The notes under the pieces: generated by a model
What the model was told of the DNA's origin: nothing
The model's input: only the letters and a program-made list of their open reading frames with translations
Databases searched by the model: none
Translations under genes and position numbers: made by a program
Origin: a virus
DNA: 64,000 nt
Virus record (IMG/VR): IMGVR_UViG_3300022902_000008
Reading direction: 5' to 3' (one strand)
In this document: positions 1-64,000 of the stretch, in pieces
How the letters are laid out: the number at the start of each line of letters is the position of its first letter
Numbering within the stretch: the stretch's first letter is position 1

Positions 1-285
1 GCAAAAAAATATACTAAAAGAGCAGTCACAGTTAGGGCAAAACAAATCAAATTAAAAAAAGATAATGCCATTCCAGTTGTTCAAACCTTAGAGGGAACAA
101 TGAGAGGAAAAGAGGGTGACTATTTAATTGAGGGTATAAAAGGCGAGTTATATATTTGTGATCAAGAAATTTTTAACGAAACATATAGTTCAAGTTCGGA
201 TGAAAAGAAAGAACTAAATAAGCCAACACGCCCAGGCATCAGAGTAATAAAAGAAAGTAATGATAAACCAATTAAAAACAAGTAG
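1..285 (+). CDS. PGDYG-like conserved phage protein, 5' end outside window
   Basis: Open frame from base 1: YTKRAVTVRAKQ...TLEGTMRGKEGDYLIEGIKGELYIC..EIFNETY. Confidence 0.7.
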   Translation, partial: AKKYTKRAVTVRAKQIKLKKDNAIPVVQTLEGTMRGKEGDYLIEGIKGELYICDQEIFNETYSSSSDEKKELNKPTRPGIRVIKESNDKPIKNK

Positions 286-295
286 GAGAGAAAAA

Positions 296-547
296 ATGAT
301 TAAGAATTATAAATTTTCAAAAGAAGTAGTTGCAAGATTAATGCTTATTCTACAAGAAGCCATTATGTTAGAACAAGATGCTGGTCAATTGATTGAAAAT
401 ATCGTTTTGACTGAATCAAATAGAGAACTTGATGATGGTAAGGTTGAATTAACTCTTACAAACAAATATGTCGGTTCATTGTCTGAAGAAACTGCAAAAG
501 CTGTTGAAGATTTTATCGGAACCAATGTTGATGGAAAAGAAGAATAA
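296..547 (+). CDS. Hypothetical protein
   Basis: ATG at 296 after GGAG; in operon. Confidence 0.6.
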   Translation: MIKNYKFSKEVVARLMLILQEAIMLEQDAGQLIENIVLTESNRELDDGKVELTLTNKYVGSLSEETAKAVEDFIGTNVDGKEE

Positions 548-869
548 AGAAAATATTCAAGTCGGAGATTTAATTTGGATTAAGAAAGCATATGCTTGGG
601 CTAACAGTAATTATCAATTTAAGATGTATGATAAAAGACACAAAATAAAAGAATTAGGAGTAATTTATGTTGGGCCAGCAATTGTTGAGGAGTTAGTTTC
701 AAAAGAAGAAAAGTTACATGATTTTATTGATTGTTATTTAAATAGAACATTGATTAGAGCAAAGCTTCTTAAGGAAATAGAACTTAAGGTCAAGAATTAT
801 GGTAAGTGGCATGATGTTAAGGATGACATGGTTTTGGTTTCAATAAATGAATGGAGTTATGTGCAATGA
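531..869 (+). CDS. SH3/KOW-like paralogue family member
   Basis: IQVGDLIWIK...YVGPAIV; start moved to 531. Confidence 0.7.
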   Translation: MEKKNKENIQVGDLIWIKKAYAWANSNYQFKMYDKRHKIKELGVIYVGPAIVEELVSKEEKLHDFIDCYLNRTLIRAKLLKEIELKVKNYGKWHDVKDDMVLVSINEWSYVQ

Positions 870-1002
870 AAAGTTATTTAGCAAAAGATGAGCTATTAGA
901 ATTAGTCCTAAAATTAATTAAAGATAAAAAAGAACAATTTAAATATAGTATTAATTACAATTACTTGTTCGTTAAAAATAAATATTTTAAATAGTTTCGA
1001 GA

Positions 1003-1425
1003 TTGATGGAGGGTAAAATGGATGGTGACTTGTTAAAAGAACGTAATGTCTTGGAAGAGGCAAATTGCTTGTCAGCAACAAAAGCAATTGAACTTATTAT
1101 TTGTGCCTTAACACAAAAAAACAATAAATTATTTTGTAGAGACTATAAAAATAATAATATATTGTGGTTTGAAAATAATAATGTTTCTATATATGTTCAA
1201 AAGTTTTTTTTGAGTTATTGTATATCTCTAGACAAGCTTGATTGTAAACATAATATAAAAAGAACTATTTTTAATAGATGTTTATTTAAATTTGGAAAAT
1301 ATAGACATTTATTAAGGCAACTTAACCCTATTATCATAAATAAGTCATTAATCAATAATAAAAGGCATGAAATGATTAGAAAAGAGGTTGAAAGAGAGTT
1401 CTTAAATGGGGTTGTTAATAATTAA
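1003..1425 (+). CDS. Hypothetical protein
   Basis: 140 aa ORF; true start may be 1018 after GGAGGG. Confidence 0.55.
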   Translation: MMEGKMDGDLLKERNVLEEANCLSATKAIELIICALTQKNNKLFCRDYKNNNILWFENNNVSIYVQKFFLSYCISLDKLDCKHNIKRTIFNRCLFKFGKYRHLLRQLNPIIINKSLINNKRHEMIRKEVEREFLNGVVNN

Positions 1426-1443
1426 TTAGTGGGAGAAAATAAG

Positions 1444-2244
1444 ATGAATGATGGATCTGTTGATAACATAAGCAAAGAAGTTGAGGAACTTTCAACTATT
1501 TCAAATAATAATAATTGGTCTAGTGTTAGAACTATTAATGAAAATTATGAGCTAATTGAAACAAAATATTCTTTTGGCACAAGAAAATGTTATAAAGCAT
1601 TGAAGCAAAAAACATATGAAGATTTGCAGGCTTCAAGAGGTATTGATGTTGACTCGCCTGAATGGGAATTGGTTGTAAATAATGTAAAAAATGAAATTGT
1701 CAATATAAAAGAGCCAGATTTAGTTCGCATTAATGAGTTGACTGAAATTCAAAACAGATATTCTATTAGCTTTAAAAACAGAATGGCTGAATTAGGTTTT
1801 AGGGTTCCGAAACTTTTAAAACATTATAAAGAAGATAATTATGACATAAAGGGATATGATGTTGTTGATTTAAACATATTGATTGGCAAACATTTAGGTT
1901 ATAATGTTAAAAAATATGATTTTAATTCAGATTGCATAGAAAGTCTTGATGTCGATGATTGTGGGTTAATTGTTTGTTATCACATGTTAGAACACTTAAC
2001 AGATCCTTTAAGGGCAATAAAGAAAATTTATGAATCTATGGGAAATGATTGTTATCTTCATGTTGAAGTGCCAATCGAACAAGGAATTCCAAGGGTTAGG
2101 TATGGACACATGTTTGCATTTGAAGTTCATGATCTTTACCACATGTTAAAAATGTCTGGTTTTGAAGTTTTAAATACGTCAAACAAAACACACACAAACC
2201 CTCCAGGTCCGCATATCGAAAGATATTTAGCAGTAAAAAAATAA
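1444..2244 (+). CDS. Class I SAM-dependent methyltransferase-like protein
   Basis: YHMLEHLTDPLRAIKKIYESM...LHVEVP; motif I divergent (ELGF); RBS GGGAG before ATG 1444. Confidence 0.7.
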   Translation: MNDGSVDNISKEVEELSTISNNNNWSSVRTINENYELIETKYSFGTRKCYKALKQKTYEDLQASRGIDVDSPEWELVVNNVKNEIVNIKEPDLVRINELTEIQNRYSISFKNRMAELGFRVPKLLKHYKEDNYDIKGYDVVDLNILIGKHLGYNVKKYDFNSDCIESLDVDDCGLIVCYHMLEHLTDPLRAIKKIYESMGNDCYLHVEVPIEQGIPRVRYGHMFAFEVHDLYHMLKMSGFEVLNTSNKTHTNPPGPHIERYLAVKK

Positions 2245-2266
2245 CTAAACAATGGGAGAAAATAAG

Positions 2267-3238
2267 ATGAGCAAAGTTAGTAAAAAACTAGAAAAAGAAT
2301 TAGAATTTAAAGTACCATTGAGAAATAAATTGTTTCTTCCAGTTGTGGAGTTGTTTGACAATCTAAGGAAAGAAGCCGCTGTGGAAATGGCAGAAGAGTT
2401 TGAGAGACAGTTTGAAGAGAGCGAGGGTAAAAGAGAACAAACTGTGTTAGAGCAAAGAATGCAGAGGATTGTTGACTTAACTCAATTAACGCTAGGCGGG
2501 AAAGGAACAAGGTACTCAGGCCCGTTGTCAATTAAACCTTGGGAAGAAACAGAAAATATGGTGTTGTTCCCCAAATCAAATAAAATTTGGAATGGTGCTG
2601 ATGGTAATGAAAGTGGGTTAAATTTTGGGGCAAGCTGTGGTCATTTTTGTTGGTCAGTTGTTAGTAGCTTAGTTTCTGACTCAAATAGATCTTGGCGCAC
2701 AGGCAGACAATCTCAGTTAATCACAGACGTTGTTTCTAAAAAAATCAAAGGTAGAACTATTAATGGGTATGGTAATTATTTTGTTCCTGTTGTTGATAAG
2801 TGGACAAAAGGAAAGTATCTTGGTTCATGGTTGCATGACAATGTTGATAAGCTAGGAAGGATTAATGTTATACATATGTCTCATCATGTTGTATTGTGTT
2901 TGAAGTTTGATGATGAGTTTATGATTTTCGATCCAATTACTGGAGAACCAATGCCAAAAAATACTCCAGTGGAATTTGCAGCAAATGGACATTATATTAA
3001 AAGAGATGGTAAAAAATATTATAGTGGTAAAAAACATACATTTCAACCATATAGCTCAAATAGAACAGTTTCTCAAAGATGGAAGTTATGTAGGTTGGAA
3101 GGGTTAGATGATGATTGTCAGTTTAATTTTGGTTCAGTTAAAAATGCAGTTCTTAAGCCTATTGTTCTTGAAGGTCTAGAACATATTACAGATCGAACTC
3201 CTACTTTAGAAGATGCAAAAGAAGCCGGTCTTTTTTAA
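2267..3238 (+). CDS. Hypothetical protein, possible Cys/His peptidase-like fold
   Basis: 323 aa ORF; SCGHFCW and HHVVL segments are only suggestive. Confidence 0.6.
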   Translation: MSKVSKKLEKELEFKVPLRNKLFLPVVELFDNLRKEAAVEMAEEFERQFEESEGKREQTVLEQRMQRIVDLTQLTLGGKGTRYSGPLSIKPWEETENMVLFPKSNKIWNGADGNESGLNFGASCGHFCWSVVSSLVSDSNRSWRTGRQSQLITDVVSKKIKGRTINGYGNYFVPVVDKWTKGKYLGSWLHDNVDKLGRINVIHMSHHVVLCLKFDDEFMIFDPITGEPMPKNTPVEFAANGHYIKRDGKKYYSGKKHTFQPYSSNRTVSQRWKLCRLEGLDDDCQFNFGSVKNAVLKPIVLEGLEHITDRTPTLEDAKEAGLF

Positions 3239-3253
3239 AAACCCACCTTTTCA

Positions 3254-3284
3254 GGTTAACAAACCAAGTCAACTATGCTACAAT
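3254..3284 (+). promoter_or_regulatory. Early promoter copy 1, leaderless
   Basis: GGTTAACA, 17 bp, TGc TACAAT; ATG 7 nt downstream at 3292. Confidence 0.8.
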
Positions 3285-3291
3285 GCTTCTT

Positions 3292-3504
3292 ATGAAATGG
3301 ATTAAGCCAACAAAAGAACAACTAGAGGGGTTAAAAGCTGGAACAATTATCTGGTTTAAACACATAAAGTATGATAATGAAAGTGTTTTTGTTATAATAG
3401 GAAGAAGTTCCCATCCTTCCCTTGATTATGAGGTCAAAATGTCAGGCGGTGAAATTGGAGACATATTTAAAAAAGAGATCAAATATATATTAAAGGAAGG
3501 TTGA
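3292..3504 (+). CDS. SH3/KOW-like family member (divergent)
   Basis: LKAGTIIWFK...YEVK...IFKKEI. Confidence 0.55.
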   Translation: MKWIKPTKEQLEGLKAGTIIWFKHIKYDNESVFVIIGRSSHPSLDYEVKMSGGEIGDIFKKEIKYILKEG

Positions 3505-3809
3505 TGATGATGTGTGAACCTAAAAAACGGTTTTTTAAAGTTTGGATCAAGGATCTGTCACATAATAAAGTTAGAAAATATAATTGGAGTTTTTGGATTA
3601 AATATCAAGGCTTAGCAATAATGGAAGAGTATAATTATAAAAACGGGTTATTTAAATCATATATCACACTAACCAATACTGTTGATAGACACGACAGCTA
3701 TTCAGGTACAATCAATAAAAATTGTATTCAAAAACTTACAACATCAAATAATATTTTGGAACTTATTCGTGATGGCTGTTTAGATGTTATTGAAGAGTTG
3801 AAAATTTAA
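3501..3809 (+). CDS. SH3/KOW-like family member
   Basis: KVWIK...YQGLAIM. Confidence 0.6.
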   Translation: MMMMCEPKKRFFKVWIKDLSHNKVRKYNWSFWIKYQGLAIMEEYNYKNGLFKSYITLTNTVDRHDSYSGTINKNCIQKLTTSNNILELIRDGCLDVIEELKI

Positions 3810-3909
3810 TTAAACTTCCTTTTAAATCGATTTTCTTCTTTATGCGTAGAAAGGTATATGCTAAGTTAGAAAAGCCTGTAGCGTTTGAATTTGAATTTCT
3901 AGCTAGCTA

Positions 3910-3937
3910 TTTGGGGGCTTATATGCACAATAAAAAA
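3910..3937 (+). repeat. Dispersed intergenic repeat, partial copy
   Basis: TTTGGGGGCTTATATGCACAATAAAAAA, 24/28 identical to the core of the 35583 copy. Confidence 0.6.
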
Positions 3938-4041
3938 ACAACAAAAATATAACAGTGGTTAATGGGAAATATTTGAAAACAACAAACAAGAAGTGAGGTA
4001 AAAATGTCAAAAATTTATTATGTTGATGAGGAATAATTAAT

Positions 4042-4302
4042 ATGGTGAAAACTTTAAAGTGGACTAAAAAGAAAGGTTCATATAAAGAAGGAACATTCTC
4101 ACTTGGAGATATTGTTTGGTCAATTGATAATAAGTTGTATATAATCACATCTAAACTTAGTCATATTAATTGTATGAGCTTTTTGCTAGAAGAAAACTAT
4201 TTTGTTGATAATGTTTATAATAAAAAAAGACGGCCCTTAAAAAACATTACTATAAAATTTGTTAAAAGGGTTAATAAAGACATGTGGGAGGAAATAAAAT
4301 GA
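4042..4302 (+). CDS. SH3/KOW-like family member (divergent)
   Basis: FSLGDIVWS. Confidence 0.5.
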   Translation: MVKTLKWTKKKGSYKEGTFSLGDIVWSIDNKLYIITSKLSHINCMSFLLEENYFVDNVYNKKRRPLKNITIKFVKRVNKDMWEEIK

Positions 4303-4847
4303 ACAAAGAGCAAGTCAAGTTTCCAGATAAAAAATATAATATCATTTATGCTGACCCTCCTTGGAATTATAATGATAAGGCGTCGGCAGGAAAGAGAGGG
4401 GCTTCTTTTAAATATAACACAATGACATTAGGGGAAATTAAAGATCTTCCTGTTAATAATATTTCAGAAGATAATTGTATTCTTTTCTTGTGGGTTACAT
4501 TTCCTCAGTTGCCAAACGCTTTTGAGGTTATGAAAGAGTGGGGCTTTGAGTATAAGACTGTTGCTTTTAATTGGGTCAAAAAGAATAAAAAGTCTGACTC
4601 ATGGTTTTGGGGAATGGGCAACTGGACAAGATCAAACCCTGAAGTTTGTTTATTGGCGACAAGAGGTAAGCCAAAGAGAATCTCAGCAAGTATTCATTCA
4701 GTAATTGACACACCAATTGAAGGACACAGCAAGAAGCCTGATGAAGCAAGAAAAAGGATTGTTGAGTTGTGTGGAGACTTACCAAGAATTGAATTATTTG
4801 CAAGAGATAAAGTTGATGGTTGGGATTGTTGGGGGGATGAAGTTTAA
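4299..4847 (+). CDS. MT-A70 family N6-adenine methyltransferase
   Basis: YNIIYADPPW, LFLWVT, HSKKP, RIELFAR motifs; RBS GGGAGG. Confidence 0.93.
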   Translation: MNKEQVKFPDKKYNIIYADPPWNYNDKASAGKRGASFKYNTMTLGEIKDLPVNNISEDNCILFLWVTFPQLPNAFEVMKEWGFEYKTVAFNWVKKNKKSDSWFWGMGNWTRSNPEVCLLATRGKPKRISASIHSVIDTPIEGHSKKPDEARKRIVELCGDLPRIELFARDKVDGWDCWGDEV

Positions 4848-4866
4848 AAAAATAACACATAAAGAT

Positions 4867-4897
4867 GGTTAACAAATGGGGTTCTTTGTGTTATGAT
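4867..4897 (+). promoter_or_regulatory. Early promoter copy 2, leaderless
   Basis: GGTTAACA-17-TGt TATGAT; ATG at 4904. Confidence 0.8.
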
Positions 4898-4903
4898 ACT
4901 CAT

Positions 4904-5173
4904 ATGACAGAATATAAAAGATATTATAGAATTGAAGATATTAGAAGGGGAGATATCGTTTGGTTAAGCATTAAGGAGTTTAACAACTCTATTAAGGATA
5001 GCTATTATGGTCTTGCAATAATTGATGCAAGGGAAGGGAGTTGGTCAAAACATGACTATAGCGTATATTTAAGTCAACAATATCTTGGCAATATCAACAT
5101 TGCAATAGGAAAAGAAGAGATTAAGTTTGCTTGGAAGGAGGGCAGATGGGTTTCAATTATGTTCCAAAAGTAG
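4904..5173 (+). CDS. SH3/KOW-like family member
   Basis: IRRGDIVWL...YYGLAII...IGKEEI. Confidence 0.75.
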   Translation: MTEYKRYYRIEDIRRGDIVWLSIKEFNNSIKDSYYGLAIIDAREGSWSKHDYSVYLSQQYLGNINIAIGKEEIKFAWKEGRWVSIMFQK

Positions 5174-5364
5174 GGGAAACTGTTTGGGTTGAGCTTGGGG
5201 GCAAACATAATTATGTTGGTCCAGCATATTGTTATTATGTTAAAAAAGGCTCAGTTCGAACAATAATTTGGCTTAAATGGTCTAAAGGTGAAAATGTATT
5301 TGTTTCGGATAGGACAGATAGAGATAATAATATTATTAAACTTGAAAAAATAGAAGATGTATAG
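5146..5364 (+). CDS. SH3/KOW-like family member
   Basis: PKVGETVWV...YVGPAY. Confidence 0.7.
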   Translation: MGFNYVPKVGETVWVELGGKHNYVGPAYCYYVKKGSVRTIIWLKWSKGENVFVSDRTDRDNNIIKLEKIEDV

Positions 5365-5608
5365 ATCTGAAAAAATATGGATTAAAAAAAGCTTTAAAGC
5401 TGATAATATAGAATATTATTATATTGGTCCAGCATTGATGGAACAAAAGAGCAGTACAGCCATTATATTGTTTCCAAATAAAATATTTATGAAAAACAAT
5501 GCTAGTGGGTTATTTTTTAAGTCAGAAATTCCTGCTACAAAATATTTCCATTCAAACACAGTGAGAAGGTTGATTAGGTCTAACATAATAGAAAAACTGG
5601 AGGAATAA
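5357..5608 (+). CDS. SH3/KOW-like family member (IWIK subtype)
   Basis: KIWIKK...YIGPALM...ILFPNKI. Confidence 0.7.
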   Translation: MYRSEKIWIKKSFKADNIEYYYIGPALMEQKSSTAIILFPNKIFMKNNASGLFFKSEIPATKYFHSNTVRRLIRSNIIEKLEE

Positions 5609-5610
5609 AA

Positions 5611-6081
5611 ATGAAAGAAGAACTAGAAAAAAAGTTATATGAAAAATATCCTAAGATTTTTGCACAAAAAGATTTATCTCCACAAGAAACTTGTATGTGT
5701 TGGGGGTTGCCTGGGGATGGGTGGTATGATTTAATTGATTGTTTGTGCGGTGTTGTTCAAAATATAGTTAATAATGCTGAGAGAACTAATAAGGTTGTTG
5801 ATGATTGTATTGCAAAGGGTGAAAAGCCACCATATGAAAAGGTCCATATTCCTTATGTGGAAGCTGGACAAGTTAAAGAAAAGTTTGGAACGTTGCGTTT
5901 TTATATTGATGGTGGAAATGATGTGATCAACGGTGCAATTTGGATGGCAGAAAATATGTCAGCTTATATTTGTGAGAATTGTGGTGACTCAGGAAAACTT
6001 CGTGGTCGGGGTTGGGTAAAAACATTATGTGATGGTTGTGCAAAAGAAAGTGACTCTAATGAGGGAAAGAAGGATGATTGA
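5611..6081 (+). CDS. Conserved phage protein with C-terminal Zn ribbon
   Basis: GDGW...QVKEKFGTLRFY...CENCG...GWVKTLCDGC. Confidence 0.75.
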   Translation: MKEELEKKLYEKYPKIFAQKDLSPQETCMCWGLPGDGWYDLIDCLCGVVQNIVNNAERTNKVVDDCIAKGEKPPYEKVHIPYVEAGQVKEKFGTLRFYIDGGNDVINGAIWMAENMSAYICENCGDSGKLRGRGWVKTLCDGCAKESDSNEGKKDD

Positions 6082-6280
6082 GGGAGTTTTATCGCTAGTT
6101 GTTGGGTTTGTTTTAATTGGCATTGGGTTTTTTGTTGGGACAAATGTTAAAATGTTCAAAGAGATTAATTTTGTTCAAAAATATTTGCCAGGAAAAGATG
6201 CTGAAGAGTATCTTGAACTATATGATAAAATGATAGCTAATTACAAAAAAGATATAATTGAAAATGCAAGTAAAAAATAA
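6074..6280 (+). CDS. Small membrane protein
   Basis: N-terminal hydrophobic helix VLSLVVGFVLIGIGFFVG. Confidence 0.6.
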   Translation: MIEGVLSLVVGFVLIGIGFFVGTNVKMFKEINFVQKYLPGKDAEEYLELYDKMIANYKKDIIENASKK

Positions 6281-6518
6281 TTATGCTTCTGGAGATCTTG
6301 TATGGGTTAAGATTCCAAATATGGAAGATTTTCTTCCACATTATCATATTGTTTCTAATCATGGTGGGTATGTTGGGCTTGCTATAATCAGCTATAAGAT
6401 TGGGATAGGAAAAGAAAATCCTATAAAATATAATTACGCTTGCAAGCTGCCAGTGAAATTTGAGTCTTTTTATGGTTTTAATGTTAGGGATGAATGGATC
6501 ATTAGAAAGGTAAAATGA
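6264..6518 (+). CDS. SH3/KOW-like family member
   Basis: YASGDLVWVK...YVGLAII...VRDEWI. Confidence 0.75.
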   Translation: MQVKNNYASGDLVWVKIPNMEDFLPHYHIVSNHGGYVGLAIISYKIGIGKENPIKYNYACKLPVKFESFYGFNVRDEWIIRKVK

Positions 6519-6754
6519 GCAAATATAAAATAGGTGATGTTGTTTGGGTTGATGGAAAGTTTTCAAATTGGGAATATAAATTGATCGGGCCAGTTGTTAT
6601 TATGGGAGATGAAGTTGATATTATGTCAGGGCTTTATCGTTCTGATGCGGATTATATTGTTAATAGAGTTAATTATCATTTTGAACTTCTGGGATCAATA
6701 GTGAGATCTACAATCAGAGAAGAGTGGATTAAATATAGGGTTAAAAATGCTTAA
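6515..6754 (+). CDS. SH3/KOW-like family member
   Basis: YKIGDVVWVD...IGPVVI...IREEWI. Confidence 0.75.
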   Translation: MSKYKIGDVVWVDGKFSNWEYKLIGPVVIMGDEVDIMSGLYRSDADYIVNRVNYHFELLGSIVRSTIREEWIKYRVKNA

Positions 6755-7082
6755 AAATTTAAGAGATATTAAAAAGGGTGATATAGTTTGGGTTAATAAT
6801 TTAGAATATACTCCGTCGTGGATGCCTTCAAAATTAAAACTTTATAAACATAACTATGTTGGCTTTGGCATTGTTAGCTATAATCATTCAAGTAATTTTT
6901 CTATATTATTAAATGTTTCACATATGGATGTAGATATTTTTTCTATTAATAAAAATAAAACAAAAAAATGGCTTGGAAAAAACACTAGTGTTACTATATT
7001 TGAACGTAAAGAGATTTGTTCAATTAGAAAGAATAAACACACTGCAAAATATGTTACAATAATAGGAAATATTAATGATTAG
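6747..7082 (+). CDS. SH3/KOW-like family member
   Basis: IKKGDIVWVN...YVGFGIV. Confidence 0.75.
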   Translation: MLKNLRDIKKGDIVWVNNLEYTPSWMPSKLKLYKHNYVGFGIVSYNHSSNFSILLNVSHMDVDIFSINKNKTKKWLGKNTSVTIFERKEICSIRKNKHTAKYVTIIGNIND

Positions 7083-7392
7083 CTTAAACATTAATAAAGG
7101 AGACTTGTTATGGTTTAACAATGTTGAAATGCATGGTAATTTAGTTGAAGGAAATAAATATATACAAATTATTAAATATGTTGGGCCAGGGATTGTTAAG
7201 GAGGTTTTTGCATATAATAATTGTTTCAAAGTTAAGCCATTAAATAATGTAGGGGTAGGGGAGATAATATATAAAATTATTGATGGAGAGGGGTTGGTGT
7301 ATGATCAACATAACACTAAAGGCGAGCGTTATTGTTTTCTTGTAGACAAGCGACAAGTTAAAAATCTAAATCAGATGATAAAAAGGATATAA
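7075..7392 (+). CDS. SH3/KOW-like family member
   Basis: INKGDLLWFN...YVGPGIV. Confidence 0.75.
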   Translation: MISLNINKGDLLWFNNVEMHGNLVEGNKYIQIIKYVGPGIVKEVFAYNNCFKVKPLNNVGVGEIIYKIIDGEGLVYDQHNTKGERYCFLVDKRQVKNLNQMIKRI

Positions 7393-7393
7393 A

Positions 7394-10300
7394 ATGAAAT
7401 ATGCTTTAGTTCACATTCACTCCAATTTTTCGACATTGGATGCACCTTCTAAGATAAAAAACATCGTCAAAAAGGCAAAAGATATTGGATGTCCTGGCGT
7501 ATCAATTTCTGATCATGGTGTTGCTGGCGGATTGTTGCAAGCATATAATGAATGTAAGTCGCAGGATATCAACTTTATTCCAGGTGTTGAATTTTATGTA
7601 AATAACAATAGAGACTTTAAAGACAAAACAAATAGAAAGAATTTTCACTTATGTTTATTTGCAAAAAACTATGAGGGTTATAAAGATTTAATTTGGTTAC
7701 AAGGAGAGTCAACATATAATTTTTATGGCAAGCCAAGGACAACAAATGAACTTATTTTACAAAAAGCAAAAAAAGGAAATCTTATATGCACAACCGCTTG
7801 TCTTGGTTCTGAATTACATCATTATTTTAAAAACAATGAAATATGCTCAGCAAAAGAGTGGATAAAGAAGTATTACAATGTTTTTGGTGATGATCTTTAC
7901 TTAGAACTACAAATAAACGAACTTACAAAAGAACAAAAAGCTTATAATGATAAACTAATTCAGATTTCCAATAAGACAGGCATAAGTTTAACCCTGGGTT
8001 TAGACTCTCATTATGTTGAAAAGGAAGATTGGTTTCTTCAACAGTTAACATTTCTCATTAGGGACAAAAAGACAGTAAAGAGCTTGGAAAGTAATGATGA
8101 CTCTGGGGAGGAAAAGGGAAAGAAAGATGAGGCATGGCAATTTGAAACAAAAAGTCTTTGGATAAAAACACCTGAAGAAGTTATAGAGTGTAATAAGGAG
8201 TTTGGTTATAATTATTCAATAGACTTTATTAAGAGGTTGTTTAGTTCAACTTTAGAAATCAACTCTAAGGTAGATGTTGAAATTCCTTTTTATGACTATA
8301 AGTTTCCTAAACACAAACATCAGGGTGACATATCTTCAAAACAATTATTGATCAACAAGGCTAAGAGTGGGTTAAAACAAAAGTTAAGTGAAGGTAAGGT
8401 TAAAGAAAAAGACATACCTACTTATGTTGATAGAATAAAAGAAGAGATTGATGTCTTAACTAACCATGGAAGAGATTTCTCAGACTATTTTTTGTTTTTT
8501 GATGATATCAAGAACTTTGTATATGAACAAGGTGGTATGTTGGGTGCTGGTCGAGGTTCTGCTTGCGCCAGCTTGCTATTGTGGTTGCTTGATATAACGA
8601 AGCTAGATCCAATAAAGGATGGTTTGATTTTCGAAAGGTTTATTAATAAAGCAAGGCTGGAGACAGATGCAGCAGATCTTGACATTGATATTAGTAGTGA
8701 TGAGTTGCCGTTGGTCGAAGAGTGGCTAAAGAAAAGATATGGTGAACGCTCTGTTTGTTCTGTGGGCAATTACACTAAGTTCAGTATAAAAAATACAATA
8801 AAAGATGTTGCAAGGGCCTTGGCAGTTGATGATGACTTAAAAGTGATTAACAACATCACTAAAACATTAAATGATAAAAGTGAGGATGTCAATGAGGAGT
8901 GGGCATTAGCAGCAAAAAGGTTTAAAAAGAATTCTAGGGAATACAAATGGCTAGAAAAACATGAGAGAGATGTTCTTAAGTGGAGTAGCAAGTTGGTTGG
9001 CTGTATTAGAAATGTGGGCCAACACGCTTCAGGGCTTGTTGTTGTGCCTGGAGAATTGTATGATCATGTTCCATTGTTGTATCATAAGAAAAAGACGTTG
9101 ACAGCCTATGTAGAGGGCGTTGAATATCGAGAACTTCCACAAGTAGGGGTGTTAAAGTTAGATTTGCTTGGATTGTCAACAGCAGCTATTATTAACAATA
9201 CAATAAAGTTGATTAAAGAGAGACATGATGACTTTCCCTATGATCAAAAAACAATATTTGATATTGATAGAGAAGACAAGAATATTTTAGATGAGTTTGC
9301 AAAAGGGAACACTGATAATTGTTTTCAGTTTGAGTCTGATGGCATGAAAAGCTTATTACAAAATATTTGTGTTAGTAGTTTTAGTGATGTTGTTTTGTGC
9401 AATGCATTATATCGTCCTGGGGCTTTAGGTGCTAATATGCATAATGTGGCTGTTGAAAATAAATTTAAGGGTGATGATATTACATATGTGCATCCGAAAG
9501 TCAAAGGTATTGTAGAAAAGACCTACGGAGTTCCAGCATTTCAGGAGCAAGTTTTGTTCACATTGCAAAAAATTGGCAACTTAAGTTTAAGTGAGAGTGA
9601 TTTGGCTAGAAAAACAATCAAAGCTTTAGGTAAGGCAAAGAAGAGTCCAGAAGAGTTAGAAAAGCTTAATGCATTTTTAAAAACATTTGCAAAGGGTGCA
9701 AAAGAAAATGGCCTTAATGATAAGGAGGTTAGCAAGATTTTAGAGTGGTTAAGAGCAAGCAGTGATTATTCATTCAACAAGTCACACTCAGCAGCATATT
9801 CATTAAACTCATATATTACGTTATGGTTAAAAAAGAATTATCCAATTGAATTCTTTACTGCTGTTTTAGCGAATGTACAATCTAACGAAGAAAAATTATA
9901 TACAACTTTAAGTGAGGCAAGAAAAAATAATGTAAAAATAAATTATATCGATATTAATGAATCTGGTTGGGATTTTTTTATTGTTGATAATGAGATTTAT
10001 TGTGGCTTTGGTTTTCTTAAGGGTACAAGTAAAAAAGATATTAACAAGGTGCTAGCTCTAAGGCCATTTACATCTATAAATGATTTTATACAAAAGGCAT
10101 TGGAACATGGCATATCAAAGAAAACAGTTTATCCATTGATTCAAACAGGTATTACGAGAAATATACATTCTAATGGTAGAGAATTAATAGAGATATATGA
10201 GAGAACAAAAAAGATTTGCAAAAGGAAAAGTTTTGAGTGGGATCAAATTGATGATATAATTACTGAAGTTAGCTTAGAAGATCTTAAGCCATACAACAAA

Positions 10301-10798
10301 CAAGAACTTGTTGACTTTGAACTGAAGTATATTGGGTTTTATTTGCAATCAGATGTTTTGGCTATGTATGATAAATATATTCAAATGTTTGGTGCAATGC
10401 TAGTAAGTGAAATGAATATAATGCCAAAACAAGTTTGTGTTAATAAGTATACCCAAAAAGAATCAACTGAATACAAATATCATATTTGCGGCATTATTGT
10501 TAACTCAGTGATTAAGAAAACTAAAAAAGGAAAAGAATATAGAATTGTTGAAGTTTCAGATTATACAGGCAAGGCTAGCTCTGGGTTGTCATTTAAAATA
10601 TGGGAGCCAAAGTTAATAGAAAAGTGTTATAATTCTGAAGCCAAGGATTTGCTGAGTAAGGGTTCTGTTGTTTTGGCTAAACTCTCAAAGAATGATTTTG
10701 GATATTCATTGCAAAAGTTTGATGTTAATAATATTGAAAACATGGATATATCAAAATTCCCATTTATTAACTTGAACATTTTAAGTTTGGAGGTTTAA
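7394..10798 (+). CDS. dnaE: DNA polymerase III alpha subunit (family C)
   Basis: PHP domain (HIHSNFS..D, SDHG, DSHY), GRGSA, DLDID, KLDLLGL, FQFES, FNKSHSAAY, C-terminal OB fold; no intein seen. Confidence 0.97.
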   Translation: MKYALVHIHSNFSTLDAPSKIKNIVKKAKDIGCPGVSISDHGVAGGLLQAYNECKSQDINFIPGVEFYVNNNRDFKDKTNRKNFHLCLFAKNYEGYKDLIWLQGESTYNFYGKPRTTNELILQKAKKGNLICTTACLGSELHHYFKNNEICSAKEWIKKYYNVFGDDLYLELQINELTKEQKAYNDKLIQISNKTGISLTLGLDSHYVEKEDWFLQQLTFLIRDKKTVKSLESNDDSGEEKGKKDEAWQFETKSLWIKTPEEVIECNKEFGYNYSIDFIKRLFSSTLEINSKVDVEIPFYDYKFPKHKHQGDISSKQLLINKAKSGLKQKLSEGKVKEKDIPTYVDRIKEEIDVLTNHGRDFSDYFLFFDDIKNFVYEQGGMLGAGRGSACASLLLWLLDITKLDPIKDGLIFERFINKARLETDAADLDIDISSDELPLVEEWLKKRYGERSVCSVGNYTKFSIKNTIKDVARALAVDDDLKVINNITKTLNDKSEDVNEEWALAAKRFKKNSREYKWLEKHERDVLKWSSKLVGCIRNVGQHASGLVVVPGELYDHVPLLYHKKKTLTAYVEGVEYRELPQVGVLKLDLLGLSTAAIINNTIKLIKERHDDFPYDQKTIFDIDREDKNILDEFAKGNTDNCFQFESDGMKSLLQNICVSSFSDVVLCNALYRPGALGANMHNVAVENKFKGDDITYVHPKVKGIVEKTYGVPAFQEQVLFTLQKIGNLSLSESDLARKTIKALGKAKKSPEELEKLNAFLKTFAKGAKENGLNDKEVSKILEWLRASSDYSFNKSHSAAYSLNSYITLWLKKNYPIEFFTAVLANVQSNEEKLYTTLSEARKNNVKINYIDINESGWDFFIVDNEIYCGFGFLKGTSKKDINKVLALRPFTSINDFIQKALEHGISKKTVYPLIQTGITRNIHSNGRELIEIYERTKKICKRKSFEWDQIDDIITEVSLEDLKPYNKQELVDFELKYIGFYLQSDVLAMYDKYIQMFGAMLVSEMNIMPKQVCVNKYTQKESTEYKYHICGIIVNSVIKKTKKGKEYRIVEVSDYTGKASSGLSFKIWEPKLIEKCYNSEAKDLLSKGSVVLAKLSKNDFGYSLQKFDVNNIENMDISKFPFINLNILSLEV

Positions 10799-10831
10799 AA
10801 AAATGAAAAGTTTTTTTTATTGGCTGGTACT

Positions 10832-10862
10832 GGTTAACAGAATGTTTTGTTTGTGCTATAAT
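10832..10862 (+). promoter_or_regulatory. Early promoter copy 3
   Basis: GGTTAACA-17-TGc TATAAT. Confidence 0.85.
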
Positions 10863-10911
10863 ATGGTCTAAGGAGATCAAAATATGAAACAGTTGATGAT
10901 TGGATGGCTTA

Positions 10912-11109
10912 ATGAAAAACAAAAAATATAAAGTTGGTGAACATGTTTGGATTGATATAGGATTTTATTGTGGCCCTGCAATTATAGAGAAAGAGGACGT
11001 TGATGAAAAGTGGTTATTTGGCTATAATGTTAAAATTATGGGTGCAATGAAGGATAATATTTGGATTTCTAGAAAAGAAATTAAAGGGTTAAACAATGAC
11101 AATGCCTAG
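10912..11109 (+). CDS. SH3/KOW-like family member (minimal domain)
   Basis: YKVGEHVWID..YCGPAII...YNVKI...ISRKEI. Confidence 0.75.
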   Translation: MKNKKYKVGEHVWIDIGFYCGPAIIEKEDVDEKWLFGYNVKIMGAMKDNIWISRKEIKGLNNDNA

Positions 11110-11341
11110 ATTGGTATTAGGGCAAAGGGTTAACTTGAAGGGTGATGTCGCATGGCTCTCTAGTTGTAGAGAAAGTGGTTATTATGAAGGGCCAGTTAGG
11201 TTAATATCTAAGTTTCATAATTTATATTTATGTGAAGTTCCAATGGAGGTTTTTATCGAATTTAGTTCAACAAGAAGAAAAAATAAAACTAGAAGCTTTT
11301 GGATTATGGAAGATAAAATTAAAATGATTAAAAGGGCATAA
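11096..11341 (+). CDS. SH3/KOW-like family member
   Basis: LVLGQRV...YEGPVRL...IMEDKI. Confidence 0.6.
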   Translation: MTMPRLVLGQRVNLKGDVAWLSSCRESGYYEGPVRLISKFHNLYLCEVPMEVFIEFSSTRRKNKTRSFWIMEDKIKMIKRA

Positions 11342-11345
11342 TAAA

Positions 11346-11699
11346 ATGACTTATATACATAAAGATAAAAAGGAATGGGGTAGTTATAATAAAAATGATA
11401 TTAATTATGGAAAATGGATTAAAAGATATAAAAATAACAAGATATATGAAATTTCTAAGTTATTAACTACAACAAAAAACTTATTAAATGGAACAAATAA
11501 ATTATATGGTTTTAAAGTTGGTGAATTAGTTTGGGTTAATCATGAATTATATAGAGGGGTCGGGATAATAAAGCATTTTAGGTTTTTAGAACTGCAAAAG
11601 AGAGTTGTTGTTACTAGCTCTTATCCTTTTGCGATTATAGCTAACAAATATGGCAAGAAAGATTTAGAATGTACAAAAGAAATGATAAGAAAAGCATGA
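11346..11699 (+). CDS. SH3/KOW-like family member
   Basis: FKVGELVWVN..YRGVGII. Confidence 0.7.
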   Translation: MTYIHKDKKEWGSYNKNDINYGKWIKRYKNNKIYEISKLLTTTKNLLNGTNKLYGFKVGELVWVNHELYRGVGIIKHFRFLELQKRVVVTSSYPFAIIANKYGKKDLECTKEMIRKA

Positions 11700-12049
11700 G
11701 CAAGCAAAAATCACAACAAGTAGTGACATATAAATATGATTCTAAAATCACAAAAAACGATCTCAATGATTGCAATTTAGATACAATTATTAATTATGTT
11801 GAATTGTATTTGAAATCGAAAGCATTAAAAAAACACTTATTTGATTCAAATAAGTTAATTCAAGATAAAATATATGATAAAATAGAAAACAAAGTGAGCC
11901 AATCTACAAACAAAAGATTGTCTATTTGGAAAAAAGCAACAACAAATGAAAAAATTGTTATTAATAAGTTTGTTTGTCAAATTGATAGTCTTGGTAACAA
12001 TAAATCCATAAGAAGTGTAAATATGGTTTTTGATTTTGCCGAAGAGTAA
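11696..12049 (+). CDS. Hypothetical helical protein (triplet member 1)
   Basis: YVELYLK...IWKKATTNEK. Confidence 0.6.
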   Translation: MSKQKSQQVVTYKYDSKITKNDLNDCNLDTIINYVELYLKSKALKKHLFDSNKLIQDKIYDKIENKVSQSTNKRLSIWKKATTNEKIVINKFVCQIDSLGNNKSIRSVNMVFDFAEE

Positions 12050-12052
12050 ATT

Positions 12053-12301
12053 ATGTTAAAGACAACTAAAGAGTTTCAAGAATATATTGATCTAGTTTTG
12101 AAGGTATATGTGTTGAGGCTTTTTAGTAGGGATAAAGTATGTACAACAACAACTAAGGATCGCTGTAAGTTGAAAAAGTTGAAAAGGCTTTACGACCTTA
12201 CATTTAGATCATCTATATTGTGGGATAATTACTTGACTGATAACCAAAAAGAAAAAGGTCGGTTGTTAATAGGGAAAATATATAAAAAATATATGAATTA
12301 A
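12053..12301 (+). CDS. Hypothetical helical protein (triplet member 2)
   Basis: YIDLVLK...LWDNYLTDNQK. Confidence 0.6.
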   Translation: MLKTTKEFQEYIDLVLKVYVLRLFSRDKVCTTTTKDRCKLKKLKRLYDLTFRSSILWDNYLTDNQKEKGRLLIGKIYKKYMN

Positions 12302-12308
12302 ATAAAAA

Positions 12309-12548
12309 ATGAGTAACATAAAAAAATATATTGATTTATTAATTAAAATAAATATGTTTATTATTATAGAAGATAAGCTTTTTGAGTCTGGTAATGATAT
12401 AAACAAACAAAAGAAGCTAAATTTAATTATTAGTAATAAACAAAACAATATGAGTGAGTTATGGTATAGATTAACAGATAAAGAAAGAAAGGCAATTAGA
12501 ATTAGTTTAGACGAAATTAGCTTTGATAAAAAATTTGGTATCGTTTAG
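12309..12548 (+). CDS. Hypothetical helical protein (triplet member 3)
   Basis: YIDLLIK...LWYRLTDKER. Confidence 0.6.
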   Translation: MSNIKKYIDLLIKINMFIIIEDKLFESGNDINKQKKLNLIISNKQNNMSELWYRLTDKERKAIRISLDEISFDKKFGIV

Positions 12549-12573
12549 TTGTAATTAATAACAGGAGGGCGCT

Positions 12574-13299
12574 TTGAAGAAGGAAAAAGTTTATATTTAT
12601 CCAAATGAAAAAGAAAAAATTGGTTGTGTTGAATATGTCGATCACATGGGATCAGATAAAGATATTGTTAATGCGGCAAGAGCAAGTGTTGGTAAAGAAA
12701 GTAAAAAGCCATTCTCAGAAAAAGATAGAGAGTTAATGAAATATCTTATAGAAAATAAACACACCAGTCCTTTTGAACATGTTAAGCTTAAGTGTAGGTT
12801 TACTGTTCCATTGTTTGTTAGAAGTCAACATATGAGGCACAGATTATGGAATTTCAATGAATTAAGTCGGAGATTCACAGACAAAGATATCCAATTTTAT
12901 TTACCGAAATCATTTAGGACACAACATGAAAATAATATACAAGCAAGTAACAATGACTCAATTAATCCAAAAATTCATACTTGTGTTTCTATGGGTGAAA
13001 GCAAATTAGCAGATTTGTTAGTTGAGTCCACTACAAATAAATGTTTTATTGCATATCAAAAGTTATTAGATGCAAATATTACAAGAGAGCAAGCAAGAAT
13101 GATTCTTCCTCAAAACTTATATACAACTTATATTGGAACCTGTGATCTTCATAATTTATTTCATTTTTTATCATTAAGGCTTGGTGAACATGCTCAATAT
13201 GAAATTAGAGTTGTTGCTGAGGCATTATTGTATTATTGTGAACAGTTATTCCCGGAAGCGACAAGCTTATTTAAGGAGGTTAGGTTAGATGACATATAG
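12574..13299 (+). CDS. thyX: Flavin-dependent thymidylate synthase
   Basis: HTSPFEH, RHRx7S signature (RHRLWNFNELS), REQARMILP, HAQYEIR. Confidence 0.96.
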   Translation: MKKEKVYIYPNEKEKIGCVEYVDHMGSDKDIVNAARASVGKESKKPFSEKDRELMKYLIENKHTSPFEHVKLKCRFTVPLFVRSQHMRHRLWNFNELSRRFTDKDIQFYLPKSFRTQHENNIQASNNDSINPKIHTCVSMGESKLADLLVESTTNKCFIAYQKLLDANITREQARMILPQNLYTTYIGTCDLHNLFHFLSLRLGEHAQYEIRVVAEALLYYCEQLFPEATSLFKEVRLDDI

Positions 13300-13540
13300 A
13301 GCTTTTGAATCACATAGTTGTTGTAGACTGAAAGATGGGTTTTTAGTTGAAGTGGGTGGGTCATATTGGGTTAATATCTGTGCTGATAGGGTTAGAAATT
13401 ATAAAGGGCCAATTGTTGTTGATAGTATTGAAGCTGTAGTTTTTGATGGTGATTATACTTTTAGCATAGGCGTAAAAAAGTCTATAGGTGGTTTTTGTTT
13501 TGTGACGTTCGATGAGATAACGGTTATTTGTGAAATTTGA
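13289..13540 (+). CDS. SH3/KOW-like family member
   Basis: VEVGGSYWVN...YKGPIVV...VTFDEI. Confidence 0.65.
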   Translation: MTYRAFESHSCCRLKDGFLVEVGGSYWVNICADRVRNYKGPIVVDSIEAVVFDGDYTFSIGVKKSIGGFCFVTFDEITVICEI

Positions 13541-13826
13541 TCCAAAAAGACTCGAAAAAAGGCAATATCTTCAACAAGTAAAGTGGGGTGATAATGTCAA
13601 TATTAAGACAAATAAAACATATTGGATAGCTGTTAACTTAGGTAAAAAACATTATAAATATTATTATGGGTTAGTATATATTATTAACATTAATGAAAAT
13701 ATTTTGTTTTATGATGGTAAAAAACAGTGTTTAGACATAGTAATCATTGCAAAGTCACCAACAACAATTAATTGGGTAGTTTTCACATTAAACGATATAA
13801 CTGATATAAAGGAGGTTAAATGTTAA
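13530..13826 (+). CDS. SH3/KOW-like family member
   Basis: KTYWIA...YYGLVYI...FTLNDI. Confidence 0.6.
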   Translation: MKFDPKRLEKRQYLQQVKWGDNVNIKTNKTYWIAVNLGKKHYKYYYGLVYIININENILFYDGKKQCLDIVIIAKSPTTINWVVFTLNDITDIKEVKC

Positions 13827-14167
13827 CATTAATTAAGCCAGATCAAATTGAAACCATTAAAAAACAAATGGCATCACAAAAGGTTGTTAACATTCACTCT
13901 TACAAAAACATAAAAACAGTTTATGATTTTTATGAAAACAATTTACGAAAAATTGATTCTAAGTTTGACAATGTATACCAATGTAGGCTTGACAGTATTT
14001 TTGTTTTGTATGTCGATAAAGAAACTGGGGAGTTGACTTTACATAATGATGAGATTAAAAAAGATGCAACAACTGTTTTAGTGAGAGAAAACAACTTGGC
14101 ATTTCTTTCAAAGGATGGCAAAAAGGCCATTGATTTTCCTTTAGAAATTGAAGAACTTGAATTATAA
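13820..14167 (+). CDS. Hypothetical protein
   Basis: 115 aa ORF with GGAGG RBS. Confidence 0.65.
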   Translation: MLTLIKPDQIETIKKQMASQKVVNIHSYKNIKTVYDFYENNLRKIDSKFDNVYQCRLDSIFVLYVDKETGELTLHNDEIKKDATTVLVRENNLAFLSKDGKKAIDFPLEIEELEL

Positions 14168-14174
14168 TTAAATT

Positions 14175-14594
14175 ATGAACGATATTACTATAAATATACC
14201 CAATAAAAGCTATCAGTTTAAAGAAGGTGATTATGTTTGGGTTAACAATGCTGACTACAAGGGCTTAGGATTTGTTGATAGGGTTTCCAAATGGGATATT
14301 GAGAAAAGCCAATATAAAATTTGTATAATTTCAAAAACTGACCAAAAAAAAATTAATGAAAGTTGGTACGCACCAGCATCAGCACCAACAGCAAAAAAAA
14401 TAAAAGACATTAATGTTAATGTTTATTCTACGATTCAAGGAGATATCCAAGGAGAGATCAGCAAAGAAATCTTTAATATGATGATGCACAATGTATATAA
14501 CAATGAAAAAATATATTTAATAAACACTATGTTTAGCAAATATGAGGTTTTTAAAGAAATAGAAATAGAGTTGATGGAGGAAAAAAATGAGTGA
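14175..14594 (+). CDS. SH3/KOW-like family member with C-terminal extension
   Basis: FKEGDYVWVN..YKGLGFV. Confidence 0.7.
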   Translation: MNDITINIPNKSYQFKEGDYVWVNNADYKGLGFVDRVSKWDIEKSQYKICIISKTDQKKINESWYAPASAPTAKKIKDINVNVYSTIQGDIQGEISKEIFNMMMHNVYNNEKIYLINTMFSKYEVFKEIEIELMEEKNE

Positions 14595-14916
14595 GCAAAA
14601 AAAGGTTGAAGAAACACGAGGCCTTTCAGATTATGAAAAGCTTGGCAAAAAAATTGGTGAAATTGTAACTAAGAAGCAAGAATCTTATGGTAATGCATTC
14701 GAAAAGTCAAGTGAGGTAGTAAAAGTACTTTACCCTAATGGGATCAACCCAAATCAATATGTTGAAATGTTAACAGTTTTAAGAATTATTGACAAACTGT
14801 TTAGGGTGGCAACAGATAAAGATAACCACAATGAAGATCCATTTCTTGACATTGCAGGTTATGGCCTCTTAATGACAAAATATAAGTTAGATAAGAAGCG
14901 ACAAGAAAAAAAATAG
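14587..14916 (+). CDS. DUF1599-like / nucleotide-modification-associated MazG-fold protein
   Basis: KKQESYGNAF...RIIDKLFR...EDPFLDIAGYGLL. Confidence 0.7.
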   Translation: MSEQKKVEETRGLSDYEKLGKKIGEIVTKKQESYGNAFEKSSEVVKVLYPNGINPNQYVEMLTVLRIIDKLFRVATDKDNHNEDPFLDIAGYGLLMTKYKLDKKRQEKK

Positions 14917-14949
14917 GTATTTTATTAGAAGTTTAAAATAATTATAATT

Positions 14950-15441
14950 ATGAACAAAAATTATTTTTTAAATGAGGTCTTTAATATGGTGGATAAAGAT
15001 TATAAAATAAAATATAAGAATGAATCTTTATTAATGAAGATTCTTGGGTTTATTACAAAACCATTTTGCCCTAAATTTATGACTACATATACAACAACAG
15101 TGGGGAAAACAATATATTTGCCAACAAAGTTTGAAAGCTTTGCAAAAAGATATCAAATTATGATAATAATGCATGAAAAAAAGCATATTGAGCAATATAA
15201 AAAATATTTTCCATTTTATGGATTAATGTATTTGTTTTTACCATTTCCAATACTGTTTGCTTATTTTAGGTTAAAATTTGAATGTGAAGCATATGCTATT
15301 AACATTGATGCTAAATTAATTACATATGATGAAGTTATTGAGTCGTTATCTGGACCCACCTATTTTTGGACATGGTATTCTAAAGAAAAGATAAAGAAAC
15401 TTTTAGAGCATTATGTTGAAGAGCTTCGCTCAAAAAGATAA
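14950..15441 (+). CDS. Zincin-like HExxH protein
   Basis: TTVGKTIY...MHEKKHIEQ...FECEAY. Confidence 0.7.
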   Translation: MNKNYFLNEVFNMVDKDYKIKYKNESLLMKILGFITKPFCPKFMTTYTTTVGKTIYLPTKFESFAKRYQIMIIMHEKKHIEQYKKYFPFYGLMYLFLPFPILFAYFRLKFECEAYAINIDAKLITYDEVIESLSGPTYFWTWYSKEKIKKLLEHYVEELRSKR

Positions 15442-15469
15442 TAAAAAAACAAGATAGGAGAATTTTCAT

Positions 15470-15919
15470 ATGAATATTATTACTATTCCAATCAAAAAAA
15501 ACAAAGTAAGCGCAGTAACCCCTGCAAAATCTTCAGACACGGCTGTTGGATATGACTTATATAGTCTTGAAGATGTTAATATTTTTGCTGGAGAAACTCA
15601 TTTGATTAAATGTGGGTTTGCAGTGGCAGTACCAGAAGGCTATTGTATGATGATTGTGCCAAGGAGTGGGTTAGCTTTGAAAGAAAGCATTACTGTTTTA
15701 AATTCGCCAGGGATTGTTGATCCTGATTATCGTGGTGAAATTGGCGTTATTTTGCATAAAGTGTATAACAAAATACAACAAACTCCAACAAAAGTTATTC
15801 GTGGTGATAAAATTGCACAAGCTGTTTTTGTTAAATATTGTGAGGCCAAGTTTATTGAAGTTCCAGACCTTGAAGAAACTAAGCGTGGGGTGGGCGGTTT
15901 TGGAAGTACGGGGAAATAA
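15470..15919 (+). CDS. dut: Trimeric dUTP diphosphatase
   Basis: GYDL, PRSGLA, GIVDPDYRGEI, KIAQ, RGVGGFGSTG. Confidence 0.97.
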   Translation: MNIITIPIKKNKVSAVTPAKSSDTAVGYDLYSLEDVNIFAGETHLIKCGFAVAVPEGYCMMIVPRSGLALKESITVLNSPGIVDPDYRGEIGVILHKVYNKIQQTPTKVIRGDKIAQAVFVKYCEAKFIEVPDLEETKRGVGGFGSTGK

Positions 15920-16407
15920 TGGAAGGTTGTAATTATAAGAAGATATTAAATAGCTGGAATATTTTGGCTGAAAGTAAGGTTAGTGAAAAAGTTCAAGCTG
16001 CTGGCATCATTGCTGTTGCTGAAGATACTGGGGATATATTGTTGGCATTACGAAGTGAATATGTTGATGAGCCTGGAACGTGGGGAACAATTGGTGGTAA
16101 GGTTACAGAAGGAGATGGTTCACTAGGCTTGGGGGCACAAAGAGAGTTTTATGAGGAAACAGGTTATATGGGGCCAATGAAGTTAATTCCAGTTTACAAC
16201 TACTCAAGTAATAACTTTGAATATCAAAACTTTATTGGCTTTGTTCCAAATAAGATAACAAGCTTTGTAAAGAACTGGGAAAATAAGCAGCTTAAATGGA
16301 TGACATATGAGCAGTTATTAAAGGTAGGCCCAAAACACTCTGGACTGGCGCTGTTATTAAGTGATAATAACACTTTAGAAAAAATCAAAAAATATTCAAG
16401 TAACTGA
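15919..16407 (+). CDS. NUDIX hydrolase
   Basis: WGTIGGKVTEGD...AQREFYEETG Nudix box; N-terminal ILAE/S motif. Confidence 0.88.
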   Translation: MEGCNYKKILNSWNILAESKVSEKVQAAGIIAVAEDTGDILLALRSEYVDEPGTWGTIGGKVTEGDGSLGLGAQREFYEETGYMGPMKLIPVYNYSSNNFEYQNFIGFVPNKITSFVKNWENKQLKWMTYEQLLKVGPKHSGLALLLSDNNTLEKIKKYSSN

Positions 16408-16478
16408 AAATATAAGTTCTTTTTATATAAAAAAATAATAATTATAATATTGAAACATTAATTGTTTAGGATAAATTT

Positions 16479-18884
16479 ATGCGAAAAGATGAAACGAAAA
16501 ATATTGTAAGCTTTGATTTTGACTCTACTTTGTTAAAATATAAATATGATACAGATTATGGCCAAGTTGTTGAAGGGCCTTCTGAACAGATGATAAAAAA
16601 ACTTAAGAGTTATAAAAACAAAGGATATAAAGTATATATTGTTACTGCAAGAATTGATTGGGGTGATCAAAACTTTAACTATGGTGTCTCAATGGATCAT
16701 CCAAATTACAATCCAACACCAGAAGAGTTTGTTGAACAATATAAATTGCCTGTTGATGGTATTTATTATACAAACAATGAGCTTAAGGTTGACACATTAA
16801 AAGAATTAGGAGTTCAAATTCATTATGATGATGATGAAGAAGAAATAGAGGCTGCAAAGGATGGTGGCATTAATGCTGTTCAAGTCGACATATATAAAGA
16901 GGGTAAAGATAAAAAAATAGATAATATAAGCCACATAATCAATGAAGGAAAGTTTGAAAAAGAAACAACAGATATGTCCAGGTTTATTATCAATGAACTG
17001 ATTAATAACATAAAAGGCAATTATTTTCTAAAAGGATCAGCAACTGAAGAAAATTATTTTGCAATACCAGAAAAACATTATAAATCTATACCTGGGATAA
17101 GTTTGGCTGCATATATCGTGACTCCTGATACTAAAGAAGTAAAGGTGCCAAAAGATACAATATTAATGAGTGGAGAATACATTCCTGATAATGGGGCGTT
17201 GTTTGTAGATATAACTTTGGGTAAAGATATGGTTCGGTGGGAGAACGCTAAGGAAAAAATGAGCCTTATTGTAGCGAACCTTAAAGACACAATAAGGCAT
17301 GAATTAGAACATAGCTCTCAAGATGCTAAAAGGTTTGAAAAGTTCATAAAAGTTGGCTATGAGTCCAACAATGAAAACATAGAAGAGTATTATTTAGATA
17401 GTACTGAAGTTGAAGCATATGTTGCTGGCTTATATAAGATGGCTAAGATGCAAAAGAGATCATTTATTAAACTAATTAATATATATCTTAAAGCTATTAT
17501 AAAACCCCAAGCTCAAGAGGCTAAAATCAAAGATGTTGATGGGTTTTTGGAGAAAATTAAAAACAAATGGGTTTTGTATGCGAAAAAGAGGTTTCCAAGA
17601 GCACAGCTAAGCGAAGCCAGGACTGGCGAAGACCCAAGAATTAGCATTGTTGATCAATTAAAACCATACTCTGATGATCCGTATGCAATGTTACATATGT
17701 CAGACTCAACTAAGGTGGGAATTAATGTTAAATCAGCGGGTAAATTTGACACTCCAGTAGGAATTTATTTTTATCCCATCAAGTTAATGTGGGCAGACAT
17801 TTCTAAGTGGAGCCTCCCATATGCAGGTGAGCGTAAAAATGTATTTATTGCTAAGTTAGATAAAGATATTAAGTTATTAAGGTTTGATAATTATTTTGAA
17901 AAAAGTTACAATGAAGACATTAAAAGGCTAAAGAGTTTTTGGGAAGGCTTGTCTTTAGATAGGAAAAGGAAAGTTGTATATGCATTTGATGCAAACAAAT
18001 TTAGTCTTGCAGACAAAAACATTAATGAGTTTATAGATAAAATTATTAATGAGTTCAGCCGACATAGAGATTCAAGGCTTTCATATGATGCGTTTAAAAT
18101 ATATAAATTGTGTTTGATTTTGGCTGAGGGAGGTCGGAACACTACTCGATGGTCTGTCATAATAAACAAAATATTAGGTTATGACGGGGTTTATGACCCC
18201 GGCCTGGGCTTTATTCATGACAATGAGCCAGAGCAAGTTCTTGTATTTAGTAGCAATAAATTTAAAGTTAAAAAGTTGTTTAAGAATAAACAATATCATG
18301 TAATTACAATTATGAGTGAGTTGTTTAAAAATCATGACTTAGATAATCATAAATATATGTTAGATTATTTTCATACATTTGCTAAATTGCATAAGTTTAT
18401 AAGTACAATTAAGGTTATCAAAAACAATAGGCTTCCTAAAGAAATAAAACATTTATCAAAACATAAAGAGCAAGTTTGGAAAAATATTATATATTTTATA
18501 ACAAACATATTGCCAAAAGAAAAAGTTCTTATTAATTATAATAAATTTAATTTTATTAAACATGCTTATTTTAGTGAAAAACTTTTTGACAATGAGGTCT
18601 TTTTAGAATTTTTGGTTAATTTATATGATAAAGATAGTTTATATCACTATCTTTCAGAACAAAATATATTTGAAATTGTTAAACAACTGTTATCTAACAA
18701 TAAGCTTAAAAATAGTGATGGTGTATTTAATCTTTTAAAAGATTTTTACTTGGATCACAACGTAAAGGTTCGAGTGAAACATGACATATTTGTGGATGTT
18801 GTAAAGTTGATAGAAGAAAACAACATAACAAACCAAGATCTTATTCAGTGGCTAAAAAGTAAGAACATTATTAAAGATAAATAA
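16479..18884 (+). CDS. Multidomain protein: HAD phosphatase + HExxH zincin + ART-like domain
   Basis: FDFDSTL..VTAR..HYDD; IRHELEH..EVEAY; GIYFYP..GYDGVYD..EPEQVLVF. Confidence 0.7.
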   Translation: MRKDETKNIVSFDFDSTLLKYKYDTDYGQVVEGPSEQMIKKLKSYKNKGYKVYIVTARIDWGDQNFNYGVSMDHPNYNPTPEEFVEQYKLPVDGIYYTNNELKVDTLKELGVQIHYDDDEEEIEAAKDGGINAVQVDIYKEGKDKKIDNISHIINEGKFEKETTDMSRFIINELINNIKGNYFLKGSATEENYFAIPEKHYKSIPGISLAAYIVTPDTKEVKVPKDTILMSGEYIPDNGALFVDITLGKDMVRWENAKEKMSLIVANLKDTIRHELEHSSQDAKRFEKFIKVGYESNNENIEEYYLDSTEVEAYVAGLYKMAKMQKRSFIKLINIYLKAIIKPQAQEAKIKDVDGFLEKIKNKWVLYAKKRFPRAQLSEARTGEDPRISIVDQLKPYSDDPYAMLHMSDSTKVGINVKSAGKFDTPVGIYFYPIKLMWADISKWSLPYAGERKNVFIAKLDKDIKLLRFDNYFEKSYNEDIKRLKSFWEGLSLDRKRKVVYAFDANKFSLADKNINEFIDKIINEFSRHRDSRLSYDAFKIYKLCLILAEGGRNTTRWSVIINKILGYDGVYDPGLGFIHDNEPEQVLVFSSNKFKVKKLFKNKQYHVITIMSELFKNHDLDNHKYMLDYFHTFAKLHKFISTIKVIKNNRLPKEIKHLSKHKEQVWKNIIYFITNILPKEKVLINYNKFNFIKHAYFSEKLFDNEVFLEFLVNLYDKDSLYHYLSEQNIFEIVKQLLSNNKLKNSDGVFNLLKDFYLDHNVKVRVKHDIFVDVVKLIEENNITNQDLIQWLKSKNIIKDK

Positions 18885-19351
18885 TGAAAAAGCTGTTAAA
18901 AAAAATAATAATAGAAGAAACAAAAGAATTATACTATAATGAGTTTAAAGAGAGGTTGAAGAGGGTTAAAGCAAAAAATTCATTAATGTTAGATGATTAC
19001 GATAGCTTAGAGGTTGTTCCAATTCGCATATTAGACTTAGCTGCATTTGGAATATCTGATGGGGAATATAAGGTTCCATTAAATATGATAAATATTGTTT
19101 ACAATGATCTTGAAATTGCAGAAGGTGAGATTGATCTTAAAGTAAAAAGCGGACAATTTAATAATAACATAGAATGGGCAAAAACTGTTTTATTTAAAGA
19201 GCCAATTGAGATAAAATATAAGAGTGGAGGGTTTCAGTTGGAAGATGGTCATCACAGATATTATGCAGCAAAACTATTAAACAAACCTTGGCTTTTATCT
19301 GAAATTACAATTGATGATAGCCCAATTAAAGAGTTAGAAAGAAATGAATAG
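18884..19351 (+). CDS. ParB/Srx-like N-terminal domain protein
   Basis: LEDGHHRYYAAKLL. Confidence 0.7.
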   Translation: MKKLLKKIIIEETKELYYNEFKERLKRVKAKNSLMLDDYDSLEVVPIRILDLAAFGISDGEYKVPLNMINIVYNDLEIAEGEIDLKVKSGQFNNNIEWAKTVLFKEPIEIKYKSGGFQLEDGHHRYYAAKLLNKPWLLSEITIDDSPIKELERNE

Positions 19352-19724
19352 CGGTCTTATAGTTTCGAAATGTTTATTTTGTGGTGAATTAAATGTAATG
19401 ATCATTTATCCTAAGCATGAAAATTATTCTTGGTTTAAAGTTGCATTTGAAAACACTAATGCTTTTTTAATGGCAAAAGATAAAATGATTGTTATTGATG
19501 GCAACAAGGTAAGTCAAAGTTGGTTTAAAAGAAAACATATGCTAATTATTCAAGCTCATGAAGCAGCACATTATTTGATGGGACATACGAAAGAAACTGA
19601 TTGTACCGATGAGTTGGAACATGAAGTGGATCTGTTTGCAATAGAATTGTTAAAAAAACATAATTATGAAAAAGTAATTGAGTTTTACAAAGACTTTATA
19701 GGGGAAAAAAATGAAACTAAATAA
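19344..19724 (+). CDS. ImmA/IrrE-like zincin metallopeptidase
   Basis: AHEAAHYLMGH...EHEVDLFA. Confidence 0.7.
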   Translation: MNSGLIVSKCLFCGELNVMIIYPKHENYSWFKVAFENTNAFLMAKDKMIVIDGNKVSQSWFKRKHMLIIQAHEAAHYLMGHTKETDCTDELEHEVDLFAIELLKKHNYEKVIEFYKDFIGEKNETK

Positions 19725-20175
19725 GAAAATTATTAACAAAATTATTAAAGAAATCAAAGAGGATAACAAACAAAAGTATGAAAGTTTCTTAAGTGAACTT
19801 AAAAATGTTGGTTTCGATGTCAAAAATACTTATTATGCAAAGTTAGCAAGTAGCAAAAATGTTATATTTTTTGATTTTGATAGCAGCTTGTTTATGGAGT
19901 GGAATGGAAAAGAGTACGAAAATCTTTCACCTAAAAAAATAACATATAAAGAACTTAAACTAGGAATGATGGGGATGAAGTTAAGAAGTTGGGAGAATAT
20001 ATATTTCACAGAGTTAGAAAGGGGAACAAATCTAATTTTCAACCTTAATAGTTATGACGAAGTTGTAGAAGATGTTGGTGGTAGTGGTGACAGGTTAAAA
20101 TTTTTAGACTTATTGAAGGTCACAAGCAATTATGGTTTTGAAGACTTCGGGACAGGAGAACATTTTAAAGGTTAA
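19711..20175 (+). CDS. Hypothetical protein, possible virion internal protein
   Basis: N-terminus MKLNKKIINKIIKEIKE. Confidence 0.6.
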   Translation: MKLNKKIINKIIKEIKEDNKQKYESFLSELKNVGFDVKNTYYAKLASSKNVIFFDFDSSLFMEWNGKEYENLSPKKITYKELKLGMMGMKLRSWENIYFTELERGTNLIFNLNSYDEVVEDVGGSGDRLKFLDLLKVTSNYGFEDFGTGEHFKG

Positions 20176-20177
20176 TA

Positions 20178-20921
20178 ATGGAAGAACCACAACAAAAAAA
20201 GAGAAACATAGTAAGAAAGGATAGGGTTTGCCCTATTTGCAAGCGTGTGTTTAAAAATGCTCCCCCTCAAGCTTTACAAATGCATATTTTCAGAGCACAT
20301 AAAAAAGAAGGGCAATATGATACATGGTCAGAGAAAACTAAAAAAAGGTGGGAAGACAAAAAGGAAAGAAAGAAGACTGGCAGAAAGCCAGGAAGAAAAA
20401 AGAATCCTGAAAATTATATCAACTTTAATTGTGCTGAATGTGGGAAAGAGGAAGAGATACGAATAAGGATATATGAAAAGAGAAAGAAGAAAAATAAAGG
20501 TGGGTTAATGTTTTGTAGTATTCAATGCTCTTTAAAGTATTATAGAAGAGATGACATAACAAGAAGTCTGCTACAAGAAAGTTTAATGAGGGCTGAGCTT
20601 GCTTGTGAAAATTGTGGGTTTGATGACATTATTATGATGTATTATATTGTATACCCAGGTCAAAAAGGATTTAAGTTTAATGTAAATAATACAATTGTTT
20701 TGTGTCCTAATTGTAGGGTGTTGTGGAGAATGGGTAAGGCAAAAATAGACTCAGAAACAAGAGAGTACAAAAGAACTGACATTGCTACTGAAGAAGAAGA
20801 ATTATATGACATTGATACAGATAAAATATTTGATAGTATCGGTGATATTGATACAATTATGGAAGAACATAAAGAAAAAAAGCAAAATAAGGAACAATTG
20901 ACATGGGAACAAGTAGATTAG
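20178..20921 (+). CDS. Zn-finger protein with degenerate HNH-like C-terminus
   Basis: C2H2 (CPIC..HIFRAH), CAECG, FCSIQC, CENCG...NTIVLCPNC; expected catalytic His not seen. Confidence 0.6.
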   Translation: MEEPQQKKRNIVRKDRVCPICKRVFKNAPPQALQMHIFRAHKKEGQYDTWSEKTKKRWEDKKERKKTGRKPGRKKNPENYINFNCAECGKEEEIRIRIYEKRKKKNKGGLMFCSIQCSLKYYRRDDITRSLLQESLMRAELACENCGFDDIIMMYYIVYPGQKGFKFNVNNTIVLCPNCRVLWRMGKAKIDSETREYKRTDIATEEEELYDIDTDKIFDSIGDIDTIMEEHKEKKQNKEQLTWEQVD

Positions 20922-21397
20922 TTAAAGAATGGCAAGGAAGTCTTCAAGAGCAAAATGGAAATGTTAATTTTACAAACTGGGTAAGGCCTGATCATGATGC
21001 AATTAGGTTAGAATATGATGTTGAGTATAAAAACCATATTGTATATTCTTTTGGAGATATTTTTCCAACTTTGGAGGACTTTGAAAGGGCTGTAAAGGAT
21101 GGTGAAATAGTTAGCTTAACTAAAAGCTTAGACTCAATGGTTGATAACAGAAGTAGAACGAAAAATATGAAGCAATTAACTAGCTTGTTAAAATCATATA
21201 GATCATGGCCAGAGTTTAGAAACGAAAAAACTACCCAAGCAATTGTTGACGGTTTTAAAAACAATGAACCAATGAAAATGCCATTTATCTTGGAATACGC
21301 ACCTGATGATTGGTGGATAATGTCTGGTAACACAAGGCTAGACATTGCATATATGATGGGAATTATCCCAAAAGTTATTATTATAAAAGGATATTAA
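20903..21397 (+). CDS. ParB/Srx-like protein
   Basis: MPFIL...IMSGNTRLDIAYMMGI. Confidence 0.55.
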   Translation: MGTSRLVKEWQGSLQEQNGNVNFTNWVRPDHDAIRLEYDVEYKNHIVYSFGDIFPTLEDFERAVKDGEIVSLTKSLDSMVDNRSRTKNMKQLTSLLKSYRSWPEFRNEKTTQAIVDGFKNNEPMKMPFILEYAPDDWWIMSGNTRLDIAYMMGIIPKVIIIKGY

Positions 21398-21399
21398 AC

Positions 21400-21630
21400 A
21401 TGAGAAGAAAAAAAAGAGTACAGTTTAATGTGGCAGAAAAAATTTGGGTATGTATTGAGAACATCATAGAAAGGTATGAGGGGGTGGGCAAAATAGTCGG
21501 GTCAGAATATAAAAAATATGGTTATTATTATGTTAAAATTCCGAAACCAATAAATCAAACATATGATCATTTAGTTTATTGGGATAAAATAAAGAAAATA
21601 AAAAATGGAGAACCGATTGAGCATGAATAA
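21400..21630 (+). CDS. SH3/KOW-like family member
   Basis: FNVAEKIWV...YEGVGKI...YYVKI...VYWDKI. Confidence 0.7.
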   Translation: MRRKKRVQFNVAEKIWVCIENIIERYEGVGKIVGSEYKKYGYYYVKIPKPINQTYDHLVYWDKIKKIKNGEPIEHE

Positions 21631-21961
21631 CACTAAAAAACAAATAGAAAAATATATATTAGAACACATTAATGATGTAGAGAAACAAAAGATTATAAAT
21701 GAATTCATGGGGAGATTGCAAAATAAAATGATGTCAATAAAAACAGCAGAAACTCCAATGTCCGTTGCACAAGATATTGATAAAACTGTTGATGTAAATG
21801 TAATCAAACAAAAATATGGTGACAAATTTGTTAAAAAGATTATTGATCTTTATCTTTCTAGGGCAGAAGTCGAAGAGAGTGAAAAGAAAAAATGGGAAGA
21901 GGAAGTTAGACGACAGTTAGCTAACAGAAAGAAGCTTTGGGGAGAAAGTGAGGGGGTTTAA
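21623..21961 (+). CDS. Hypothetical helical protein
   Basis: ORF overlapping the upstream stop codon. Confidence 0.6.
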   Translation: MNNTKKQIEKYILEHINDVEKQKIINEFMGRLQNKMMSIKTAETPMSVAQDIDKTVDVNVIKQKYGDKFVKKIIDLYLSRAEVEESEKKKWEEEVRRQLANRKKLWGESEGV

Positions 21962-22291
21962 TTGAAGTCAGGCAGCAAGCTTGGAGAATTAAATCTTTAT
22001 TTTCTTAATTTAGATCAAAAAACATTAGCAGATATGATTTGGAAAGTTAACATCCACCAAGCTCTTTACAAGGGAATAACAATTCCAGATCAAACTTATT
22101 ATGGCCCAGTCATTCTAGATAGAAGAAAAATTGGTTGGGATATATTATTATTTCCAAAAAAAATTAAAATGATTAAAACAAGTGAGTACTACATTGGCGT
22201 AGTAAGATCATCAGCTAACTTTAAAAGCGATAGCCTAGATCTTAATTATGCTATTCATTCAGAAGTGGTTAACAAACTAATAGAAATATGA
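21962..22291 (+). CDS. SH3/KOW-like family member
   Basis: YYGPVIL...LLFPKKI; C-terminus SEVVNK is read from promoter copy 4. Confidence 0.6.
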   Translation: MKSGSKLGELNLYFLNLDQKTLADMIWKVNIHQALYKGITIPDQTYYGPVILDRRKIGWDILLFPKKIKMIKTSEYYIGVVRSSANFKSDSLDLNYAIHSEVVNKLIEI

Positions 22292-22297
22292 TATAAT
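22267..22297 (+). promoter_or_regulatory. Early promoter copy 4, leaderless
   Basis: GGTTAACA-17-TGa TATAAT; ATG at 22305. Confidence 0.85.
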
Positions 22298-22304
22298 GTT
22301 TTTC

Positions 22305-22585
22305 ATGAAAAGAAAAAGCTATAAGGTTGGAGATACAATTTGGATTAAATCAGGATTACAAATGGAAAGTTTCATCGAACTGATGGTCCTGCTGCTGAAT
22401 ATCATGATGGATTAAAATATTGGTATCTAAATGATCAGTTTTATGATCACATCAAAGGAAAGTTGCACAACAACAACTTCCTGATATCAGACAAATATAC
22501 AGGACCAGTAATAATAACGGGAGGAAAAAATAAAACAAAGTTCATGAGAACAATGAACAACAAACACTTGGTAATTGAACCATAA
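22305..22585 (+). pseudogene. Out-of-frame chimera of an SH3-family 5' end and an HRxDGPA-repeat gene 3' end
   Basis: 22305 MKRKSYKVGDTIWIK; from 22361 in another frame NGKFHRTDGPAAEY...KGKLHNNNFLISDKYTGPVII...VIEP-stop. Confidence 0.75.
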
Positions 22586-22650
22586 AAGCAAATTTATACA
22601 ACAAACAATATCAGATAAAATTTATATAACTAACAAAATAAATAATATCA

Positions 22651-22715
22651 ATTTTTATTGCACACATAAGGCCCCAAACTGATACCTAAAAAACCAAACT
22701 TGACCTGTAATCAAC
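22651..22715 (-). repeat. Dispersed intergenic repeat, inverted copy
   Basis: Reverse complement aligns without gaps to 35583-35647 at about 50/65. Confidence 0.7.
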
Positions 22716-22834
22716 TTGAATGTAAAGCCTATATACAACCATTGATTAATACTAGAATGATTTATAAGGGAAGTGAGAAACATTTCTGTTAAAATAAGGA
22801 CGAAAGTTATATAAGAAAATTGTCTGACTTAAAT

Positions 22835-22865
22835 GGTTAACAAAGTGAATGGTTTGTGGTATTGT
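22835..22865 (+). promoter_or_regulatory. Early promoter copy 5
   Basis: GGTTAACA-17-TGg TATTGT, then AAAGGGAGG RBS. Confidence 0.8.
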
Positions 22866-22883
22866 ATTTAAAAGGGAGGGTTC

Positions 22884-23237
22884 ATGAACAACAAGCCAAC
22901 AATGAAAGAATATTCTGATGGGACAAAAGAATGGTGGTTGAATGGAGCGTTGCACAGAGAGGATGGTCCGGCTGGAGAATATCCTAGTGGATCAAAACGT
23001 TGGTATTTAAATGGGCTTCTATATCGAGAAGATGGCCCTGCTGTTGAATGGGCTAATGGAGAGAAATTTTGGTGGTTAAATAGTCAAGATTATGAATATA
23101 CCAAAGGAAAGCTGCACAACAATAACTTCTTAACATCAGATCAATATACAGGGCCAATAATAATAATGGGGGGAAAGAATAAAATAAGGTTCATGAAGGC
23201 AACAAACAATAAACATTATGTTATTAAAGGCTATTAA
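22884..23237 (+). CDS. HRxDGPA repeat protein (2 repeats) with conserved tail
   Basis: MNNKP..WWLNG.LHREDGPA; tail KGKLHNNNFL.SDQYTGPIIIMGGKNK. Confidence 0.85.
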   Translation: MNNKPTMKEYSDGTKEWWLNGALHREDGPAGEYPSGSKRWYLNGLLYREDGPAVEWANGEKFWWLNSQDYEYTKGKLHNNNFLTSDQYTGPIIIMGGKNKIRFMKATNNKHYVIKGY

Positions 23238-23240
23238 ATA

Positions 23241-23468
23241 ATGAACATCCAATATAAAGATATAAAAATCAATGATGTGGTCTGGTTTAAAACAATAAAT
23301 AATGAATATGGTTCTGGAATTGGAATTGTCATAGATAAACGGTGTGAAGAGGTAAATAAAATATATGTTAAAATTCCAACCATCCACTTAAATGAAGAAG
23401 GCTATAAACTTCATTATATATTTCCCTTTGAGATTAAAAAGATAATTAAAAAAGGTAAAACTAAATAA
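23241..23468 (+). CDS. SH3/KOW-like family member
   Basis: IKINDVVWFK...GIGIV...IYVKI...IFPFEI. Confidence 0.65.
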   Translation: MNIQYKDIKINDVVWFKTINNEYGSGIGIVIDKRCEEVNKIYVKIPTIHLNEEGYKLHYIFPFEIKKIIKKGKTK

Positions 23469-23736
23469 ATTCAAGAAGTTTATGCATTTTAAAATAATTA
23501 AAATGATGAATGGATATTGTAATTGACTTGTTATATCTTGGCACAAGCCTGCCAATATTAACAGGATATAGATAATTTAAAACCTTGTGTGGAAAATAAA
23601 TAATAACAAGATCAGTATTGTTGCCACAAGAACAAACAATTGCAGGTCCAATATATAAACAATCAACACAGGCGTTGTTCGAATGATATATGTTAAGCAA
23701 ATGCCTGTTAATCCATATGTTGTGTTTGTTGGTCAA
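23461..23736 (-). CDS. SH3/KOW-like family member (IWIHK array 4)
   Basis: NIWINRH...YIGPAIV...IYFP. Confidence 0.7.
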   Translation of the reverse strand: MTNKHNIWINRHLLNIYHSNNACVDCLYIGPAIVCSCGNNTDLVIIYFPHKVLNYLYPVNIGRLVPRYNKSITISIHHFNYFKMHKLLEFI

Positions 23737-23990
23737 TCCAAAACCTCAATACATCCTTCAGATATTAAATAATCTAACTCAAGACCATTATAATAACCAA
23801 GTATGTCAGAAGATTGAACACGATTGTTAACTTTAATGTTAATCTTATAAGGAAAAGAAATGTAATAATCTGTTGAGCCAAACCTTGTTGTTGGCTTTAT
23901 AATACAAGGACCAATATAATTATAATAGAAGTTTGGAGGACTCGAACCCTCGATATGTTTATGAATCCATATTTTCCTTAATTTGTTCAT
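23733..23990 (-). CDS. SH3/KOW-like family member (IWIHK array 3)
   Basis: MNKLRKIWIHKHI...YIGPCII...ISFP. Confidence 0.75.
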   Translation of the reverse strand: MNKLRKIWIHKHIEGSSPPNFYYNYIGPCIIKPTTRFGSTDYYISFPYKINIKVNNRVQSSDILGYYNGLELDYLISEGCIEVLD

Positions 23991-24020
23991 GATTTATATA
24001 TCCTTTCTAATTGTAAACCC

Positions 24021-24059
24021 TTATTCATATGAGATAAAAAATAATAATCAAACATAACT
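24021..24059. repeat. 39-bp identical inter-gene repeat, copy 1
   Basis: TTATTCATATGAGATAAAAAATAATAATCAAACATAACT, also at 24315-24353. Confidence 0.9.
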
Positions 24060-24305
24060 GATTGCACCTTTAGATACCAAATTAATAAATAATTCATTGT
24101 TAATAACAGCAACATTATCCTTACAAAGAATACCAATTGCAGGAGGATAATTAATAACGTTTATCTTTTTAGGAAATAAAATATTATGATAATCAAAATT
24201 ATATTTCCTTATCCTTAATATTGCTGGGCCAATATAATCATAATAATAGTTTAGATTTGTACTTATGATATGTTTATGAATCCATATGTTTTTTAGTTTG
24301 TTCAT
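24048..24305 (-). CDS. SH3/KOW-like family member (IWIHK array 2)
   Basis: MNKLKNIWIHKHI...YIGPAIL...ISYV. Confidence 0.75.
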   Translation of the reverse strand: MNKLKNIWIHKHIISTNLNYYYDYIGPAILRIRKYNFDYHNILFPKKINVINYPPAIGILCKDNVAVINNELFINLVSKGAISYV

Positions 24306-24314
24306 GTGATCCTT

Positions 24315-24353
24315 TTATTCATATGAGATAAAAAATAATAATCAAACATAACT
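24315..24353. repeat. 39-bp identical inter-gene repeat, copy 2
   Basis: Identical to 24021-24059. Confidence 0.9.
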
Positions 24354-24605
24354 AATATAACCTTCAGATAACAATCTTTCTAATTGTACATGTTCAAATG
24401 GTTGACCAAATTTAATATTATATTTATAATATATGCTTTTACTATTGTTGAATTTTGTTAATGTTACCTTTCTAGGAAATATAATATTATAATAACCAGA
24501 ATCAAATCGGCTTGTTGTCAATAAAGCAAAACCAATGTATTTATAATGATAATCTACATGATATGCAGTAGGCATTGTAATATTCTTATGAATCCATATA
24601 ACCAT
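24342..24605 (-). CDS. SH3/KOW-like family member (IWIHK array 1)
   Basis: VIWIHK...YIGFALL...ISYV. Confidence 0.75.
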   Translation of the reverse strand: MVIWIHKNITMPTAYHVDYHYKYIGFALLTTSRFDSGYYNIIFPRKVTLTKFNNSKSIYYKYNIKFGQPFEHVQLERLLSEGYISYV

Positions 24606-24948
24606 TTTTTTTATATCCTTTTTAATTGTGTATTATTGTTAATAACTTGTGAGTTATATAATTAATTGTTATGTAAAATAATAATTGTCAGTTTAATAGG
24701 CTTGATTGATGATTGCTTAAAGGGGGGTATAAATTTGACAACAATAACCAACAAATTCTCCACAAGTTTTCCACAATCAAATAACAATAAACTTACAATA
24801 AACAACAAATACAATAATAACAATAAAACCAACAATCAGCAATATTTTTAACAAACCTTTTATCAACCGTATATATTGGCACGGTTATTGATTAGGTTTA
24901 TTTTATCAAGCATATGTCAAAGAGCTTATTTATTCTTTTGACTTCTAA
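24606..24948. other. Candidate DnaA-box replication origin
   Basis: Tandem TTCTCCACA/TTTTCCACA (24756-24775), an opposed degenerate pair at about 24637-24656, A/C-rich tract, apparent strand-bias switch. Confidence 0.5.
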
Positions 24949-25272
24949 CTACATTATAGCACAAGATGGTGTATTTGTTAACCTATTTGGGGGATTTATT
25001 TTATATAAAATGCTTTTTTTGCAAACTGAGAAGGCTTCGTATTTACTTATGAGAGCAAGGGAATTTATGGTATATGCAGTGCATGAGAAGTTTTTTAAGC
25101 TAAAAAATGTTCTTAAGCTAGGGTTTTCTGTTATTATTGCCAACCCCATATAGATTAATTTATTTTTTTTGATCTCATGATTATTTTCATGTTCAAAGTA
25201 AGCTATGACATGTTCATATACTTTAACCCAAACTATGTCACCTTTTTTATATTTTGGTTTGCTGTTATTCAT
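24949..25272 (-). CDS. SH3/KOW-like family member
   Basis: MNNSKPKYKKGDIVWVK...YMGLAII. Confidence 0.75.
   Translation of the reverse strand: MNNSKPKYKKGDIVWVKVYEHVIAYFEHENNHEIKKNKLIYMGLAIITENPSLRTFFSLKNFSCTAYTINSLALISKYEAFSVCKKSILYKINPPNRLTNTPSCAIM
24953..24983 (-). promoter_or_regulatory. Early promoter copy 6
   Basis: Minus strand GGTTAACA-17-TGc TATAAT. Confidence 0.85.
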
Positions 25273-25622
25273 TGTTCCTTAATTACCAAGTATGTATTGT
25301 TTGTTGTTTTCATGAATCTTATTTTATTTTTCCCCCCCATTATTATTATTGGCCCTGTATATTGATCTGATATCAGGAAGTTATTATTGTGCAGTTTTCC
25401 TTTGATGTGACTATAATGTTGATCATTGAGAAACCATTCTTTATATCCATCAAAACAATCATATGCAGGACCATTTTCACGATGACGTTCTCCACTTAGA
25501 TACCATATTTTTGTTCCGTTGGAATGTTCAATAGCAGGCCCATCAGTTCGATGACACTCTCCATTTAGATACCATCGTTTTGATCCATCAGGATATTCTT
25601 TCATTATTGGCTTGTTGCTCAT
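25269..25622 (-). CDS. HRxDGPA repeat protein (2 repeats) with conserved tail
   Basis: Paralogue of 22884; GGGAGG RBS. Confidence 0.85.
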   Translation of the reverse strand: MSNKPIMKEYPDGSKRWYLNGECHRTDGPAIEHSNGTKIWYLSGERHRENGPAYDCFDGYKEWFLNDQHYSHIKGKLHNNNFLISDQYTGPIIIMGGKNKIRFMKTTNNTYLVIKEQ

Positions 25623-25646
25623 GATTCCTCCCTTTCAACTGACAAC

Positions 25647-25677
25647 AATATACCACAACAAGGTTGATTTGTTAACC
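25647..25677 (-). promoter_or_regulatory. Early promoter copy 7
   Basis: Minus strand GGTTAACA-17-TGg TATATT; 25601-25659 identical to 26947-27005. Confidence 0.85.
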
Positions 25678-25910
25678 AAATTAGGCATTTATTTTCTTTT
25701 TTATTGATGGTTTTTATATAAGCCAAAAAGCGTGCCAAAAAGTTATATAACTTGGGTTTTTTTTGTACTTTTTGCTCCTATTGATTTAAGGTATTGCAAG
25801 TGGAATTCTATATATTTTTGTTTCAATTTCCTATAGGGGGATAAGAAACATTTTAGTTAATTTTCTAATTGTGTTATACTGACATAAATGGGGTAGAAAT
25901 AATCATTGAT

Positions 25911-26111
25911 TTACGGGCTTATATGGTAAGCGGAAGAGAAGGTTGAGACAGGAAAGTGTACACAACTAGTTGTTGGTGTTAATCCTGGCCAAATTACTTT
26001 ATAATAAATTGGTTTAGATTTTTTATAAATATAGCCAATAACAATTATTGGTCCAACATAGTTTTTATGGGTAATCCACACAACATTATTTATTTTATAT
26101 TCTGGTTTCAT
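25911..26111 (-). CDS. SH3/KOW-like family member
   Basis: YKINNVVWI..YVGPIIV...YYKVIWPGL. Confidence 0.7.
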   Translation of the reverse strand: MKPEYKINNVVWITHKNYVGPIIVIGYIYKKSKPIYYKVIWPGLTPTTSCVHFPVSTFSSAYHISP

Positions 26112-26115
26112 ATAG

Positions 26116-26349
26116 TTATTTTATGTCACAAAACAAATAATGTTTATGCATAGGCAAGTGTACATATCTAATTGATGATTTTAATCCTGGCCAAGTTAGT
26201 TTATAGTATTGCAGTTCTATATCTTGATCATCAAAATATGGTTTGTGTGTGGTATAGCCAACAATAATAGCTAGTCCTTTATATGGTGGGTATTGATCAT
26301 AGTTAATCCATATTACATCTCCAGGTTTATATTCTAGTTTTGGTTTCAT
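26116..26349 (-). CDS. SH3/KOW-like family member
   Basis: YKPGDVIWIN...YKGLAII...YYKLTWPGL. Confidence 0.75.
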   Translation of the reverse strand: MKPKLEYKPGDVIWINYDQYPPYKGLAIIVGYTTHKPYFDDQDIELQYYKLTWPGLKSSIRYVHLPMHKHYLFCDIK

Positions 26350-26549
26350 GTAGTTACTTCTCCTTTTATATGGTGGTTGCCTATGCACCAACAATCTGAA
26401 TCCATTGTTTTTATATCATAAGCGCCATATGGTAAAACATTTGTTATTATTGCAATACCATAATATTTATATCTAATTGGATTTATTGGTGATTGAACAT
26501 GTATCCATATGGCATCACCTATTTTATATTTTGGTTTGTTGTTATTCAT
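26346..26549 (-). CDS. SH3/KOW-like family member
   Basis: MNNNKPKYKIGDAIWIH...YYGIAII. Confidence 0.75.
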   Translation of the reverse strand: MNNNKPKYKIGDAIWIHVQSPINPIRYKYYGIAIITNVLPYGAYDIKTMDSDCWCIGNHHIKGEVTT

Positions 26550-26968
26550 TGTTCCTCAATTACCAAATATTTATTGTTTATTGTTCTCATGAACTTTATT
26601 TTATTTTTTCCTCCCATTATTATTACTGGACCTGTATACTGATCTGATACTAAGAAATTGTTGTTGTGCAGCTTCCCTTTGATATGATAATAAAGTATGT
26701 CATTTAGATACCATACAAATGTTCCATCAGAATATTCAACAGCAGGACCATCTTCTCTATGATGGTTCCCATTTAGATACCATGATTTTGTTCCATCAGG
26801 ATATTCAACAGCAGGACCATCAATTCGATGATGCTTTCCATTTAACCACCATTCTTTATGGCCATTAGAATCTTCAACAGCAGGGCCATCAGTTCGATGA
26901 AAATAGCCATTTAGGTGCCATGATTTTGTTCCATTAGGATGTTCTGTCATTATTGGCTTGTTGCTCAT
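26546..26968 (-). CDS. HRxDGPA repeat protein (3 repeats) with conserved tail
   Basis: Three 23-aa HRxDGPAVE repeats. Confidence 0.85.
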   Translation of the reverse strand: MSNKPIMTEHPNGTKSWHLNGYFHRTDGPAVEDSNGHKEWWLNGKHHRIDGPAVEYPDGTKSWYLNGNHHREDGPAVEYSDGTFVWYLNDILYYHIKGKLHNNNFLVSDQYTGPVIIMGGKNKIKFMRTINNKYLVIEEQ

Positions 26969-26992
26969 GATTCCTCCCTTTCAACTGACAAC

Positions 26993-27023
26993 AATATACC
27001 ACAACCAACTTCATTTGTTAACC
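26993..27023 (-). promoter_or_regulatory. Early promoter copy 8 (divergent from copy 9)
   Basis: Minus strand GGTTAACA-17-TGg TATATT. Confidence 0.85.
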
Positions 27024-27063
27024 TATTTCAAGAAATATTTTATTAAAAAAAGTTTATTTATGG

Positions 27064-27094
27064 GGTTAACAAACGGGATAGTTTGTGGTATAAG
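27064..27094 (+). promoter_or_regulatory. Early promoter copy 9
   Basis: GGTTAACA-17-TGg TATAAG. Confidence 0.85.
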
Positions 27095-27119
27095 GGTGTT
27101 GAAGGAGGGAGAAAATAAA

Positions 27120-27374
27120 ATGAGCCAACCAAAATATAAGTTAGGAGACATAGTTTGGGTTAAAACGGATAATACTAATTATCCTGAAGATCTTACTGAT
27201 CATAACAATAACAATAAGATATATTATCAATTAGCAAGGATACAAAATTGGTATTTAAGGGAAAAGGAAGTTTCAGATAAATCTTTTACTATATATACAG
27301 TTAAATATTGTTGCAATACTTTTTTGTTGAACAATGTTTCAGAGATGGAAATACTGAGGAAGGAGGACATTTAA
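27120..27374 (+). CDS. SH3/KOW-like family member
   Basis: MSQPKYKLGDIVWVK...YTVK...VSEMEI; start reset to 27120. Confidence 0.75.
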   Translation: MSQPKYKLGDIVWVKTDNTNYPEDLTDHNNNNKIYYQLARIQNWYLREKEVSDKSFTIYTVKYCCNTFLLNNVSEMEILRKEDI

Positions 27375-27638
27375 ATGCTAACACAGAAGATTTTTAATCC
27401 TGTTGATTATTATTTTGAATGGACTGATGATGGATGGTATGAGTGGGATCGAAGGGCGGCTCACACAATGGCTCTTAAGGATCGGAACAAGAAAGTAAGG
27501 GAGCTAAGAGGGAAAGGACACAAGGTTTCAGTCTTCAGTCTTTCAGGCCAGTTAATTACAAAGGGTGGAATTGGAACTGGGAAGCCTCAAGTAGAGTTTG
27601 TTGTTAATTGTTATGGTTACAATATGTGGGGAAAATAA
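27375..27638 (+). CDS. Hypothetical protein
   Basis: AGGAGG RBS; 87 aa. Confidence 0.7.
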   Translation: MLTQKIFNPVDYYFEWTDDGWYEWDRRAAHTMALKDRNKKVRELRGKGHKVSVFSLSGQLITKGGIGTGKPQVEFVVNCYGYNMWGK

Positions 27639-27639
27639 A

Positions 27640-27990
27640 ATGATTATTAATGGAAAAGAGTATCCAACAGTGTACCCAACTAAGGAAGATGTTGTTTATA
27701 ATTATAAGGTGGGTGACATTATTTATTTTAAGGTATTAAATGACAGTATTTATATTGAAGTGGTTAACCTTGTTAATGATAAGATATTATCTCCTGGCAG
27801 AAGAATTAGTAGAGAAGGAGATTTTTATGTTTTAGATTCTCCTCGTTGTCTCATAGGTATAATTGATTTTTGTGATTATGTTAATGAATGTGATTATTAT
27901 TATCCTGTTTACACTGTTGTTACGCTTAATGATAAGCAATCAATCAATGTTTCAGAATTAGAGATTGTAGAAAGGGTTGAGGCTTCATGA
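27640..27990 (+). CDS. SH3/KOW-like family member
   Basis: YKVGDIIYFK...IGII...YTVV...VSELEI. Confidence 0.7.
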   Translation: MIINGKEYPTVYPTKEDVVYNYKVGDIIYFKVLNDSIYIEVVNLVNDKILSPGRRISREGDFYVLDSPRCLIGIIDFCDYVNECDYYYPVYTVVTLNDKQSINVSELEIVERVEAS

Positions 27991-28373
27991 ACAACAAGCC
28001 AACAATGACAGAACATTCTAATGGAACAAAACATTGGCTTTTAAATGAAAAACTTCATCGAGAAGATGGTCCTGCAATAGTTCGGCCTAATGGAACAAAG
28101 GCATGGTATCTAAATGGAAAACGTCATCGAGAAGATGGGCCTGCTATTGAAAGTCTATATAAAAGAAAAGAATGGTGGTTGAATGGAAAGTGTTATTGTG
28201 ATATTATCAAAGGAAAGTTGCATAACAACAATTTCCTGGTATCAGATCGATATATAGGACTAGTAATAATAATGGGGGGAAAAGAAAGAGTAAGGTTCAT
28301 GAAGACAACAAACAACAAATATTTTGTAATTGAGGAAAATAATACTTCAGAAGTGGTTAACAAACAGGGTTGA
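27987..28373 (+). CDS. HRxDGPA repeat protein (2 repeats) with conserved tail
   Basis: Paralogue of 22884; ends SEVVNKQG inside promoter copy 10. Confidence 0.85.
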   Translation: MNNKPTMTEHSNGTKHWLLNEKLHREDGPAIVRPNGTKAWYLNGKRHREDGPAIESLYKRKEWWLNGKCYCDIIKGKLHNNNFLVSDRYIGLVIIMGGKERVRFMKTTNNKYFVIEENNTSEVVNKQG

Positions 28374-28385
28374 TTGTGTTATAGT
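28355..28385 (+). promoter_or_regulatory. Early promoter copy 10
   Basis: GGTTAACA-17-TGt TATAGT. Confidence 0.85.
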
Positions 28386-28473
28386 GGTTTCAGAGATTGA
28401 CAGAAAGAGAGTTCTTTGACAATAAGGGGGGAAAGAAAAAGAGACAAAAAAAATAAAATTAATTTCAAAAAGT

Positions 28474-28504
28474 GGTTAACAGAATGGTCAAAGTGTGTTA
28501 TAGT
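28474..28504 (+). promoter_or_regulatory. Early promoter copy 11
   Basis: A-tract UP element, GGTTAACA-17-TGt TATAGT. Confidence 0.85.
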
Positions 28505-28667
28505 GGTTTTGTTGATAACGGAGGCCGTCGCTCATTGATAATTTAAAAACGTTAATAATAAAACAAAGAAGGAGGGATATTTATTTTGATTGTTTAAAAT
28601 TTTATTATAAAGACTTGACAGACTTGGTATTAGCATTATATTAAACAGAAGGGAAACATTAGATGAA

Positions 28668-28917
28668 TAGAATTCGAGATCAGACTTAAAAGGTAAATTA
28701 TATTTAAATTTAATTAGATGTTTGATTTGATTGTTAGTTGTTTGATAATAAAATATATAAATAATAATTTAAAATAAAAGGTTAAAACATAATGATTAAT
28801 AATAGAATTCGAGATGGCCCTTGACAATAAATAAACCGAAAGTTTGATTATATAAAATTTAGCATGGAGAAAATAAATTAATGAGTAATATTAGAATTAG
28901 AGATGTGCCTTGACAAT
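28668..28917 (+). repeat. Three TAGAATT(C/A)GAGAT repeats, two followed by CCTTGACAATAAA
   Basis: 28668-28680, 28803-28815, 28892-28904. Confidence 0.75.
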
Positions 28918-29115
28918 AAAATAAAAGTTCTTGGTTGGCTGTAATAGTAAAGTGAGCATGTGTTCATGACACCAACAAGAAGATCCTCTATGTGTTGTTC
29001 ATTGTTAATGTATTATTGTCACTGTTTTTCTGAAAATTTAGGGGAGTTTTTAGAAGTGACAAAAGTGATGTCAATAGCTTTCCTCCTTTCGTTATTGACA
29101 TCTAGTTCTTATCAG

Positions 29116-29146
29116 GGGCCAACGTTCATTGTTGGCCCTTTTTTTT
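29116..29146 (+). terminator. Intrinsic terminator
   Basis: GGGCCAACG-TTCAT-TGTTGGCCC followed by T8. Confidence 0.9.
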
Positions 29147-29182
29147 ATAAGGGAGATAAAAATAAAATTAATCTTCAAAAAT

Positions 29183-29213
29183 GGTTAACAAGCAGAGTTG
29201 TTTATGATATAGT
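29183..29213 (+). promoter_or_regulatory. Early promoter copy 12
   Basis: GGTTAACA-17-TGa TATAGT. Confidence 0.85.
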
Positions 29214-29250
29214 GTGGTTATGTTCAGTTGATAACAACAAAAGGGAGGTC

Positions 29251-29400
29251 ATGATGATTGGAAAGGAAGTAAGGGCAATTGTGGGTTCTTCATTTACTTC
29301 TTATCGATCTGTGATGGTTGATCGTGCAACGAAGGGAAAGGTCAAACTAACCTTCCAGTATGTGAGTACGTTTGGCAAGGATAAAAGGGGAGAGGAATAA
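29251..29400 (+). CDS. Small early protein (49 aa)
   Basis: AAGGGAGG RBS before ATG 29251; the track ORF upstream of this runs through terminator and promoter. Confidence 0.6.
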   Translation: MMIGKEVRAIVGSSFTSYRSVMVDRATKGKVKLTFQYVSTFGKDKRGEE

Positions 29401-29423
29401 AAAATAAAAAACTTTCAAAAAGT

Positions 29424-29454
29424 GGTTAACAAACAAAGTTGTTTATGATATAGT
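29424..29454 (+). promoter_or_regulatory. Early promoter copy 13 (mosaic of copies 12 and 14)
   Basis: 29391-29435 = 29764-29808; 29437-29466 = 29196-29225. Confidence 0.85.
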
Positions 29455-29500
29455 GTGGTTATGTTCGGTTGCAGTTGACAACAACAAGAAGGAGAAACCG

Positions 29501-29773
29501 ATGGAAAGCATAACTGAGAAAGAGAGGAAAGTTCTTCAGGGTATTATTACTAATGATTTTCAGGATGCCGCAACTGGAACTGAGGCTGTGATTATGAATG
29601 ATATTTGGGTTGATTGCCTGGAAGATTCCACAGGAGATATTCGGGGAAAAATTTTGTCTGGTGTGGTTTCTAGCCTTTCTAAAAAAGGCCTTGTCTGGAC
29701 TGATGGGGAAGGTATCGCAATAACTAAGGAGGGATGGACCGTTCTGAACTCAACGAATAGCGAAGAGGAATAA
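29501..29773 (+). CDS. Small winged-helix-like early protein
   Basis: ITEKERKVL...LSGVVSSLSKKGLV...ITKEG; AAGGAG RBS. Confidence 0.6.
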   Translation: MESITEKERKVLQGIITNDFQDAATGTEAVIMNDIWVDCLEDSTGDIRGKILSGVVSSLSKKGLVWTDGEGIAITKEGWTVLNSTNSEEE

Positions 29774-29796
29774 AAAATAAAAAACTTTCAAAAAGT

Positions 29797-29827
29797 GGTT
29801 AACAAACAGGAGGAAGTGTGATATAAA
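29797..29827 (+). promoter_or_regulatory. Early promoter copy 14
   Basis: GGTTAACA-17-TGa TATAAA. Confidence 0.85.
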
Positions 29828-29884
29828 GGTTTCGAAATAAAGGTTGGTAAGTTTAAATTCTAGACGGTTAAAAGGAGGTTTATT

Positions 29885-31030
29885 GTGGCAAAGCTTAACG
29901 TAAAATCAGCACTGAAGGTTCTTGATAATCTGCCGAAAGAGCAGGCCGTTCTCGTTGATGGCCCTCATGGTATTGGCAAGAGTACTATCTTTAGAGATCT
30001 TGCAAAGAAGAGAAATGCACATTTTATCGATATGCGGCTCTCACAGGTTGAGTATGTAGATCTGATTGGTATGCCTCAGTCTGTTAATGGAGAAATGATC
30101 TACTCGTCCCCTTGGTGGCGACGGGAGATTGAGGCATGTGCAGAGAGAGGACAGAACGTTGTTCTCCTTCTTGATGAGATTAACCGTGCTCATCGTGATG
30201 TTCTCCAGTCAGTGTTTCAGTTGATTCTGGATCGTCGTATCCAGGATTGGGCACTTCCATCCAACGTTGACGTGTGGGTGTATGGTGCAGTCAACATGGG
30301 TGATGACTATGACGTGTCTATGATGGACCCTGCACTGTTGGATCGTTTCTATCGGTTTACCCTTGAGCCATCACCGGCAGAGTGGCTGAGGTGGTCAAAG
30401 AGCGTTGGTATCCATCGTGCAATTCACATGTTCATTGAAAAGAACCATAACTATTTGTATTTCACTGGCACGCCTGAAGAGGGCCGGATTTATCCTTCTC
30501 CTCGTTCATGGGCTATGCTTTCTAATTGTATGAATCTAAACAAAAAACTTGTTGACGATCATCATGCTCTTACTCTTCTCTCAATGGGTTTTGTTGGTGA
30601 AGAAGGGGCAACTAGGTTTGTTGACTTTGTAAAGAAGGAGTTTAATCAAATGACAGCAAAAGACATTCTTGAAAAATGGAAGGACCGGGGGCAGGATATT
30701 ACTGAACTGGTAACTGATGATGTGGTTGAGGCTTCAACTCTCATGGATCAGTGCATTGAGTTTTTCCGTGCAAAGGGAGAGGATGGGGTTAAGCCTCGTC
30801 ACATTAAGAACTTTACTGAGTATATGTTGATTGTCCCACTGGATGTGATCAACTATGCATGGCAGGCTCTCCAGGAGTACACTGAGGATGGTGGTGACGT
30901 AAAGAACATCAACTTTGTGGCCTCAAAGCTTGGTGATGATGAGCGGATCAGGACTAGGGTGGTGGAAGCCAATAGCGAGTGGATCAGGGAAGAGCAGGAG
31001 AAAGTAAAGAAGGGTGCCGAGGGCGAATAA
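29885..31030 (+). CDS. MoxR/AAA_5-type AAA+ ATPase
   Basis: Walker A GPHGIGKS, Walker B LLLDEINRA, DPALLDRF, SPRSW; AAAGGAGG RBS, GTG start. Confidence 0.92.
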   Translation: MAKLNVKSALKVLDNLPKEQAVLVDGPHGIGKSTIFRDLAKKRNAHFIDMRLSQVEYVDLIGMPQSVNGEMIYSSPWWRREIEACAERGQNVVLLLDEINRAHRDVLQSVFQLILDRRIQDWALPSNVDVWVYGAVNMGDDYDVSMMDPALLDRFYRFTLEPSPAEWLRWSKSVGIHRAIHMFIEKNHNYLYFTGTPEEGRIYPSPRSWAMLSNCMNLNKKLVDDHHALTLLSMGFVGEEGATRFVDFVKKEFNQMTAKDILEKWKDRGQDITELVTDDVVEASTLMDQCIEFFRAKGEDGVKPRHIKNFTEYMLIVPLDVINYAWQALQEYTEDGGDVKNINFVASKLGDDERIRTRVVEANSEWIREEQEKVKKGAEGE

Positions 31031-31048
31031 ACAACAAGCAGTTCTTTG

Positions 31049-31080
31049 GGGGGCGCAATGCCCCCTTACTTATTTCTTTG
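31049..31080 (+). terminator. Probable intrinsic terminator
   Basis: GGGGGC-GCAAT-GCCCCC followed by a T-rich tail. Confidence 0.65.
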
Positions 31081-31109
31081 GTAATAACAATCAACAATGA
31101 GGTTGTCTT

Positions 31110-31634
31110 ATGGGAAGACTAAAAGGTACAATTAACAAAAAGACTCTTGCAAAGAAAGCAATTGCATATTCTTTAGGGGACATAAAAAAGCTTTCAGAAA
31201 GCATATTGAATAAAATGTATCGCAATAATATTATTGATGAGAACACAGACAAGCCAACCAGTGATTGTTATAAGTTAATGTCACTTGAAGAATATAAGAA
31301 TATTAAATCAGGCAAGAAGAAGAAAAAGCAACAAGAGGCAACGGAAACAACAAACATCACAAAGTACTTCTTTTATAAAACAAGCAATCTAAAGAAGTTT
31401 GGCACAAAAAAATATATTTGGAAAATGGTTGATCGAGACTATGGACTTCAGGTTCATGGCATCAATGAGATAGAAGCAAAGTTATTTGCAAAGCATATTA
31501 ATTGCATAATATACGCTGAAGAGCTTATGGGTAATAAAAAAGAAAAGTTTTATTGTTTCAAAAAACAGTATTCAAATATGATATCAGCAAGAAAGTGGGC
31601 GAAGCAATCAGGCTTTGAGTTTATAAAGGAGTGA
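31110..31634 (+). CDS. Hypothetical basic protein
   Basis: 174 aa ORF. Confidence 0.6.
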   Translation: MGRLKGTINKKTLAKKAIAYSLGDIKKLSESILNKMYRNNIIDENTDKPTSDCYKLMSLEEYKNIKSGKKKKKQQEATETTNITKYFFYKTSNLKKFGTKKYIWKMVDRDYGLQVHGINEIEAKLFAKHINCIIYAEELMGNKKEKFYCFKKQYSNMISARKWAKQSGFEFIKE

Positions 31635-31834
31635 GACAACAAGCAACAAACACTTGGTAATATCTAAACCTAAAAAACGATCTAACAATTAAGGCCCATT
31701 GACATCAATACCCTTGACAATCAATTTATTTTACAATCAAATGTCGGAAACTAGTTTATAGACAGCAAAATCCATGCTACCATTAAAAACAACTTAACAG
31801 ACACAGCAACCCAGGGGGTAGACAAAAAAACATT

Positions 31835-32317
31835 ATGGGAAAAATAAAAAGAAATACAACAAAGAATAAAGAAAAAGAATTACAAAATAACAATAAACAA
31901 CATATAGAAGATACACAAAAAGAATCAACAAAGAATAAAGAAAAAGATTCTGTTGAACAAGAAGATTGCAATAAGAACAACAAAGAGAAAGGGGATCAAA
32001 AAAAAGATATTAATACTTTAGATAATATCCAACATGAACTACAAAATGCAATAGGCCTTGTCAAATCATTAGAATCAAAATATAAAGAAGCAAGGTATAA
32101 AGAAGATGAACCAAAAAGATTACTATTCAGTTATATTATAGATAACTTGCTCCCAGAAGAAAATAGAACAAAAGAAAAGTTACATGATGAACTTAGTACT
32201 TATGGACAAGAAGTATTCTATAAAAAAGATACATTACATAATAAGCTATTCATGGTCGCAGAAAACCTATTAAGCTTTATTAAGTTAAATAAAGAAAGAA
32301 TATTTAAGGATAATTAA
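31835..32317 (+). CDS. Hypothetical protein, low-complexity N-terminus
   Basis: 160 aa; TKNKEK repeated. Confidence 0.55.
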   Translation: MGKIKRNTTKNKEKELQNNNKQHIEDTQKESTKNKEKDSVEQEDCNKNNKEKGDQKKDINTLDNIQHELQNAIGLVKSLESKYKEARYKEDEPKRLLFSYIIDNLLPEENRTKEKLHDELSTYGQEVFYKKDTLHNKLFMVAENLLSFIKLNKERIFKDN

Positions 32318-32319
32318 TC

Positions 32320-32598
32320 ATGAGCACTATCTTATGGCTATTATTAATATTGTTTGTTGCGTTCTTAGGAACATTTCAATTATTAGCATTAATGTTTATT
32401 ATAATGTTCTTAGTAGCATGTACACCAGCAATTGTTGTGTTGACTATTGGAATATACTTAACAATAAAGATAGGTGGGTTCATTGGTGCATTGTTGGTAA
32501 TATTAACATTGTTTGGTGCAGGGTTTGTAACTTATCATTGGTTCGAAAGTGGAGCAGTTGATGCAATTACAAAGACCCTTGGTATGGACAATTGGTAA
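32320..32598 (+). CDS. Membrane protein (about 3 TM helices)
   Basis: Continuous hydrophobic stretches. Confidence 0.65.
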   Translation: MSTILWLLLILFVAFLGTFQLLALMFIIMFLVACTPAIVVLTIGIYLTIKIGGFIGALLVILTLFGAGFVTYHWFESGAVDAITKTLGMDNW

Positions 32599-32852
32599 AA
32601 GAAATAAAAAAATGGAACAAAGGTGATATTGTTTGGGTCAAAGTAAATACTTATATGTGTGGATCAGAAAGCGAAAAGAGATATGATAACCCTCCTCTAT
32701 ATAAAGGACCAGCAATTATTGTCAGTGTTAATTACAATTTAAGTTATAGGCCTATATATAGAATCAAAACAATGTATGATCGCAATGTCTTGTACAATTA
32801 TAATTATAGAATAACAGAAGAAAATATATTGTACAAGATACCCCAAGGTTAA
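32592..32852 (+). CDS. SH3/KOW-like family member
   Basis: WNKGDIVWVK...YKGPAII...YRIK...ITEENI. Confidence 0.78.
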   Translation: MVKEIKKWNKGDIVWVKVNTYMCGSESEKRYDNPPLYKGPAIIVSVNYNLSYRPIYRIKTMYDRNVLYNYNYRITEENILYKIPQG

Positions 32853-32942
32853 CATTGTAGTAATAATAGTAAAAAAAAATGTATTTAATGTTATATATAA
32901 TATATATATTATTATATTAACATTTTCAACGGAGGTTAAGCA

Positions 32943-33353
32943 ATGAAAAACAAATTTAAATCTATAGTAAAGAATATTATTAAAGAAGAGACTAGAAAGC
33001 TTATAAAGGAGGCTAGCTATAAAGATTTAACAGATGAAGAGAAAGACTTTTACAACACAACAAAAGGCCTTAATCGTGGTAAAGTTATTAAAGTTAACTT
33101 TCCCGCAACTACCATTAAAACTAAACTTGGCTGGGGATCAGGCACCACACCATCTATACCAGACATGTCTAACCTGTTAGATTTATATTGGAATAACGTT
33201 AAAGATGAGGTGCTTAATAGCATATTAAATTCATCTGAGTATTTAAATTATGAAGATCAACTTAAAGATATATCTAGAGAAGTAGGAGATAATGAAAGGT
33301 TCTGGGATTTTGTTAATAAGACTGGCCCTTGTCCTTCTGGCAATTGTGGCTAA
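32943..33353 (+). CDS. Probable virion internal protein
   Basis: N-terminal IIKEETRKLIKE/A motif; GGAGG RBS. Confidence 0.6.
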   Translation: MKNKFKSIVKNIIKEETRKLIKEASYKDLTDEEKDFYNTTKGLNRGKVIKVNFPATTIKTKLGWGSGTTPSIPDMSNLLDLYWNNVKDEVLNSILNSSEYLNYEDQLKDISREVGDNERFWDFVNKTGPCPSGNCG

Positions 33354-33407
33354 CCAACCCTTCCTTCCAATATATCTGCATATACAATAAAATTAATTCT
33401 TAAAAAT

Positions 33408-33438
33408 GGTTAACAAATCAAGGTACTTATGGTATAGT
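33408..33438 (+). promoter_or_regulatory. Early promoter copy 15
   Basis: GGTTAACA-17-TGg TATAGT. Confidence 0.85.
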
Positions 33439-33498
33439 ATGATTGCAAGTCAGGGATAAGTACTTGACAATAAAAGAAAGGGGGGGGAAAAAAAGAAA

Positions 33499-33804
33499 AT
33501 GATAACTGAAGGAACCATGCTGTGGGTTAGTGAAGTTGCATTGTATTCTTATGTTACTCCTCCAGGTTGTTATAAAGGTGCCTATAAGAAAGTAATGGAC
33601 TATTCAGGACCAGTTAATGTTGTTGTTGTTGAACCATTAATGAATGAAGAAGACAGAGGGAAGCTGGTTAGTCATGATTATGAACGTGTAGTGTCCGTTG
33701 AGATATGTGTGATTACTAAAGTAGATAGTAATGATTATCATGACAATACGTTTATTATGATAGTTGATGATGAGGATAAGAGTGTGAAGAGGATGAACGG
33801 ATAA
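33499..33804 (+). CDS. SH3/KOW-like family member
   Basis: ITEGTMLWVS...YSGPVNV. Confidence 0.6.
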   Translation: MITEGTMLWVSEVALYSYVTPPGCYKGAYKKVMDYSGPVNVVVVEPLMNEEDRGKLVSHDYERVVSVEICVITKVDSNDYHDNTFIMIVDDEDKSVKRMNG

Positions 33805-33835
33805 AAGATATATATATAAATTAATGATTGTAGGT

Positions 33836-33866
33836 GGTTAACAGATGAGGTTGATTGTGGTATATT
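33836..33866 (+). promoter_or_regulatory. Early promoter copy 16
   Basis: GGTTAACA-17-TGg TATATT. Confidence 0.85.
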
Positions 33867-33872
33867 GTGTGT

Positions 33873-33954
33873 AGGTGGATGGTTGGATTGTTATGTCCTG
33901 GAGACAGGACACCGCAGACTTAAAGTTAGCGTATATGCGGGTTGACCCATTTTT
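33873..33954 (+). ncRNA. Candidate small structured RNA
   Basis: GC-rich island right after the promoter; TGTCCTG-GAGA-CAGGACA hairpin, CCGCA/TGCGG stem, T run. Confidence 0.45.
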
Positions 33955-34092
33955 ATTGGACAGATAATTTTTTTGATATTGGAATTGTTGATTTAAGGGG
34001 TTAAACAACAATAACCAACAATAAAGACGATCAACAATATGTTTAATATAATAAAATTCAAAAGACATGTTTAAATATTAATAAAAGGAGAT

Positions 34093-34371
34093 ATGGTTAT
34101 GAGGAAAATCATTGGTGGCATGTCATTTAGAAATAAGATGATTTTAAAGACAGAAGATGCAATGTCTATTTCTACAGTTGACAAAAATGGAATCTATAAT
34201 TCGAAAGCATATTTCAGATATAATAAAAAAGAAAACAAAAGGGACACATTATACAAAAGGAATAGGCTTGACAATCTAATTAAAATTTTAAGCTTAATAG
34301 TACTTTCTCAAATATTTTACATGATATTTGGCTCATTAATTGGTGTGATATTATTAATACTAAAGTCATGA
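34093..34371 (+). CDS. Hypothetical protein with C-terminal TM helix
   Basis: AAGGAG RBS; hydrophobic C-terminus. Confidence 0.55.
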   Translation: MVMRKIIGGMSFRNKMILKTEDAMSISTVDKNGIYNSKAYFRYNKKENKRDTLYKRNRLDNLIKILSLIVLSQIFYMIFGSLIGVILLILKS

Positions 34372-34514
34372 CAAATTTATTAAGTTATTGTGATGGCAGT
34401 TTATCTTTACTTGAGGTTGCTGAGAAAATTAATGTTCCAATGTGGCAACTTTTTGATGTTATCGATATTTTATTAAAAAATAAATTATTGAAAGTGGTTA
34501 ACAAACAGAGTTGA
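34368..34514 (+). CDS. 48-aa fragment resembling the C-terminal winged helix of DUF4910 proteins
   Basis: Not in ORF track: MTNLLSYCDGSLSLLEVAEKINVPMWQLFDVIDILLKNKLLKVVNKQS. Confidence 0.55.
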   Translation: MTNLLSYCDGSLSLLEVAEKINVPMWQLFDVIDILLKNKLLKVVNKQS

Positions 34515-34526
34515 TTGTGGTATAAG
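34496..34526 (+). promoter_or_regulatory. Early promoter copy 17, leaderless
   Basis: GGTTAACA-17-TGg TATAAG; ATG at 34534. Confidence 0.85.
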
Positions 34527-34533
34527 GGTATTC

Positions 34534-34857
34534 ATGAAAATGGAAAAAATACAACTTAGTGATCTTAGGGCTGCAAGCAAACCATATATATGTTGGCTTA
34601 AGATTGATAGGGAACTGGCTATAAATTTAGGTTGGCATTTTTATTATAATCATAATGGTCTAGTTACTATATATTGTGATTGTAATGAGCGATTAACAAT
34701 TAAATTTCTGCATATGTTTAAACAAATATCTTCTTATACTTATAGGTCAGGGATAGCATTTAATCGGATTAATTTAAATGACAATTTAAACATTAATAAG
34801 TTTTTTGATTATTGTTATAATAACGATAGGTTATTTATTGTTAATAAGGGAGGTTAA
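34534..34857 (+). CDS. SH3/KOW-like family member (divergent)
   Basis: YICWLK...HNGLVTI. Confidence 0.5.
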   Translation: MKMEKIQLSDLRAASKPYICWLKIDRELAINLGWHFYYNHNGLVTIYCDCNERLTIKFLHMFKQISSYTYRSGIAFNRINLNDNLNINKFFDYCYNNDRLFIVNKGG

Positions 34858-34859
34858 AA

Positions 34860-35099
34860 ATGAAAGTATTGGAAAGCATGGTTTATGTTGGTAATCGTAT
34901 TTTGTTTAGCATGGTATTGCTTATGCTTATGTGTGTCTATGCATATCTTGCGCCATGGGGTATTGGGAATGTTGCAATGAATTTATTTGTGTTATGTGTT
35001 TCAGCATTTCTTTATGTTGTGGTTTGGGTTCCATATGCGAAGCTGAGCCTTCGTTATGAGCTTGTAAGAATTAAGAATAAGTATAGAAATGAGCAATAA
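34860..35099 (+). CDS. Two-TM membrane protein
   Basis: Two hydrophobic helices; GGGAGG RBS. Confidence 0.65.
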   Translation: MKVLESMVYVGNRILFSMVLLMLMCVYAYLAPWGIGNVAMNLFVLCVSAFLYVVVWVPYAKLSLRYELVRIKNKYRNEQ

Positions 35100-35379
35100 T
35101 AAAAACAATACGTTTAATGCTGGTGATGTTGTTTGTGTACAATTACCAAGTGATCCTAAAGAATGTGGTTGGACAAATGGAAAGTCTACTTATACTGGAT
35201 ATAATGGAATTGTTTTAATAATGGAAGAGTGTGACTTTACATACACTTCTTTTGATTATAAAATTAAAATACTTGGAACAAAAAAACAACGTGATCAGTT
35301 TTTTGTAAGAACCAATTGGATCACACACAAATTAAGCAATGGAGGAAACAATGAGGTCAAATGGATTAAGTGTAAATGA
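35089..35379 (+). CDS. SH3/KOW-like family member
   Basis: FNAGDVVCV...YNGIVLI...YKIKI...VRTNWI. Confidence 0.7.
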   Translation: MSNNKNNTFNAGDVVCVQLPSDPKECGWTNGKSTYTGYNGIVLIMEECDFTYTSFDYKIKILGTKKQRDQFFVRTNWITHKLSNGGNNEVKWIKCK

Positions 35380-35578
35380 GTTATTCAATTTGATGCAGAC
35401 TTTAAAATCTGCTGGTCATGGTGATTGCGAGGTATTGATTCGTTCTATTGATGAGATTACATGCAATGTTTTTACAGATAAGTACACAATGTATATTTTG
35501 GGTGATAATAATTGTCTCTCTAAGATCGACCCAGAATCGACTGGCGAGAAGCCTAATGTCATTGTATTAGAATATTGA
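35351..35578 (+). CDS. Hypothetical protein
   Basis: GGAGG RBS before ATG 35351. Confidence 0.6.
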   Translation: MRSNGLSVNELFNLMQTLKSAGHGDCEVLIRSIDEITCNVFTDKYTMYILGDNNCLSKIDPESTGEKPNVIVLEY

Positions 35579-35582
35579 CAGG

Positions 35583-35647
35583 ATTGATTGTGGGCTAAAT
35601 TTGGTTTTATTGGTATTGATTTGGGGCTTTATATGTGCAATAAAAAA
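35583..35647 (+). repeat. Dispersed intergenic repeat
   Basis: Homologous to 22651-22715 (inverted) and 3910-3937. Confidence 0.7.
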
Positions 35648-35757
35648 GTGATAAAAATAAAGGCTGGACAATGGCATAACTTAGGTTTAAAAGAGGGGAA
35701 GAAATATCTTATATGGTTGGTTGTTAATGGTGATCTTAATAATAAAGAGTTAAATTG

Positions 35758-36048
35758 ATGGACAATAAATATAAAGTAGGTGATGTTATATTTTGCAAAG
35801 CATATTATTATAATTATAGAAAAGATGTTTATTATAATAAAAAAGATATTGATAATAAATATTACTATATGGCTGATGATGCAGGTGATATTTATTATTA
35901 TGGTGTTGGCATAATAGCTGGTTATAGAACTAGTGGTATGTATCATGATCATGATGCTATATATTTAGTTAATGGCATTGCCAGTGGTATTAATAATTAT
36001 GATCATGATTCAATGGTGGTTCGAGAGAGGGATATAATGCAAGGTTGA
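35758..36048 (+). CDS. SH3/KOW-like family member
   Basis: YKVGDVIFCK...YYGVGII...YLVN...VRERDI. Confidence 0.72.
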   Translation: MDNKYKVGDVIFCKAYYYNYRKDVYYNKKDIDNKYYYMADDAGDIYYYGVGIIAGYRTSGMYHDHDAIYLVNGIASGINNYDHDSMVVRERDIMQG

Positions 36049-36102
36049 TTTTTGCAGAGCTTTGGATTTTCTAGAAAATAATATTAAATAATTTTCAAAA
36101 GT

Positions 36103-36133
36103 GGTTAACAAACAGGAGTGATTATGGTATAAG
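36103..36133 (+). promoter_or_regulatory. Early promoter copy 18
   Basis: GGTTAACA-17-TGg TATAAG. Confidence 0.85.
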
Positions 36134-36175
36134 GGTTTTGTTGACAAGTTATAACTTTTAAAGGGGAGGCAAAAA

Positions 36176-37258
36176 ATGTCAAAGAAAATTCTTGTTAAAG
36201 AGACAAAAAAGATTCTTGCTGACATGGTAACAAAAGATATTAATAAATACATTCGAATTGCTTATAAAGCGAGAGACATTTTAAATGATAAGGTTCGTGA
36301 TTGTTGTGAGAGATCTATTAATCATACTAACACAATTGATATTGATTGGAATCGTTTTATTTCTAATATGTATTCCGGAATGCATATCAGTAATAAAAAC
36401 ACATCAAAAGACATAAGTTGGCTTCGTAAACAAAATAACTTTAATGATTCAGTTGATAGTTTTATGTGTAATGATAAGTTTAAAGCCAACGTAAATTATT
36501 TTGAAACAAGGGTTAATGCGTCAAAGTTACACAAAGAACACAAACAATTAGATGTTGATGGCAATGATTGTACTGTTTCTATTTTTACTTTTGATATTTA
36601 CAGTGAAGATTTAAAGTCTCGTCGATCATTTTCAGACTTACTGTCTGACAGTTGTTATTTGTCTGACAATTATTTTTGTCGCATTGAATTTGTTGTGGTT
36701 TATAACAAAGAACAAACAGAGATTAAGTATATTTATGTTTGCGATAATAATTATGGCAACATTACTTATCATAATTATGGTGATTTTATTAATAATACTT
36801 ATATGCCTATTGATAATGTTGTTTCTACTGCTGAGGATTGTTTTTATTATAGGTATGATTTAAGCAACAATACTGAGAAAGTTAATAATGAGAATGATAT
36901 TGCAAATACTTTTTATGTATCATTTCTTGAGCGCAAGCTTAATAGGTTTAACAATTGTATTTGCGAATATGGAAATGAAGTTAAAAAGTCTAAAGCTTCT
37001 GTTGTTGATATGCAGAAAAAGGAGGCTGACAATTATAATTTGATTAACATCATTAAGGGTGTGATTGGTAAAGAAAAGTTTGATTTAATCAAAAAGGTTT
37101 CAACTGTTTGTTCTGCCAAAGGCTCTAATGTTTCAATTAATGATATTGTTAGTTTGGGTAAGTTGTTCTGTAGCACCAATGAAAATAAGAGTAATAAAAG
37201 GGAAGATGGAGTAATTTACTTTAATGGTATGCCTTGCAACTATCCGCCTTATAAATAA
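36176..37258 (+). CDS. Hypothetical early protein
   Basis: 360 aa; GGGGAGG RBS. Confidence 0.75.
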   Translation: MSKKILVKETKKILADMVTKDINKYIRIAYKARDILNDKVRDCCERSINHTNTIDIDWNRFISNMYSGMHISNKNTSKDISWLRKQNNFNDSVDSFMCNDKFKANVNYFETRVNASKLHKEHKQLDVDGNDCTVSIFTFDIYSEDLKSRRSFSDLLSDSCYLSDNYFCRIEFVVVYNKEQTEIKYIYVCDNNYGNITYHNYGDFINNTYMPIDNVVSTAEDCFYYRYDLSNNTEKVNNENDIANTFYVSFLERKLNRFNNCICEYGNEVKKSKASVVDMQKKEADNYNLINIIKGVIGKEKFDLIKKVSTVCSAKGSNVSINDIVSLGKLFCSTNENKSNKREDGVIYFNGMPCNYPPYK

Positions 37259-37292
37259 TTGACAAACTAGTTTTTTAAAAAAGGAGGTTATC

Positions 37293-37520
37293 ATGTCTTC
37301 TAATTCTTATTCTAAGGTTTATATTCCTATAAAAATTGGTCGTTCTAGTTATTGCTATGGTTGTGACGTTGATTATTATAACCAGAATGAGATTAATGTG
37401 GCAGATCGTATTTCTATTGTTCTCCAAGTTGAGGGTATTCTTAATGTTAAAAATATTATTAATTGGCATGTACACATGAACAATATTAAAAATGATGTTA
37501 ATAGAAAGGTTAAAGGGTAA
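37293..37520 (+). CDS. Hypothetical protein
   Basis: AAAGGAGG RBS. Confidence 0.6.
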   Translation: MSSNSYSKVYIPIKIGRSSYCYGCDVDYYNQNEINVADRISIVLQVEGILNVKNIINWHVHMNNIKNDVNRKVKG

Positions 37521-37528
37521 AGGTTTCA

Positions 37529-37774
37529 ATGATATGTCCTATTAATCCTGGTGTTTATTTTTTGAGACAAAGCCAAACAAGTGACTTTTTAAACATTAAT
37601 GATATTCTTCCTTTGTCAATTAAATATAAGGACTATTCAGGTTTAGTTTTTATTAAAGGTTTTGTTTGTAATGCTAAGAAGGGCCGAGTAGTTTTTAAGG
37701 TTAAGGTTTTGGGTTATGATAGGTCATGTTATCTGAGATGTTTTATTGGTAATTTAATAAAGGTTGAGTGTTAA
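37529..37774 (+). CDS. SH3/KOW-like family member
   Basis: INPGVYFL...YSGLVFI...FKVKV. Confidence 0.55.
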   Translation: MICPINPGVYFLRQSQTSDFLNINDILPLSIKYKDYSGLVFIKGFVCNAKKGRVVFKVKVLGYDRSCYLRCFIGNLIKVEC

Positions 37775-38044
37775 ATGAGTTATTCTGATCAGTTTTATAT
37801 GGGAAGAGGCTTTTATTGGATTGATGGGCTATCAATATATAATTCAGATATTGGGTATCCAATTAGATATTATGGCTTGGCTTTAATTAATGATTTTTTT
37901 CAAAACACAAAAGGACAAAATTTTGTTAAGTTTCATGTTTTAATGGGTGGCGCAATAAAGAAGAGAGAGTTTTATTATCAGGTTTGGGGTGATGATTTTA
38001 AAAAAATAAAGTTTATTGAAAAAACAGGAGGGCAAGATGAATGA
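37775..38044 (+). CDS. SH3/KOW-like family member
   Basis: GFYWID...YYGLALI. Confidence 0.62.
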   Translation: MSYSDQFYMGRGFYWIDGLSIYNSDIGYPIRYYGLALINDFFQNTKGQNFVKFHVLMGGAIKKREFYYQVWGDDFKKIKFIEKTGGQDE

Positions 38045-38432
38045 GTTTAGTGAAGGTAGTGATTTGATAACCTTAAAAGAGGCAAAGGTTATTTTAGCTA
38101 AAATTTTCTTAGGAATTATTGTGTTAGTTTTTATTGTTGGTGCTATTGGTGTTGGTTATAAATATGTATTCGCTCCGATTGACAAGAAGATTGAGCGAAA
38201 GGTAGCTGTTGAGTCTCATCAATATCAAGAATCAGCACAAAATGCATTGGTACAACTTGCGGAACAATATAGACGCCTTGAAGTTGACGTGGCAAAAAAT
38301 ATAAATAATCAAGTTGTGGTTGATGCATTAAATAGTCAGATGTCTGCTATTAAAAGTCAAATGAGACTTAAGGTTAAAAATGTTCCTGGTGATATGGTTC
38401 CAATTGGAGTTCGTTCTATTATTAATAATTAA
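38037..38432 (+). CDS. Single-TM coiled-coil membrane protein
   Basis: ILAKIFLGIIVLVFIVGAIGVG followed by a coiled coil. Confidence 0.7.
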   Translation: MNEFSEGSDLITLKEAKVILAKIFLGIIVLVFIVGAIGVGYKYVFAPIDKKIERKVAVESHQYQESAQNALVQLAEQYRRLEVDVAKNINNQVVVDALNSQMSAIKSQMRLKVKNVPGDMVPIGVRSIINN

Positions 38433-38443
38433 TTTTCAAAACT

Positions 38444-38474
38444 GGTTAACAAATGTGATAGTTTGTGGTATAAG
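38444..38474 (+). promoter_or_regulatory. Early promoter copy 19
   Basis: GGTTAACA-17-TGg TATAAG. Confidence 0.85.
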
Positions 38475-38529
38475 GGTCTTGTTGATAACGGGAGATAATA
38501 TTTTTAAACAAAAAAATGGAGGTTTTGTT

Positions 38530-39114
38530 ATGAGAAGGTTTTTTGTATATTTTATGGTTGTTGTCTTTGTTATGGTTGGCATGGTTGGCTGCAAAGACTT
38601 TAATAATAATTCTAATAATAAAGAAAACGAAGCTGTTGAACAGCAACAGGCTCATTATCTTGCTGCACAACCAATTCCATTTTTTGAATGGAGTTTTGAA
38701 AGAGATCTTGTGGTTAAGTTATATGAGTTAAGGAATAAAAAGGTTGCAACATATTCTGTTTGGAGGTCTTTAAGTGGTGTGATTGAAGATCATTGCCCAA
38801 GTATTGGGTTTGGAATTCCTTATGATACTTCACTTACTAATCCACTTACTGCTACTAATATGGCTGATAATGGTCAGCGACGAGGCCGGGGAGCACTTAC
38901 TTCAGTTGGCAAGGCTGAGCCTAATGGAATATATCAGTCTCAGAATACTAATGCTACATGGGTGATGTGTGTTGGTGATGATGGTAATATTGAGCCAGTT
39001 TATGTGGAAAGCAAGGTGACTACATATCCTTATATGGTAACGGTAGACATGGATAAAAACAGAGTTAAACGTATTGGAAAGTCAAGTGTTGTTTTTTCTT
39101 TAAATGAAAAATAA
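38530..39114 (+). CDS. Phage lipoprotein
   Basis: MRRFF..hydrophobic..MVG-C lipobox; SIGFGIPY, AEPNG, TWVMC motifs. Confidence 0.8.
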   Translation: MRRFFVYFMVVVFVMVGMVGCKDFNNNSNNKENEAVEQQQAHYLAAQPIPFFEWSFERDLVVKLYELRNKKVATYSVWRSLSGVIEDHCPSIGFGIPYDTSLTNPLTATNMADNGQRRGRGALTSVGKAEPNGIYQSQNTNATWVMCVGDDGNIEPVYVESKVTTYPYMVTVDMDKNRVKRIGKSSVVFSLNEK

Positions 39115-39131
39115 AGTTAATTTCAAAAAGT

Positions 39132-39162
39132 GGTTAACAAACGGACTTGTTTATGGTATAAG
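39132..39162 (+). promoter_or_regulatory. Early promoter copy 20
   Basis: GGTTAACA-17-TGg TATAAG. Confidence 0.85.
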
Positions 39163-39223
39163 GGTCTTGTTGACAGGTTGATTGATTGTTTTAATTGTTT
39201 TAATTGATGAAATGGAGGTTAGC

Positions 39224-39616
39224 ATGTTTAATTTTGGTGGAAATGATGTTCTTGGTCTTACGGATATGGCTGAGCTTCTTGGTGAGGCTGGCGTAACAAT
39301 GGATGATGTTGCTCGTCGTTATGCCGAGAAGCGCCCTGGTTGGGATAATTATGATAGGGCGGTTGTTACTATTAGTGGAATTGCTATGATGCTTGGTCTT
39401 GAGGGTAATCTTGGTTTTGCTCTGGGAGTTCTTGAGACTGCATATGTGGAGCAGGAGAAGCGAAACGTTGTTGACGATGTTATTGCTACTCGTCAGGCCG
39501 ATCTTCTTGCCCGTCGTGATGAAATTGATGCAGAGCTTAGTGAGCTTGAGAATGATGAAGTAATTCGGGATCTGAATGCTGATTCTTGTCCTTGTCCTCA
39601 TTGTGGTGGTTGTTAA
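39224..39616 (+). CDS. Hypothetical early protein with Cys-rich C-terminus
   Basis: GGAGG RBS; higher-GC codon usage; ends CPCPHCGGC. Confidence 0.75.
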   Translation: MFNFGGNDVLGLTDMAELLGEAGVTMDDVARRYAEKRPGWDNYDRAVVTISGIAMMLGLEGNLGFALGVLETAYVEQEKRNVVDDVIATRQADLLARRDEIDAELSELENDEVIRDLNADSCPCPHCGGC

Positions 39617-39671
39617 TTTTAAGAGAGTGTGGTGTAGGTGTTTTGGTGTTGATAACAAGGAGGTAGTTAAA

Positions 39672-40082
39672 ATGAACCTTCCCTTGTCGTTGTCTAATAA
39701 GGATCGTTCTTATATGGAAATGGCGATACAAGAAGCATTTAATGCAGACCGATTTTTTCGGGCTAGACATGGTGCTGTTCTTATTAAGGGAGGTTCGTTA
39801 ATTTCAAGGGGATATAATAAAAACTCTCATTGCTCTTTTGGTGGTCGATTTCGTAATTTGTTTGTAAAGGGTGAGCCAACACTTCATGCAGAGCTTGCTT
39901 GTGTACTTGGCATTTCTAGGGGTAAAACAAGCGGTGCTACTATTTATGTTGTTAGGCTCGACAAGGACGATCATCTTCGTATGAGCAAGCCTTGTCCTAT
40001 GTGTATGGCGGCTCTTAGGTTTGTTGGTGTAAATAAGGTTGTTTTTACGACGAATGATGGTGTGGATATTATTAGGATTTAG
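39672..40082 (+). CDS. Cytidine/dCMP deaminase family protein
   Basis: HGAVL, GYN, LHAE, SKPCPMC zinc motifs; AGGAGG RBS. Confidence 0.88.
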   Translation: MNLPLSLSNKDRSYMEMAIQEAFNADRFFRARHGAVLIKGGSLISRGYNKNSHCSFGGRFRNLFVKGEPTLHAELACVLGISRGKTSGATIYVVRLDKDDHLRMSKPCPMCMAALRFVGVNKVVFTTNDGVDIIRI

Positions 40083-40095
40083 GGTTTATAATATA

Positions 40096-40320
40096 ATGGG
40101 CAAAAACAAGAAAAAAAGAAAAAAAGGTAACAAGAAAATGAAAGGCAACAAGAAAGACAATGCTTATATGAATTACAAAAAGATCATGCGTGATCAAATG
40201 GTTAACGATGGTTTTTTTGATGGTCGTTTTAAAGAGAGGAGTGTTCCAAACAAAAAGAAGAAGGCATATGACAAGAAGGGACAGAGAAAGTGGGATTGGA
40301 GAAAAGAAGTTGATTGTTGA
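40096..40320 (+). CDS. Small basic protein
   Basis: Lys-rich; GFFDGRFK motif. Confidence 0.6.
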   Translation: MGKNKKKRKKGNKKMKGNKKDNAYMNYKKIMRDQMVNDGFFDGRFKERSVPNKKKKAYDKKGQRKWDWRKEVDC

Positions 40321-40819
40321 TAAGAAAACATACCTCACGTCAGATTTTCATTTTGGCCATGAGAACATTATAAAGTTTTGCAATAGGCCATTTAAAAATC
40401 GACATCAAATGGACTCAGCTATGATTGACAATTACAATTCAATAGTTGCTGATGATGATATTGTTTTCATTCTTGGTGATTTTTCTATGTCAAATAATAG
40501 AGAGGTCATTTCTTCTTATTGCAATAAACTTAAGGGACAAAAACATTTAATACTTGGCAATCATGATAGGATGAGGCCTTTTGCATATGTTGACTGTGGC
40601 TTTGCATCTGTTCATACATCTTATGTTTTAGAAAAATATAATTTATTTATGGTTCATGATCCTGCTGTTTGTGTTGTTGGTAAACAGATGGGATACAATT
40701 GTGTTTGTGGTCATATCCATAATTTATTTAAGTTTCATAATGGTGTTCTTAATGTTGGCGTTGATGTTAGTGATTTTAAACCGATATCAATTGACAAGGT
40801 AATGGAACATTATGTTTGA
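40310..40819 (+). CDS. Calcineurin-like metallophosphoesterase
   Basis: SDFHFGH, LGD, GNHD, H, GHIH, NVGVD; probable TTG start at 40310. Confidence 0.92.
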   Translation: MIVDKKTYLTSDFHFGHENIIKFCNRPFKNRHQMDSAMIDNYNSIVADDDIVFILGDFSMSNNREVISSYCNKLKGQKHLILGNHDRMRPFAYVDCGFASVHTSYVLEKYNLFMVHDPAVCVVGKQMGYNCVCGHIHNLFKFHNGVLNVGVDVSDFKPISIDKVMEHYV

Positions 40820-41096
40820 TGTTGGAGATGTAGTTTGGATTGGTGAGGCTAATGTAGTAAAAAGTCATTTAATGAACTTATATATTGCCAACAAAGTTAA
40901 AGATAAGTTTGGTATTGTTGTTGGCTTTAATGGCTCGTTTAATAAAAATAATGCAGATGTTTATGTCAAAGTTAAAATTAATTATAATGCAAAAAGAGAT
41001 TCTTGGAATTTTATAGGAATAGAAGACAATACATCTATTGTGTTTCTTTTTGATCATGATTGTGATTGTTTATCATTGGTAAAGAAAAATGGCTGA
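40812..41096 (+). CDS. SH3/KOW-like family member
   Basis: FDVGDVVWIG...FGIVVG...VYVKV. Confidence 0.68.
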   Translation: MFDVGDVVWIGEANVVKSHLMNLYIANKVKDKFGIVVGFNGSFNKNNADVYVKVKINYNAKRDSWNFIGIEDNTSIVFLFDHDCDCLSLVKKNG

Positions 41097-41406
41097 TAAA
41101 AATAAAAAACTTAACATAGTTCCAAACTATAAAATTGGTGATGTTGTGTGGGTTAAGTGTGCCCTTGAAGAATCTAATTATTATGAAATTTATTTATATA
41201 ATAATAATATTGATCAATATAAAAATGATTTTAATGAGAATTCATTTGTTGGTGTTGCAATTATTAATTATGTTGAATTATATTTAGGCGCTGACAAATA
41301 TGATTTTGAAAGTCCAGAATTAAACTTTATTACATATGAAGTTTATTTATCTAACGGGGTGTTCCACTCCATATCGGAACATGAGATATTATATAAAATA
41401 GGATAA
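41089..41406 (+). CDS. SH3/KOW-like family member
   Basis: YKIGDVVWVK...FVGVAII...YEVY...ISEHEI. Confidence 0.78.
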   Translation: MADKNKKLNIVPNYKIGDVVWVKCALEESNYYEIYLYNNNIDQYKNDFNENSFVGVAIINYVELYLGADKYDFESPELNFITYEVYLSNGVFHSISEHEILYKIG

Positions 41407-41409
41407 CAA

Positions 41410-42072
41410 ATGGTTATTAACAATAAAGGTAAGTGTAAAAAGTTAAGTTTATATCAGAGGATAAAGATTATTAATTATAATCAATCTGCGTTCTTTTATA
41501 TGTTTATACTTAATTTTATATTGTTTAATATTTTTGCTTTGTTTTTTTTGGCATTTAATGTTTATTCTTGTGGTTTTATTGTTATTTCATATTCAATATC
41601 ATCTGTATTATATTTATTGTTTGATTTTTTTAAATTTCATTCTATTGATAACATTATAAGAAATTGGAATAATTATTTTTCAATTGAAGATAATAATTTA
41701 TTTTTTGTATCATTTAAGATGGAGCCATTTATGTTTGATGTTGATTATATTGCTAAAAAATATTTTAAAGATAGTGGTCCTTATCATTTTTCTTGTCGAT
41801 TAAATGCGTATGATTATTTAGATAATAATGTTAAAAATAGACAATATAATGGGCTGATTAAGATTGATTTTAAAAACTCTAAATTATATAGTAATAATGA
41901 CATTGTGTTTTTTAGTGAAAGTAAGAAAGGTTTTAACGGAATTAATAATAGGTTTATTGATGATATGTTTTTAGAGTTATCTTTTTATGTTTTTACTGAT
42001 AATAAAATGTTGTATTTAAATCATTTTGTAGGTAGTTTTGATAAATTTTATATAGTAGAAAATCATGATTAA
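41410..42072 (+). CDS. Two-TM membrane protein
   Basis: Two hydrophobic helices; YNGLIKI in the soluble part. Confidence 0.6.
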   Translation: MVINNKGKCKKLSLYQRIKIINYNQSAFFYMFILNFILFNIFALFFLAFNVYSCGFIVISYSISSVLYLLFDFFKFHSIDNIIRNWNNYFSIEDNNLFFVSFKMEPFMFDVDYIAKKYFKDSGPYHFSCRLNAYDYLDNNVKNRQYNGLIKIDFKNSKLYSNNDIVFFSESKKGFNGINNRFIDDMFLELSFYVFTDNKMLYLNHFVGSFDKFYIVENHD

Positions 42073-42721
42073 TTTTTTTAAACAATTTAAGCTTGATTTT
42101 AAAAAGTTAAGTTATATTTATAAAATGTTGTTTTGTTCTATTTATGGAAATGATGCTTATTTTGTTGTATTTGCTTTACCTGCTATTTGTCTTGTGTTGT
42201 CTGCTGTTTGTTTAAGCATAAGCAGTCTCCCTTCCCTTTATTATCTAATGGTTATTTTTTGTTGCATTTTTATGTTTGTGTGTGTTATATTTTCTATTGT
42301 TTGTAGAGTACTTGATGATAAATATATATCTGAAATATTTGATAATTTAGTTTATTTGGAAAGTGGTAAAATTTATTGGGTTGATAACTTTTGTTATAAT
42401 AAAATAGACTTTATTGATAGTAATAAAAATAAATTTATTAATAATTTTTTTGGTATTGTTAAAGTTTGTTATATTGGCGAATGTTCATACTCTTTTGAGA
42501 GATGTAGTCATGATAATTTTTTCATATTAAAAGATCGATATCGTTTAAATGGTAATAAATATATTAAAGGATTTAATAGGTATTATGAGTTGGTTCTTAG
42601 ATTAAGTGGGAATAATAATGAAGATATAAAGCTTGGTTTTTCTGGATCTTCTTTTCTTGAGCGAACTGATTATAGTTTTGATGGTATAAAAGAAATTAAT
42701 ATGGAGGAGACAAATGGCTAG
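42065..42721 (+). CDS. Two-TM protein fused to an SH3/KOW-like domain
   Basis: TM pair, then LESGKIYWVD...FFGIVKV. Confidence 0.6.
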   Translation: MINFFKQFKLDFKKLSYIYKMLFCSIYGNDAYFVVFALPAICLVLSAVCLSISSLPSLYYLMVIFCCIFMFVCVIFSIVCRVLDDKYISEIFDNLVYLESGKIYWVDNFCYNKIDFIDSNKNKFINNFFGIVKVCYIGECSYSFERCSHDNFFILKDRYRLNGNKYIKGFNRYYELVLRLSGNNNEDIKLGFSGSSFLERTDYSFDGIKEINMEETNG

Positions 42722-43478
42722 TTATGATTCACATTATTATTTTTGTGCTTGTATGTGCAAAGAGCTAGGTTTATCTGAGAAAGCAATAAAAAATGTTGCT
42801 TGGGCAAATCAGGCAATTGATGAAATGACTCCAAGAAAATTGCAACAGCATATTGGTTCGTCTGCGAAGAAAATGGTTTCGACACAGTGTTATGATTTTG
42901 ATTGGTGGAAGAGTTCTGATTATCCTGATCCAAGAACAATAATTTGGAAGAAGTTTCATTTTCCTGATATTATTACATGTCATATAAAAGATATTTGTAA
43001 GCTTATTTCTGATGATCGAATGAATATCGATCATGATTTATATAATCAGTTATTGTTGGGCAGGTATTTTCATACATATATGGATAGTTTTACTCATCAA
43101 GGATTTTTACCTTATTGTTCTGACAAGAATAAAAATAATTTGAAGGGTAGACCATGGAAAGAATTTTGGAAGAAAGTCCCACCTTCAATTGGTCATGCTG
43201 AGTTTGGAAATGAGCCAGATGAAATAGATATGGTATGGTATAATCAACTTGGTGATGTTGTCGATAATAAGAAAAGGTGGATTCAAATAGTTCAAACTGC
43301 AAGAGAACATTTAATGAAGTTTTTTCCTGATTGTATTGATTTGATTGTTGGCTATTATGATAAGGGTTCTAGGGTCAAGGCGATGAAAGAATATTCTGGA
43401 ATTGGGGAGTCTTGGAAATGGAGTGATAAAAAAATAATGGTAATGCAGAATATTGTTAAGAGGGAGTTTTTTGGATAA
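42714..43478 (+). CDS. DUF6765-like / zinc phospholipase C-fold protein
   Basis: HYY, QAIDE, FHFP, LGRYFHTYMDSFTHQGF, IGHAE..PD. Confidence 0.6.
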   Translation: MASYDSHYYFCACMCKELGLSEKAIKNVAWANQAIDEMTPRKLQQHIGSSAKKMVSTQCYDFDWWKSSDYPDPRTIIWKKFHFPDIITCHIKDICKLISDDRMNIDHDLYNQLLLGRYFHTYMDSFTHQGFLPYCSDKNKNNLKGRPWKEFWKKVPPSIGHAEFGNEPDEIDMVWYNQLGDVVDNKKRWIQIVQTAREHLMKFFPDCIDLIVGYYDKGSRVKAMKEYSGIGESWKWSDKKIMVMQNIVKREFFG

Positions 43479-44028
43479 ATTTAAGAATGTTATATATGAT
43501 GATCAAGTTGTGCTTAAGAGACATATTATAGATAGGTTTATTGAGAATTATAATAATGGTTTAAAGCTTGGTAATGTTGTTTGGACTAAAGTATATGAAT
43601 TTATGTGTAATGACAATCGTTTAAGTTTTGAAGAGTATGACAAGAAATATGTAGAAAATAATTGTTTGTCTGATTGTATAGTTTATGATGGGTTAGCGAT
43701 TGTCAGTAATCAGGATTGTGATGGTGAAATTGATGATGACTTAAGATATGAAAATGTATGTGGGTTGAGTCTTGATAGTTTCGATAAATATTTTGTTGAT
43801 TTAGAGTTTTTGGATGGTGTTGGAGAAGTTTGCCGTAAAATAAATCGTGATATTTTAACTCAAAGGCTTTTCTTTATGAATGATTATTGTTATTATGATG
43901 CAAAGATAGATAAGTTTTTTTATTATGTTAGCTTTCCTTTTGATATTGCCGTTAAAAGTATTATGGGTAAGTCTGTTTTTAGGTGTAATTATTTTGATGT
44001 TCTTGAAGATAACATTAAGGCAATTTAA
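43453..44028 (+). CDS. SH3/KOW-like family member with long insertions
   Basis: LKLGNVVWTK...YDGLAIV...YYVSF...VLEDNI. Confidence 0.65.
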   Translation: MLRGSFLDKFKNVIYDDQVVLKRHIIDRFIENYNNGLKLGNVVWTKVYEFMCNDNRLSFEEYDKKYVENNCLSDCIVYDGLAIVSNQDCDGEIDDDLRYENVCGLSLDSFDKYFVDLEFLDGVGEVCRKINRDILTQRLFFMNDYCYYDAKIDKFFYYVSFPFDIAVKSIMGKSVFRCNYFDVLEDNIKAI

Positions 44029-44048
44029 TTAAAAAAAATAGCTATTAT

Positions 44049-44079
44049 GGTTAACAGATGTTGTTTAATATGTTATAGT
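44049..44079 (+). promoter_or_regulatory. Early promoter copy 21
   Basis: GGTTAACA-17-TGt TATAGT. Confidence 0.85.
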
Positions 44080-44113
44080 GTCTTTGTTGACAATGAAGGA
44101 AGGGGGCTTTTTA

Positions 44114-45295
44114 ATGAAGATATATCAAGTAGGTGGTAGCATTAGAGATGAGGTTCTTGGTATAGAGGCCAAGGATTTTGATTATGTTGTAGTTGGCGCT
44201 ACTGTTGCTGAGTTTAAGGATAAATATCCTGAAGCTGAGTTGGTTGGTAAATCTTTTCCTGTTTTTATTGTTGATGGTGATGAATATGCTTTTGCAAGGA
44301 TTGAAAGAAAGATTGGTGTTGGTCATTGTGGGTTTGATGTTGATTATGAACCTACTGTAACCATTGAAGAGGATTTGATGAGAAGGGATCTTACGATTAA
44401 CGCAATTGCAAGAGATGTTGAAACTGGCGAAGTGGTTTATGTTGATGGTGCTTATGAAGATATTAAAAGTGGTGTTCTTCGTCATGTATCTGATGCTTTT
44501 TGTGAAGACCCTTTGAGGGTTTATAGGCTTGCAAGATTTGCTGCTAAGTTTCCTGAGTTTGTTGTTTGTGACAAAACCAAAAAGCTCTGCGAAGGCATGA
44601 AGCGTGAGCTTTCTCACCTCCCGACTGAGCGTGTTTTTGCCGAACTTTGCAAGGCGCTTAATTGCGAAATGCCGAGTAGGTTTTTTACTGTCCTTGATGA
44701 ATGTGGTGTGCTCGATGTTCATTTTAGTGAGATTGTTAAAATGAAAATTATCCCCGCAGGCCCAATTGAACACCATCCAGAGGGAGATCTTTTTAGTCAT
44801 ACTATGCAAGTGGTTGATGGTACTGTTAAGGATAGTGTGGCTAGGTTTGGAGCTTTGGTTCATGATTTTGGTAAGCTTGTTACTGACTCTAATAATTATC
44901 CTTGCCATTACCGTCATGATAGCGAAGGTGTTTTTAGTAGTGTCGTTATGGCTTTTTGTGATAAGTTTAAGGTAGGTGTAGAATATTCTAGGATGGCAAC
45001 GTTTTGTGCGAGGCATCATATGAGGGTTGGAAAGTTTTTTGAAATGAAGCCTGGGAAGCTTGTTTCTATGTTTGAGTATATGTCTAGGTTTGTTATTGAT
45101 TCTGATAAGTTTTTGTCTGTTGTTAATGCTGACGGTCAGAATGTTTGTAAAAAAGCTTTTGATTGTTGCTTAAAAAGTGTTATGATGGTAAAGCTTCCGG
45201 TGGAATATCATGATCGTGGAACTAAGTGTAAAGATATTCTTATGAATCTTAGATGTCATAAACTTAACAATTGTAGGAATTTTTATAGTAAATAA
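44114..45295 (+). CDS. cca: tRNA nucleotidyltransferase (class II CCA-adding enzyme) with HD domain
   Basis: VGGSIRD, DFD, EEDLMRRDLTINA, EDPLRVYRLARF, HHPE, HDFGK. Confidence 0.93.
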   Translation: MKIYQVGGSIRDEVLGIEAKDFDYVVVGATVAEFKDKYPEAELVGKSFPVFIVDGDEYAFARIERKIGVGHCGFDVDYEPTVTIEEDLMRRDLTINAIARDVETGEVVYVDGAYEDIKSGVLRHVSDAFCEDPLRVYRLARFAAKFPEFVVCDKTKKLCEGMKRELSHLPTERVFAELCKALNCEMPSRFFTVLDECGVLDVHFSEIVKMKIIPAGPIEHHPEGDLFSHTMQVVDGTVKDSVARFGALVHDFGKLVTDSNNYPCHYRHDSEGVFSSVVMAFCDKFKVGVEYSRMATFCARHHMRVGKFFEMKPGKLVSMFEYMSRFVIDSDKFLSVVNADGQNVCKKAFDCCLKSVMMVKLPVEYHDRGTKCKDILMNLRCHKLNNCRNFYSK

Positions 45296-45316
45296 TTTGA
45301 ATGGGGGAAGTTAATA

Positions 45317-45634
45317 TTGTCTGATTTAAATAATGATAAAAAATATGAAATAAATGATTTGTTGGATAGTGACGAAGTAAAACATTGCTTTCTTTATTGC
45401 AACCATTTAGGTCAAAAAACTAATACTAGGTGTTGTATATCTTATTGTTGTGATAAGAGTCAAAAATTTTCTGAGAAGTGGCGAATAAAGAGAATGGTCA
45501 AGTGTAATGTTTTTTTAAGTTGGCTACCATTGGTGTACAAAGAATCATTTTTAGAGGAAAATAAACCAAAGAAAAAAAAGAGGCAAGAAAGTAAGCCAAG
45601 GAAGAGGGTAACTAATAGAAAGAAAAAGAAATGA
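45317..45634 (+). CDS. Cys-rich basic hypothetical protein
   Basis: 105 aa ORF. Confidence 0.55.
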   Translation: MSDLNNDKKYEINDLLDSDEVKHCFLYCNHLGQKTNTRCCISYCCDKSQKFSEKWRIKRMVKCNVFLSWLPLVYKESFLEENKPKKKKRQESKPRKRVTNRKKKK

Positions 45635-45704
45635 TTTTATAAATATTGTAATGTTTGCTAAGCTATATATAACTGTTAACATATTAAAAAAGGACTTTTA
45701 ATTA

Positions 45705-46802
45705 ATGAATATGAAAAGTGTTTGTGTTGTTGAAGATGGTTTAACTTTTGATGATGTTTCAATTATTCCAAAATATTCAGATATAAAAACGAGAGCTAAT
45801 GTTGACTTGTCTGTTGATTTGGGTGTTGGCATTAAACTGAATGTTCCCATTATTGCTAGTCCTATGAAAAGTGTCTGCGAAGTTGATATGGCAGTCGCTA
45901 TGGCAAGGTTAGGTGGCATTGGTATTATACATAGATTTTGCACTATTGATGAACAGGTAAAAATGGTTAAGGATGCTAAGGATATTTTGTGTAGGGATAA
46001 TGCTATTGGAAATATTAATTGTTATGTTGGTGCTGCTATTGGTGTTAATGAATATGAATATAAAGAAAGAATGGCTGCTTTAGTTGATGCGGGAGTTGAT
46101 TTGATTAATTTGGATGTTGCTCATGGTCATCATGTTTTATCTAAAATTGCGTTAAAATATATTAAAAATAATTTATCAAGGCCGGTTCATATTATGGGCG
46201 GTGCAGTTTGTACTTCTGAAGCAGTTAGGGATTTAGCTAAATGGGGTGTTGATAGTGTTCGTTGTGGCATTGGCCCAGGTTCTGGATGTACTACTAGGTT
46301 GATGGCTGGTATTGGTGTTCCTCAAGTTACAGCAATTAGCAATTGTTCATGGGCTGCTGATGAGTTTGGTATAAAAGTAATTGCTGATGGTGGTATAAGA
46401 ATTCCTGGCGATGTTTGTAAGGCAATTGCTCTTGGCTCTGATGTTTGTATGCTTGGAGGTTTGTTGGCAGCAACCATGGAATCTCCAGGTATAATTATTA
46501 AAGAGGGAATGTGGCCTAATGAGAAAAAGTATAAGACTTATTCTGGTTCAGCGTCGTATGCTGCAAAAGCTGAGCGTGGGGAATCAGATAGCAATGTTGA
46601 GGGAGCTTCTATGAGATTACCATACAAGGGCAATGTTGATCATATTGTTAATAGTATATGTGATGGCTTAAAGAGTTCGTTATCGTATGTTGGTGTTGAT
46701 AACATTAGGGCATTTCAGATTAAGTCTACGTTTGTTAAGGTTAGTGCATCTAGTATTGTTGAAAGTAAGCCGCATGGCTTGTTTAATAGTTTTGGGGGGT
46801 AA
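45705..46802 (+). CDS. guaC: GMP reductase / IMP dehydrogenase family enzyme without CBS domains (GuaC-like)
   Basis: LTFDDV, DVAHGH, GIGPGSGCTTR, IADGGI; YSGSAS and NVEG where IMPDH has GMGS and an RY flap. Confidence 0.7.
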   Translation: MNMKSVCVVEDGLTFDDVSIIPKYSDIKTRANVDLSVDLGVGIKLNVPIIASPMKSVCEVDMAVAMARLGGIGIIHRFCTIDEQVKMVKDAKDILCRDNAIGNINCYVGAAIGVNEYEYKERMAALVDAGVDLINLDVAHGHHVLSKIALKYIKNNLSRPVHIMGGAVCTSEAVRDLAKWGVDSVRCGIGPGSGCTTRLMAGIGVPQVTAISNCSWAADEFGIKVIADGGIRIPGDVCKAIALGSDVCMLGGLLAATMESPGIIIKEGMWPNEKKYKTYSGSASYAAKAERGESDSNVEGASMRLPYKGNVDHIVNSICDGLKSSLSYVGVDNIRAFQIKSTFVKVSASSIVESKPHGLFNSFGG

Positions 46803-47888
46803 ATGCGAAATTTTAATTTTAATGACAATGGTGTTGATGGTGTTGATAGGGATATTTTAAACTTTGGCTTAAAAGAAATTTCTTCTGACGTAATTGTTGG
46901 TTTACAATATGGTGATTGTGCTAAAGGCAAAGTTACTAAATGGTTGTTAGATAAATATTTTTATGATTATTGTGTTAGGTATAATGGTGGTGATAATGCT
47001 GGCCATACTATTTATAAAAAAGGTAAGAAGTTGGTTACTCATTTTGTTCCAGCAGGTGCTTTTAGTGATTTACGAACTGTTTCGGTAATTGGTCCCAATT
47101 GTTTGCTTCATGTTAATAAGTTCTTTAAGGAACTCAAATATTTAAATGATAATGGTATTAATGTTAATAGTGATAATATTAAAATTTCTTATAATACTCA
47201 CATTATTACTGATGATAATATTCTTGAGGATGAGGAAATGGATTATATTGGTAGTACAAAAAGAGGCATTACTTTTGCGTATAGAGATCGTGTTCTTAAG
47301 AATTCTAGTAGGGCAGAAGACATACCTGAATTAGATGATTTTATTTGTGATCCTGTACAGTTGTTTAATAAGTCTGATAAGCATAGTGGTACAACACGCA
47401 TATTATTTGAAGGCGCACAAGGTTTTGGCTTAGATTTATCTTTTGGTGATTATCCATATGTTACTTCCTCTAATTGTATTGCTAGTTCTGCGTTTTTAAA
47501 TGGTGTTTCTCCGAAAACATTGCGTAAAGTTTATGGTTGTGCAAAAATTTATGAGACATATGTTGGAACAAAGGATTTTCATGGTGATGGTGATATTTTT
47601 AATGAGTTGCAAAAGCTAGGAAATGAATATGGCGCAACTACTGGCAGATCTAGACAATGTAATTGGTTGGATTTGGGCTTGTTAGTTCGTGCTATTATTG
47701 TCAATGGTGTTGATGTTGTCATTTTTTCTAAAGTTGATGTAATAAAAGAGTTGAATCATTTTGAAATAAGAAACCCAAATATTAAGTTTTCTAATTATGA
47801 TGATATGGAATACTTTATTTCTGAGCGCCTTCATCGAGCTTTTCCTAATATTGAATTGATTTTTTCTGATGTTCCTCACACTGTTTAA
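46803..47888 (+). CDS. purA: Adenylosuccinate synthetase, short form
   Basis: GLQYGDCAKGK, GGDNAGHT, GSTKRGI, EGAQG, YPYVTSS, EYGATTGRSR, K.D. Confidence 0.92.
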   Translation: MRNFNFNDNGVDGVDRDILNFGLKEISSDVIVGLQYGDCAKGKVTKWLLDKYFYDYCVRYNGGDNAGHTIYKKGKKLVTHFVPAGAFSDLRTVSVIGPNCLLHVNKFFKELKYLNDNGINVNSDNIKISYNTHIITDDNILEDEEMDYIGSTKRGITFAYRDRVLKNSSRAEDIPELDDFICDPVQLFNKSDKHSGTTRILFEGAQGFGLDLSFGDYPYVTSSNCIASSAFLNGVSPKTLRKVYGCAKIYETYVGTKDFHGDGDIFNELQKLGNEYGATTGRSRQCNWLDLGLLVRAIIVNGVDVVIFSKVDVIKELNHFEIRNPNIKFSNYDDMEYFISERLHRAFPNIELIFSDVPHTV

Positions 47889-47962
47889 AAATATTTTTGT
47901 TTTTTTTGGTTTTAGCAATATACTTATAGTTGTGTAATGTTTTTTATGTTGGATAGGTGTGT

Positions 47963-48319
47963 ATGAGTAAAGACAACAAAGAAGATAATATAGAACAAAA
48001 GCAACCTGATGTAGATGTTGATATGCTATATAAGGGCTTAAAAGATGGTACAAATATAATTGTTGACAAAAAAGAGCATGAGTTTTTAATTAGCTATTTT
48101 GCCGATACTATTGATGTTATTGAAAAAATGGAAAAACATACAGATGAGGAAGATTCAGAAGAAGAGTGCGATTGTGAGGTTTGTCAGAGTGCTGATGTCT
48201 CTGACGATCCTTTCGTTTACATGTACTTCTCTGATAATTTAAATGGTATTTTTTATAATATGAAAATGCCTGTATCTATTACTGATCAACAAATTGATAA
48301 AATATTGGAGGAAGAATAA
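47963..48319 (+). CDS. Hypothetical acidic protein
   Basis: ORF in operon. Confidence 0.6.
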   Translation: MSKDNKEDNIEQKQPDVDVDMLYKGLKDGTNIIVDKKEHEFLISYFADTIDVIEKMEKHTDEEDSEEECDCEVCQSADVSDDPFVYMYFSDNLNGIFYNMKMPVSITDQQIDKILEEE

Positions 48320-48570
48320 TGGGTCAAACGTTAGCTAACATTAAGCGTGCTAAGATTAAAAAGAAAGTAATTAAAGGGTCAAGGCCAAAGCCCAAGCTAG
48401 AAGTTAAGACTAAAAGGGAAGAAGATGTTGTTGAAGATGTTGTTGAAGATGTTGTTGAAGATGTTGTTGATGTTGAAAAAAACATTGTTAAGAAGAAGTA
48501 TGGTGGTAGTAGGAAAGTTAAGGGTAGTAAGGGTAGTAAGGGTAAAAAAAAGAACTTTAAGAAAGATTAA
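48319..48570 (+). CDS. Small basic protein with EDVV tandem repeat
   Basis: (GAAGATGTTGTT)x4 at 48421-48468. Confidence 0.6.
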   Translation: MGQTLANIKRAKIKKKVIKGSRPKPKLEVKTKREEDVVEDVVEDVVEDVVDVEKNIVKKKYGGSRKVKGSKGSKGKKKNFKKD

Positions 48571-48587
48571 TATAGGAAATTTATTTT

Positions 48588-49139
48588 ATGAATAACAAAG
48601 TATTATTATTAGAAAAAAAGCTTGCGGATTCTTCTGCCGATTCGCAAATTGACTCCTTTATTATTGATGCAGAAAAAAACGCAGCACAGATCAAGCCTTC
48701 TATTGGGGATGATTTAGATTTATCTGGTGCGCCACCAACATCAGACATTGACAGTTCTGTACAAAAGACTGAGAGCGTTAAGTTTTTTGGAAATGATTAT
48801 GTGTCTAGTGTTTTAAGGGAAAATATTGATATATTAAATGAAGAGGGTGAGGATGACAAGGGCATTAAAAATAATTTAAAGCTAAAAGTCAATGTTGACT
48901 CTCCTTCTAAGCCCGATAGGAAGTTAGACAAAATTGATGTTGATGTTTTTGTTGCTAATATGGCAAGGTTAATGCAACATACTGAAGACTTGTTGTCTAT
49001 TAAAAAGGTTGTTTATAATAGGAGTTTAAACTTTCTTGAAAAAAATTATGGTTTAGATTCTAAAAGGTTAGCTAAGATTTCATTTAATGTAAATTTTGAT
49101 GTAAAAGAAGAAGATTTTGAATTTGATAATGGAGAATAA
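48588..49139 (+). CDS. Hypothetical protein, possible virion protein
   Basis: LLLE, LRE and ILNE/E motifs. Confidence 0.65.
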   Translation: MNNKVLLLEKKLADSSADSQIDSFIIDAEKNAAQIKPSIGDDLDLSGAPPTSDIDSSVQKTESVKFFGNDYVSSVLRENIDILNEEGEDDKGIKNNLKLKVNVDSPSKPDRKLDKIDVDVFVANMARLMQHTEDLLSIKKVVYNRSLNFLEKNYGLDSKRLAKISFNVNFDVKEEDFEFDNGE

Positions 49140-49144
49140 ATAAC

Positions 49145-49744
49145 ATGTCTTTAATTAATGATATTTTTGATAGAGATTTAGATAGTAAATTTGACAAGCT
49201 TGTTTCAGAGGCAATCACAGGTCAAACAATTCCAGCAGATATTTTGCAAAAGGTAAAAGATAAGTGTAATGAAATTATTATAAAAGCTGATCAAGCTTCT
49301 AAGCTTGGTGTTAATGGTTGTGAGGAACTTATTAAAGTTGTCAATGATCTATATCCATTGATGGATGCTTTAAAGGCCAGCTTTTCAGAGTTTGAACGAT
49401 TACCTTATATTGAAAATGTTGTAGATAAGTTTGTTACGGCAGTGTCTGATATGTTGAGATCTGATGTTGAAGAAGGAATTATTGATGTTGGGACTAATTA
49501 TTCCAACATTAACGTTATGGAATATATTAATGATATTATAGCAAACAATATTAATGGCTTAGGTGACGTTGTAGATAAGATTTTTATGGACAAAGATGCG
49601 TCTGAGTTGGATGATAATGTTGTTTATGATGATTTTGTTGGAAAGGTTTTAAGAGTTGTTGGCGCTAATTCGGATGGGTTTTTATCAACCTTAGATAGAG
49701 TTAACCTATCAGATATGTTTAATAGTGATGGTAATGCTGTTTAA
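49145..49744 (+). CDS. Hypothetical protein
   Basis: 199 aa; LVSE/A motif. Confidence 0.65.
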   Translation: MSLINDIFDRDLDSKFDKLVSEAITGQTIPADILQKVKDKCNEIIIKADQASKLGVNGCEELIKVVNDLYPLMDALKASFSEFERLPYIENVVDKFVTAVSDMLRSDVEEGIIDVGTNYSNINVMEYINDIIANNINGLGDVVDKIFMDKDASELDDNVVYDDFVGKVLRVVGANSDGFLSTLDRVNLSDMFNSDGNAV

Positions 49745-49746
49745 TA

Positions 49747-50163
49747 ATGTTTACTTTTAAAAAGTTTTTATTGTTCATTAAGAATTATTGGTATGTTCCA
49801 GTGTTAGCTTTAGGTTTGTTTGCTTTATTTTTTTTGACAATGTTTATTAAGGACAAAGTTAAAGGCAAAAAGGTTAGAGATAACAATAAAAATGTTTTGA
49901 ATATGTATAATGATATAATTTCTAAAATATCTGATAGTAGTAAAAAATATGTGGAAGATTGTAAGAAGCTTAATAAAAAATATGATAACAATATTGAAGA
50001 AGTTGACAAGAAGTTACATGATGATATAAAAGATATAGATAATAAATATGATGTTAAAAAAGAAGAAGTTAAAAATGAAATAAAGAATAAAATTGATAAT
50101 CAAACTGAACATTATGAAAAGAATCCTGAAGATTTGGAAGGATGGTTTAATGATAGGCTGTGA
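49747..50163 (+). CDS. N-anchored coiled-coil membrane protein (i-spanin-like)
   Basis: N-terminal TM helix, then long coiled coil. Confidence 0.5.
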   Translation: MFTFKKFLLFIKNYWYVPVLALGLFALFFLTMFIKDKVKGKKVRDNNKNVLNMYNDIISKISDSSKKYVEDCKKLNKKYDNNIEEVDKKLHDDIKDIDNKYDVKKEEVKNEIKNKIDNQTEHYEKNPEDLEGWFNDRL

Positions 50164-50195
50164 TTGTTGTATTTAGCTTATGGAGAAATAATTAA

Positions 50196-50504
50196 TTGGA
50201 AGTTAAAATTATAGCGACTATTTGTGCTGCTGTTTTCTCTTTGTTGTCTGGTGTTATATTATTGCTTATAAAAAAAGTTTTTGATTTTATAACTATGAAA
50301 AAATCTGTTGTGGAAAAGCTTGATGAGCTTAAGTGTTCAATTAATGATCTTAATAATAATGTTGAGGATCATAATAATAGCTCTAAAGAGTTTTTTTTGA
50401 CTGGAAAATTGCACACAGAGTTTCAGAATAAAGAAGTCGATAAAATAACTGGATTGTTGGGTGATATTAGGGATCAGTTAATTAATAATAACAATAGGAA
50501 GTAA
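50196..50504 (+). CDS. Single-TM coiled-coil protein (holin-like)
   Basis: N-terminal TM helix. Confidence 0.45.
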   Translation: MEVKIIATICAAVFSLLSGVILLLIKKVFDFITMKKSVVEKLDELKCSINDLNNNVEDHNNSSKEFFLTGKLHTEFQNKEVDKITGLLGDIRDQLINNNNRK

Positions 50505-50528
50505 AAAGTAAAATGGGAGTTTTAACTT

Positions 50529-50657
50529 ATGAATAAATTGAAAGTTTTTTATGATTCTAATAGGTGTTTTAAAGTATTTATTGACAATGGGTATAAGGTT
50601 TTTTTTGGTTTAAGTATTATGATTTTTATTTTGACATTTGCAGTTGCTTGTTTGTAA
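50529..50657 (+). CDS. 42-aa membrane peptide
   Basis: GGGAG RBS; MNKLKVF...VFFGLSIMIFILTFAVACL; below track cutoff. Confidence 0.45.
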   Translation: MNKLKVFYDSNRCFKVFIDNGYKVFFGLSIMIFILTFAVACL

Positions 50658-50681
50658 TTTGTAAAGTAATAAGGTTTTATT

Positions 50682-51179
50682 ATGATTAAAATATTTAGAT
50701 TTATTATTGTGGTATTTATTTGCATTGGTTTTTCTTTTAACGTTTTGGCTGATGAGATTATTAAGGGCGCTACATATGTTTCTTATGGTGAAAAGGTTTT
50801 AGTAGATTCAATGTGTTTTACTATTCCTTATGCGACTAGGTTAAAGGTAGAGTTAGAGTATTGTGATAATAAAATTTCTTATATTGAATTAGATAGAATT
50901 GCTGAAAAGTTGCGTGCTGAACATTTAGCATTTGTTGTAAAAGTTAAATTAAAGTATCAGTTGGATTTGGATAAATGTAATTTATTAGTTGAAAAGGAGA
51001 GGAATGATTTTATTGTTGTTAACGATAAGTTTCAAAAGCTTTCTAATGATTATATTAATTTGAACAATTCAACAAATGACTTTAGTTCTGGTAAAAAGAT
51101 AGTTTGGTTTTCTGTTGGTGTTGGTACAGCGGCAGTTATTATATTTGGTTCAATATATTTTGTAAGTTTATTAAAATAA
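50682..51179 (+). CDS. Signal peptide + coiled coil + C-terminal TM protein (spanin-like)
   Basis: VLA-DE cleavage-like site; C-terminal WFSVGVGTAAVIIFG. Confidence 0.5.
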   Translation: MIKIFRFIIVVFICIGFSFNVLADEIIKGATYVSYGEKVLVDSMCFTIPYATRLKVELEYCDNKISYIELDRIAEKLRAEHLAFVVKVKLKYQLDLDKCNLLVEKERNDFIVVNDKFQKLSNDYINLNNSTNDFSSGKKIVWFSVGVGTAAVIIFGSIYFVSLLK

Positions 51180-51191
51180 AGTGGAGGTATT

Positions 51192-51536
51192 ATGGGTAAT
51201 AATTTAACTAGTTTGCAGACTGAAAGGATTAGTGATTGTGTTAGCAAGTTGTTGTCATTAGCAGATCCTAATAAGTGGAAGAATGATCCAGGGTTTTTGC
51301 CGTTAGTAAGAAGTATAGTTATTTCGGTTAAGAATGGCTTGGAGAATGTTGGCGTTAAAAACATTGATTTAATAAAGGCTATCGAGTGTATTGATTATGC
51401 AAGGCCTGATTTGGCGTATAAGTATTTATTTGAGTCTTCATCCGTTATTGATGTTATGTCAGGCCAGTTATCTAGCAAGTACGGTGACGGCTATAAAGAT
51501 GGTGCTTATAAGGATTTGCATAGTTTGATAGTTTAA
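51192..51536 (+). CDS. Hypothetical protein
   Basis: GGAGG RBS. Confidence 0.65.
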   Translation: MGNNLTSLQTERISDCVSKLLSLADPNKWKNDPGFLPLVRSIVISVKNGLENVGVKNIDLIKAIECIDYARPDLAYKYLFESSSVIDVMSGQLSSKYGDGYKDGAYKDLHSLIV

Positions 51537-51555
51537 TTTTTATGGAGAACTTTTA

Positions 51556-51918
51556 GTGTTAATGAAAAAGCATTTAAATATTTTACTGGAAGGCATTTCT
51601 GATGTTTTTAATAACAAAGAAGTGGAGGTGATTGATGATGAACATATTGATGCCTTAAATGAGAATATCTTTTTTGATGGTGATTTGTTTACTAAATTTT
51701 TTGATGATAACGTTGTTTTATCTTCTCTAGAAAAATGTATAATGTTGGCTTTAAAGTCTGGAGAGAGCATTCCTACTTCTTCACAAACTATGGATAAGTG
51801 TGGGTTTTATGAAGAAGTTAATTTGTATATGAATGGAGTGGGGGAGTCTGAGGCAACTATAAAAGATATTAAAGATTGTTTGTTGGCTATGATTTTAAAT
51901 GGTTCTATGGAGAAGTAA
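51556..51918 (+). CDS. Hypothetical protein
   Basis: ILLE/G motif near N-terminus. Confidence 0.6.
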   Translation: MLMKKHLNILLEGISDVFNNKEVEVIDDEHIDALNENIFFDGDLFTKFFDDNVVLSSLEKCIMLALKSGESIPTSSQTMDKCGFYEEVNLYMNGVGESEATIKDIKDCLLAMILNGSMEK

Positions 51919-53986
51919 TGGTTTGTCTGACAAGAAAAAGAAGGTAATCCAGGAAATTAGTTTAGTGCCGAATGTAGATCGTCCTGCAATTGAATTTTCT
52001 TCTTATCGTGGTGCTAGCTCTTCTGATTGTCTTGTTGGTAGTGGTAGTTATTATGATTTCAATGGCCTCCCTTATGAAGAATATGATTTATATGACATTT
52101 GTTTAAGTGAAGAAGGGGGTGTTGTTGACAAACCTAACGTTGGTGTTGTTGGGTATTTCATTGGTGGTTTCCGGCCCCCTCACTTAGCTCATTTTAATCA
52201 TATTATTGAAGCAGCTAGCAAGTGTGACAAGCTGTTTGTCGTTTCTTCTACTAAATCTAAAAGAACATGTTTTTCTAATTTGTATAACAAAGAGTTGATT
52301 TTTGATTTTGATATCACTGAGCACATTTTTAATGTATTTAAAGGGTACGTTAACAGTGGCGTGGTTAAATTTATTTATGTTGATGAAAGTCCCTTTAAGT
52401 ATGTTTGGGATTCTATTGACGGTTATTTAAATAATGGTTTTGATTTTAAGGAGGTTAAATTGTTTGTTGGAAGTAAAGATTCAGGTAGGTTTGATTATTT
52501 TATTAATAACTTTGGTGATAAATATGGTTGTGATTGTATTAATGTAGAACAATTCGAGTCTCCAGCCTTTCCAAACTCTACTGATGTTCGGCAGGCTATA
52601 TGTGATGGGGATATAAAGAAATTTTACATGTCAATGCCACAAGTAGTTAAGTATGGTAAGGTTAGAGATATAATTGGACATATATATGATCATAATGGTA
52701 TTGATGTTAATGGTATTAATGAGGTTAATAAAAGAGATTTTTTAGGTGGCAGGCTGCTGTTGTGTGGAGGTCTGGGTGGTCATATAATGCACCCATATGA
52801 GAATGTTAATTTAAAGTTCTCAGATTTGGCTGACTTAGTTGATGACTTTAAGTTTGGCAAAATTGATAATGTGGTTGAGAAGACAGATGGTGTAAATATT
52901 TTTGTATCTTGGGATGACGATAGAAATGTTGTGGTATTTGCTAGAAATGTTGGAGAAGTTGTTCGAGGGGGGTTAACAAAAGACGAATTGTGTGGTAAGT
53001 TTGCTGGTAGGGGAAGTTTGTATGATTTGTTTAAGCATTCTTCTGATGTCATAAGTGATGTGTTTGTTAGGGTTGGCAATGATATTAAAGAGGTGCTAAG
53101 TGATAACAAGTGGGTGAGCGTTGAAATTATTTATAACGATCACAACAATGTAATAAGATATGGTAAGAATTATATTGTTTTTCATAATGTTGTGAGTTTT
53201 GATAATGATAAAAGGGAGTTTATTGGTTGTAATGAGTATCTTTGTAACGACAATTTGTTTGATAGGTTAAATGTGGTTGTAAAAAAATCACAAAAGTTGT
53301 GGAATGTTATGTCAGATGTAAAACATAATATTGACAATGTTAGTTTTGACGATGGATTTATTGGCGAGGTTAAGGGTATGATTAAATCGATTACTAATAG
53401 TTCTGAAAATTTAAGTAATGATAGTACTATTTCTGATTATTTGTATGATAAGTTTTATAAGGCTCTAGGTAAGTTGTTTGATAAATATGATTTAAATGAT
53501 GATAGCTTAGTTGATTTACTTGCTAAGAGAATGGCATTTAATGACAAAAAGGCAATAACTATTAATCAACTTAAAAAGAAGATTAGTGATGTTGATTTGT
53601 TTAATGAGCTTAAGGTGTTCTTGTCTGACCCTAATACTAGTAAACTGAAGAATCAATACTTAAGGCCATTAATGGTGATATTTATAAAATTTGGTATACA
53701 TGTTTTACAGCAGATAGAGTCTGGTTTGCTTAACAATAAGGATGATGAGGCTAAGCGTTTGGCTAAGCTTATTGATAATGAAATTAACTCTATATTATCT
53801 TCTAATGATGATGATAAGGTTAGTAGGTTAAATAGGGCGCTTGAATTATTATCAGATAGCGGCAGTGATGATATTGATCTTTCTAGTGTTATTGAGGGCA
53901 TTGTGTTTAATTGGAAAGGTAGTGTGTATAAATTAACTGGAATTTTTTCACAACTTAATAAAATTTTGTGGCTCAATAAAAAATAA
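51899..53986 (+). CDS. HIGH-family nucleotidyltransferase fused to a ligase-like (KxDG) nucleotidyltransferase
   Basis: GGFRPPHLAH, GSKD..RF, STDVR; then EKTDGVN, VEI, EGIVF..YKLTG. Confidence 0.75.
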   Translation: MVLWRSNGLSDKKKKVIQEISLVPNVDRPAIEFSSYRGASSSDCLVGSGSYYDFNGLPYEEYDLYDICLSEEGGVVDKPNVGVVGYFIGGFRPPHLAHFNHIIEAASKCDKLFVVSSTKSKRTCFSNLYNKELIFDFDITEHIFNVFKGYVNSGVVKFIYVDESPFKYVWDSIDGYLNNGFDFKEVKLFVGSKDSGRFDYFINNFGDKYGCDCINVEQFESPAFPNSTDVRQAICDGDIKKFYMSMPQVVKYGKVRDIIGHIYDHNGIDVNGINEVNKRDFLGGRLLLCGGLGGHIMHPYENVNLKFSDLADLVDDFKFGKIDNVVEKTDGVNIFVSWDDDRNVVVFARNVGEVVRGGLTKDELCGKFAGRGSLYDLFKHSSDVISDVFVRVGNDIKEVLSDNKWVSVEIIYNDHNNVIRYGKNYIVFHNVVSFDNDKREFIGCNEYLCNDNLFDRLNVVVKKSQKLWNVMSDVKHNIDNVSFDDGFIGEVKGMIKSITNSSENLSNDSTISDYLYDKFYKALGKLFDKYDLNDDSLVDLLAKRMAFNDKKAITINQLKKKISDVDLFNELKVFLSDPNTSKLKNQYLRPLMVIFIKFGIHVLQQIESGLLNNKDDEAKRLAKLIDNEINSILSSNDDDKVSRLNRALELLSDSGSDDIDLSSVIEGIVFNWKGSVYKLTGIFSQLNKILWLNKK

Positions 53987-53997
53987 TTTTCAAAAGT

Positions 53998-54028
53998 GGT
54001 TAACAAATGGGTGCCAATGTGGTACAGT
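53998..54028 (+). promoter_or_regulatory. Early promoter copy 22
   Basis: GGTTAACA-17-TGg TACAGT. Confidence 0.82.
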
Positions 54029-54077
54029 GTGTCTGCGTCTTGATGATTTTCACATTTTGACTGGAATGGAGGGTTTG

Positions 54078-55622
54078 ATGAAGGTTTATGATTTTAAAAA
54101 TCTTGACGAGAATGACAAGCCAAAAGAGATTGATGTTCCTTATAGGGATTTGATGGATAAGCTTGAGCTTACTATCTCAACTCTTTTGTCTAGGAATGCT
54201 CTTTATGGTGATGTTTTTATTCGTTTGGATCGAAGGTTGCAGAATTTTATGCCACCTACTGCTGCTGTTGCTCCTCGCAATGACAAATGCTATGATATTA
54301 TTGATGGTGATAATGGCAAGAATCGTAAGTTTAAACTTCGCAAGAATAAAAGTGGCAAGGTCAGTGACATCTCTCTTATTTTTGCTCCCCAAATGCTCCA
54401 TGATAATGATATTAATCAGTTGGTTGAGATCTTGTCTCATGAGGCAATGCATATTTTGTTGAGACATATTGAACGTTCTGATTTTATTTTTTCTGATTCT
54501 GACAATGATTCTAGTTCTGGTGGAGGCAACTTCATTCGGCGGAAGTGGAATCTTGCATGTGACTGCGTTGTCAACAGTTATCTAAATAAGGATCTCCTTG
54601 ATAGCTGTATGGTAATGGGTAAAAATTTGGATGGAATTTTTCCTGAAAAATTTAAGCTTGAATCTAAGCAGTCCGCTGAATATTACTATGCTAATCTTAA
54701 GGATGATGATGTCGGCGTTTGTAAAAGTTGTGATGGTACTGGAATCGTAAAAAATGGTGATGGTAATCAGTCTTCCCCAGGCGACGGCTCTGATTCTGCT
54801 GATAGTGATGGCGATGGTAATCCAGGTGGCAGCGGCACATCAGGGGATAAGGAGTCTGATAACGACAGTAATGGCTCAGGCGGCAGTATTGATGTTGGTG
54901 ATGGATATGAGCTTTGTCCTGACTGTTGTGGCTCTGGCCATTCTGGTGTTGACTCTCACGATTTTTGGGAGCAGATTTCACAAGATCCCGTTTTGAAAGA
55001 AAAGATTGCTAGGGCTGCTCAGTCGGCACTTCGTAATGCTGGAAATAAGGTAGCTGGCTCTATGCCTGGAGATCTTTATGCTGCGATCATTAAGGCTAAT
55101 GAAACAAAGGTAGACTGGCGATCTGCTCTTCGTTTCTTTATAAAGAAGAATATTTTTATGGGTAGAAACTTTACTCGAAAGCGCCCTGATCGTCGCCTTG
55201 GTTATGTGAACCCTGGTAAGAAGCGTGAGTATGAGACTGACCTTGTTTTGGCAATTGATACAAGCGGGAGTATTTCAGATGTCGATTTGTCTCAGTTCTT
55301 GGCAGAAATGAACGACATTGTTGATCGTGTTGCAGAACTTACAGTTGTGGAGTTTGATTCAAGAGTTACTAAGGTTACTGAGAAGGTTAAAAAGGTTAGG
55401 AATACATGGAGCTTTTCCGGTCGGGGCGGCACATGTTTTCAGCCAGTGATCGAACTACTCCAGGACCGCCGTTCAGATGCTTGTATTTTCCTTACAGACC
55501 TTTATCCTTGTGATGATGTGCATAAGCCTAAGAATAGTTGTCAGATTATGTGGTGTGGCACTGCTGATGCATCTAAGGACTTTAACCCTGGCTTTGGCAA
55601 GACTATTTATATGGAGGATTGA
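54078..55622 (+). CDS. DUF2201-like HExxH metallopeptidase + VWA domain protein
   Basis: TAAV, HEAMHILLRH, WNLACD, MIDAS DTSGS, GRGGTCF, LTD. Confidence 0.88.
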   Translation: MKVYDFKNLDENDKPKEIDVPYRDLMDKLELTISTLLSRNALYGDVFIRLDRRLQNFMPPTAAVAPRNDKCYDIIDGDNGKNRKFKLRKNKSGKVSDISLIFAPQMLHDNDINQLVEILSHEAMHILLRHIERSDFIFSDSDNDSSSGGGNFIRRKWNLACDCVVNSYLNKDLLDSCMVMGKNLDGIFPEKFKLESKQSAEYYYANLKDDDVGVCKSCDGTGIVKNGDGNQSSPGDGSDSADSDGDGNPGGSGTSGDKESDNDSNGSGGSIDVGDGYELCPDCCGSGHSGVDSHDFWEQISQDPVLKEKIARAAQSALRNAGNKVAGSMPGDLYAAIIKANETKVDWRSALRFFIKKNIFMGRNFTRKRPDRRLGYVNPGKKREYETDLVLAIDTSGSISDVDLSQFLAEMNDIVDRVAELTVVEFDSRVTKVTEKVKKVRNTWSFSGRGGTCFQPVIELLQDRRSDACIFLTDLYPCDDVHKPKNSCQIMWCGTADASKDFNPGFGKTIYMED

Positions 55623-55624
55623 TT

Positions 55625-55807
55625 ATGGAAGGTTATATTTTTTGTAAAAAATGTGGTGTTAAATATATGCCAACAGTTTGTGTGAATGAGGATTTTGAGT
55701 CTGACGAAGACAAAGGCAAATGCCTTATAAACTATTGTTGTCCTCAATGTGGTGAGATTAATGAATCATCTGCTGCCGTAGATAATAAGAAGCTTCTTCT
55801 AGATTAG
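55625..55807 (+). CDS. Small zinc-ribbon protein
   Basis: CKKCG...CPQCG. Confidence 0.6.
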   Translation: MEGYIFCKKCGVKYMPTVCVNEDFESDEDKGKCLINYCCPQCGEINESSAAVDNKKLLLD

Positions 55808-55834
55808 ATTGTTAGTTTAAAATTGGAGTTTTTA

Positions 55835-56551
55835 ATGAGTAATAGACTTACTATATTTGCATTATTTTTTGTAATAACATTTGCTATTTTGTTTTGGGTT
55901 ACTACTGTTTCTGTATATGCTTTTGATTTGAGTAAAAGTAATTTTAGGGTCTTGCATATTGGTGACTCACATGTTTGTGGGTGCTATGGTGAAGAGGTAC
56001 ATAAGGGCCTTGTTAATGTTTTTGGCAAGGACAATGTTGTTACTGTTGGTATAGGTGGGGCTATTTTAAATAACTTTTTTAATGGTAAGAGGCATTGCAA
56101 TATTAGGTGTCTTGGTTGTGATAATAACAACTTGAATGTTGGCGAATGTGATAGGGATGTTTTCAAGTCTTTGAGTAATGGTAATTTTGAGTATGATGTT
56201 GTTATTGTGTCTTTAGGTTCTAATTACAGAGGCAAGAGAAGGGTTGTAAAATATAATAAATATATTGGTAAGTTTTTGGATCTAATGTATAAAGATGGTA
56301 CAATGTGTTTTTGGGTAGGTGCAGCTAAATCAAAGCGTGACTATATTGATAGTCGTGTTATTAATAAATATTTGGAGAGATATGTTGGGAACTATTGTTA
56401 TTTTATTGATCCGGCTGAAATTGTGCAGTTAAGATGGCTCTCCCCAGATTTACTTCATTTTAGTAGGTATGGTTGTAATGTTTTTTCTAATTTTGTTGTT
56501 AGTGAAGTTGCTGGTTTGTTGAAGTTGTTTTGTAAATATTGGATAAACTGA
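55835..56551 (+). CDS. Secreted or anchored SGNH/GDSL hydrolase
   Basis: N-terminal TM; IGDSH, G, LGSN, DLLH catalytic blocks. Confidence 0.8.
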   Translation: MSNRLTIFALFFVITFAILFWVTTVSVYAFDLSKSNFRVLHIGDSHVCGCYGEEVHKGLVNVFGKDNVVTVGIGGAILNNFFNGKRHCNIRCLGCDNNNLNVGECDRDVFKSLSNGNFEYDVVIVSLGSNYRGKRRVVKYNKYIGKFLDLMYKDGTMCFWVGAAKSKRDYIDSRVINKYLERYVGNYCYFIDPAEIVQLRWLSPDLLHFSRYGCNVFSNFVVSEVAGLLKLFCKYWIN

Positions 56552-56567
56552 GTGGAGAATTAAAATA

Positions 56568-57263
56568 ATGTTTGAATCTTTTTCTTTTTTTGTTGTAGTG
56601 CTTAAGTTAATGTTATATGTTTCTGGAATTTTTGATTGCGTTGGTTATGTTGTCTTGTTTGATGATAATAAACATTTGTCTCAATATTTTGTTAATACAT
56701 ATGTAAAAGAAGCTTCTTATATAAATGGCTTGGATGAAAGAGATGTTAAAACTATTATATCAATGGAATCAGGTGGTAGATCAGGCGTTGTCGGGAAAAG
56801 TGGGGAGTATGGTATGATGCAAATTATGCCATATAATTTTGAGAACTTTTATGTTGAGGGAGTCAATAAAAAGCTTGCTCAGCGAGGGCGTGAAAAATTG
56901 TTTTTTAATAATGATTCTGATCGGTTTAACGTTAGGAGTAACATAATTCTTGGTTCTTATATTTTCTACACTAAGGTTAGATATTATAAGAGTTATATTT
57001 GGGCGGCTATGTCATATAACTTAGGCCCAGGTGGAGTTAAAAAGGCGATAAATATTTGGAAGAGTCGTGAAAACGATAATAGGTGGTTTTGTAAAAAAAT
57101 TAGCAATGTTAGGTTTGGTAGACAGTTTTCATATAGTTATAAATATGCTAAACGATCTGGTCGCCTGAGAGAGTGGAACAAGATGTTTGGCTCTATACCT
57201 AATGATGCTATGGATGCGTTTTTAAGTAGGAAGGGTGGTAAATATTGTGAAAGAACTAAATAG
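56568..57263 (+). CDS. Lytic transglycosylase (SLT domain)
   Basis: MES, GMMQIMP, NIILG, SYNLGPG motifs; hydrophobic N-terminus. Confidence 0.88.
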   Translation: MFESFSFFVVVLKLMLYVSGIFDCVGYVVLFDDNKHLSQYFVNTYVKEASYINGLDERDVKTIISMESGGRSGVVGKSGEYGMMQIMPYNFENFYVEGVNKKLAQRGREKLFFNNDSDRFNVRSNIILGSYIFYTKVRYYKSYIWAAMSYNLGPGGVKKAINIWKSRENDNRWFCKKISNVRFGRQFSYSYKYAKRSGRLREWNKMFGSIPNDAMDAFLSRKGGKYCERTK

Positions 57264-57903
57264 ATTTTTTTATAAGCTTATTAATTTTATTGTTATTTTC
57301 ATAGTTGCAATATTGTTGTTTTATGTTTTATCTTATTTTGCTCATTGTTTTATTGGGTGTAGTAGTAATAATAATGTTTATGCGAATGGTTTGAAATATA
57401 AAACAAACTTCTCTTATAAAGATGAGTGTGTGAGTTATAAGTCTAATATTTTTATTGTTCTTGGTAACAGGAAAAAGACAGTTAGTATTAAAAGGGTTGA
57501 TTGTTTGGCTAGCTTTTTAAAAAATGCAGGCTTTAGTGTTGATGACATTAGGTGTGTTGTATTTTCTGGTAGGGGAACTAGGTTTTATAATAAGTTTTAT
57601 GAGTCAGAATATATGTTAGATTATTTTGCTGACCATTATTTTCAGTTATATAAAAAGCTTATAGCAAGAGATGTGTGTGTGATTGTTGAAAATAAGTCTG
57701 ATTGCACTTTTAATAATGTTGTCTTCTCTTTAAACATGTTAATGAAAAAAGGTTTTATTTATAAAAGGGGGTGTGTGTTTTTTGTTTCTAATATGGATCA
57801 TGTTTTTGGTGCTGTAAAGGTGGCAAAAAAGTTTTTTAAGAAGCTTGGTTATGATAAATATGGATTTATTTCTAACGATGTTTTTTTTATAAAATGTTTT
57901 TAG
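57235..57903 (+). CDS. DUF218 (YdcF/ElyC/SanA-like) membrane protein
   Basis: TM; IVLG, R, FSGRG, ESEYM, ENKSDCTFNN, VSNMDH. Confidence 0.72.
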   Translation: MVNIVKELNRFFYKLINFIVIFIVAILLFYVLSYFAHCFIGCSSNNNVYANGLKYKTNFSYKDECVSYKSNIFIVLGNRKKTVSIKRVDCLASFLKNAGFSVDDIRCVVFSGRGTRFYNKFYESEYMLDYFADHYFQLYKKLIARDVCVIVENKSDCTFNNVVFSLNMLMKKGFIYKRGCVFFVSNMDHVFGAVKVAKKFFKKLGYDKYGFISNDVFFIKCF

Positions 57904-57972
57904 TTGTCAACTATATATGTTATAATTTAATTAATGGTATTGTTTAACTTTAATTGTTCTAATTAGGAGGTT

Positions 57973-58431
57973 ATGATGAAAAATGGCAAAGGTAAGAAAA
58001 GTGGTCTGAAGCAAGTTGATTTTTTTAGGTATTATTTCAATAAAAAAGTTTGTGCGGCAGTTAGTGTAGGTAGTGATAATAACTATTATGTTGGCTTTTC
58101 ATTTAAACATCCTTGCGATAATTATGATAAAAGTAGGGCTAGGATGGTTGCTCAATCAAGGTTAAATAACTTTCCAGTTGTAATTGATAAGAAATTAGTA
58201 GATAATCTTGGAAGTATCTTTCTTGCCATTTGTAGCGTTATTGTGAGTTGTAAAAAAGAGGCTCTTCATTATGCTAAGTCTTCATGTAAATTGACTACAG
58301 ATAGTAAGAAAGTTCCAAGCAGTGTTTATAGTGAGTATGCTGTGCGTAAAGTTCGTGAAAAATATGATATTCCATATTGGGCAATTAGGAAGTTTATAAC
58401 ATCATCTACTTCTAATAAAATGATAGGTTGA
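57973..58431 (+). CDS. Conserved phage hypothetical protein
   Basis: GFSFKHPCDNYDKSRARMVAQSR; AGGAGG RBS. Confidence 0.65.
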   Translation: MMKNGKGKKSGLKQVDFFRYYFNKKVCAAVSVGSDNNYYVGFSFKHPCDNYDKSRARMVAQSRLNNFPVVIDKKLVDNLGSIFLAICSVIVSCKKEALHYAKSSCKLTTDSKKVPSSVYSEYAVRKVREKYDIPYWAIRKFITSSTSNKMIG

Positions 58432-58433
58432 TT

Positions 58434-59096
58434 ATGAGTGTGGATAAGTGTGTTTTTAATAATGTTGATATGGTTAGATTGCAACAAAGTAAATCAACTG
58501 ATGATAATATTGATGTAGGTGTTAAATATAGTGATGATTGTTCTTCTGGTTCTGATTATTTAGATGTAAGTGTTGTTAATAATGATATTTATTTATATAG
58601 GCCAATAGATAAAAACGCATCTTTTAATTTAAGGAGAGCTTTTAAAGAATTAGAATGCTCTCTTAATGATGCATGTATTAAATATAACTTAGACACGCTT
58701 CCAGATATTAACATACATATTAATAGTTGTGGTGGTCTTTTATTGGAAGGTTTTAATATTGTTGATTTGATATTAGGTTCTAATTTGAACGTAAACACTT
58801 ATGTTGAAGGCTCTGCTGCTTCGGCAGCGTCTATTATATCTATTGTTGGCTCTAATAGGTATATGACTAAGAATTCTTTTATTTTGATTCATGAGCTTAG
58901 GAGTGCATCTTTTGGCAAGTATTCTGAGATCAAAGATGACGTTTCTAATTGTGATTTGTTTATGCAGAAAATTAGAGGTTTTTATGAACAATATACAAAC
59001 ATACCTGTTGGTGAGTTGGATAATATATTAAAGCATGATTTATATTGGGATAGTGATAAGTGTCTAGAGTATGGTTTGGTTGACTTTGTAGTTTGA
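58434..59096 (+). CDS. clpP: ClpP-like serine protease (S14)
   Basis: INSCGG, GSAASAAS, RY...ILIHE, DLYW..KCLEYGLVD. Confidence 0.85.
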   Translation: MSVDKCVFNNVDMVRLQQSKSTDDNIDVGVKYSDDCSSGSDYLDVSVVNNDIYLYRPIDKNASFNLRRAFKELECSLNDACIKYNLDTLPDINIHINSCGGLLLEGFNIVDLILGSNLNVNTYVEGSAASAASIISIVGSNRYMTKNSFILIHELRSASFGKYSEIKDDVSNCDLFMQKIRGFYEQYTNIPVGELDNILKHDLYWDSDKCLEYGLVDFVV

Positions 59097-59483
59097 ATGA
59101 TAAAACTAAATAATAACTCAAAGAGGGTAAGAAGCTTTATTAATAACTGTATATTAGTTAACAATATGCTTAACATAAAGCTTTTCAGTGATGCAGACAA
59201 GGTGGATTCAGATATTATTTCTGATCGTATTAATTTTATGTTGTTTAATATATATAAGCAATTAAAAAGTGGTAATAAAATTAATGAATTTAAATTGGGA
59301 AAAATTGGTGTCTGTATTGTTGATAAAGATGAGTTCATGGCCATAAGTAAGGTTTATAGTGTGGATGTTAATGATGATGACTTTATTATTAATAATGATG
59401 ATAACGTGTTAAAAAACAAATGTGTTAAACTTTTTTTTAATTTTGATAATTTTTTTGGTGTTAATGACTTTGTTTTTAAGTAA
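59097..59483 (+). CDS. Hypothetical protein
   Basis: 128 aa ORF. Confidence 0.5.
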   Translation: MIKLNNNSKRVRSFINNCILVNNMLNIKLFSDADKVDSDIISDRINFMLFNIYKQLKSGNKINEFKLGKIGVCIVDKDEFMAISKVYSVDVNDDDFIINNDDNVLKNKCVKLFFNFDNFFGVNDFVFK

Positions 59484-59521
59484 TTAGTAATGTAGTTTAA
59501 TTTAACTTTGGAATTATAATA

Positions 59522-60607
59522 ATGTTTGATGTTAAAAAAGATATTTTATTGGAAAGTGTTTATAATAAATACAACTCTGTTGGTAATAAATATTTTTCTT
59601 TTAACAAACAACGTGAGAAAATGTCAATTAATAGTGGATGCTTGAATTACTTTGTTGACTATGTTAATGAGTGCTTTTCAGGTGTAGGGCTAGATTTGAA
59701 TGTTATTAGTGATATTGCTGTCATTGGTAGTATAATAACTCCCCTTAGTGATGATAATAGTTTTGTTGACATTGTTGTTATTTTAGATAAGGTTAAGTTT
59801 TATAATTTTATTAGAAGTAATTTATACTCTAATGAGTTTATAGACTTTATTATTTCTAACAATGATTCTTTAAAAAACTTTGATTTTAATGAAACATTTA
59901 ATGATGCTCAATATAATTTAATTTTAAGAAGTGTTAGCAAGAGTATTTGTGATAAAAAAGAGAAGAATGTTAATTTATTTCTAACTGTTGATTCTTTATT
60001 TTTAAATGATTATAATTATTATATGTTGGTTAAGAGTGGTAATGTTTTTAATAGGTATGTTGAAAATGTTGTTGTTGACTATGTTGACTTTTTAAATGAT
60101 GTTAATGATAAGCAGTTTTATAATTTAGTGATTAATGTTTTATATAAATCATTTGAAGATTATAAGTTTTTAATTAAGTGCATTTTAAATAAGAAGGACA
60201 ATTTTGATGAGTTGTCTGAAAGTACTAAGTTTTATGAGTCATATAATAGGCTGGTTAAGTTTAAAAATGATTTACATGTTAATAGGTTTAACAATAATTT
60301 AAATGTTTTGTGGCTAGATAAAGATGATAATAATTTGATTGTTGGATATAATAATGTTAATTTAGATTATAAAAAAACTTATTGTTATATGAATATTTTG
60401 TATAGTACAATTAATAAGAATTTATTTTCTAACTTTGAATATAGCTTTAATAGTTTCTTATCTATTGTTAATGCTGTTGTTTTTAATAACAAACATACGA
60501 AATCTTTGAAGCTTAAGGATGCTTGTAGTGTTAGCAATAGTTATTTTGGTGATTTTGTCCCAGGTAGTTTTTTGACTGAAAAGGTTAAAGATAGTATCTT
60601 TTTTTAG
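59522..60607 (+). CDS. Degenerate pol-beta-type nucleotidyltransferase-like protein
   Basis: IAVIGS....DDNSFVDIVV (first Asp of DxD missing); N-terminal ILLE/S. Confidence 0.45.
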   Translation: MFDVKKDILLESVYNKYNSVGNKYFSFNKQREKMSINSGCLNYFVDYVNECFSGVGLDLNVISDIAVIGSIITPLSDDNSFVDIVVILDKVKFYNFIRSNLYSNEFIDFIISNNDSLKNFDFNETFNDAQYNLILRSVSKSICDKKEKNVNLFLTVDSLFLNDYNYYMLVKSGNVFNRYVENVVVDYVDFLNDVNDKQFYNLVINVLYKSFEDYKFLIKCILNKKDNFDELSESTKFYESYNRLVKFKNDLHVNRFNNNLNVLWLDKDDNNLIVGYNNVNLDYKKTYCYMNILYSTINKNLFSNFEYSFNSFLSIVNAVVFNNKHTKSLKLKDACSVSNSYFGDFVPGSFLTEKVKDSIFF

Positions 60608-60668
60608 TTTTTTTGTTGTTTGCGATATATTTATTGTTAGAACTTTTAAAATTGGAGACTTTAGTTTA

Positions 60669-61070
60669 ATGAGTAATAAAAATATTAAGGCTATTTATGA
60701 AGAGTTAGAAAAGATTGTTTTAGAATATTCTGATGATGATGAGCATGATGAAGATAGTGATCCTGGTGATGAGGAAGAGGTTGGTATGCGGTCTTCAACT
60801 ATTGAAATGACTACTAGGCAAATTGCTGATGAAGTTGGTGTTTCTCATGTGATGGTTTCTAAGATAGTCAACAAGGCTCTTAAAAAGGCGGCTATTGCTT
60901 TTGTTGCAAGCCAGTTAGAAGATGCTGTTGAGCAATATGAGAATGGCAATATGAAGTTTGTTGACTATAAAAAGAAAGTTGATAGGCTAGTTCCTATTGA
61001 AAAGGTTGCAAAAGAGCTTTATAAGGCTGATCATTTTGTTGAATATTTTATTGCTACTTATTTAAAATAA
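60669..61070 (+). CDS. Sigma region 4-like HTH protein
   Basis: MTTRQIADEVGVSHVMVSKIVNKALKK. Confidence 0.75.
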   Translation: MSNKNIKAIYEELEKIVLEYSDDDEHDEDSDPGDEEEVGMRSSTIEMTTRQIADEVGVSHVMVSKIVNKALKKAAIAFVASQLEDAVEQYENGNMKFVDYKKKVDRLVPIEKVAKELYKADHFVEYFIATYLK

Positions 61071-61086
61071 TTTTTTGGAGGTTTTT

Positions 61087-61443
61087 ATGTTTTGTAAGAA
61101 TGATTGTAATAATAGTTTTACTATAAAACAGAGCGATATAAATATGTTAAAAAACCTTCTTGAGCGTGCTGGCGTTAAAAAGGCTGGAAAATATACTGAT
61201 GATATGGAAGTTATCTTTAAGGCTAGTAATGATGTGCGATTAACTAATTATGAAATTTCGGCATTAAAAAGGTTGCTTGAAACGGCTAGTTTAAATATGA
61301 TTTTTAATTCAATGGGTGAAAAAATAACTAAAAAAGTTAACCTTGTTGACGATGTATTAGATAGGTTCGAGGATAAAATTAAAGATAAAGATGATGGGTT
61401 GGGTTGTCTTGGTGATAATGATGAGAATAAGGATAATGGTTAA
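61087..61443 (+). CDS. Hypothetical protein
   Basis: GGAGG RBS before ATG 61087; internal LK.LLE.A repeat. Confidence 0.6.
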   Translation: MFCKNDCNNSFTIKQSDINMLKNLLERAGVKKAGKYTDDMEVIFKASNDVRLTNYEISALKRLLETASLNMIFNSMGEKITKKVNLVDDVLDRFEDKIKDKDDGLGCLGDNDENKDNG

Positions 61444-62250
61444 ATGAGCAAAAGCTTTTATGATTATTTGCCCAAAGAGTGGGACGAAAATGAGGTTTTG
61501 GCTAATTTATTTCCAGCCGGGTCGTATGAGGGTATTGTACATATAAAGACAGTGCCTTTGATTTTTGATGGTGGCTTATCTTGTAAAGTTAGAATTGTTG
61601 TTAAGCCAAGTAGCAATCTTGGTTCCTTAAATAGTAATTTTGATTATAGTTATTTGTCTGAAAGTTTACATAATTTTGTTGTAGATTATTTTGATGTAAT
61701 TGGCTGTAGTTTTGACATAGAGAGTGTTTCGAATGATGAAAACTATTGTACTTGTGATGTTAACATATTAGACTTTGCTGATTTTTCATGTGAAAAAATA
61801 AGTCTTTGTAAGCATAATTTAAGTATGTTGAAAAATTATATAGCAGAGTTGAAAACTATTGAATATAGCTTTATTGGTGATTCATATCCTGGTTGGAAAG
61901 AATTTGTTAATAGTGGTATGCTTCATTATGATATGATTAATGTTGATGATATTGTTGGTGGCACTAGTGTTCGTAATGATTGGGTGCCAAAAAATGCATT
62001 TTCATTTGTTAATTTTATTAAGAAATTTTCTTTAGGAATTCCTATTATAGATGGCAATCCGATTTCTATTTTAGTAATTTCAGATCGTAACGGTGGTAAT
62101 TGTTTTATTAATGGTGATGGTATGGCAAGAGTAGCAGCAGCAAAAGTGCTTGATGTAAAATATCTGCCATGTAAGGTTGAATATTGTGATTATTCTGATA
62201 CTGATGATTATAGTTATTTGAAGAATAATTATGGTTATAATTTTTGTTAA
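61444..62250 (+). CDS. Protein with C-terminal ParB/Srx-like domain
   Basis: PISI...GDGMARVAAAKVLDVKYLPCKV. Confidence 0.6.
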   Translation: MSKSFYDYLPKEWDENEVLANLFPAGSYEGIVHIKTVPLIFDGGLSCKVRIVVKPSSNLGSLNSNFDYSYLSESLHNFVVDYFDVIGCSFDIESVSNDENYCTCDVNILDFADFSCEKISLCKHNLSMLKNYIAELKTIEYSFIGDSYPGWKEFVNSGMLHYDMINVDDIVGGTSVRNDWVPKNAFSFVNFIKKFSLGIPIIDGNPISILVISDRNGGNCFINGDGMARVAAAKVLDVKYLPCKVEYCDYSDTDDYSYLKNNYGYNFC

Positions 62251-62271
62251 GAATTTTTTTTGGGGGTTTTT

Positions 62272-62682
62272 ATGTCTGATAATAAGGATTTTAATATTGT
62301 TGATTTGTCTAAGCCTGGAGAGAGAAATAAAGCCTATGGCTTTAATGATGACAACACTAACATAAAGTCAAAGGATGACTTGCCATTAAGAATGGTAACT
62401 GAACAAACTAAAGATGCTATTATTGCTAGAATGGAGGCTACATATAGAAAAATTCTTAATGTTAATAAAGAGTTAAAGAGACAGGGTAGCTCAGAGGTCT
62501 TAAGGGTGGCTGATGTGTTAGAAAACATTCCAGTGTCTAATATTTTCAGGTTGGTATTTGCTGAGGCGTGGAATAATGATGAAATGATGTTTAAGCTTAA
62601 GGGAAAGGTGGGTGAGCTAGATTCTAGATTAATTGAAGGTTTGAGTAGGGTTAACTTAAAGGTAGTTAAGGTGGAAAAATAG
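62272..62682 (+). CDS. Hypothetical protein
   Basis: ORF in operon. Confidence 0.6.
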   Translation: MSDNKDFNIVDLSKPGERNKAYGFNDDNTNIKSKDDLPLRMVTEQTKDAIIARMEATYRKILNVNKELKRQGSSEVLRVADVLENIPVSNIFRLVFAEAWNNDEMMFKLKGKVGELDSRLIEGLSRVNLKVVKVEK

Positions 62683-62694
62683 TTTTTAATTAAA

Positions 62695-63210
62695 ATGTCT
62701 AAAAAGAATAATAAAAGTAAATATTTTTATGAGAAGCATATTGTAGAATGTGTTTGTACACATCAATTACAAAAAAACAAGAAAGTCTTTATCCCATATG
62801 TTATTGAGGTTTTTTCCTTAATATTGGTTGATGATTTATCTGTTGTCCCGAAGGTAGTTGTTTGTGAAAATTGCGGTAGATTTCATAATGTGTATGAGGT
62901 CGGCAAAAGTGATATGGTTGATGGCGGTGAATATATAGATTTAAGTGATGTTAAAAAGTCTATAGGTTACGATGACTTGTTAGAGGTTATGGATGATTTA
63001 GTTTGTTCTTTTGCTACATATGAAGAGGTAGAGTTTTGTATTAAAGAAAAGCTGTATGATAGAAAGATTTGTCTGAGTAAGAACATCTCAGATGATAACG
63101 AAGATGTGTATGGCAAGACTTTAGTTTTAAGTAAGTGTACAAAGAAGAAATGTGACTTTTTAGTGAAAAACTATTCTTTTAAGAGGAGAAGTGGTTTACA
63201 AATTGTATGA
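62695..63210 (+). CDS. Conserved Zn-binding hypothetical protein
   Basis: HIVECVC...CENCGRFH. Confidence 0.65.
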   Translation: MSKKNNKSKYFYEKHIVECVCTHQLQKNKKVFIPYVIEVFSLILVDDLSVVPKVVVCENCGRFHNVYEVGKSDMVDGGEYIDLSDVKKSIGYDDLLEVMDDLVCSFATYEEVEFCIKEKLYDRKICLSKNISDDNEDVYGKTLVLSKCTKKKCDFLVKNYSFKRRSGLQIV

Positions 63211-63256
63211 GTTGTGTTATAATAATATTGTAATATTAAGTTAAAGTGAGTTTTTT

Positions 63257-63541
63257 ATGTCTAAAATAATTAAAAGTATAGATGATGTTGGTTCATCAGG
63301 TTTGTTATCTTCTGTTCCGCTAGTTTTTAATAGCAAAAAAGAGATAGAGGCAGAGCGTCAAACTGAGCGTATGGAAGCTAAGAAGTTAGTTAGGCGGCTT
63401 GTTGATGACAATAATTTAAATCAAAGACAAATATTATATGTGATCAGAAATCTAGCATTAGAGATCGAGAAATCTTCTTATTCTAGAAGAATGTATGATT
63501 TAGCTAAGGAGTGTATTGAAGAGATTACAATCTCTATTTAA
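63257..63541 (+). CDS. Hypothetical protein
   Basis: 94 aa ORF. Confidence 0.6.
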   Translation: MSKIIKSIDDVGSSGLLSSVPLVFNSKKEIEAERQTERMEAKKLVRRLVDDNNLNQRQILYVIRNLALEIEKSSYSRRMYDLAKECIEEITISI

Positions 63542-63565
63542 TTTTTAACTATGGAGGTAGATTTT

Positions 63566-63745
63566 ATGGATTTTACAAACAGGTTTGAAGAGATTAAGGC
63601 TTTGGTTGAGGAACTGACTGTTGATGCAGCTAAAACTTATGGTAAGAAAAATAAGAGTGCTGGAAAGCGTGTTCGTAAAGGGCTGCTTCAACTCAAGAAG
63701 TTGGCAACTGAGTGTAGAAAGGAAACTCTAGAAATTTGTAAATAA
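63566..63745 (+). CDS. Histone H1-like Hc1 family protein
   Basis: DAAK...NKSAGKRVRK.L..LKKLATECRKE; GGAGG RBS. Confidence 0.75.
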   Translation: MDFTNRFEEIKALVEELTVDAAKTYGKKNKSAGKRVRKGLLQLKKLATECRKETLEICK

Positions 63746-63776
63746 ATTTTTATAGGTATAGGGGAGGGGTTTTAAT

Positions 63777-64000
63777 ATGAATAAGGTTCTTGAAGATAAG
63801 TTGTTGTTGGGCTTTAAGAAAAAGTTTGGTGAATGTTATAGCTTATGTAATAGTTGTGATGTTGAGTGTCCTAATAATGATTGTAGATACTGGGTTGATT
63901 GTGATAAATATAAAAATTGTTCTATCATTGTAGCTAATGATGGACCTAAAACACAGGCTGAGGTTGGTGATATAATAGGGTGTACTGGTATGAGGGTTTG
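63777..64000 (+). CDS. Cys-rich protein with sigma region 4-like HTH, truncated by window end
   Basis: MNKVLED...CRYW..C..GPKTQAEVGDIIGCTGMRV; GGGGAGG RBS. Confidence 0.7.
   Translation, partial: MNKVLEDKLLLGFKKKFGECYSLCNSCDVECPNNDCRYWVDCDKYKNCSIIVANDGPKTQAEVGDIIGCTGMRV

Follow-up and report, generated by a model that had tools for sequence, protein, structure and literature searches.

A lineage-specific family of small proteins with a predicted SH3-like barrel in an uncultured marine jumbo phage

Gene arrangement at the locus

We analysed a 64,000-nucleotide stretch of viral DNA (IMG/VR record IMGVR_UViG_3300022902_000008), referred to as the window, from a phage that was detected only in seawater metagenomes and whose longest contig is 217 kb. 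The window carries a lineage-specific multigene family of small (65–140 aa), single-domain proteins, encoded in tightly packed and often overlapping runs amid the replication, nucleotide-metabolism and methylase genes of this uncultured marine jumbo phage (Table 1). The canonical run at 6264–7392 stops 2 nt short of the DnaE gene. The family skeleton is absent from the ORF at 13820–14167. An adenylosuccinate-synthetase-like gene was considered as PurZ, an assignment that was rejected, with PurA-like preferred.

Table 1 Family genes and candidate members in the window. The two promoter-headed cassettes together span 24949–26968 (−). A, canonical; B and C, subgroups; E-values are from the HMM built on canonical members (A-only HMM) unless a stage of iteration is given.
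Position	Strand	Content	Support
531–869	+	Canonical member, 112 aa, long strand 1–2 loop	E 4e-16
3283–4302	+	Promoter-headed group: weak 3292–3504, subgroup B 3507–3809, weak 4042–4302	
4904–5608	+	Promoter-headed array: canonical 4904–5173, motif-level 5131–5364, subgroup B 5357–5608	
6264–7392	+	Four overlapping canonical members (6264, 6515, 6747, 7075)	E 2e-21 to 8e-15
10912–11699	+	Array right after DnaE: canonical 10912–11109, motif-level 11096–11341, canonical 11346–11699	
13289–14594	+	Motif-level candidates 13289, 13530; canonical 14175–14594	
21400–22291	+	Motif-level 21400–21630; B-like 21962–22291	
22305–22585	+	Chimeric frameshifted gene: canonical N-terminus, out-of-frame junction to repeat-type gene	
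22884–23468	+	Subgroup C 22884–23237 (repeat-fused), weak member 23241–23468; promoter copy at 22836 ahead	
23461–24605	−	Four tandem subgroup B genes (KIWIHKH...YIGPAI)	Junctions 90% identical in DNA
within 24949–26968	−	Promoter-headed cassette 1: C 26546–26968, A 26346–26549, A 26116–26349, weak 25911–26111	
within 24949–26968	−	Promoter-headed cassette 2: C 25269–25622, A 24949–25272	
27120–28373	+	Canonical 27120–27374, 27640–27990; then subgroup C 27987–28373	
32592–32852	+	Canonical member	E 3e-20
35089–36048	+	Canonical members 35089–35379, 35758–36048	
37529–38044	+	Two borderline members	E 0.02–0.05 before inclusion, 1e-4 after
40812–41406	+	Two adjoining canonical members	
43471–44028	+	Canonical domain with long C-terminal extension, 185 aa	E 1e-12

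Family size and evidence of translation

Twenty canonical members, defined by the skeleton [YF]KxGDxVW[VI] ... YxG[PL]AII ... YxV ... V/IxExxI, were used to build the A-only HMM, which recovers 20/20 of them at E-values of 1e-9 to 1e-25 and also matches the frameshifted fragment 22305–22400 (E 4e-4), the best shuffled decoy scoring E 0.31. Among the window ORFs, a strict two-motif pattern ([VIL]W[VILFS] x3-50 [YF]xG[PLIVFA][AGVCI][IVLFY][IVLM]) is present in 20, against 0.14 in shuffles, and a looser version in 38, against 7.3. Iterating the HMM gathers 31 genes at an inclusion threshold of E<0.01 and converges on 38 at a relaxed E<0.2, both with zero decoys, the E-values of iteratively added members being inflated through self-inclusion. 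As the relaxed iteration converges at 38 genes, the approximately 40 paralogues counted in the first-pass annotation are an upper estimate of a family that is nonetheless far above chance; judged by sequence, about 21 members are solid, 6–7 (subgroup B) probable and 4–5 (subgroup C) doubtful, with the remainder at motif level. Nearly all the genes listed in that annotation were recovered by HMM or pattern search, those at 5131, 11096, 13289, 13530, 21400, 33499, 34534 and 42065 being recognisable only by eye or with the loose pattern. The last of these (42065–42721) had been described as a fusion to a transmembrane pair: two hydrophobic segments are indeed present, but the SH3-like domain is not significant (HMM E ~2).

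The ORFs, of 65–140 codons, are intact in DNA of 30% GC, with one copy broken, and a Shine-Dalgarno-like motif precedes 28/43 starts, compared with a background of 19%. We are highly confident that the expansion is genuine and that these small proteins are translated. A sigma-70-like promoter motif, GTTAACA-N13-15-TGnTAnnnT, occurs in 20 copies where 2.3 are expected, and about half of these (~10) lie directly upstream of a family gene. The earlier suggestion that many copies are under early promoters thus holds as far as a repeated promoter motif ahead of many genes, but "early" derives only from the resemblance to sigma-70 promoters and the early promoters of T4. The 24 seawater runs listed as containing the phage include none of RNA.

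DNA repeats of 74–90% identity link the cassettes within 22–28.4 kb, and several nearest-paralogue pairs adjoin each other. The chimeric gene at 22305–22585 is, from its sequence, most readily taken as a recombination scar. Repeated duplication, both tandem and inverted, has enlarged the family together with recombination between cassettes, and most copies are old (25–40% identity), with a few recent ones.

Predicted fold and divergence

The AF2 model of the member at 6267–6515 (pLDDT 79) is a five-stranded barrel (strands E11-15, E36-44, E57-60, E71-73 and E78-82) with a helical turn at 75–77, before b5. The top structural matches of this one modelled member in PDB, BFVD and the ESM Atlas are SH3-like barrels throughout, the best being Tudor 6if4 (Z 7.1), SGF29, PHF19, TDRD3, PsaE, Spt5/NusG KOW and YorP; Z-scores of 6–7 are middling and in the common range for such comparisons. 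A feature search of the ESM Atlas gave a maximum score of 0.85, which is in the chance range. Model and structural matches agree with the SH3/KOW/Tudor-type strand order and closing turn that had been read from the sequence, and the members probably share an SH3-like fold of five strands, the last of them preceded by a short helical turn, a prediction extended to the family from a single model. The conserved core strands read GDxVW[VI], YxGPAII, YxV and V/IxExxI[L]YKI, in which the W of strand 1 and the Y of strands 2 and 3, all conserved, may belong either to the core or to an aromatic cage.

Outside these strands the members are highly diverged. Where the motifs are clear, strands 1 and 2 lie 4 to ~33 residues apart, the best pairwise identity between members is mostly 25–40%, and the family alignment contains no stretch conserved enough for a search pattern. 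Profile-profile links between subgroups are short. Subgroup C (22884, 25269, 26546 and 27987), which consists of WYLNG/HRxDGPA repeats and a C-terminal YTGPIIIMGG domain, fits the skeleton by eye and is weakly tied to the core (A-only HMM E 0.4–4); hhalign of the core against this subgroup aligned just 17 columns (P 3e-3), and its AF2 model is poor, with a pLDDT of 63 overall and <50 in the C-terminal domain.

Relatives and resemblance to known proteins

By sequence, no relatives of the family are known beyond the clade to which this phage belongs. No Pfam family was matched by 10, then 30 members (hmmscan, E up to 1), which for the 30 included KOW (PF00467), Tudor, ProQ and SH3_3 (PF08239). 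In PHROG, the best E-value among 30 members was 0.012 and no family was matched by more than one member. The PDB sequence-profile search returned nothing below E 0.27, its sole sequence hint being the NSD2 PWWP domain (E 1.3–2, 16 residues). Among 1.84 billion representative proteins, ~7 outside homologues were found at E<1e-3, and with the widened alignment as query a word-indexed search for homologues yielded only 5 proteins. In IMG/VR viral contigs, DnaE as query retrieved one distant locus, without family members, and the PurA-like gene retrieved no locus.

In structure, the closest likeness is to the Tudor or "Royal family" domains (TbTudor 6if4, SGF29 3me9, PHF19 6wau and TDRD3 5yj8; Z 6.4–7.1, rmsd 2–3 Å), which share the five-stranded bent SH3-like barrel of 55–65 core residues. 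The first-strand GDxVW also resembles GDLVWAK of the NSD2 PWWP domain (E about 1.3). Tudor and PWWP proteins, however, are eukaryotic readers of chromatin or methyl marks without significant sequence similarity to the family, whereas the family is phage-encoded, single-domain and multiplied about 40-fold. The KOW domains of NusG/Spt5 (2xhc, 1m1g and 4zn3) have a matching barrel topology (Z 5.7–6.6) and a Gly-Asp-x-Val opening strand 1, but unlike NusG the family has no NGN domain, and none of the 30 members searched matches Pfam KOW. YorP of the Bacillus subtilis SPbeta prophage (2heq, PF09629) matches in structure (Z 6.2, Foldseek rank 4, with a further YorP-annotated match in BFVD) and, as with other small phage SH3-like orphans, is likewise phage-encoded, ~70–85 aa in length and SH3-like, though it has no sequence match to the family. 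To our knowledge, YorP does not form an expanded family.

Variation and selection

Family members were also found in two related marine phages. In the first (L009), 8–9 members are present within one 5-kb contig; in the second (L010), two members directly follow DnaE, matching the arrangement in the window, on a contig with 42% GC and a DnaE 56% identical to that of the window. Over 1–20 kb, the contigs of four further seawater runs are all but identical to the window, the few listed differences being clustered at 4577–4820, near contig ends. The loops therefore differ between paralogues and not within the population: the fixed scaffold with hypervariable loops that had been proposed holds in that interstrand loop length varies strongly, but this variability is confined to comparisons between old paralogues. 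Diversification within the population, of the diversity-generating retroelement (DGR) type or other, was rejected, the family genes of these near-clonal contigs showing no variable sites; Pfam and PHROG searches of the larger ORFs found no reverse transcriptase. Where dN/dS was measurable it was 0.3–0.8 (0.33–0.47 in recent subgroup C copies, 0.5–0.76 in subgroup B) and ~1 for one pair (25911/26116), with no positive selection detected. As positive selection was not detected and population-level variation is almost nil, an active arms-race diversification is unsupported.

Possible functions

The best explanation of the whole, to which we assign a probability of about 0.45, is an expanded family of barrel proteins expressed in early to middle infection that act as diverse binders. 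Host RNA polymerase would transcribe the family genes, leading to production of the proteins in early or middle infection, and each may bind its own host (or phage) macromolecule stoichiometrically through the variable loops on the common barrel, with a role in host takeover or counter-defence. Binding of diverse host targets is the tentative part of this explanation. The first-pass annotation had raised a library of binders or decoys, or NusG-KOW-like mimics, as candidate roles; the members carry neither a KOW nor a NusG signal in their sequences. Should each of the ~40 proteins prove to bind a specific target, they would rank among the largest known phage effector repertoires and amount to a naturally occurring library built on a minimal, evolvable scaffold.

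The members may instead be nucleic-acid-binding proteins, akin to KOW, the Tudor-like ProQ C-terminal domain, PSHCP or Sso7d, and serve as RNA/DNA chaperones, modulators of transcription or translation, or replisome accessories, which we consider somewhat unlikely. SH3-like barrels this small often bind RNA or DNA, the structural matches include KOW (NusG, Spt5), the PSHCP Tudor domain and an ssDNA-bound PWWP domain, and a phage ProQ-C-like cluster occurs among the Atlas look-alikes, at feature-search scores (≤0.85) in the chance range; in the 30 members searched at E up to 1, however, these likenesses are accompanied by no Pfam hit to KOW, Tudor or ProQ. The position of members beside DnaE, in the window and in L010, points the same way, and a small SH3-fold protein beside the phage DNA polymerase is known in jumbo phages (PMC7824862). 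The median pI of 8.9 would also suit nucleic-acid binding, but it is not above that of the phage's other small proteins (8.8), from which the members do not differ in net charge, and 8/43 members are acidic. The spread in pI, from 4.4 to 9.9, is easier to reconcile with diverse targets than with a single nucleic-acid ligand common to all, and ~40 diverged copies are hard to square with one generic ligand.

A largely neutral or selfish expansion, with small genes carried along as a recombinogenic promoter cassette duplicates within the genome and with most copies functionless or nearly so, is improbable. It would account for the promoter copies at cassette borders, the DNA repeats that span gene junctions, the one chimeric broken copy and the dN/dS of ~1 for 25911/26116, and the locus would then exemplify the enlargement of jumbo phage genomes by promoter-flanked cassettes. 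All but one of the ~38–43 ORFs are nevertheless intact at 25–40% identity, and as stops arise easily in such AT-rich DNA, this implies long persistence; recent copies have a dN/dS <0.5, the core motif is conserved throughout the arrays, and arrays are retained in two related phages of differing GC. A structural or assembly role, for example as virion decoration or scaffolding modules, is very improbable: SH3-like domains are found in phage tail and lysin proteins, as the structural matches show, but genes for replication, nucleotide metabolism and methylases surround every copy here, the larger ORFs of the window that were searched include no recognised structural gene, and the proteins are single-domain and without signal or anchor sequences, 42065 possibly excepted.

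A more specific form of the binder explanation, which we regard as speculative and rather unlikely, is a genome-encoded repertoire on a single barrel in which every paralogue would disable its own host target, a defence or housekeeping protein, and which would grow and shrink, as an "accordion", by recombination at the promoter cassettes. If so, arrays of mini-SH3 proteins would be a general and undescribed counter-defence strategy of large phages. No account of such a family was found in the literature, in line with the first-pass annotation, which recognised no described system of this size; in size alone there is a precedent, as Bacillus phage G carries a lineage-specific zinc-ribbon expansion of ~35 copies, called unprecedented in 2021 and proposed to comprise transcription factors or DNA-binding proteins (PMC7824862). 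The folds differ, but both jumbo phages have multiplied one tiny domain tens of times.

Size and composition of the family

The observation of an expanded family of small proteins is real. An HMM built exclusively from 20 canonical (group A) members recovered all 20 at E-values of 1e-9 to 1e-25, with the first shuffled decoy at 0.31, and also picked up a 12-residue fragment at 22305-22400. Run iteratively on all 568 six-frame ORFs and their shuffled copies, an HMM search converged on 31 genes (inclusion E < 0.01) or 38 genes (E < 0.2), and at neither threshold did a decoy enter. The strict form of a two-motif pattern matched 20 ORFs (0.14 expected) and the loose form 38 (7.3 expected), whilst GDx[VIL][WYC][VILF] alone picked out 18 ORFs that share their N-terminal context. 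In several more ORFs listed by the first-pass annotation the skeleton is visible by eye only. Its ~40 copies are an upper estimate; our graded tally is about 21 solid, 6–7 probable, 4–5 doubtful and about 10 at the level of motifs. One further member was found within 9.5 kb upstream of the window, at 227-517 of a contig (L013) carrying that sequence.

Group A members share [YF]KxGDxVW[VI], a loop of 4–33 residues, YxG[PL]AII, YxV and often a terminal V/IsExEILYKI. Group B proteins start at K[IV]WIHKH, without the YKxGD part, and retain YIGPAI; under the group A HMM most score E 0.01–0.25, ahead of the first decoy, the exception being 24048 (E 4). Group C genes encode 2–4 WYLNG..HRxDGPA repeats, a type very common in metagenomes (7973 proteins, PF20530 in many), followed by a C-terminal KGKLHNNNFLxSDQYTGPIIIMGGKNKIRFMK..VIE domain that has turned up solely among the products of this phage. 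By eye the C-terminal domain matches the skeleton, but its statistical link is weak and AlphaFold gave no confident model of it (pLDDT <50). The four group C genes are recent paralogues, and three of them come first after a promoter copy.

Coordinates of family groups, promoter-like motifs and the polymerase gene in the window
Feature	Strand	Position
Group B members		3507, 5357, 21962, 23461, 23733, 24048, 24342
Group C genes		22884-23237; 27987-28373
Group C genes	-	25269-25622; 26546-26968
Promoter-like motif	+	3255, 4868, 10833, 22268, 22836, 28356, 28475, 29184, 29425, 33409, 33837, 44050, 53999, 63194
Promoter-like motif	-	24982, 25676, 27022
Motif just upstream of family gene	+	3255, 4868, 10833, 22268, 22836, 33409, degenerate copy near 27065
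Motif just upstream of family gene	-	25676, 27022, possibly 24982
DnaE-type polymerase		7394-10798

Fold and relatives

A predicted structure supports the SH3-like barrel that had been proposed from the strand pattern. AlphaFold2, run on member 6267-6515 with 26 paralogues as the alignment, gave a model (pLDDT 79) of five strands with a short helical turn ahead of the last. Foldseek against the PDB returned SH3-like barrels only (PsaE, YorP, Tudor, FTR variable chain), with weak E-values, and searches of BFVD and the ESM Atlas agreed. In an exhaustive VIA search Tudor domains ranked top (6if4, Z 7.1, then SGF29, PHF19 and TDRD3), the next tier at Z about 6 comprising PsaE, Spt5/NusG KOW, PWWP, chromo and YorP; such scores lie in the range that the tool calls common, and no one family stands out.

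The fold is thus known, and the sequence family is an orphan. Members matched no Pfam or PHROG family, singly or recurrently. A profile search of 1.84 billion representative proteins returned 30 at E < 1e-3, of which 20 were the window's own products, three were unrelated long proteins and seven were true outside homologues. Individual members score just 20–30 bits, so database-wide searches must miss many. A 5 kb contig of 31% GC (L009) holds 8–9 members. The contig of another outside homologue (P0019) also encodes GMP-reductase-like, PurA-like and PurB-like genes, the first two likewise present in the window. A relative of 42% GC (L010), whose DnaE is 56% identical to the window's, has two members directly after DnaE, where the window has member 10912; a phage with a 33% identical DnaE has no member within 10 kb of it. 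Together these contexts make the family characteristic of one clade of marine phages. Contig L005 was recovered from samples that also yielded the window phage; it carries four members over 20 kb and may belong to the genome of that phage.

Promoters and translation signals

The motif GTTAACA-N13-15-TGnTAnnnT is present in 20 copies (2.3 expected in shuffles) and reads as a putative −35-like element with an extended −10. Some ten of these immediately precede family genes, which agrees with the promoters of the first-pass annotation; that they are early, as it also held, is suggested by analogy. At 3255, 4868 and 22268 the first ATG falls 6–8 nt after the −10 element, which suggests leaderless mRNAs. 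Shine-Dalgarno-like motifs precede 28 of 43 starts (19% background).

Evolution and function

Best pairwise identities between members are 25–40%, rising to 35–55% in group B and 58–67% in group C, and in several cases nearest paralogues are neighbours. The region at 22–28.4 kb consists of direct and inverted repeats (74–90% DNA identity) spanning promoter, lead gene and gene junctions. In the tandem group B genes at 23952-24374, DNA identity is 90% across the junctions (last codons, spacer, first 13 codons), while the gene bodies have diverged; either gene conversion there or a constraint on signals for translation would account for this. In a chimeric gene at 22305-22585 a canonical N-terminus (MKRKSYKVGDTIWIK) runs out of frame into a gene of WYLNG/HRxDGPA repeats; the remainder of that gene lacks a start codon, and the whole is probably the scar of a recombination event or a pseudogene. 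Nei-Gojobori dN/dS was 0.33–0.47 in group C, 0.5–0.76 in group B (dS near 1) and about 1 for the pair 25911/26116. The family evolves by birth-and-death under mostly purifying selection. The loops, described as hypervariable, do differ in length among paralogues, but contigs of four other runs match the window near letter-for-letter over 1–20 kb: the diversity sits between old paralogues and does not stem from ongoing hypervariation.

We prefer to read the members as stoichiometric binders with different targets, which would be made early in infection, given their design of loops on one scaffold, the place of the genes in the genome and the parallel with small phage proteins of host takeover. 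Nucleic-acid binding is a live rival; member pI (4.4–9.9, median 8.9) is the same as that of the phage's other small proteins. A largely neutral cassette expansion is another live rival. The first-pass annotation knew of no described system of this size, and we found no paper describing such arrays, but an expansion of comparable scale, about 35 copies of a zinc ribbon, was called unprecedented in phage G in 2021 (PMC7824862). The finding is real and sizeable, not a unique system.

Genome setting

The source is an uncultured marine jumbo phage: the longest contig bearing its proteins is 216,854 bp, and the window sequence occurs in seawater metagenomes only (24 runs, 2018 and 2020, none RNA). 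Its DnaE is <30% identical to that of any GenBank phage. The window (29–36% GC) is nearly all coding on the plus strand, except for an inverted block at 23.4–27.0 kb. No structural genes were recognised in searches of its larger ORFs and no tRNA genes were found in its 64 kb; its recognisable genes serve replication and nucleotide metabolism and include ThyX, an MT-A70 methylase, a class I methylase and a CCA-adding or poly(A) polymerase-like enzyme (44078-45295) preceded by a promoter copy of its own. Upstream, L013 1-9470 is a replication block (5'-3' exonuclease, DnaB helicase, intein-containing ribonucleotide reductase, AAA protein), and in L010 an NAD-dependent DNA ligase and an ART-PolyVal ADP-ribosyltransferase-like gene lie near DnaE (4423-9997).

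At 45705-47888 a GMP-reductase/IMPDH-like gene adjoins a truncated adenylosuccinate-synthetase-like gene; cellular PurA is the better match of the latter (E 3e-47, against 3e-17 for phage PurZ). A contig from a related phage additionally has a PurB-like lyase. MoxR-type AAA and VWA/DUF2201 proteins are usually partners; here the MoxR-type ATPase (29885-31030) and the VWA/DUF2201 putative metallopeptidase (54027-55622) are separated by 23 kb.

Follow-up and report, generated by a model that had tools for sequence, protein, structure and literature searches.

The DNA analysed here, a stretch of 64,000 nucleotides that we call the window (IMG/VR record IMGVR_UViG_3300022902_000008), is part of the genome of an uncultured jumbo phage of about 217 kb with 30% G+C, which is known only from metagenome assemblies, the longest contig measuring 216,854 bp. 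The phage encodes a DnaE-type polymerase, a MoxR-like ATPase and a tRNA nucleotidyltransferase. Almost all genes beyond about 27 kb lie on the + strand, and many of them form single-gene cassettes behind a repeated host-type promoter composed of GGTTAACA, a 17-nt spacer and a TG-extended TATAGT or TATAAG. Promoters of the GGTTAACA type are present in 25 copies in the window. The MoxR-like ATPase region spans 29501–31030; in three distant jumbo-phage relatives (L015, L017 and L019; about 7650–9070) the ATPase is likewise preceded by an ORF of 88–90 amino acids and followed by a DUF2201-type partner, which in the present phage is replaced by an unrelated ORF of 174 amino acids.

The Shine-Dalgarno (SD) sites at 25622, 26968, 29885 and 37293, which an earlier reading of this DNA (here called the original prediction) had cited as potential targets of a regulatory RNA, are real. 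The same reading had assumed leaderless mRNAs that would escape such regulation. Three early promoters have an ATG 6–7 nt past the −10 element, which opens candidate leaderless ORFs of 70, 89 and 107 codons (3292, 4904 and 34534, respectively), so that the assumption is plausible. A leaderless class of early mRNAs probably exists, and its candidates coexist with early genes having very strong SDs; a promoter at 22267 is listed alongside these sites. Many early leaders furthermore carry a GTTGA(T/C)AA box just past the predicted transcription start (28511–28524, 29227, 29474, 36140, 38481, 39648 and 44086), and at 28511 and 38481 GG(G)AG comes immediately after this box but leads to no start codon.

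Folding of the segment 29016–29146 revealed three consecutive hairpins on the + strand, designated H1, H2 and H3 (Table 1), at the positions where the original prediction had placed them. The whole module reaches −50.9 kcal/mol, corresponding to a z-score of −6.27 in comparison with shuffled sequences, and the single hairpins −16.4 (H1, z −4.2), −13.4 (H2, z −7.9) and −17.5 kcal/mol (H3, z −5.1). For none of the three was this stability matched by any of 200 dinucleotide shuffles, and the H2 fold makes up 96% of the ensemble. The reverse strand of the module folds less well (−35.1 kcal/mol, with −7.5, −10.0 and −15.0 kcal/mol for H1, H2 and H3), and the four G.U pairs, three in H1 and one in H2, turn into C.A mismatches there. 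Because these pairs are lost and the fold of the reverse strand is weaker, we regard the structure as one that is formed at the RNA level and specifically on the + strand. A weaker hairpin at 28925–28977 was rejected as a fourth member of the module, as it is no more stable than its shuffles (z 0.18).

Table 1. Features of the hairpin module and of the transcription unit that leads into it (window coordinates).
Feature	Position	Strand	Description
Early promoter, copy 1	28357–28385	+	TTAACA, 17 nt, TG-extended TATAGT; predicted start ~28392
boxA-like box	28411–28422	+	GTTCTTTGACAA; ~20 nt after first predicted start
Orphan purine/SD-like tract	28424–28444	+	AAGGGGGGAAAG...; no ORF behind
Early promoter, copy 2	28476–28504	+	119 bp after copy 1; predicted start ~28511
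Orphan strong SD	28565–28577	+	AAAGAAGGAGGGA; only a 3–4 codon frame after it
Third promoter	28615–28642	+	TTGACA-16-TATATT, 11/12 matches; predicted start ~28649
Mini-ORF 1	28663–28689	+	MNRIRDQT
Mini-ORF 2	28792–28824	+	MINNRIRDGP
Mini-ORF 3	28881–28913	+	MSNIRIRDVP
Hairpin H1	29016–29062	+	8 bp, 5-nt bulge, then 11 bp including three G.U
Hairpin H2	29067–29102	+	12 contiguous pairs (one G.U), 12-nt loop
Anti-SD loop	29079–29090	+	UUUCCUCCUUUC, also given as TTTCCTCCTTTC; 12 nt, in H2
H3, intrinsic terminator	29114–29146	+	11-bp G+C-rich stem, 5-nt loop, T8
Next early promoter	29185–29213	+	opens following cassette (SD 29243, ATG 29254); downstream limit of the unit

H3 is a genuine intrinsic terminator, as the description of the third hairpin as a strong terminator had implied, and it is locally unique: a terminator scan of the window identified it as the only strong canonical intrinsic terminator within 64 kb, and the strongest one. 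When the 100 simple + strand hairpins of the window with at least 10 contiguous pairs and a loop of 3–14 nt were ranked by stability, H3 came first and H2 tied for third place.

The loop of H2 is a C/U-rich seed and the complement of GAAAGGAGGAAA. The claim that the 12-bp stem exposes a perfect anti-SD was borne out by the partition function, which leaves the loop 100% unpaired (probability 1.00) both in the module itself and in RNAs that begin at 28649 or further downstream. The nine bases at the 3′ side of the loop are identical to CCUCCUUUC, which we take to be the type of tail found on 16S rRNA. The sequence TTCCTCCTT is found once in 64 kb, and H2 is the only stable hairpin of the window with CCTCC in its loop; we estimate that chance would place about 0.07 CCTCC in the 100 hairpin loops taken together. 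The apex of H1, GGGGAG (29040–29046), is itself SD-like and may form a kissing contact of 6–7 bp with positions 29083–29088 of the H2 loop. This pairing was calculated at −7.9 kcal/mol, and the two elements could thereby make up an internal SD/anti-SD pair inside the module.

Within 28755–29184 there is no + strand promoter of at least 9 out of 12 matches, and the + strand promoters nearest to the module lie 370–660 nt upstream of it. As no promoter is located directly upstream, the module is probably not a stand-alone small gene. Hence, of the term sRNA-like 3′ module used in the original prediction, the part concerning the 3′ module fits, whereas a compact sRNA is unlikely for want of a dedicated promoter in front. 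The module probably closes an untranslated unit whose length would be about 500, 640 or 760 nt, and processing of this RNA could yield a shorter stable 3′ fragment. No ORF of at least 40 codons is found behind the second copy of the early promoter, no + strand ORF of at least 20 codons clear of promoters lies between the stacked promoters and the terminator, and ahead of the terminator, with three promoters upstream, no ORF longer than 10 codons is credible. The course of the predicted transcript from the early promoters to the terminator at 29146 follows directly from the sequence, and we are largely confident that an untranslated early + strand transcript ends with this structured module and its terminator.

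The box GTTCTTTGACAA at 28411 is the sole perfect match in 64 kb to GYTCTTTRAMAA, which we take to be the degenerate boxA consensus; with one mismatch allowed, 16 matches were obtained against 8.0 ± 2.7 expected. The untranslated unit has this box soon after its predicted start of transcription, and a role in antitermination is possible. A second boxA-like box, GCTCTTTGACAT, is present on the − strand at 24914–24925. Both boxes are situated 20–30 nt after early promoters, and the transcripts behind them begin with long untranslated stretches. Together they suggest a protection of non-coding transcription of the rrn type.

Several other elements of the unit recall translation signals. In addition to the orphan purine tract and the orphan strong SD given in Table 1, which form duplexes of −14.2 and −14.6 kcal/mol, respectively, with the H2 loop, a further orphan SD-like purine tract occurs at 28520. 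The three mini-ORFs (8–10 codons) have N-(R/I)-I-R-D in common, and each is preceded at 9–11 nt by a weak SD-like run; two of them end with Pro-TGA within a recurring CCTTGACAATAA box. Their R-I-R core conforms to +X+, an arrest motif found in leader peptides that sense macrolides. All three belong to diverged tandem repeats (D9, D12), and they may be translated or else be a by-product of repeated DNA. The hexamer TTGACA occurs six times on the + strand within the 700 bp from 28397 to 29100, where we estimate about 0.2 from composition, and most of these copies are not at promoter spacing from any −10 element. Window-wide, TTGACA is found 44 times on the + and 23 times on the − strand.

The H2 loop pairs with every strong SD. 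For the first genes behind early promoters the mean pairing energy is −9.9 kcal/mol as compared to −6.1 kcal/mol for other genes (Mann-Whitney p 2e-4). Since the loop mimics the anti-SD of the ribosome itself, this trend is uninformative with respect to targeting; it shows only that the first early genes have strong SDs and nothing specific about targets. Within the window, no site with up to two mismatches to the loop 12-mer stands out, and no seed complementarity to ribosome-binding regions beyond that of any anti-SD was found. Pairing extended into the 3′ arm of H2 was matched or beaten by 19–45 of 200 shuffled arms and is not above chance. Similarly, extra pairing of this arm with TGAYAA boxes upstream of early SDs was considered and dismissed as not significant in comparison with shuffled arms.

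Accessibility of the loop differs among the predicted isoforms. It is fully free in silico in the RNA starting at 28649, while in the 28392 isoform the partition function pairs it with the purine tract 28424–28435 at a probability of about 1. In the 28511 isoform, nucleotides 28511–28520 pair with the 3′ arm of H2 and the last loop base (29090–29099) at a probability of about 0.6–0.7, which opens H2; the CCUCC core pairs with 28521–28524 at about 0.2–0.3 only, and the loop is about 60% unpaired. These long-range pairings are weak, as the full-length folds barely beat their shuffles (z −1.7).

Comparison with related sequences (window 26885–34030; contigs L001–L014) revealed an essentially clonal phage: a single SNP was found in all among 13 contigs, which were compared over up to 7 kb and come from several ENA, JGI and Logan datasets unrelated to one another, and the segment 28500–29260 is 100% identical over the nine contigs aligned there. 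The fourteenth contig, L013, carries a 373-bp deletion elsewhere (29436–29808 region, one gene), which arose by recombination between 45-bp promoter-linked repeats. No DNA match to the phage was found among 50,697 phage records (INPHARED), and neither a 20-mer of the loop nor a 17-mer of the promoter occurs in IMG/VR; two 20-mer matches in species genomes were discarded as chance hits with no other similarity. For the flanking MoxR-like ATPase no homologue falls between 39% and 100% identity, and the loci of four homologues at 36–39% contain no comparable hairpin. The nearest DnaE relatives (57% identity) are encoded on contigs of at most 11 kb, which are too short to reach the region. The best relative in IMG/VR, a phage of 207 kb with 36% DnaE identity, was read over its whole length and has neither a GGTTAACA promoter nor an anti-SD hairpin ahead of any terminator.

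By analogy with LhrC, RsaE, RoxS and c4, an SD-occluding regulator would be the most likely function of this RNA, a view that we hold tentatively. Transcription would start from the early host-type promoters at about 28392, 28511 and/or 28649, cross the boxA-like box, the orphan SDs and the three mini-ORFs, and stop at the terminator at 29146. The pyrimidine loop of H2, 12 nt long, would copy the anti-SD tail of 16S rRNA (CCUCCUUUC) and pair with ribosome-binding sites of the GGAGG type in competition with 30S subunits. The greatest effect would fall on the extended, strong SDs of the first early genes and on comparable SDs of the host, and messages that are leaderless or have a weak SD would escape. 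Stability would come from H1 and the terminator, and upstream purine tracts may mask the loop in the longer isoforms. Repression of SD-led mRNAs is what we infer from shape and sequence. In favour of SD occlusion are the stable, + strand-specific fold, the unique terminator, the unpaired loop whose CCTCC recurs in no other stable hairpin loop, the three stacked promoters, the better pairing of the first early genes, the apparently leaderless mRNAs and the sRNA build of the weak Rfam matches. Against it count the missing dedicated promoter just upstream, the chance-level pairing of the extension into the 3′ arm, the effect that the RNA would also have on the strongest SDs of the phage itself, and the predicted masking of the loop in silico in the two longer isoforms. 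A far-reaching version, which we consider quite unlikely, is that an rrn-like unit mass-produces a decoy of the 16S anti-SD which would coat the strong SDs of host and early phage messages and shift translation to leaderless and weak-SD genes, amounting to a global switch in the mode of translation initiation by RNA alone; the isoforms from the upstream promoters would be self-masked by their orphan SD tracts.

That the region instead codes for a protein is very unlikely, although two frames deserve attention. A + strand frame of 146 codons (28960–29400) stays open over the hairpins, past the terminator and a full promoter, and into a gene of 48 codons. Its 98 codons ahead of the ATG at 29254 were open in just 7 of 20,000 composition-matched shuffles, which is unexpected. 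Such a reading frame would have to pass the strongest terminator and a complete early promoter before reaching a strong SD and an ATG (29243–29256). Its codon usage across the hairpins does not exceed that of random open sequence (z 0.9), gene finders applied to several contigs disagree on five different starts (110 to 144 amino acids), and a search of 1.84 billion representative proteins returned only the frame itself. On the minus strand, where the loop would serve as ribosome-binding site, GGAGG is followed after an ideal spacing of 7 nt by a TTG at 29074–29072, the tenth codon of the frame 29101–28988, which opens a 28-codon peptide ending at 28988. The original prediction had named a translated minus-strand peptide as the case that would speak against a regulatory RNA. 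This peptide is unlikely: no promoter for it is seen within 2 kb, it was predicted by no gene caller, the strand folds more weakly, and the T-run of the terminator serves the + strand. The minus strand of H2 also invites a highly improbable reading at the DNA level, in which the hairpin is an inverted copy of an early-gene leader (TGAYAA box and SD) and acts as a protein-binding repeat or is a leftover of recombination among cassettes. It resembles the leaders at 39648 (GTTGATAAC and AAGGAGG) and 33463 (TTGACAATAA ... GGGGGG), and the six TTGACA hexamers of 28397–29100, where about 0.2 are expected, agree with such an origin. Yet the repeat contains one G.T, which makes it imperfect as DNA but can pair in RNA, H1 depends on three G.U pairs, and an exact anti-SD as the spacer of a 12-bp stem, 11 nt before a terminator, is better suited to a role as RNA.

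Among the explanations that accept an RNA, a passive terminator or 3′-stability module is possible but doubtful. The promoters would then fire into a non-coding, repeat-derived stretch, the hairpins and the terminator would only halt this transcription ahead of the next cassette and shield the 3′ end, and the CCUCC loop would be functionless. The region is indeed a mosaic of cassette remnants and tandem duplications (D9, D12), including an orphan leader remnant at 28411–28435 that resembles the real leader at 33463; the sole strong terminator is placed exactly between two cassettes, and no target specificity could be shown. For that job, however, the terminator alone would suffice, whereas H1 and H2 are each far beyond shuffles in stability and + strand-specific, and a perfect 12-nt anti-SD in one of the top three simple hairpins is unlikely by chance (about 0.07 CCTCC expected). 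Pairing in cis is an unlikely function of the same loop: it would bind the SD-like tracts of its own unit (28424, 28520 and 28565) and control 30S loading, RNA stability or translation of the mini-ORFs, with promoter choice freeing the loop. The best two partners within the unit, at −14.2 and −14.6 kcal/mol, and the masked loop of the 28392 isoform are in favour of this idea. Moreover, orphan SDs that bind 30S subunits and stabilise RNA are known in Gram-positive bacteria, examples being the STAB-SD of cryIIIA and the early-RNA stabiliser of phage SP82. Long-range pairs in RNAs of 640–760 nt are unreliable, though, with folds barely above shuffles (z −1.7), the 12-bp stem of H2 forms locally and co-transcriptionally, and the SDs of the mini-ORFs bind the loop weakly (−6 to −8 kcal/mol).

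If SD occlusion by the H2 loop is true, the RNA would represent a viral regulator that imitates the mRNA-recognition sequence of the ribosome. Translation of host and early genes would be shut off without a protein factor, and this could explain the temporal separation of adjacent SD-led and apparently leaderless early genes. The unit combines three promoters, decoy SDs and mini-ORFs with a boxA-like box and one terminator in 800 bp, which makes it a compact test case from which one might learn how untranslated RNA is expressed and protected in jumbo phages. Should the loop have no activity, the region would simply be a well-made insulator that separates the transcription of early gene cassettes.

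A search of the whole window with the 4227 models of Rfam 15, including RsaE, RNAIII, LhrC and C4, gave no match at gathering thresholds. Below threshold, matches to VrrA (24.7 of 50), DapZ (26.6 of 56) and mmgR (22.4 of 41; given as score of threshold, E 0.03–0.1) as well as to PsrR1 were obtained, all on the + strand. Like the element, all four sRNAs present their seed on a hairpin and end with a terminator, the seed of VrrA, DapZ and mmgR being a pyrimidine one as well. With scores of about half the thresholds, the matches to these three are a resemblance in shape, not homology.

Two further systems for comparison are c4 and the rrn-type leaders. The c4 RNA of phages P1 and P7 is an antisense RNA that derives from the upstream region of an operon and pairs through its loops with a ribosome-binding site, which it thereby hides. 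Both c4 and the present element are phage RNAs, but c4 acts on one specific site in its own operon via two loops, whereas no specific target stands out for the element, which does not match the C4 model of Rfam either. With rrn-type leaders the unit shares tandem promoters (119 bp apart), the boxA-like GTTCTTTGACAA, a long untranslated structured RNA and a strong closing terminator. This likeness refers to a comparison of the box sequence only; no boxB or boxC was identified, and apart from the 9-nt tail motif the element does not resemble rRNA.

Occlusion of SDs by exposed CU-rich loops has been established for LhrC (PMC4132741), RsaE (PMC6158497) and RoxS (PMC5419742). The LhrC sRNAs of Listeria (RF00616) use CU-rich motifs for pairing with the ribosome-binding region of their targets and thus block translation (PMC4132741). 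Like the element, they display such motifs on hairpins ending with a terminator. They differ in having three redundant UCCC sites instead of a single perfect anti-SD of 12 nt, and in being RNAs of about 100 nt with their own regulated promoter, while the element is phage-borne and located at the end of a unit of 0.5–0.76 kb; there is no sequence or model match between the two. In RsaE/RoxS and in RNAIII of S. aureus, which are sRNAs of Firmicutes, unpaired C-rich seeds bind SDs (PMC6158497, PMC5419742, PMC8216469), an analogy that the original prediction had drawn for RNAIII and RsaE. These seeds are CCCC or UCCC and conserved across Bacillales, in contrast to the CCUCC with flanking U-runs that is found in one clonal phage. 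The element matches none of these RNAs in Rfam, and its seed mimics the 16S tail. It belongs to no described family, and it would be of a known kind, namely that of sRNAs which mask ribosome-binding sites with a CU-rich loop.
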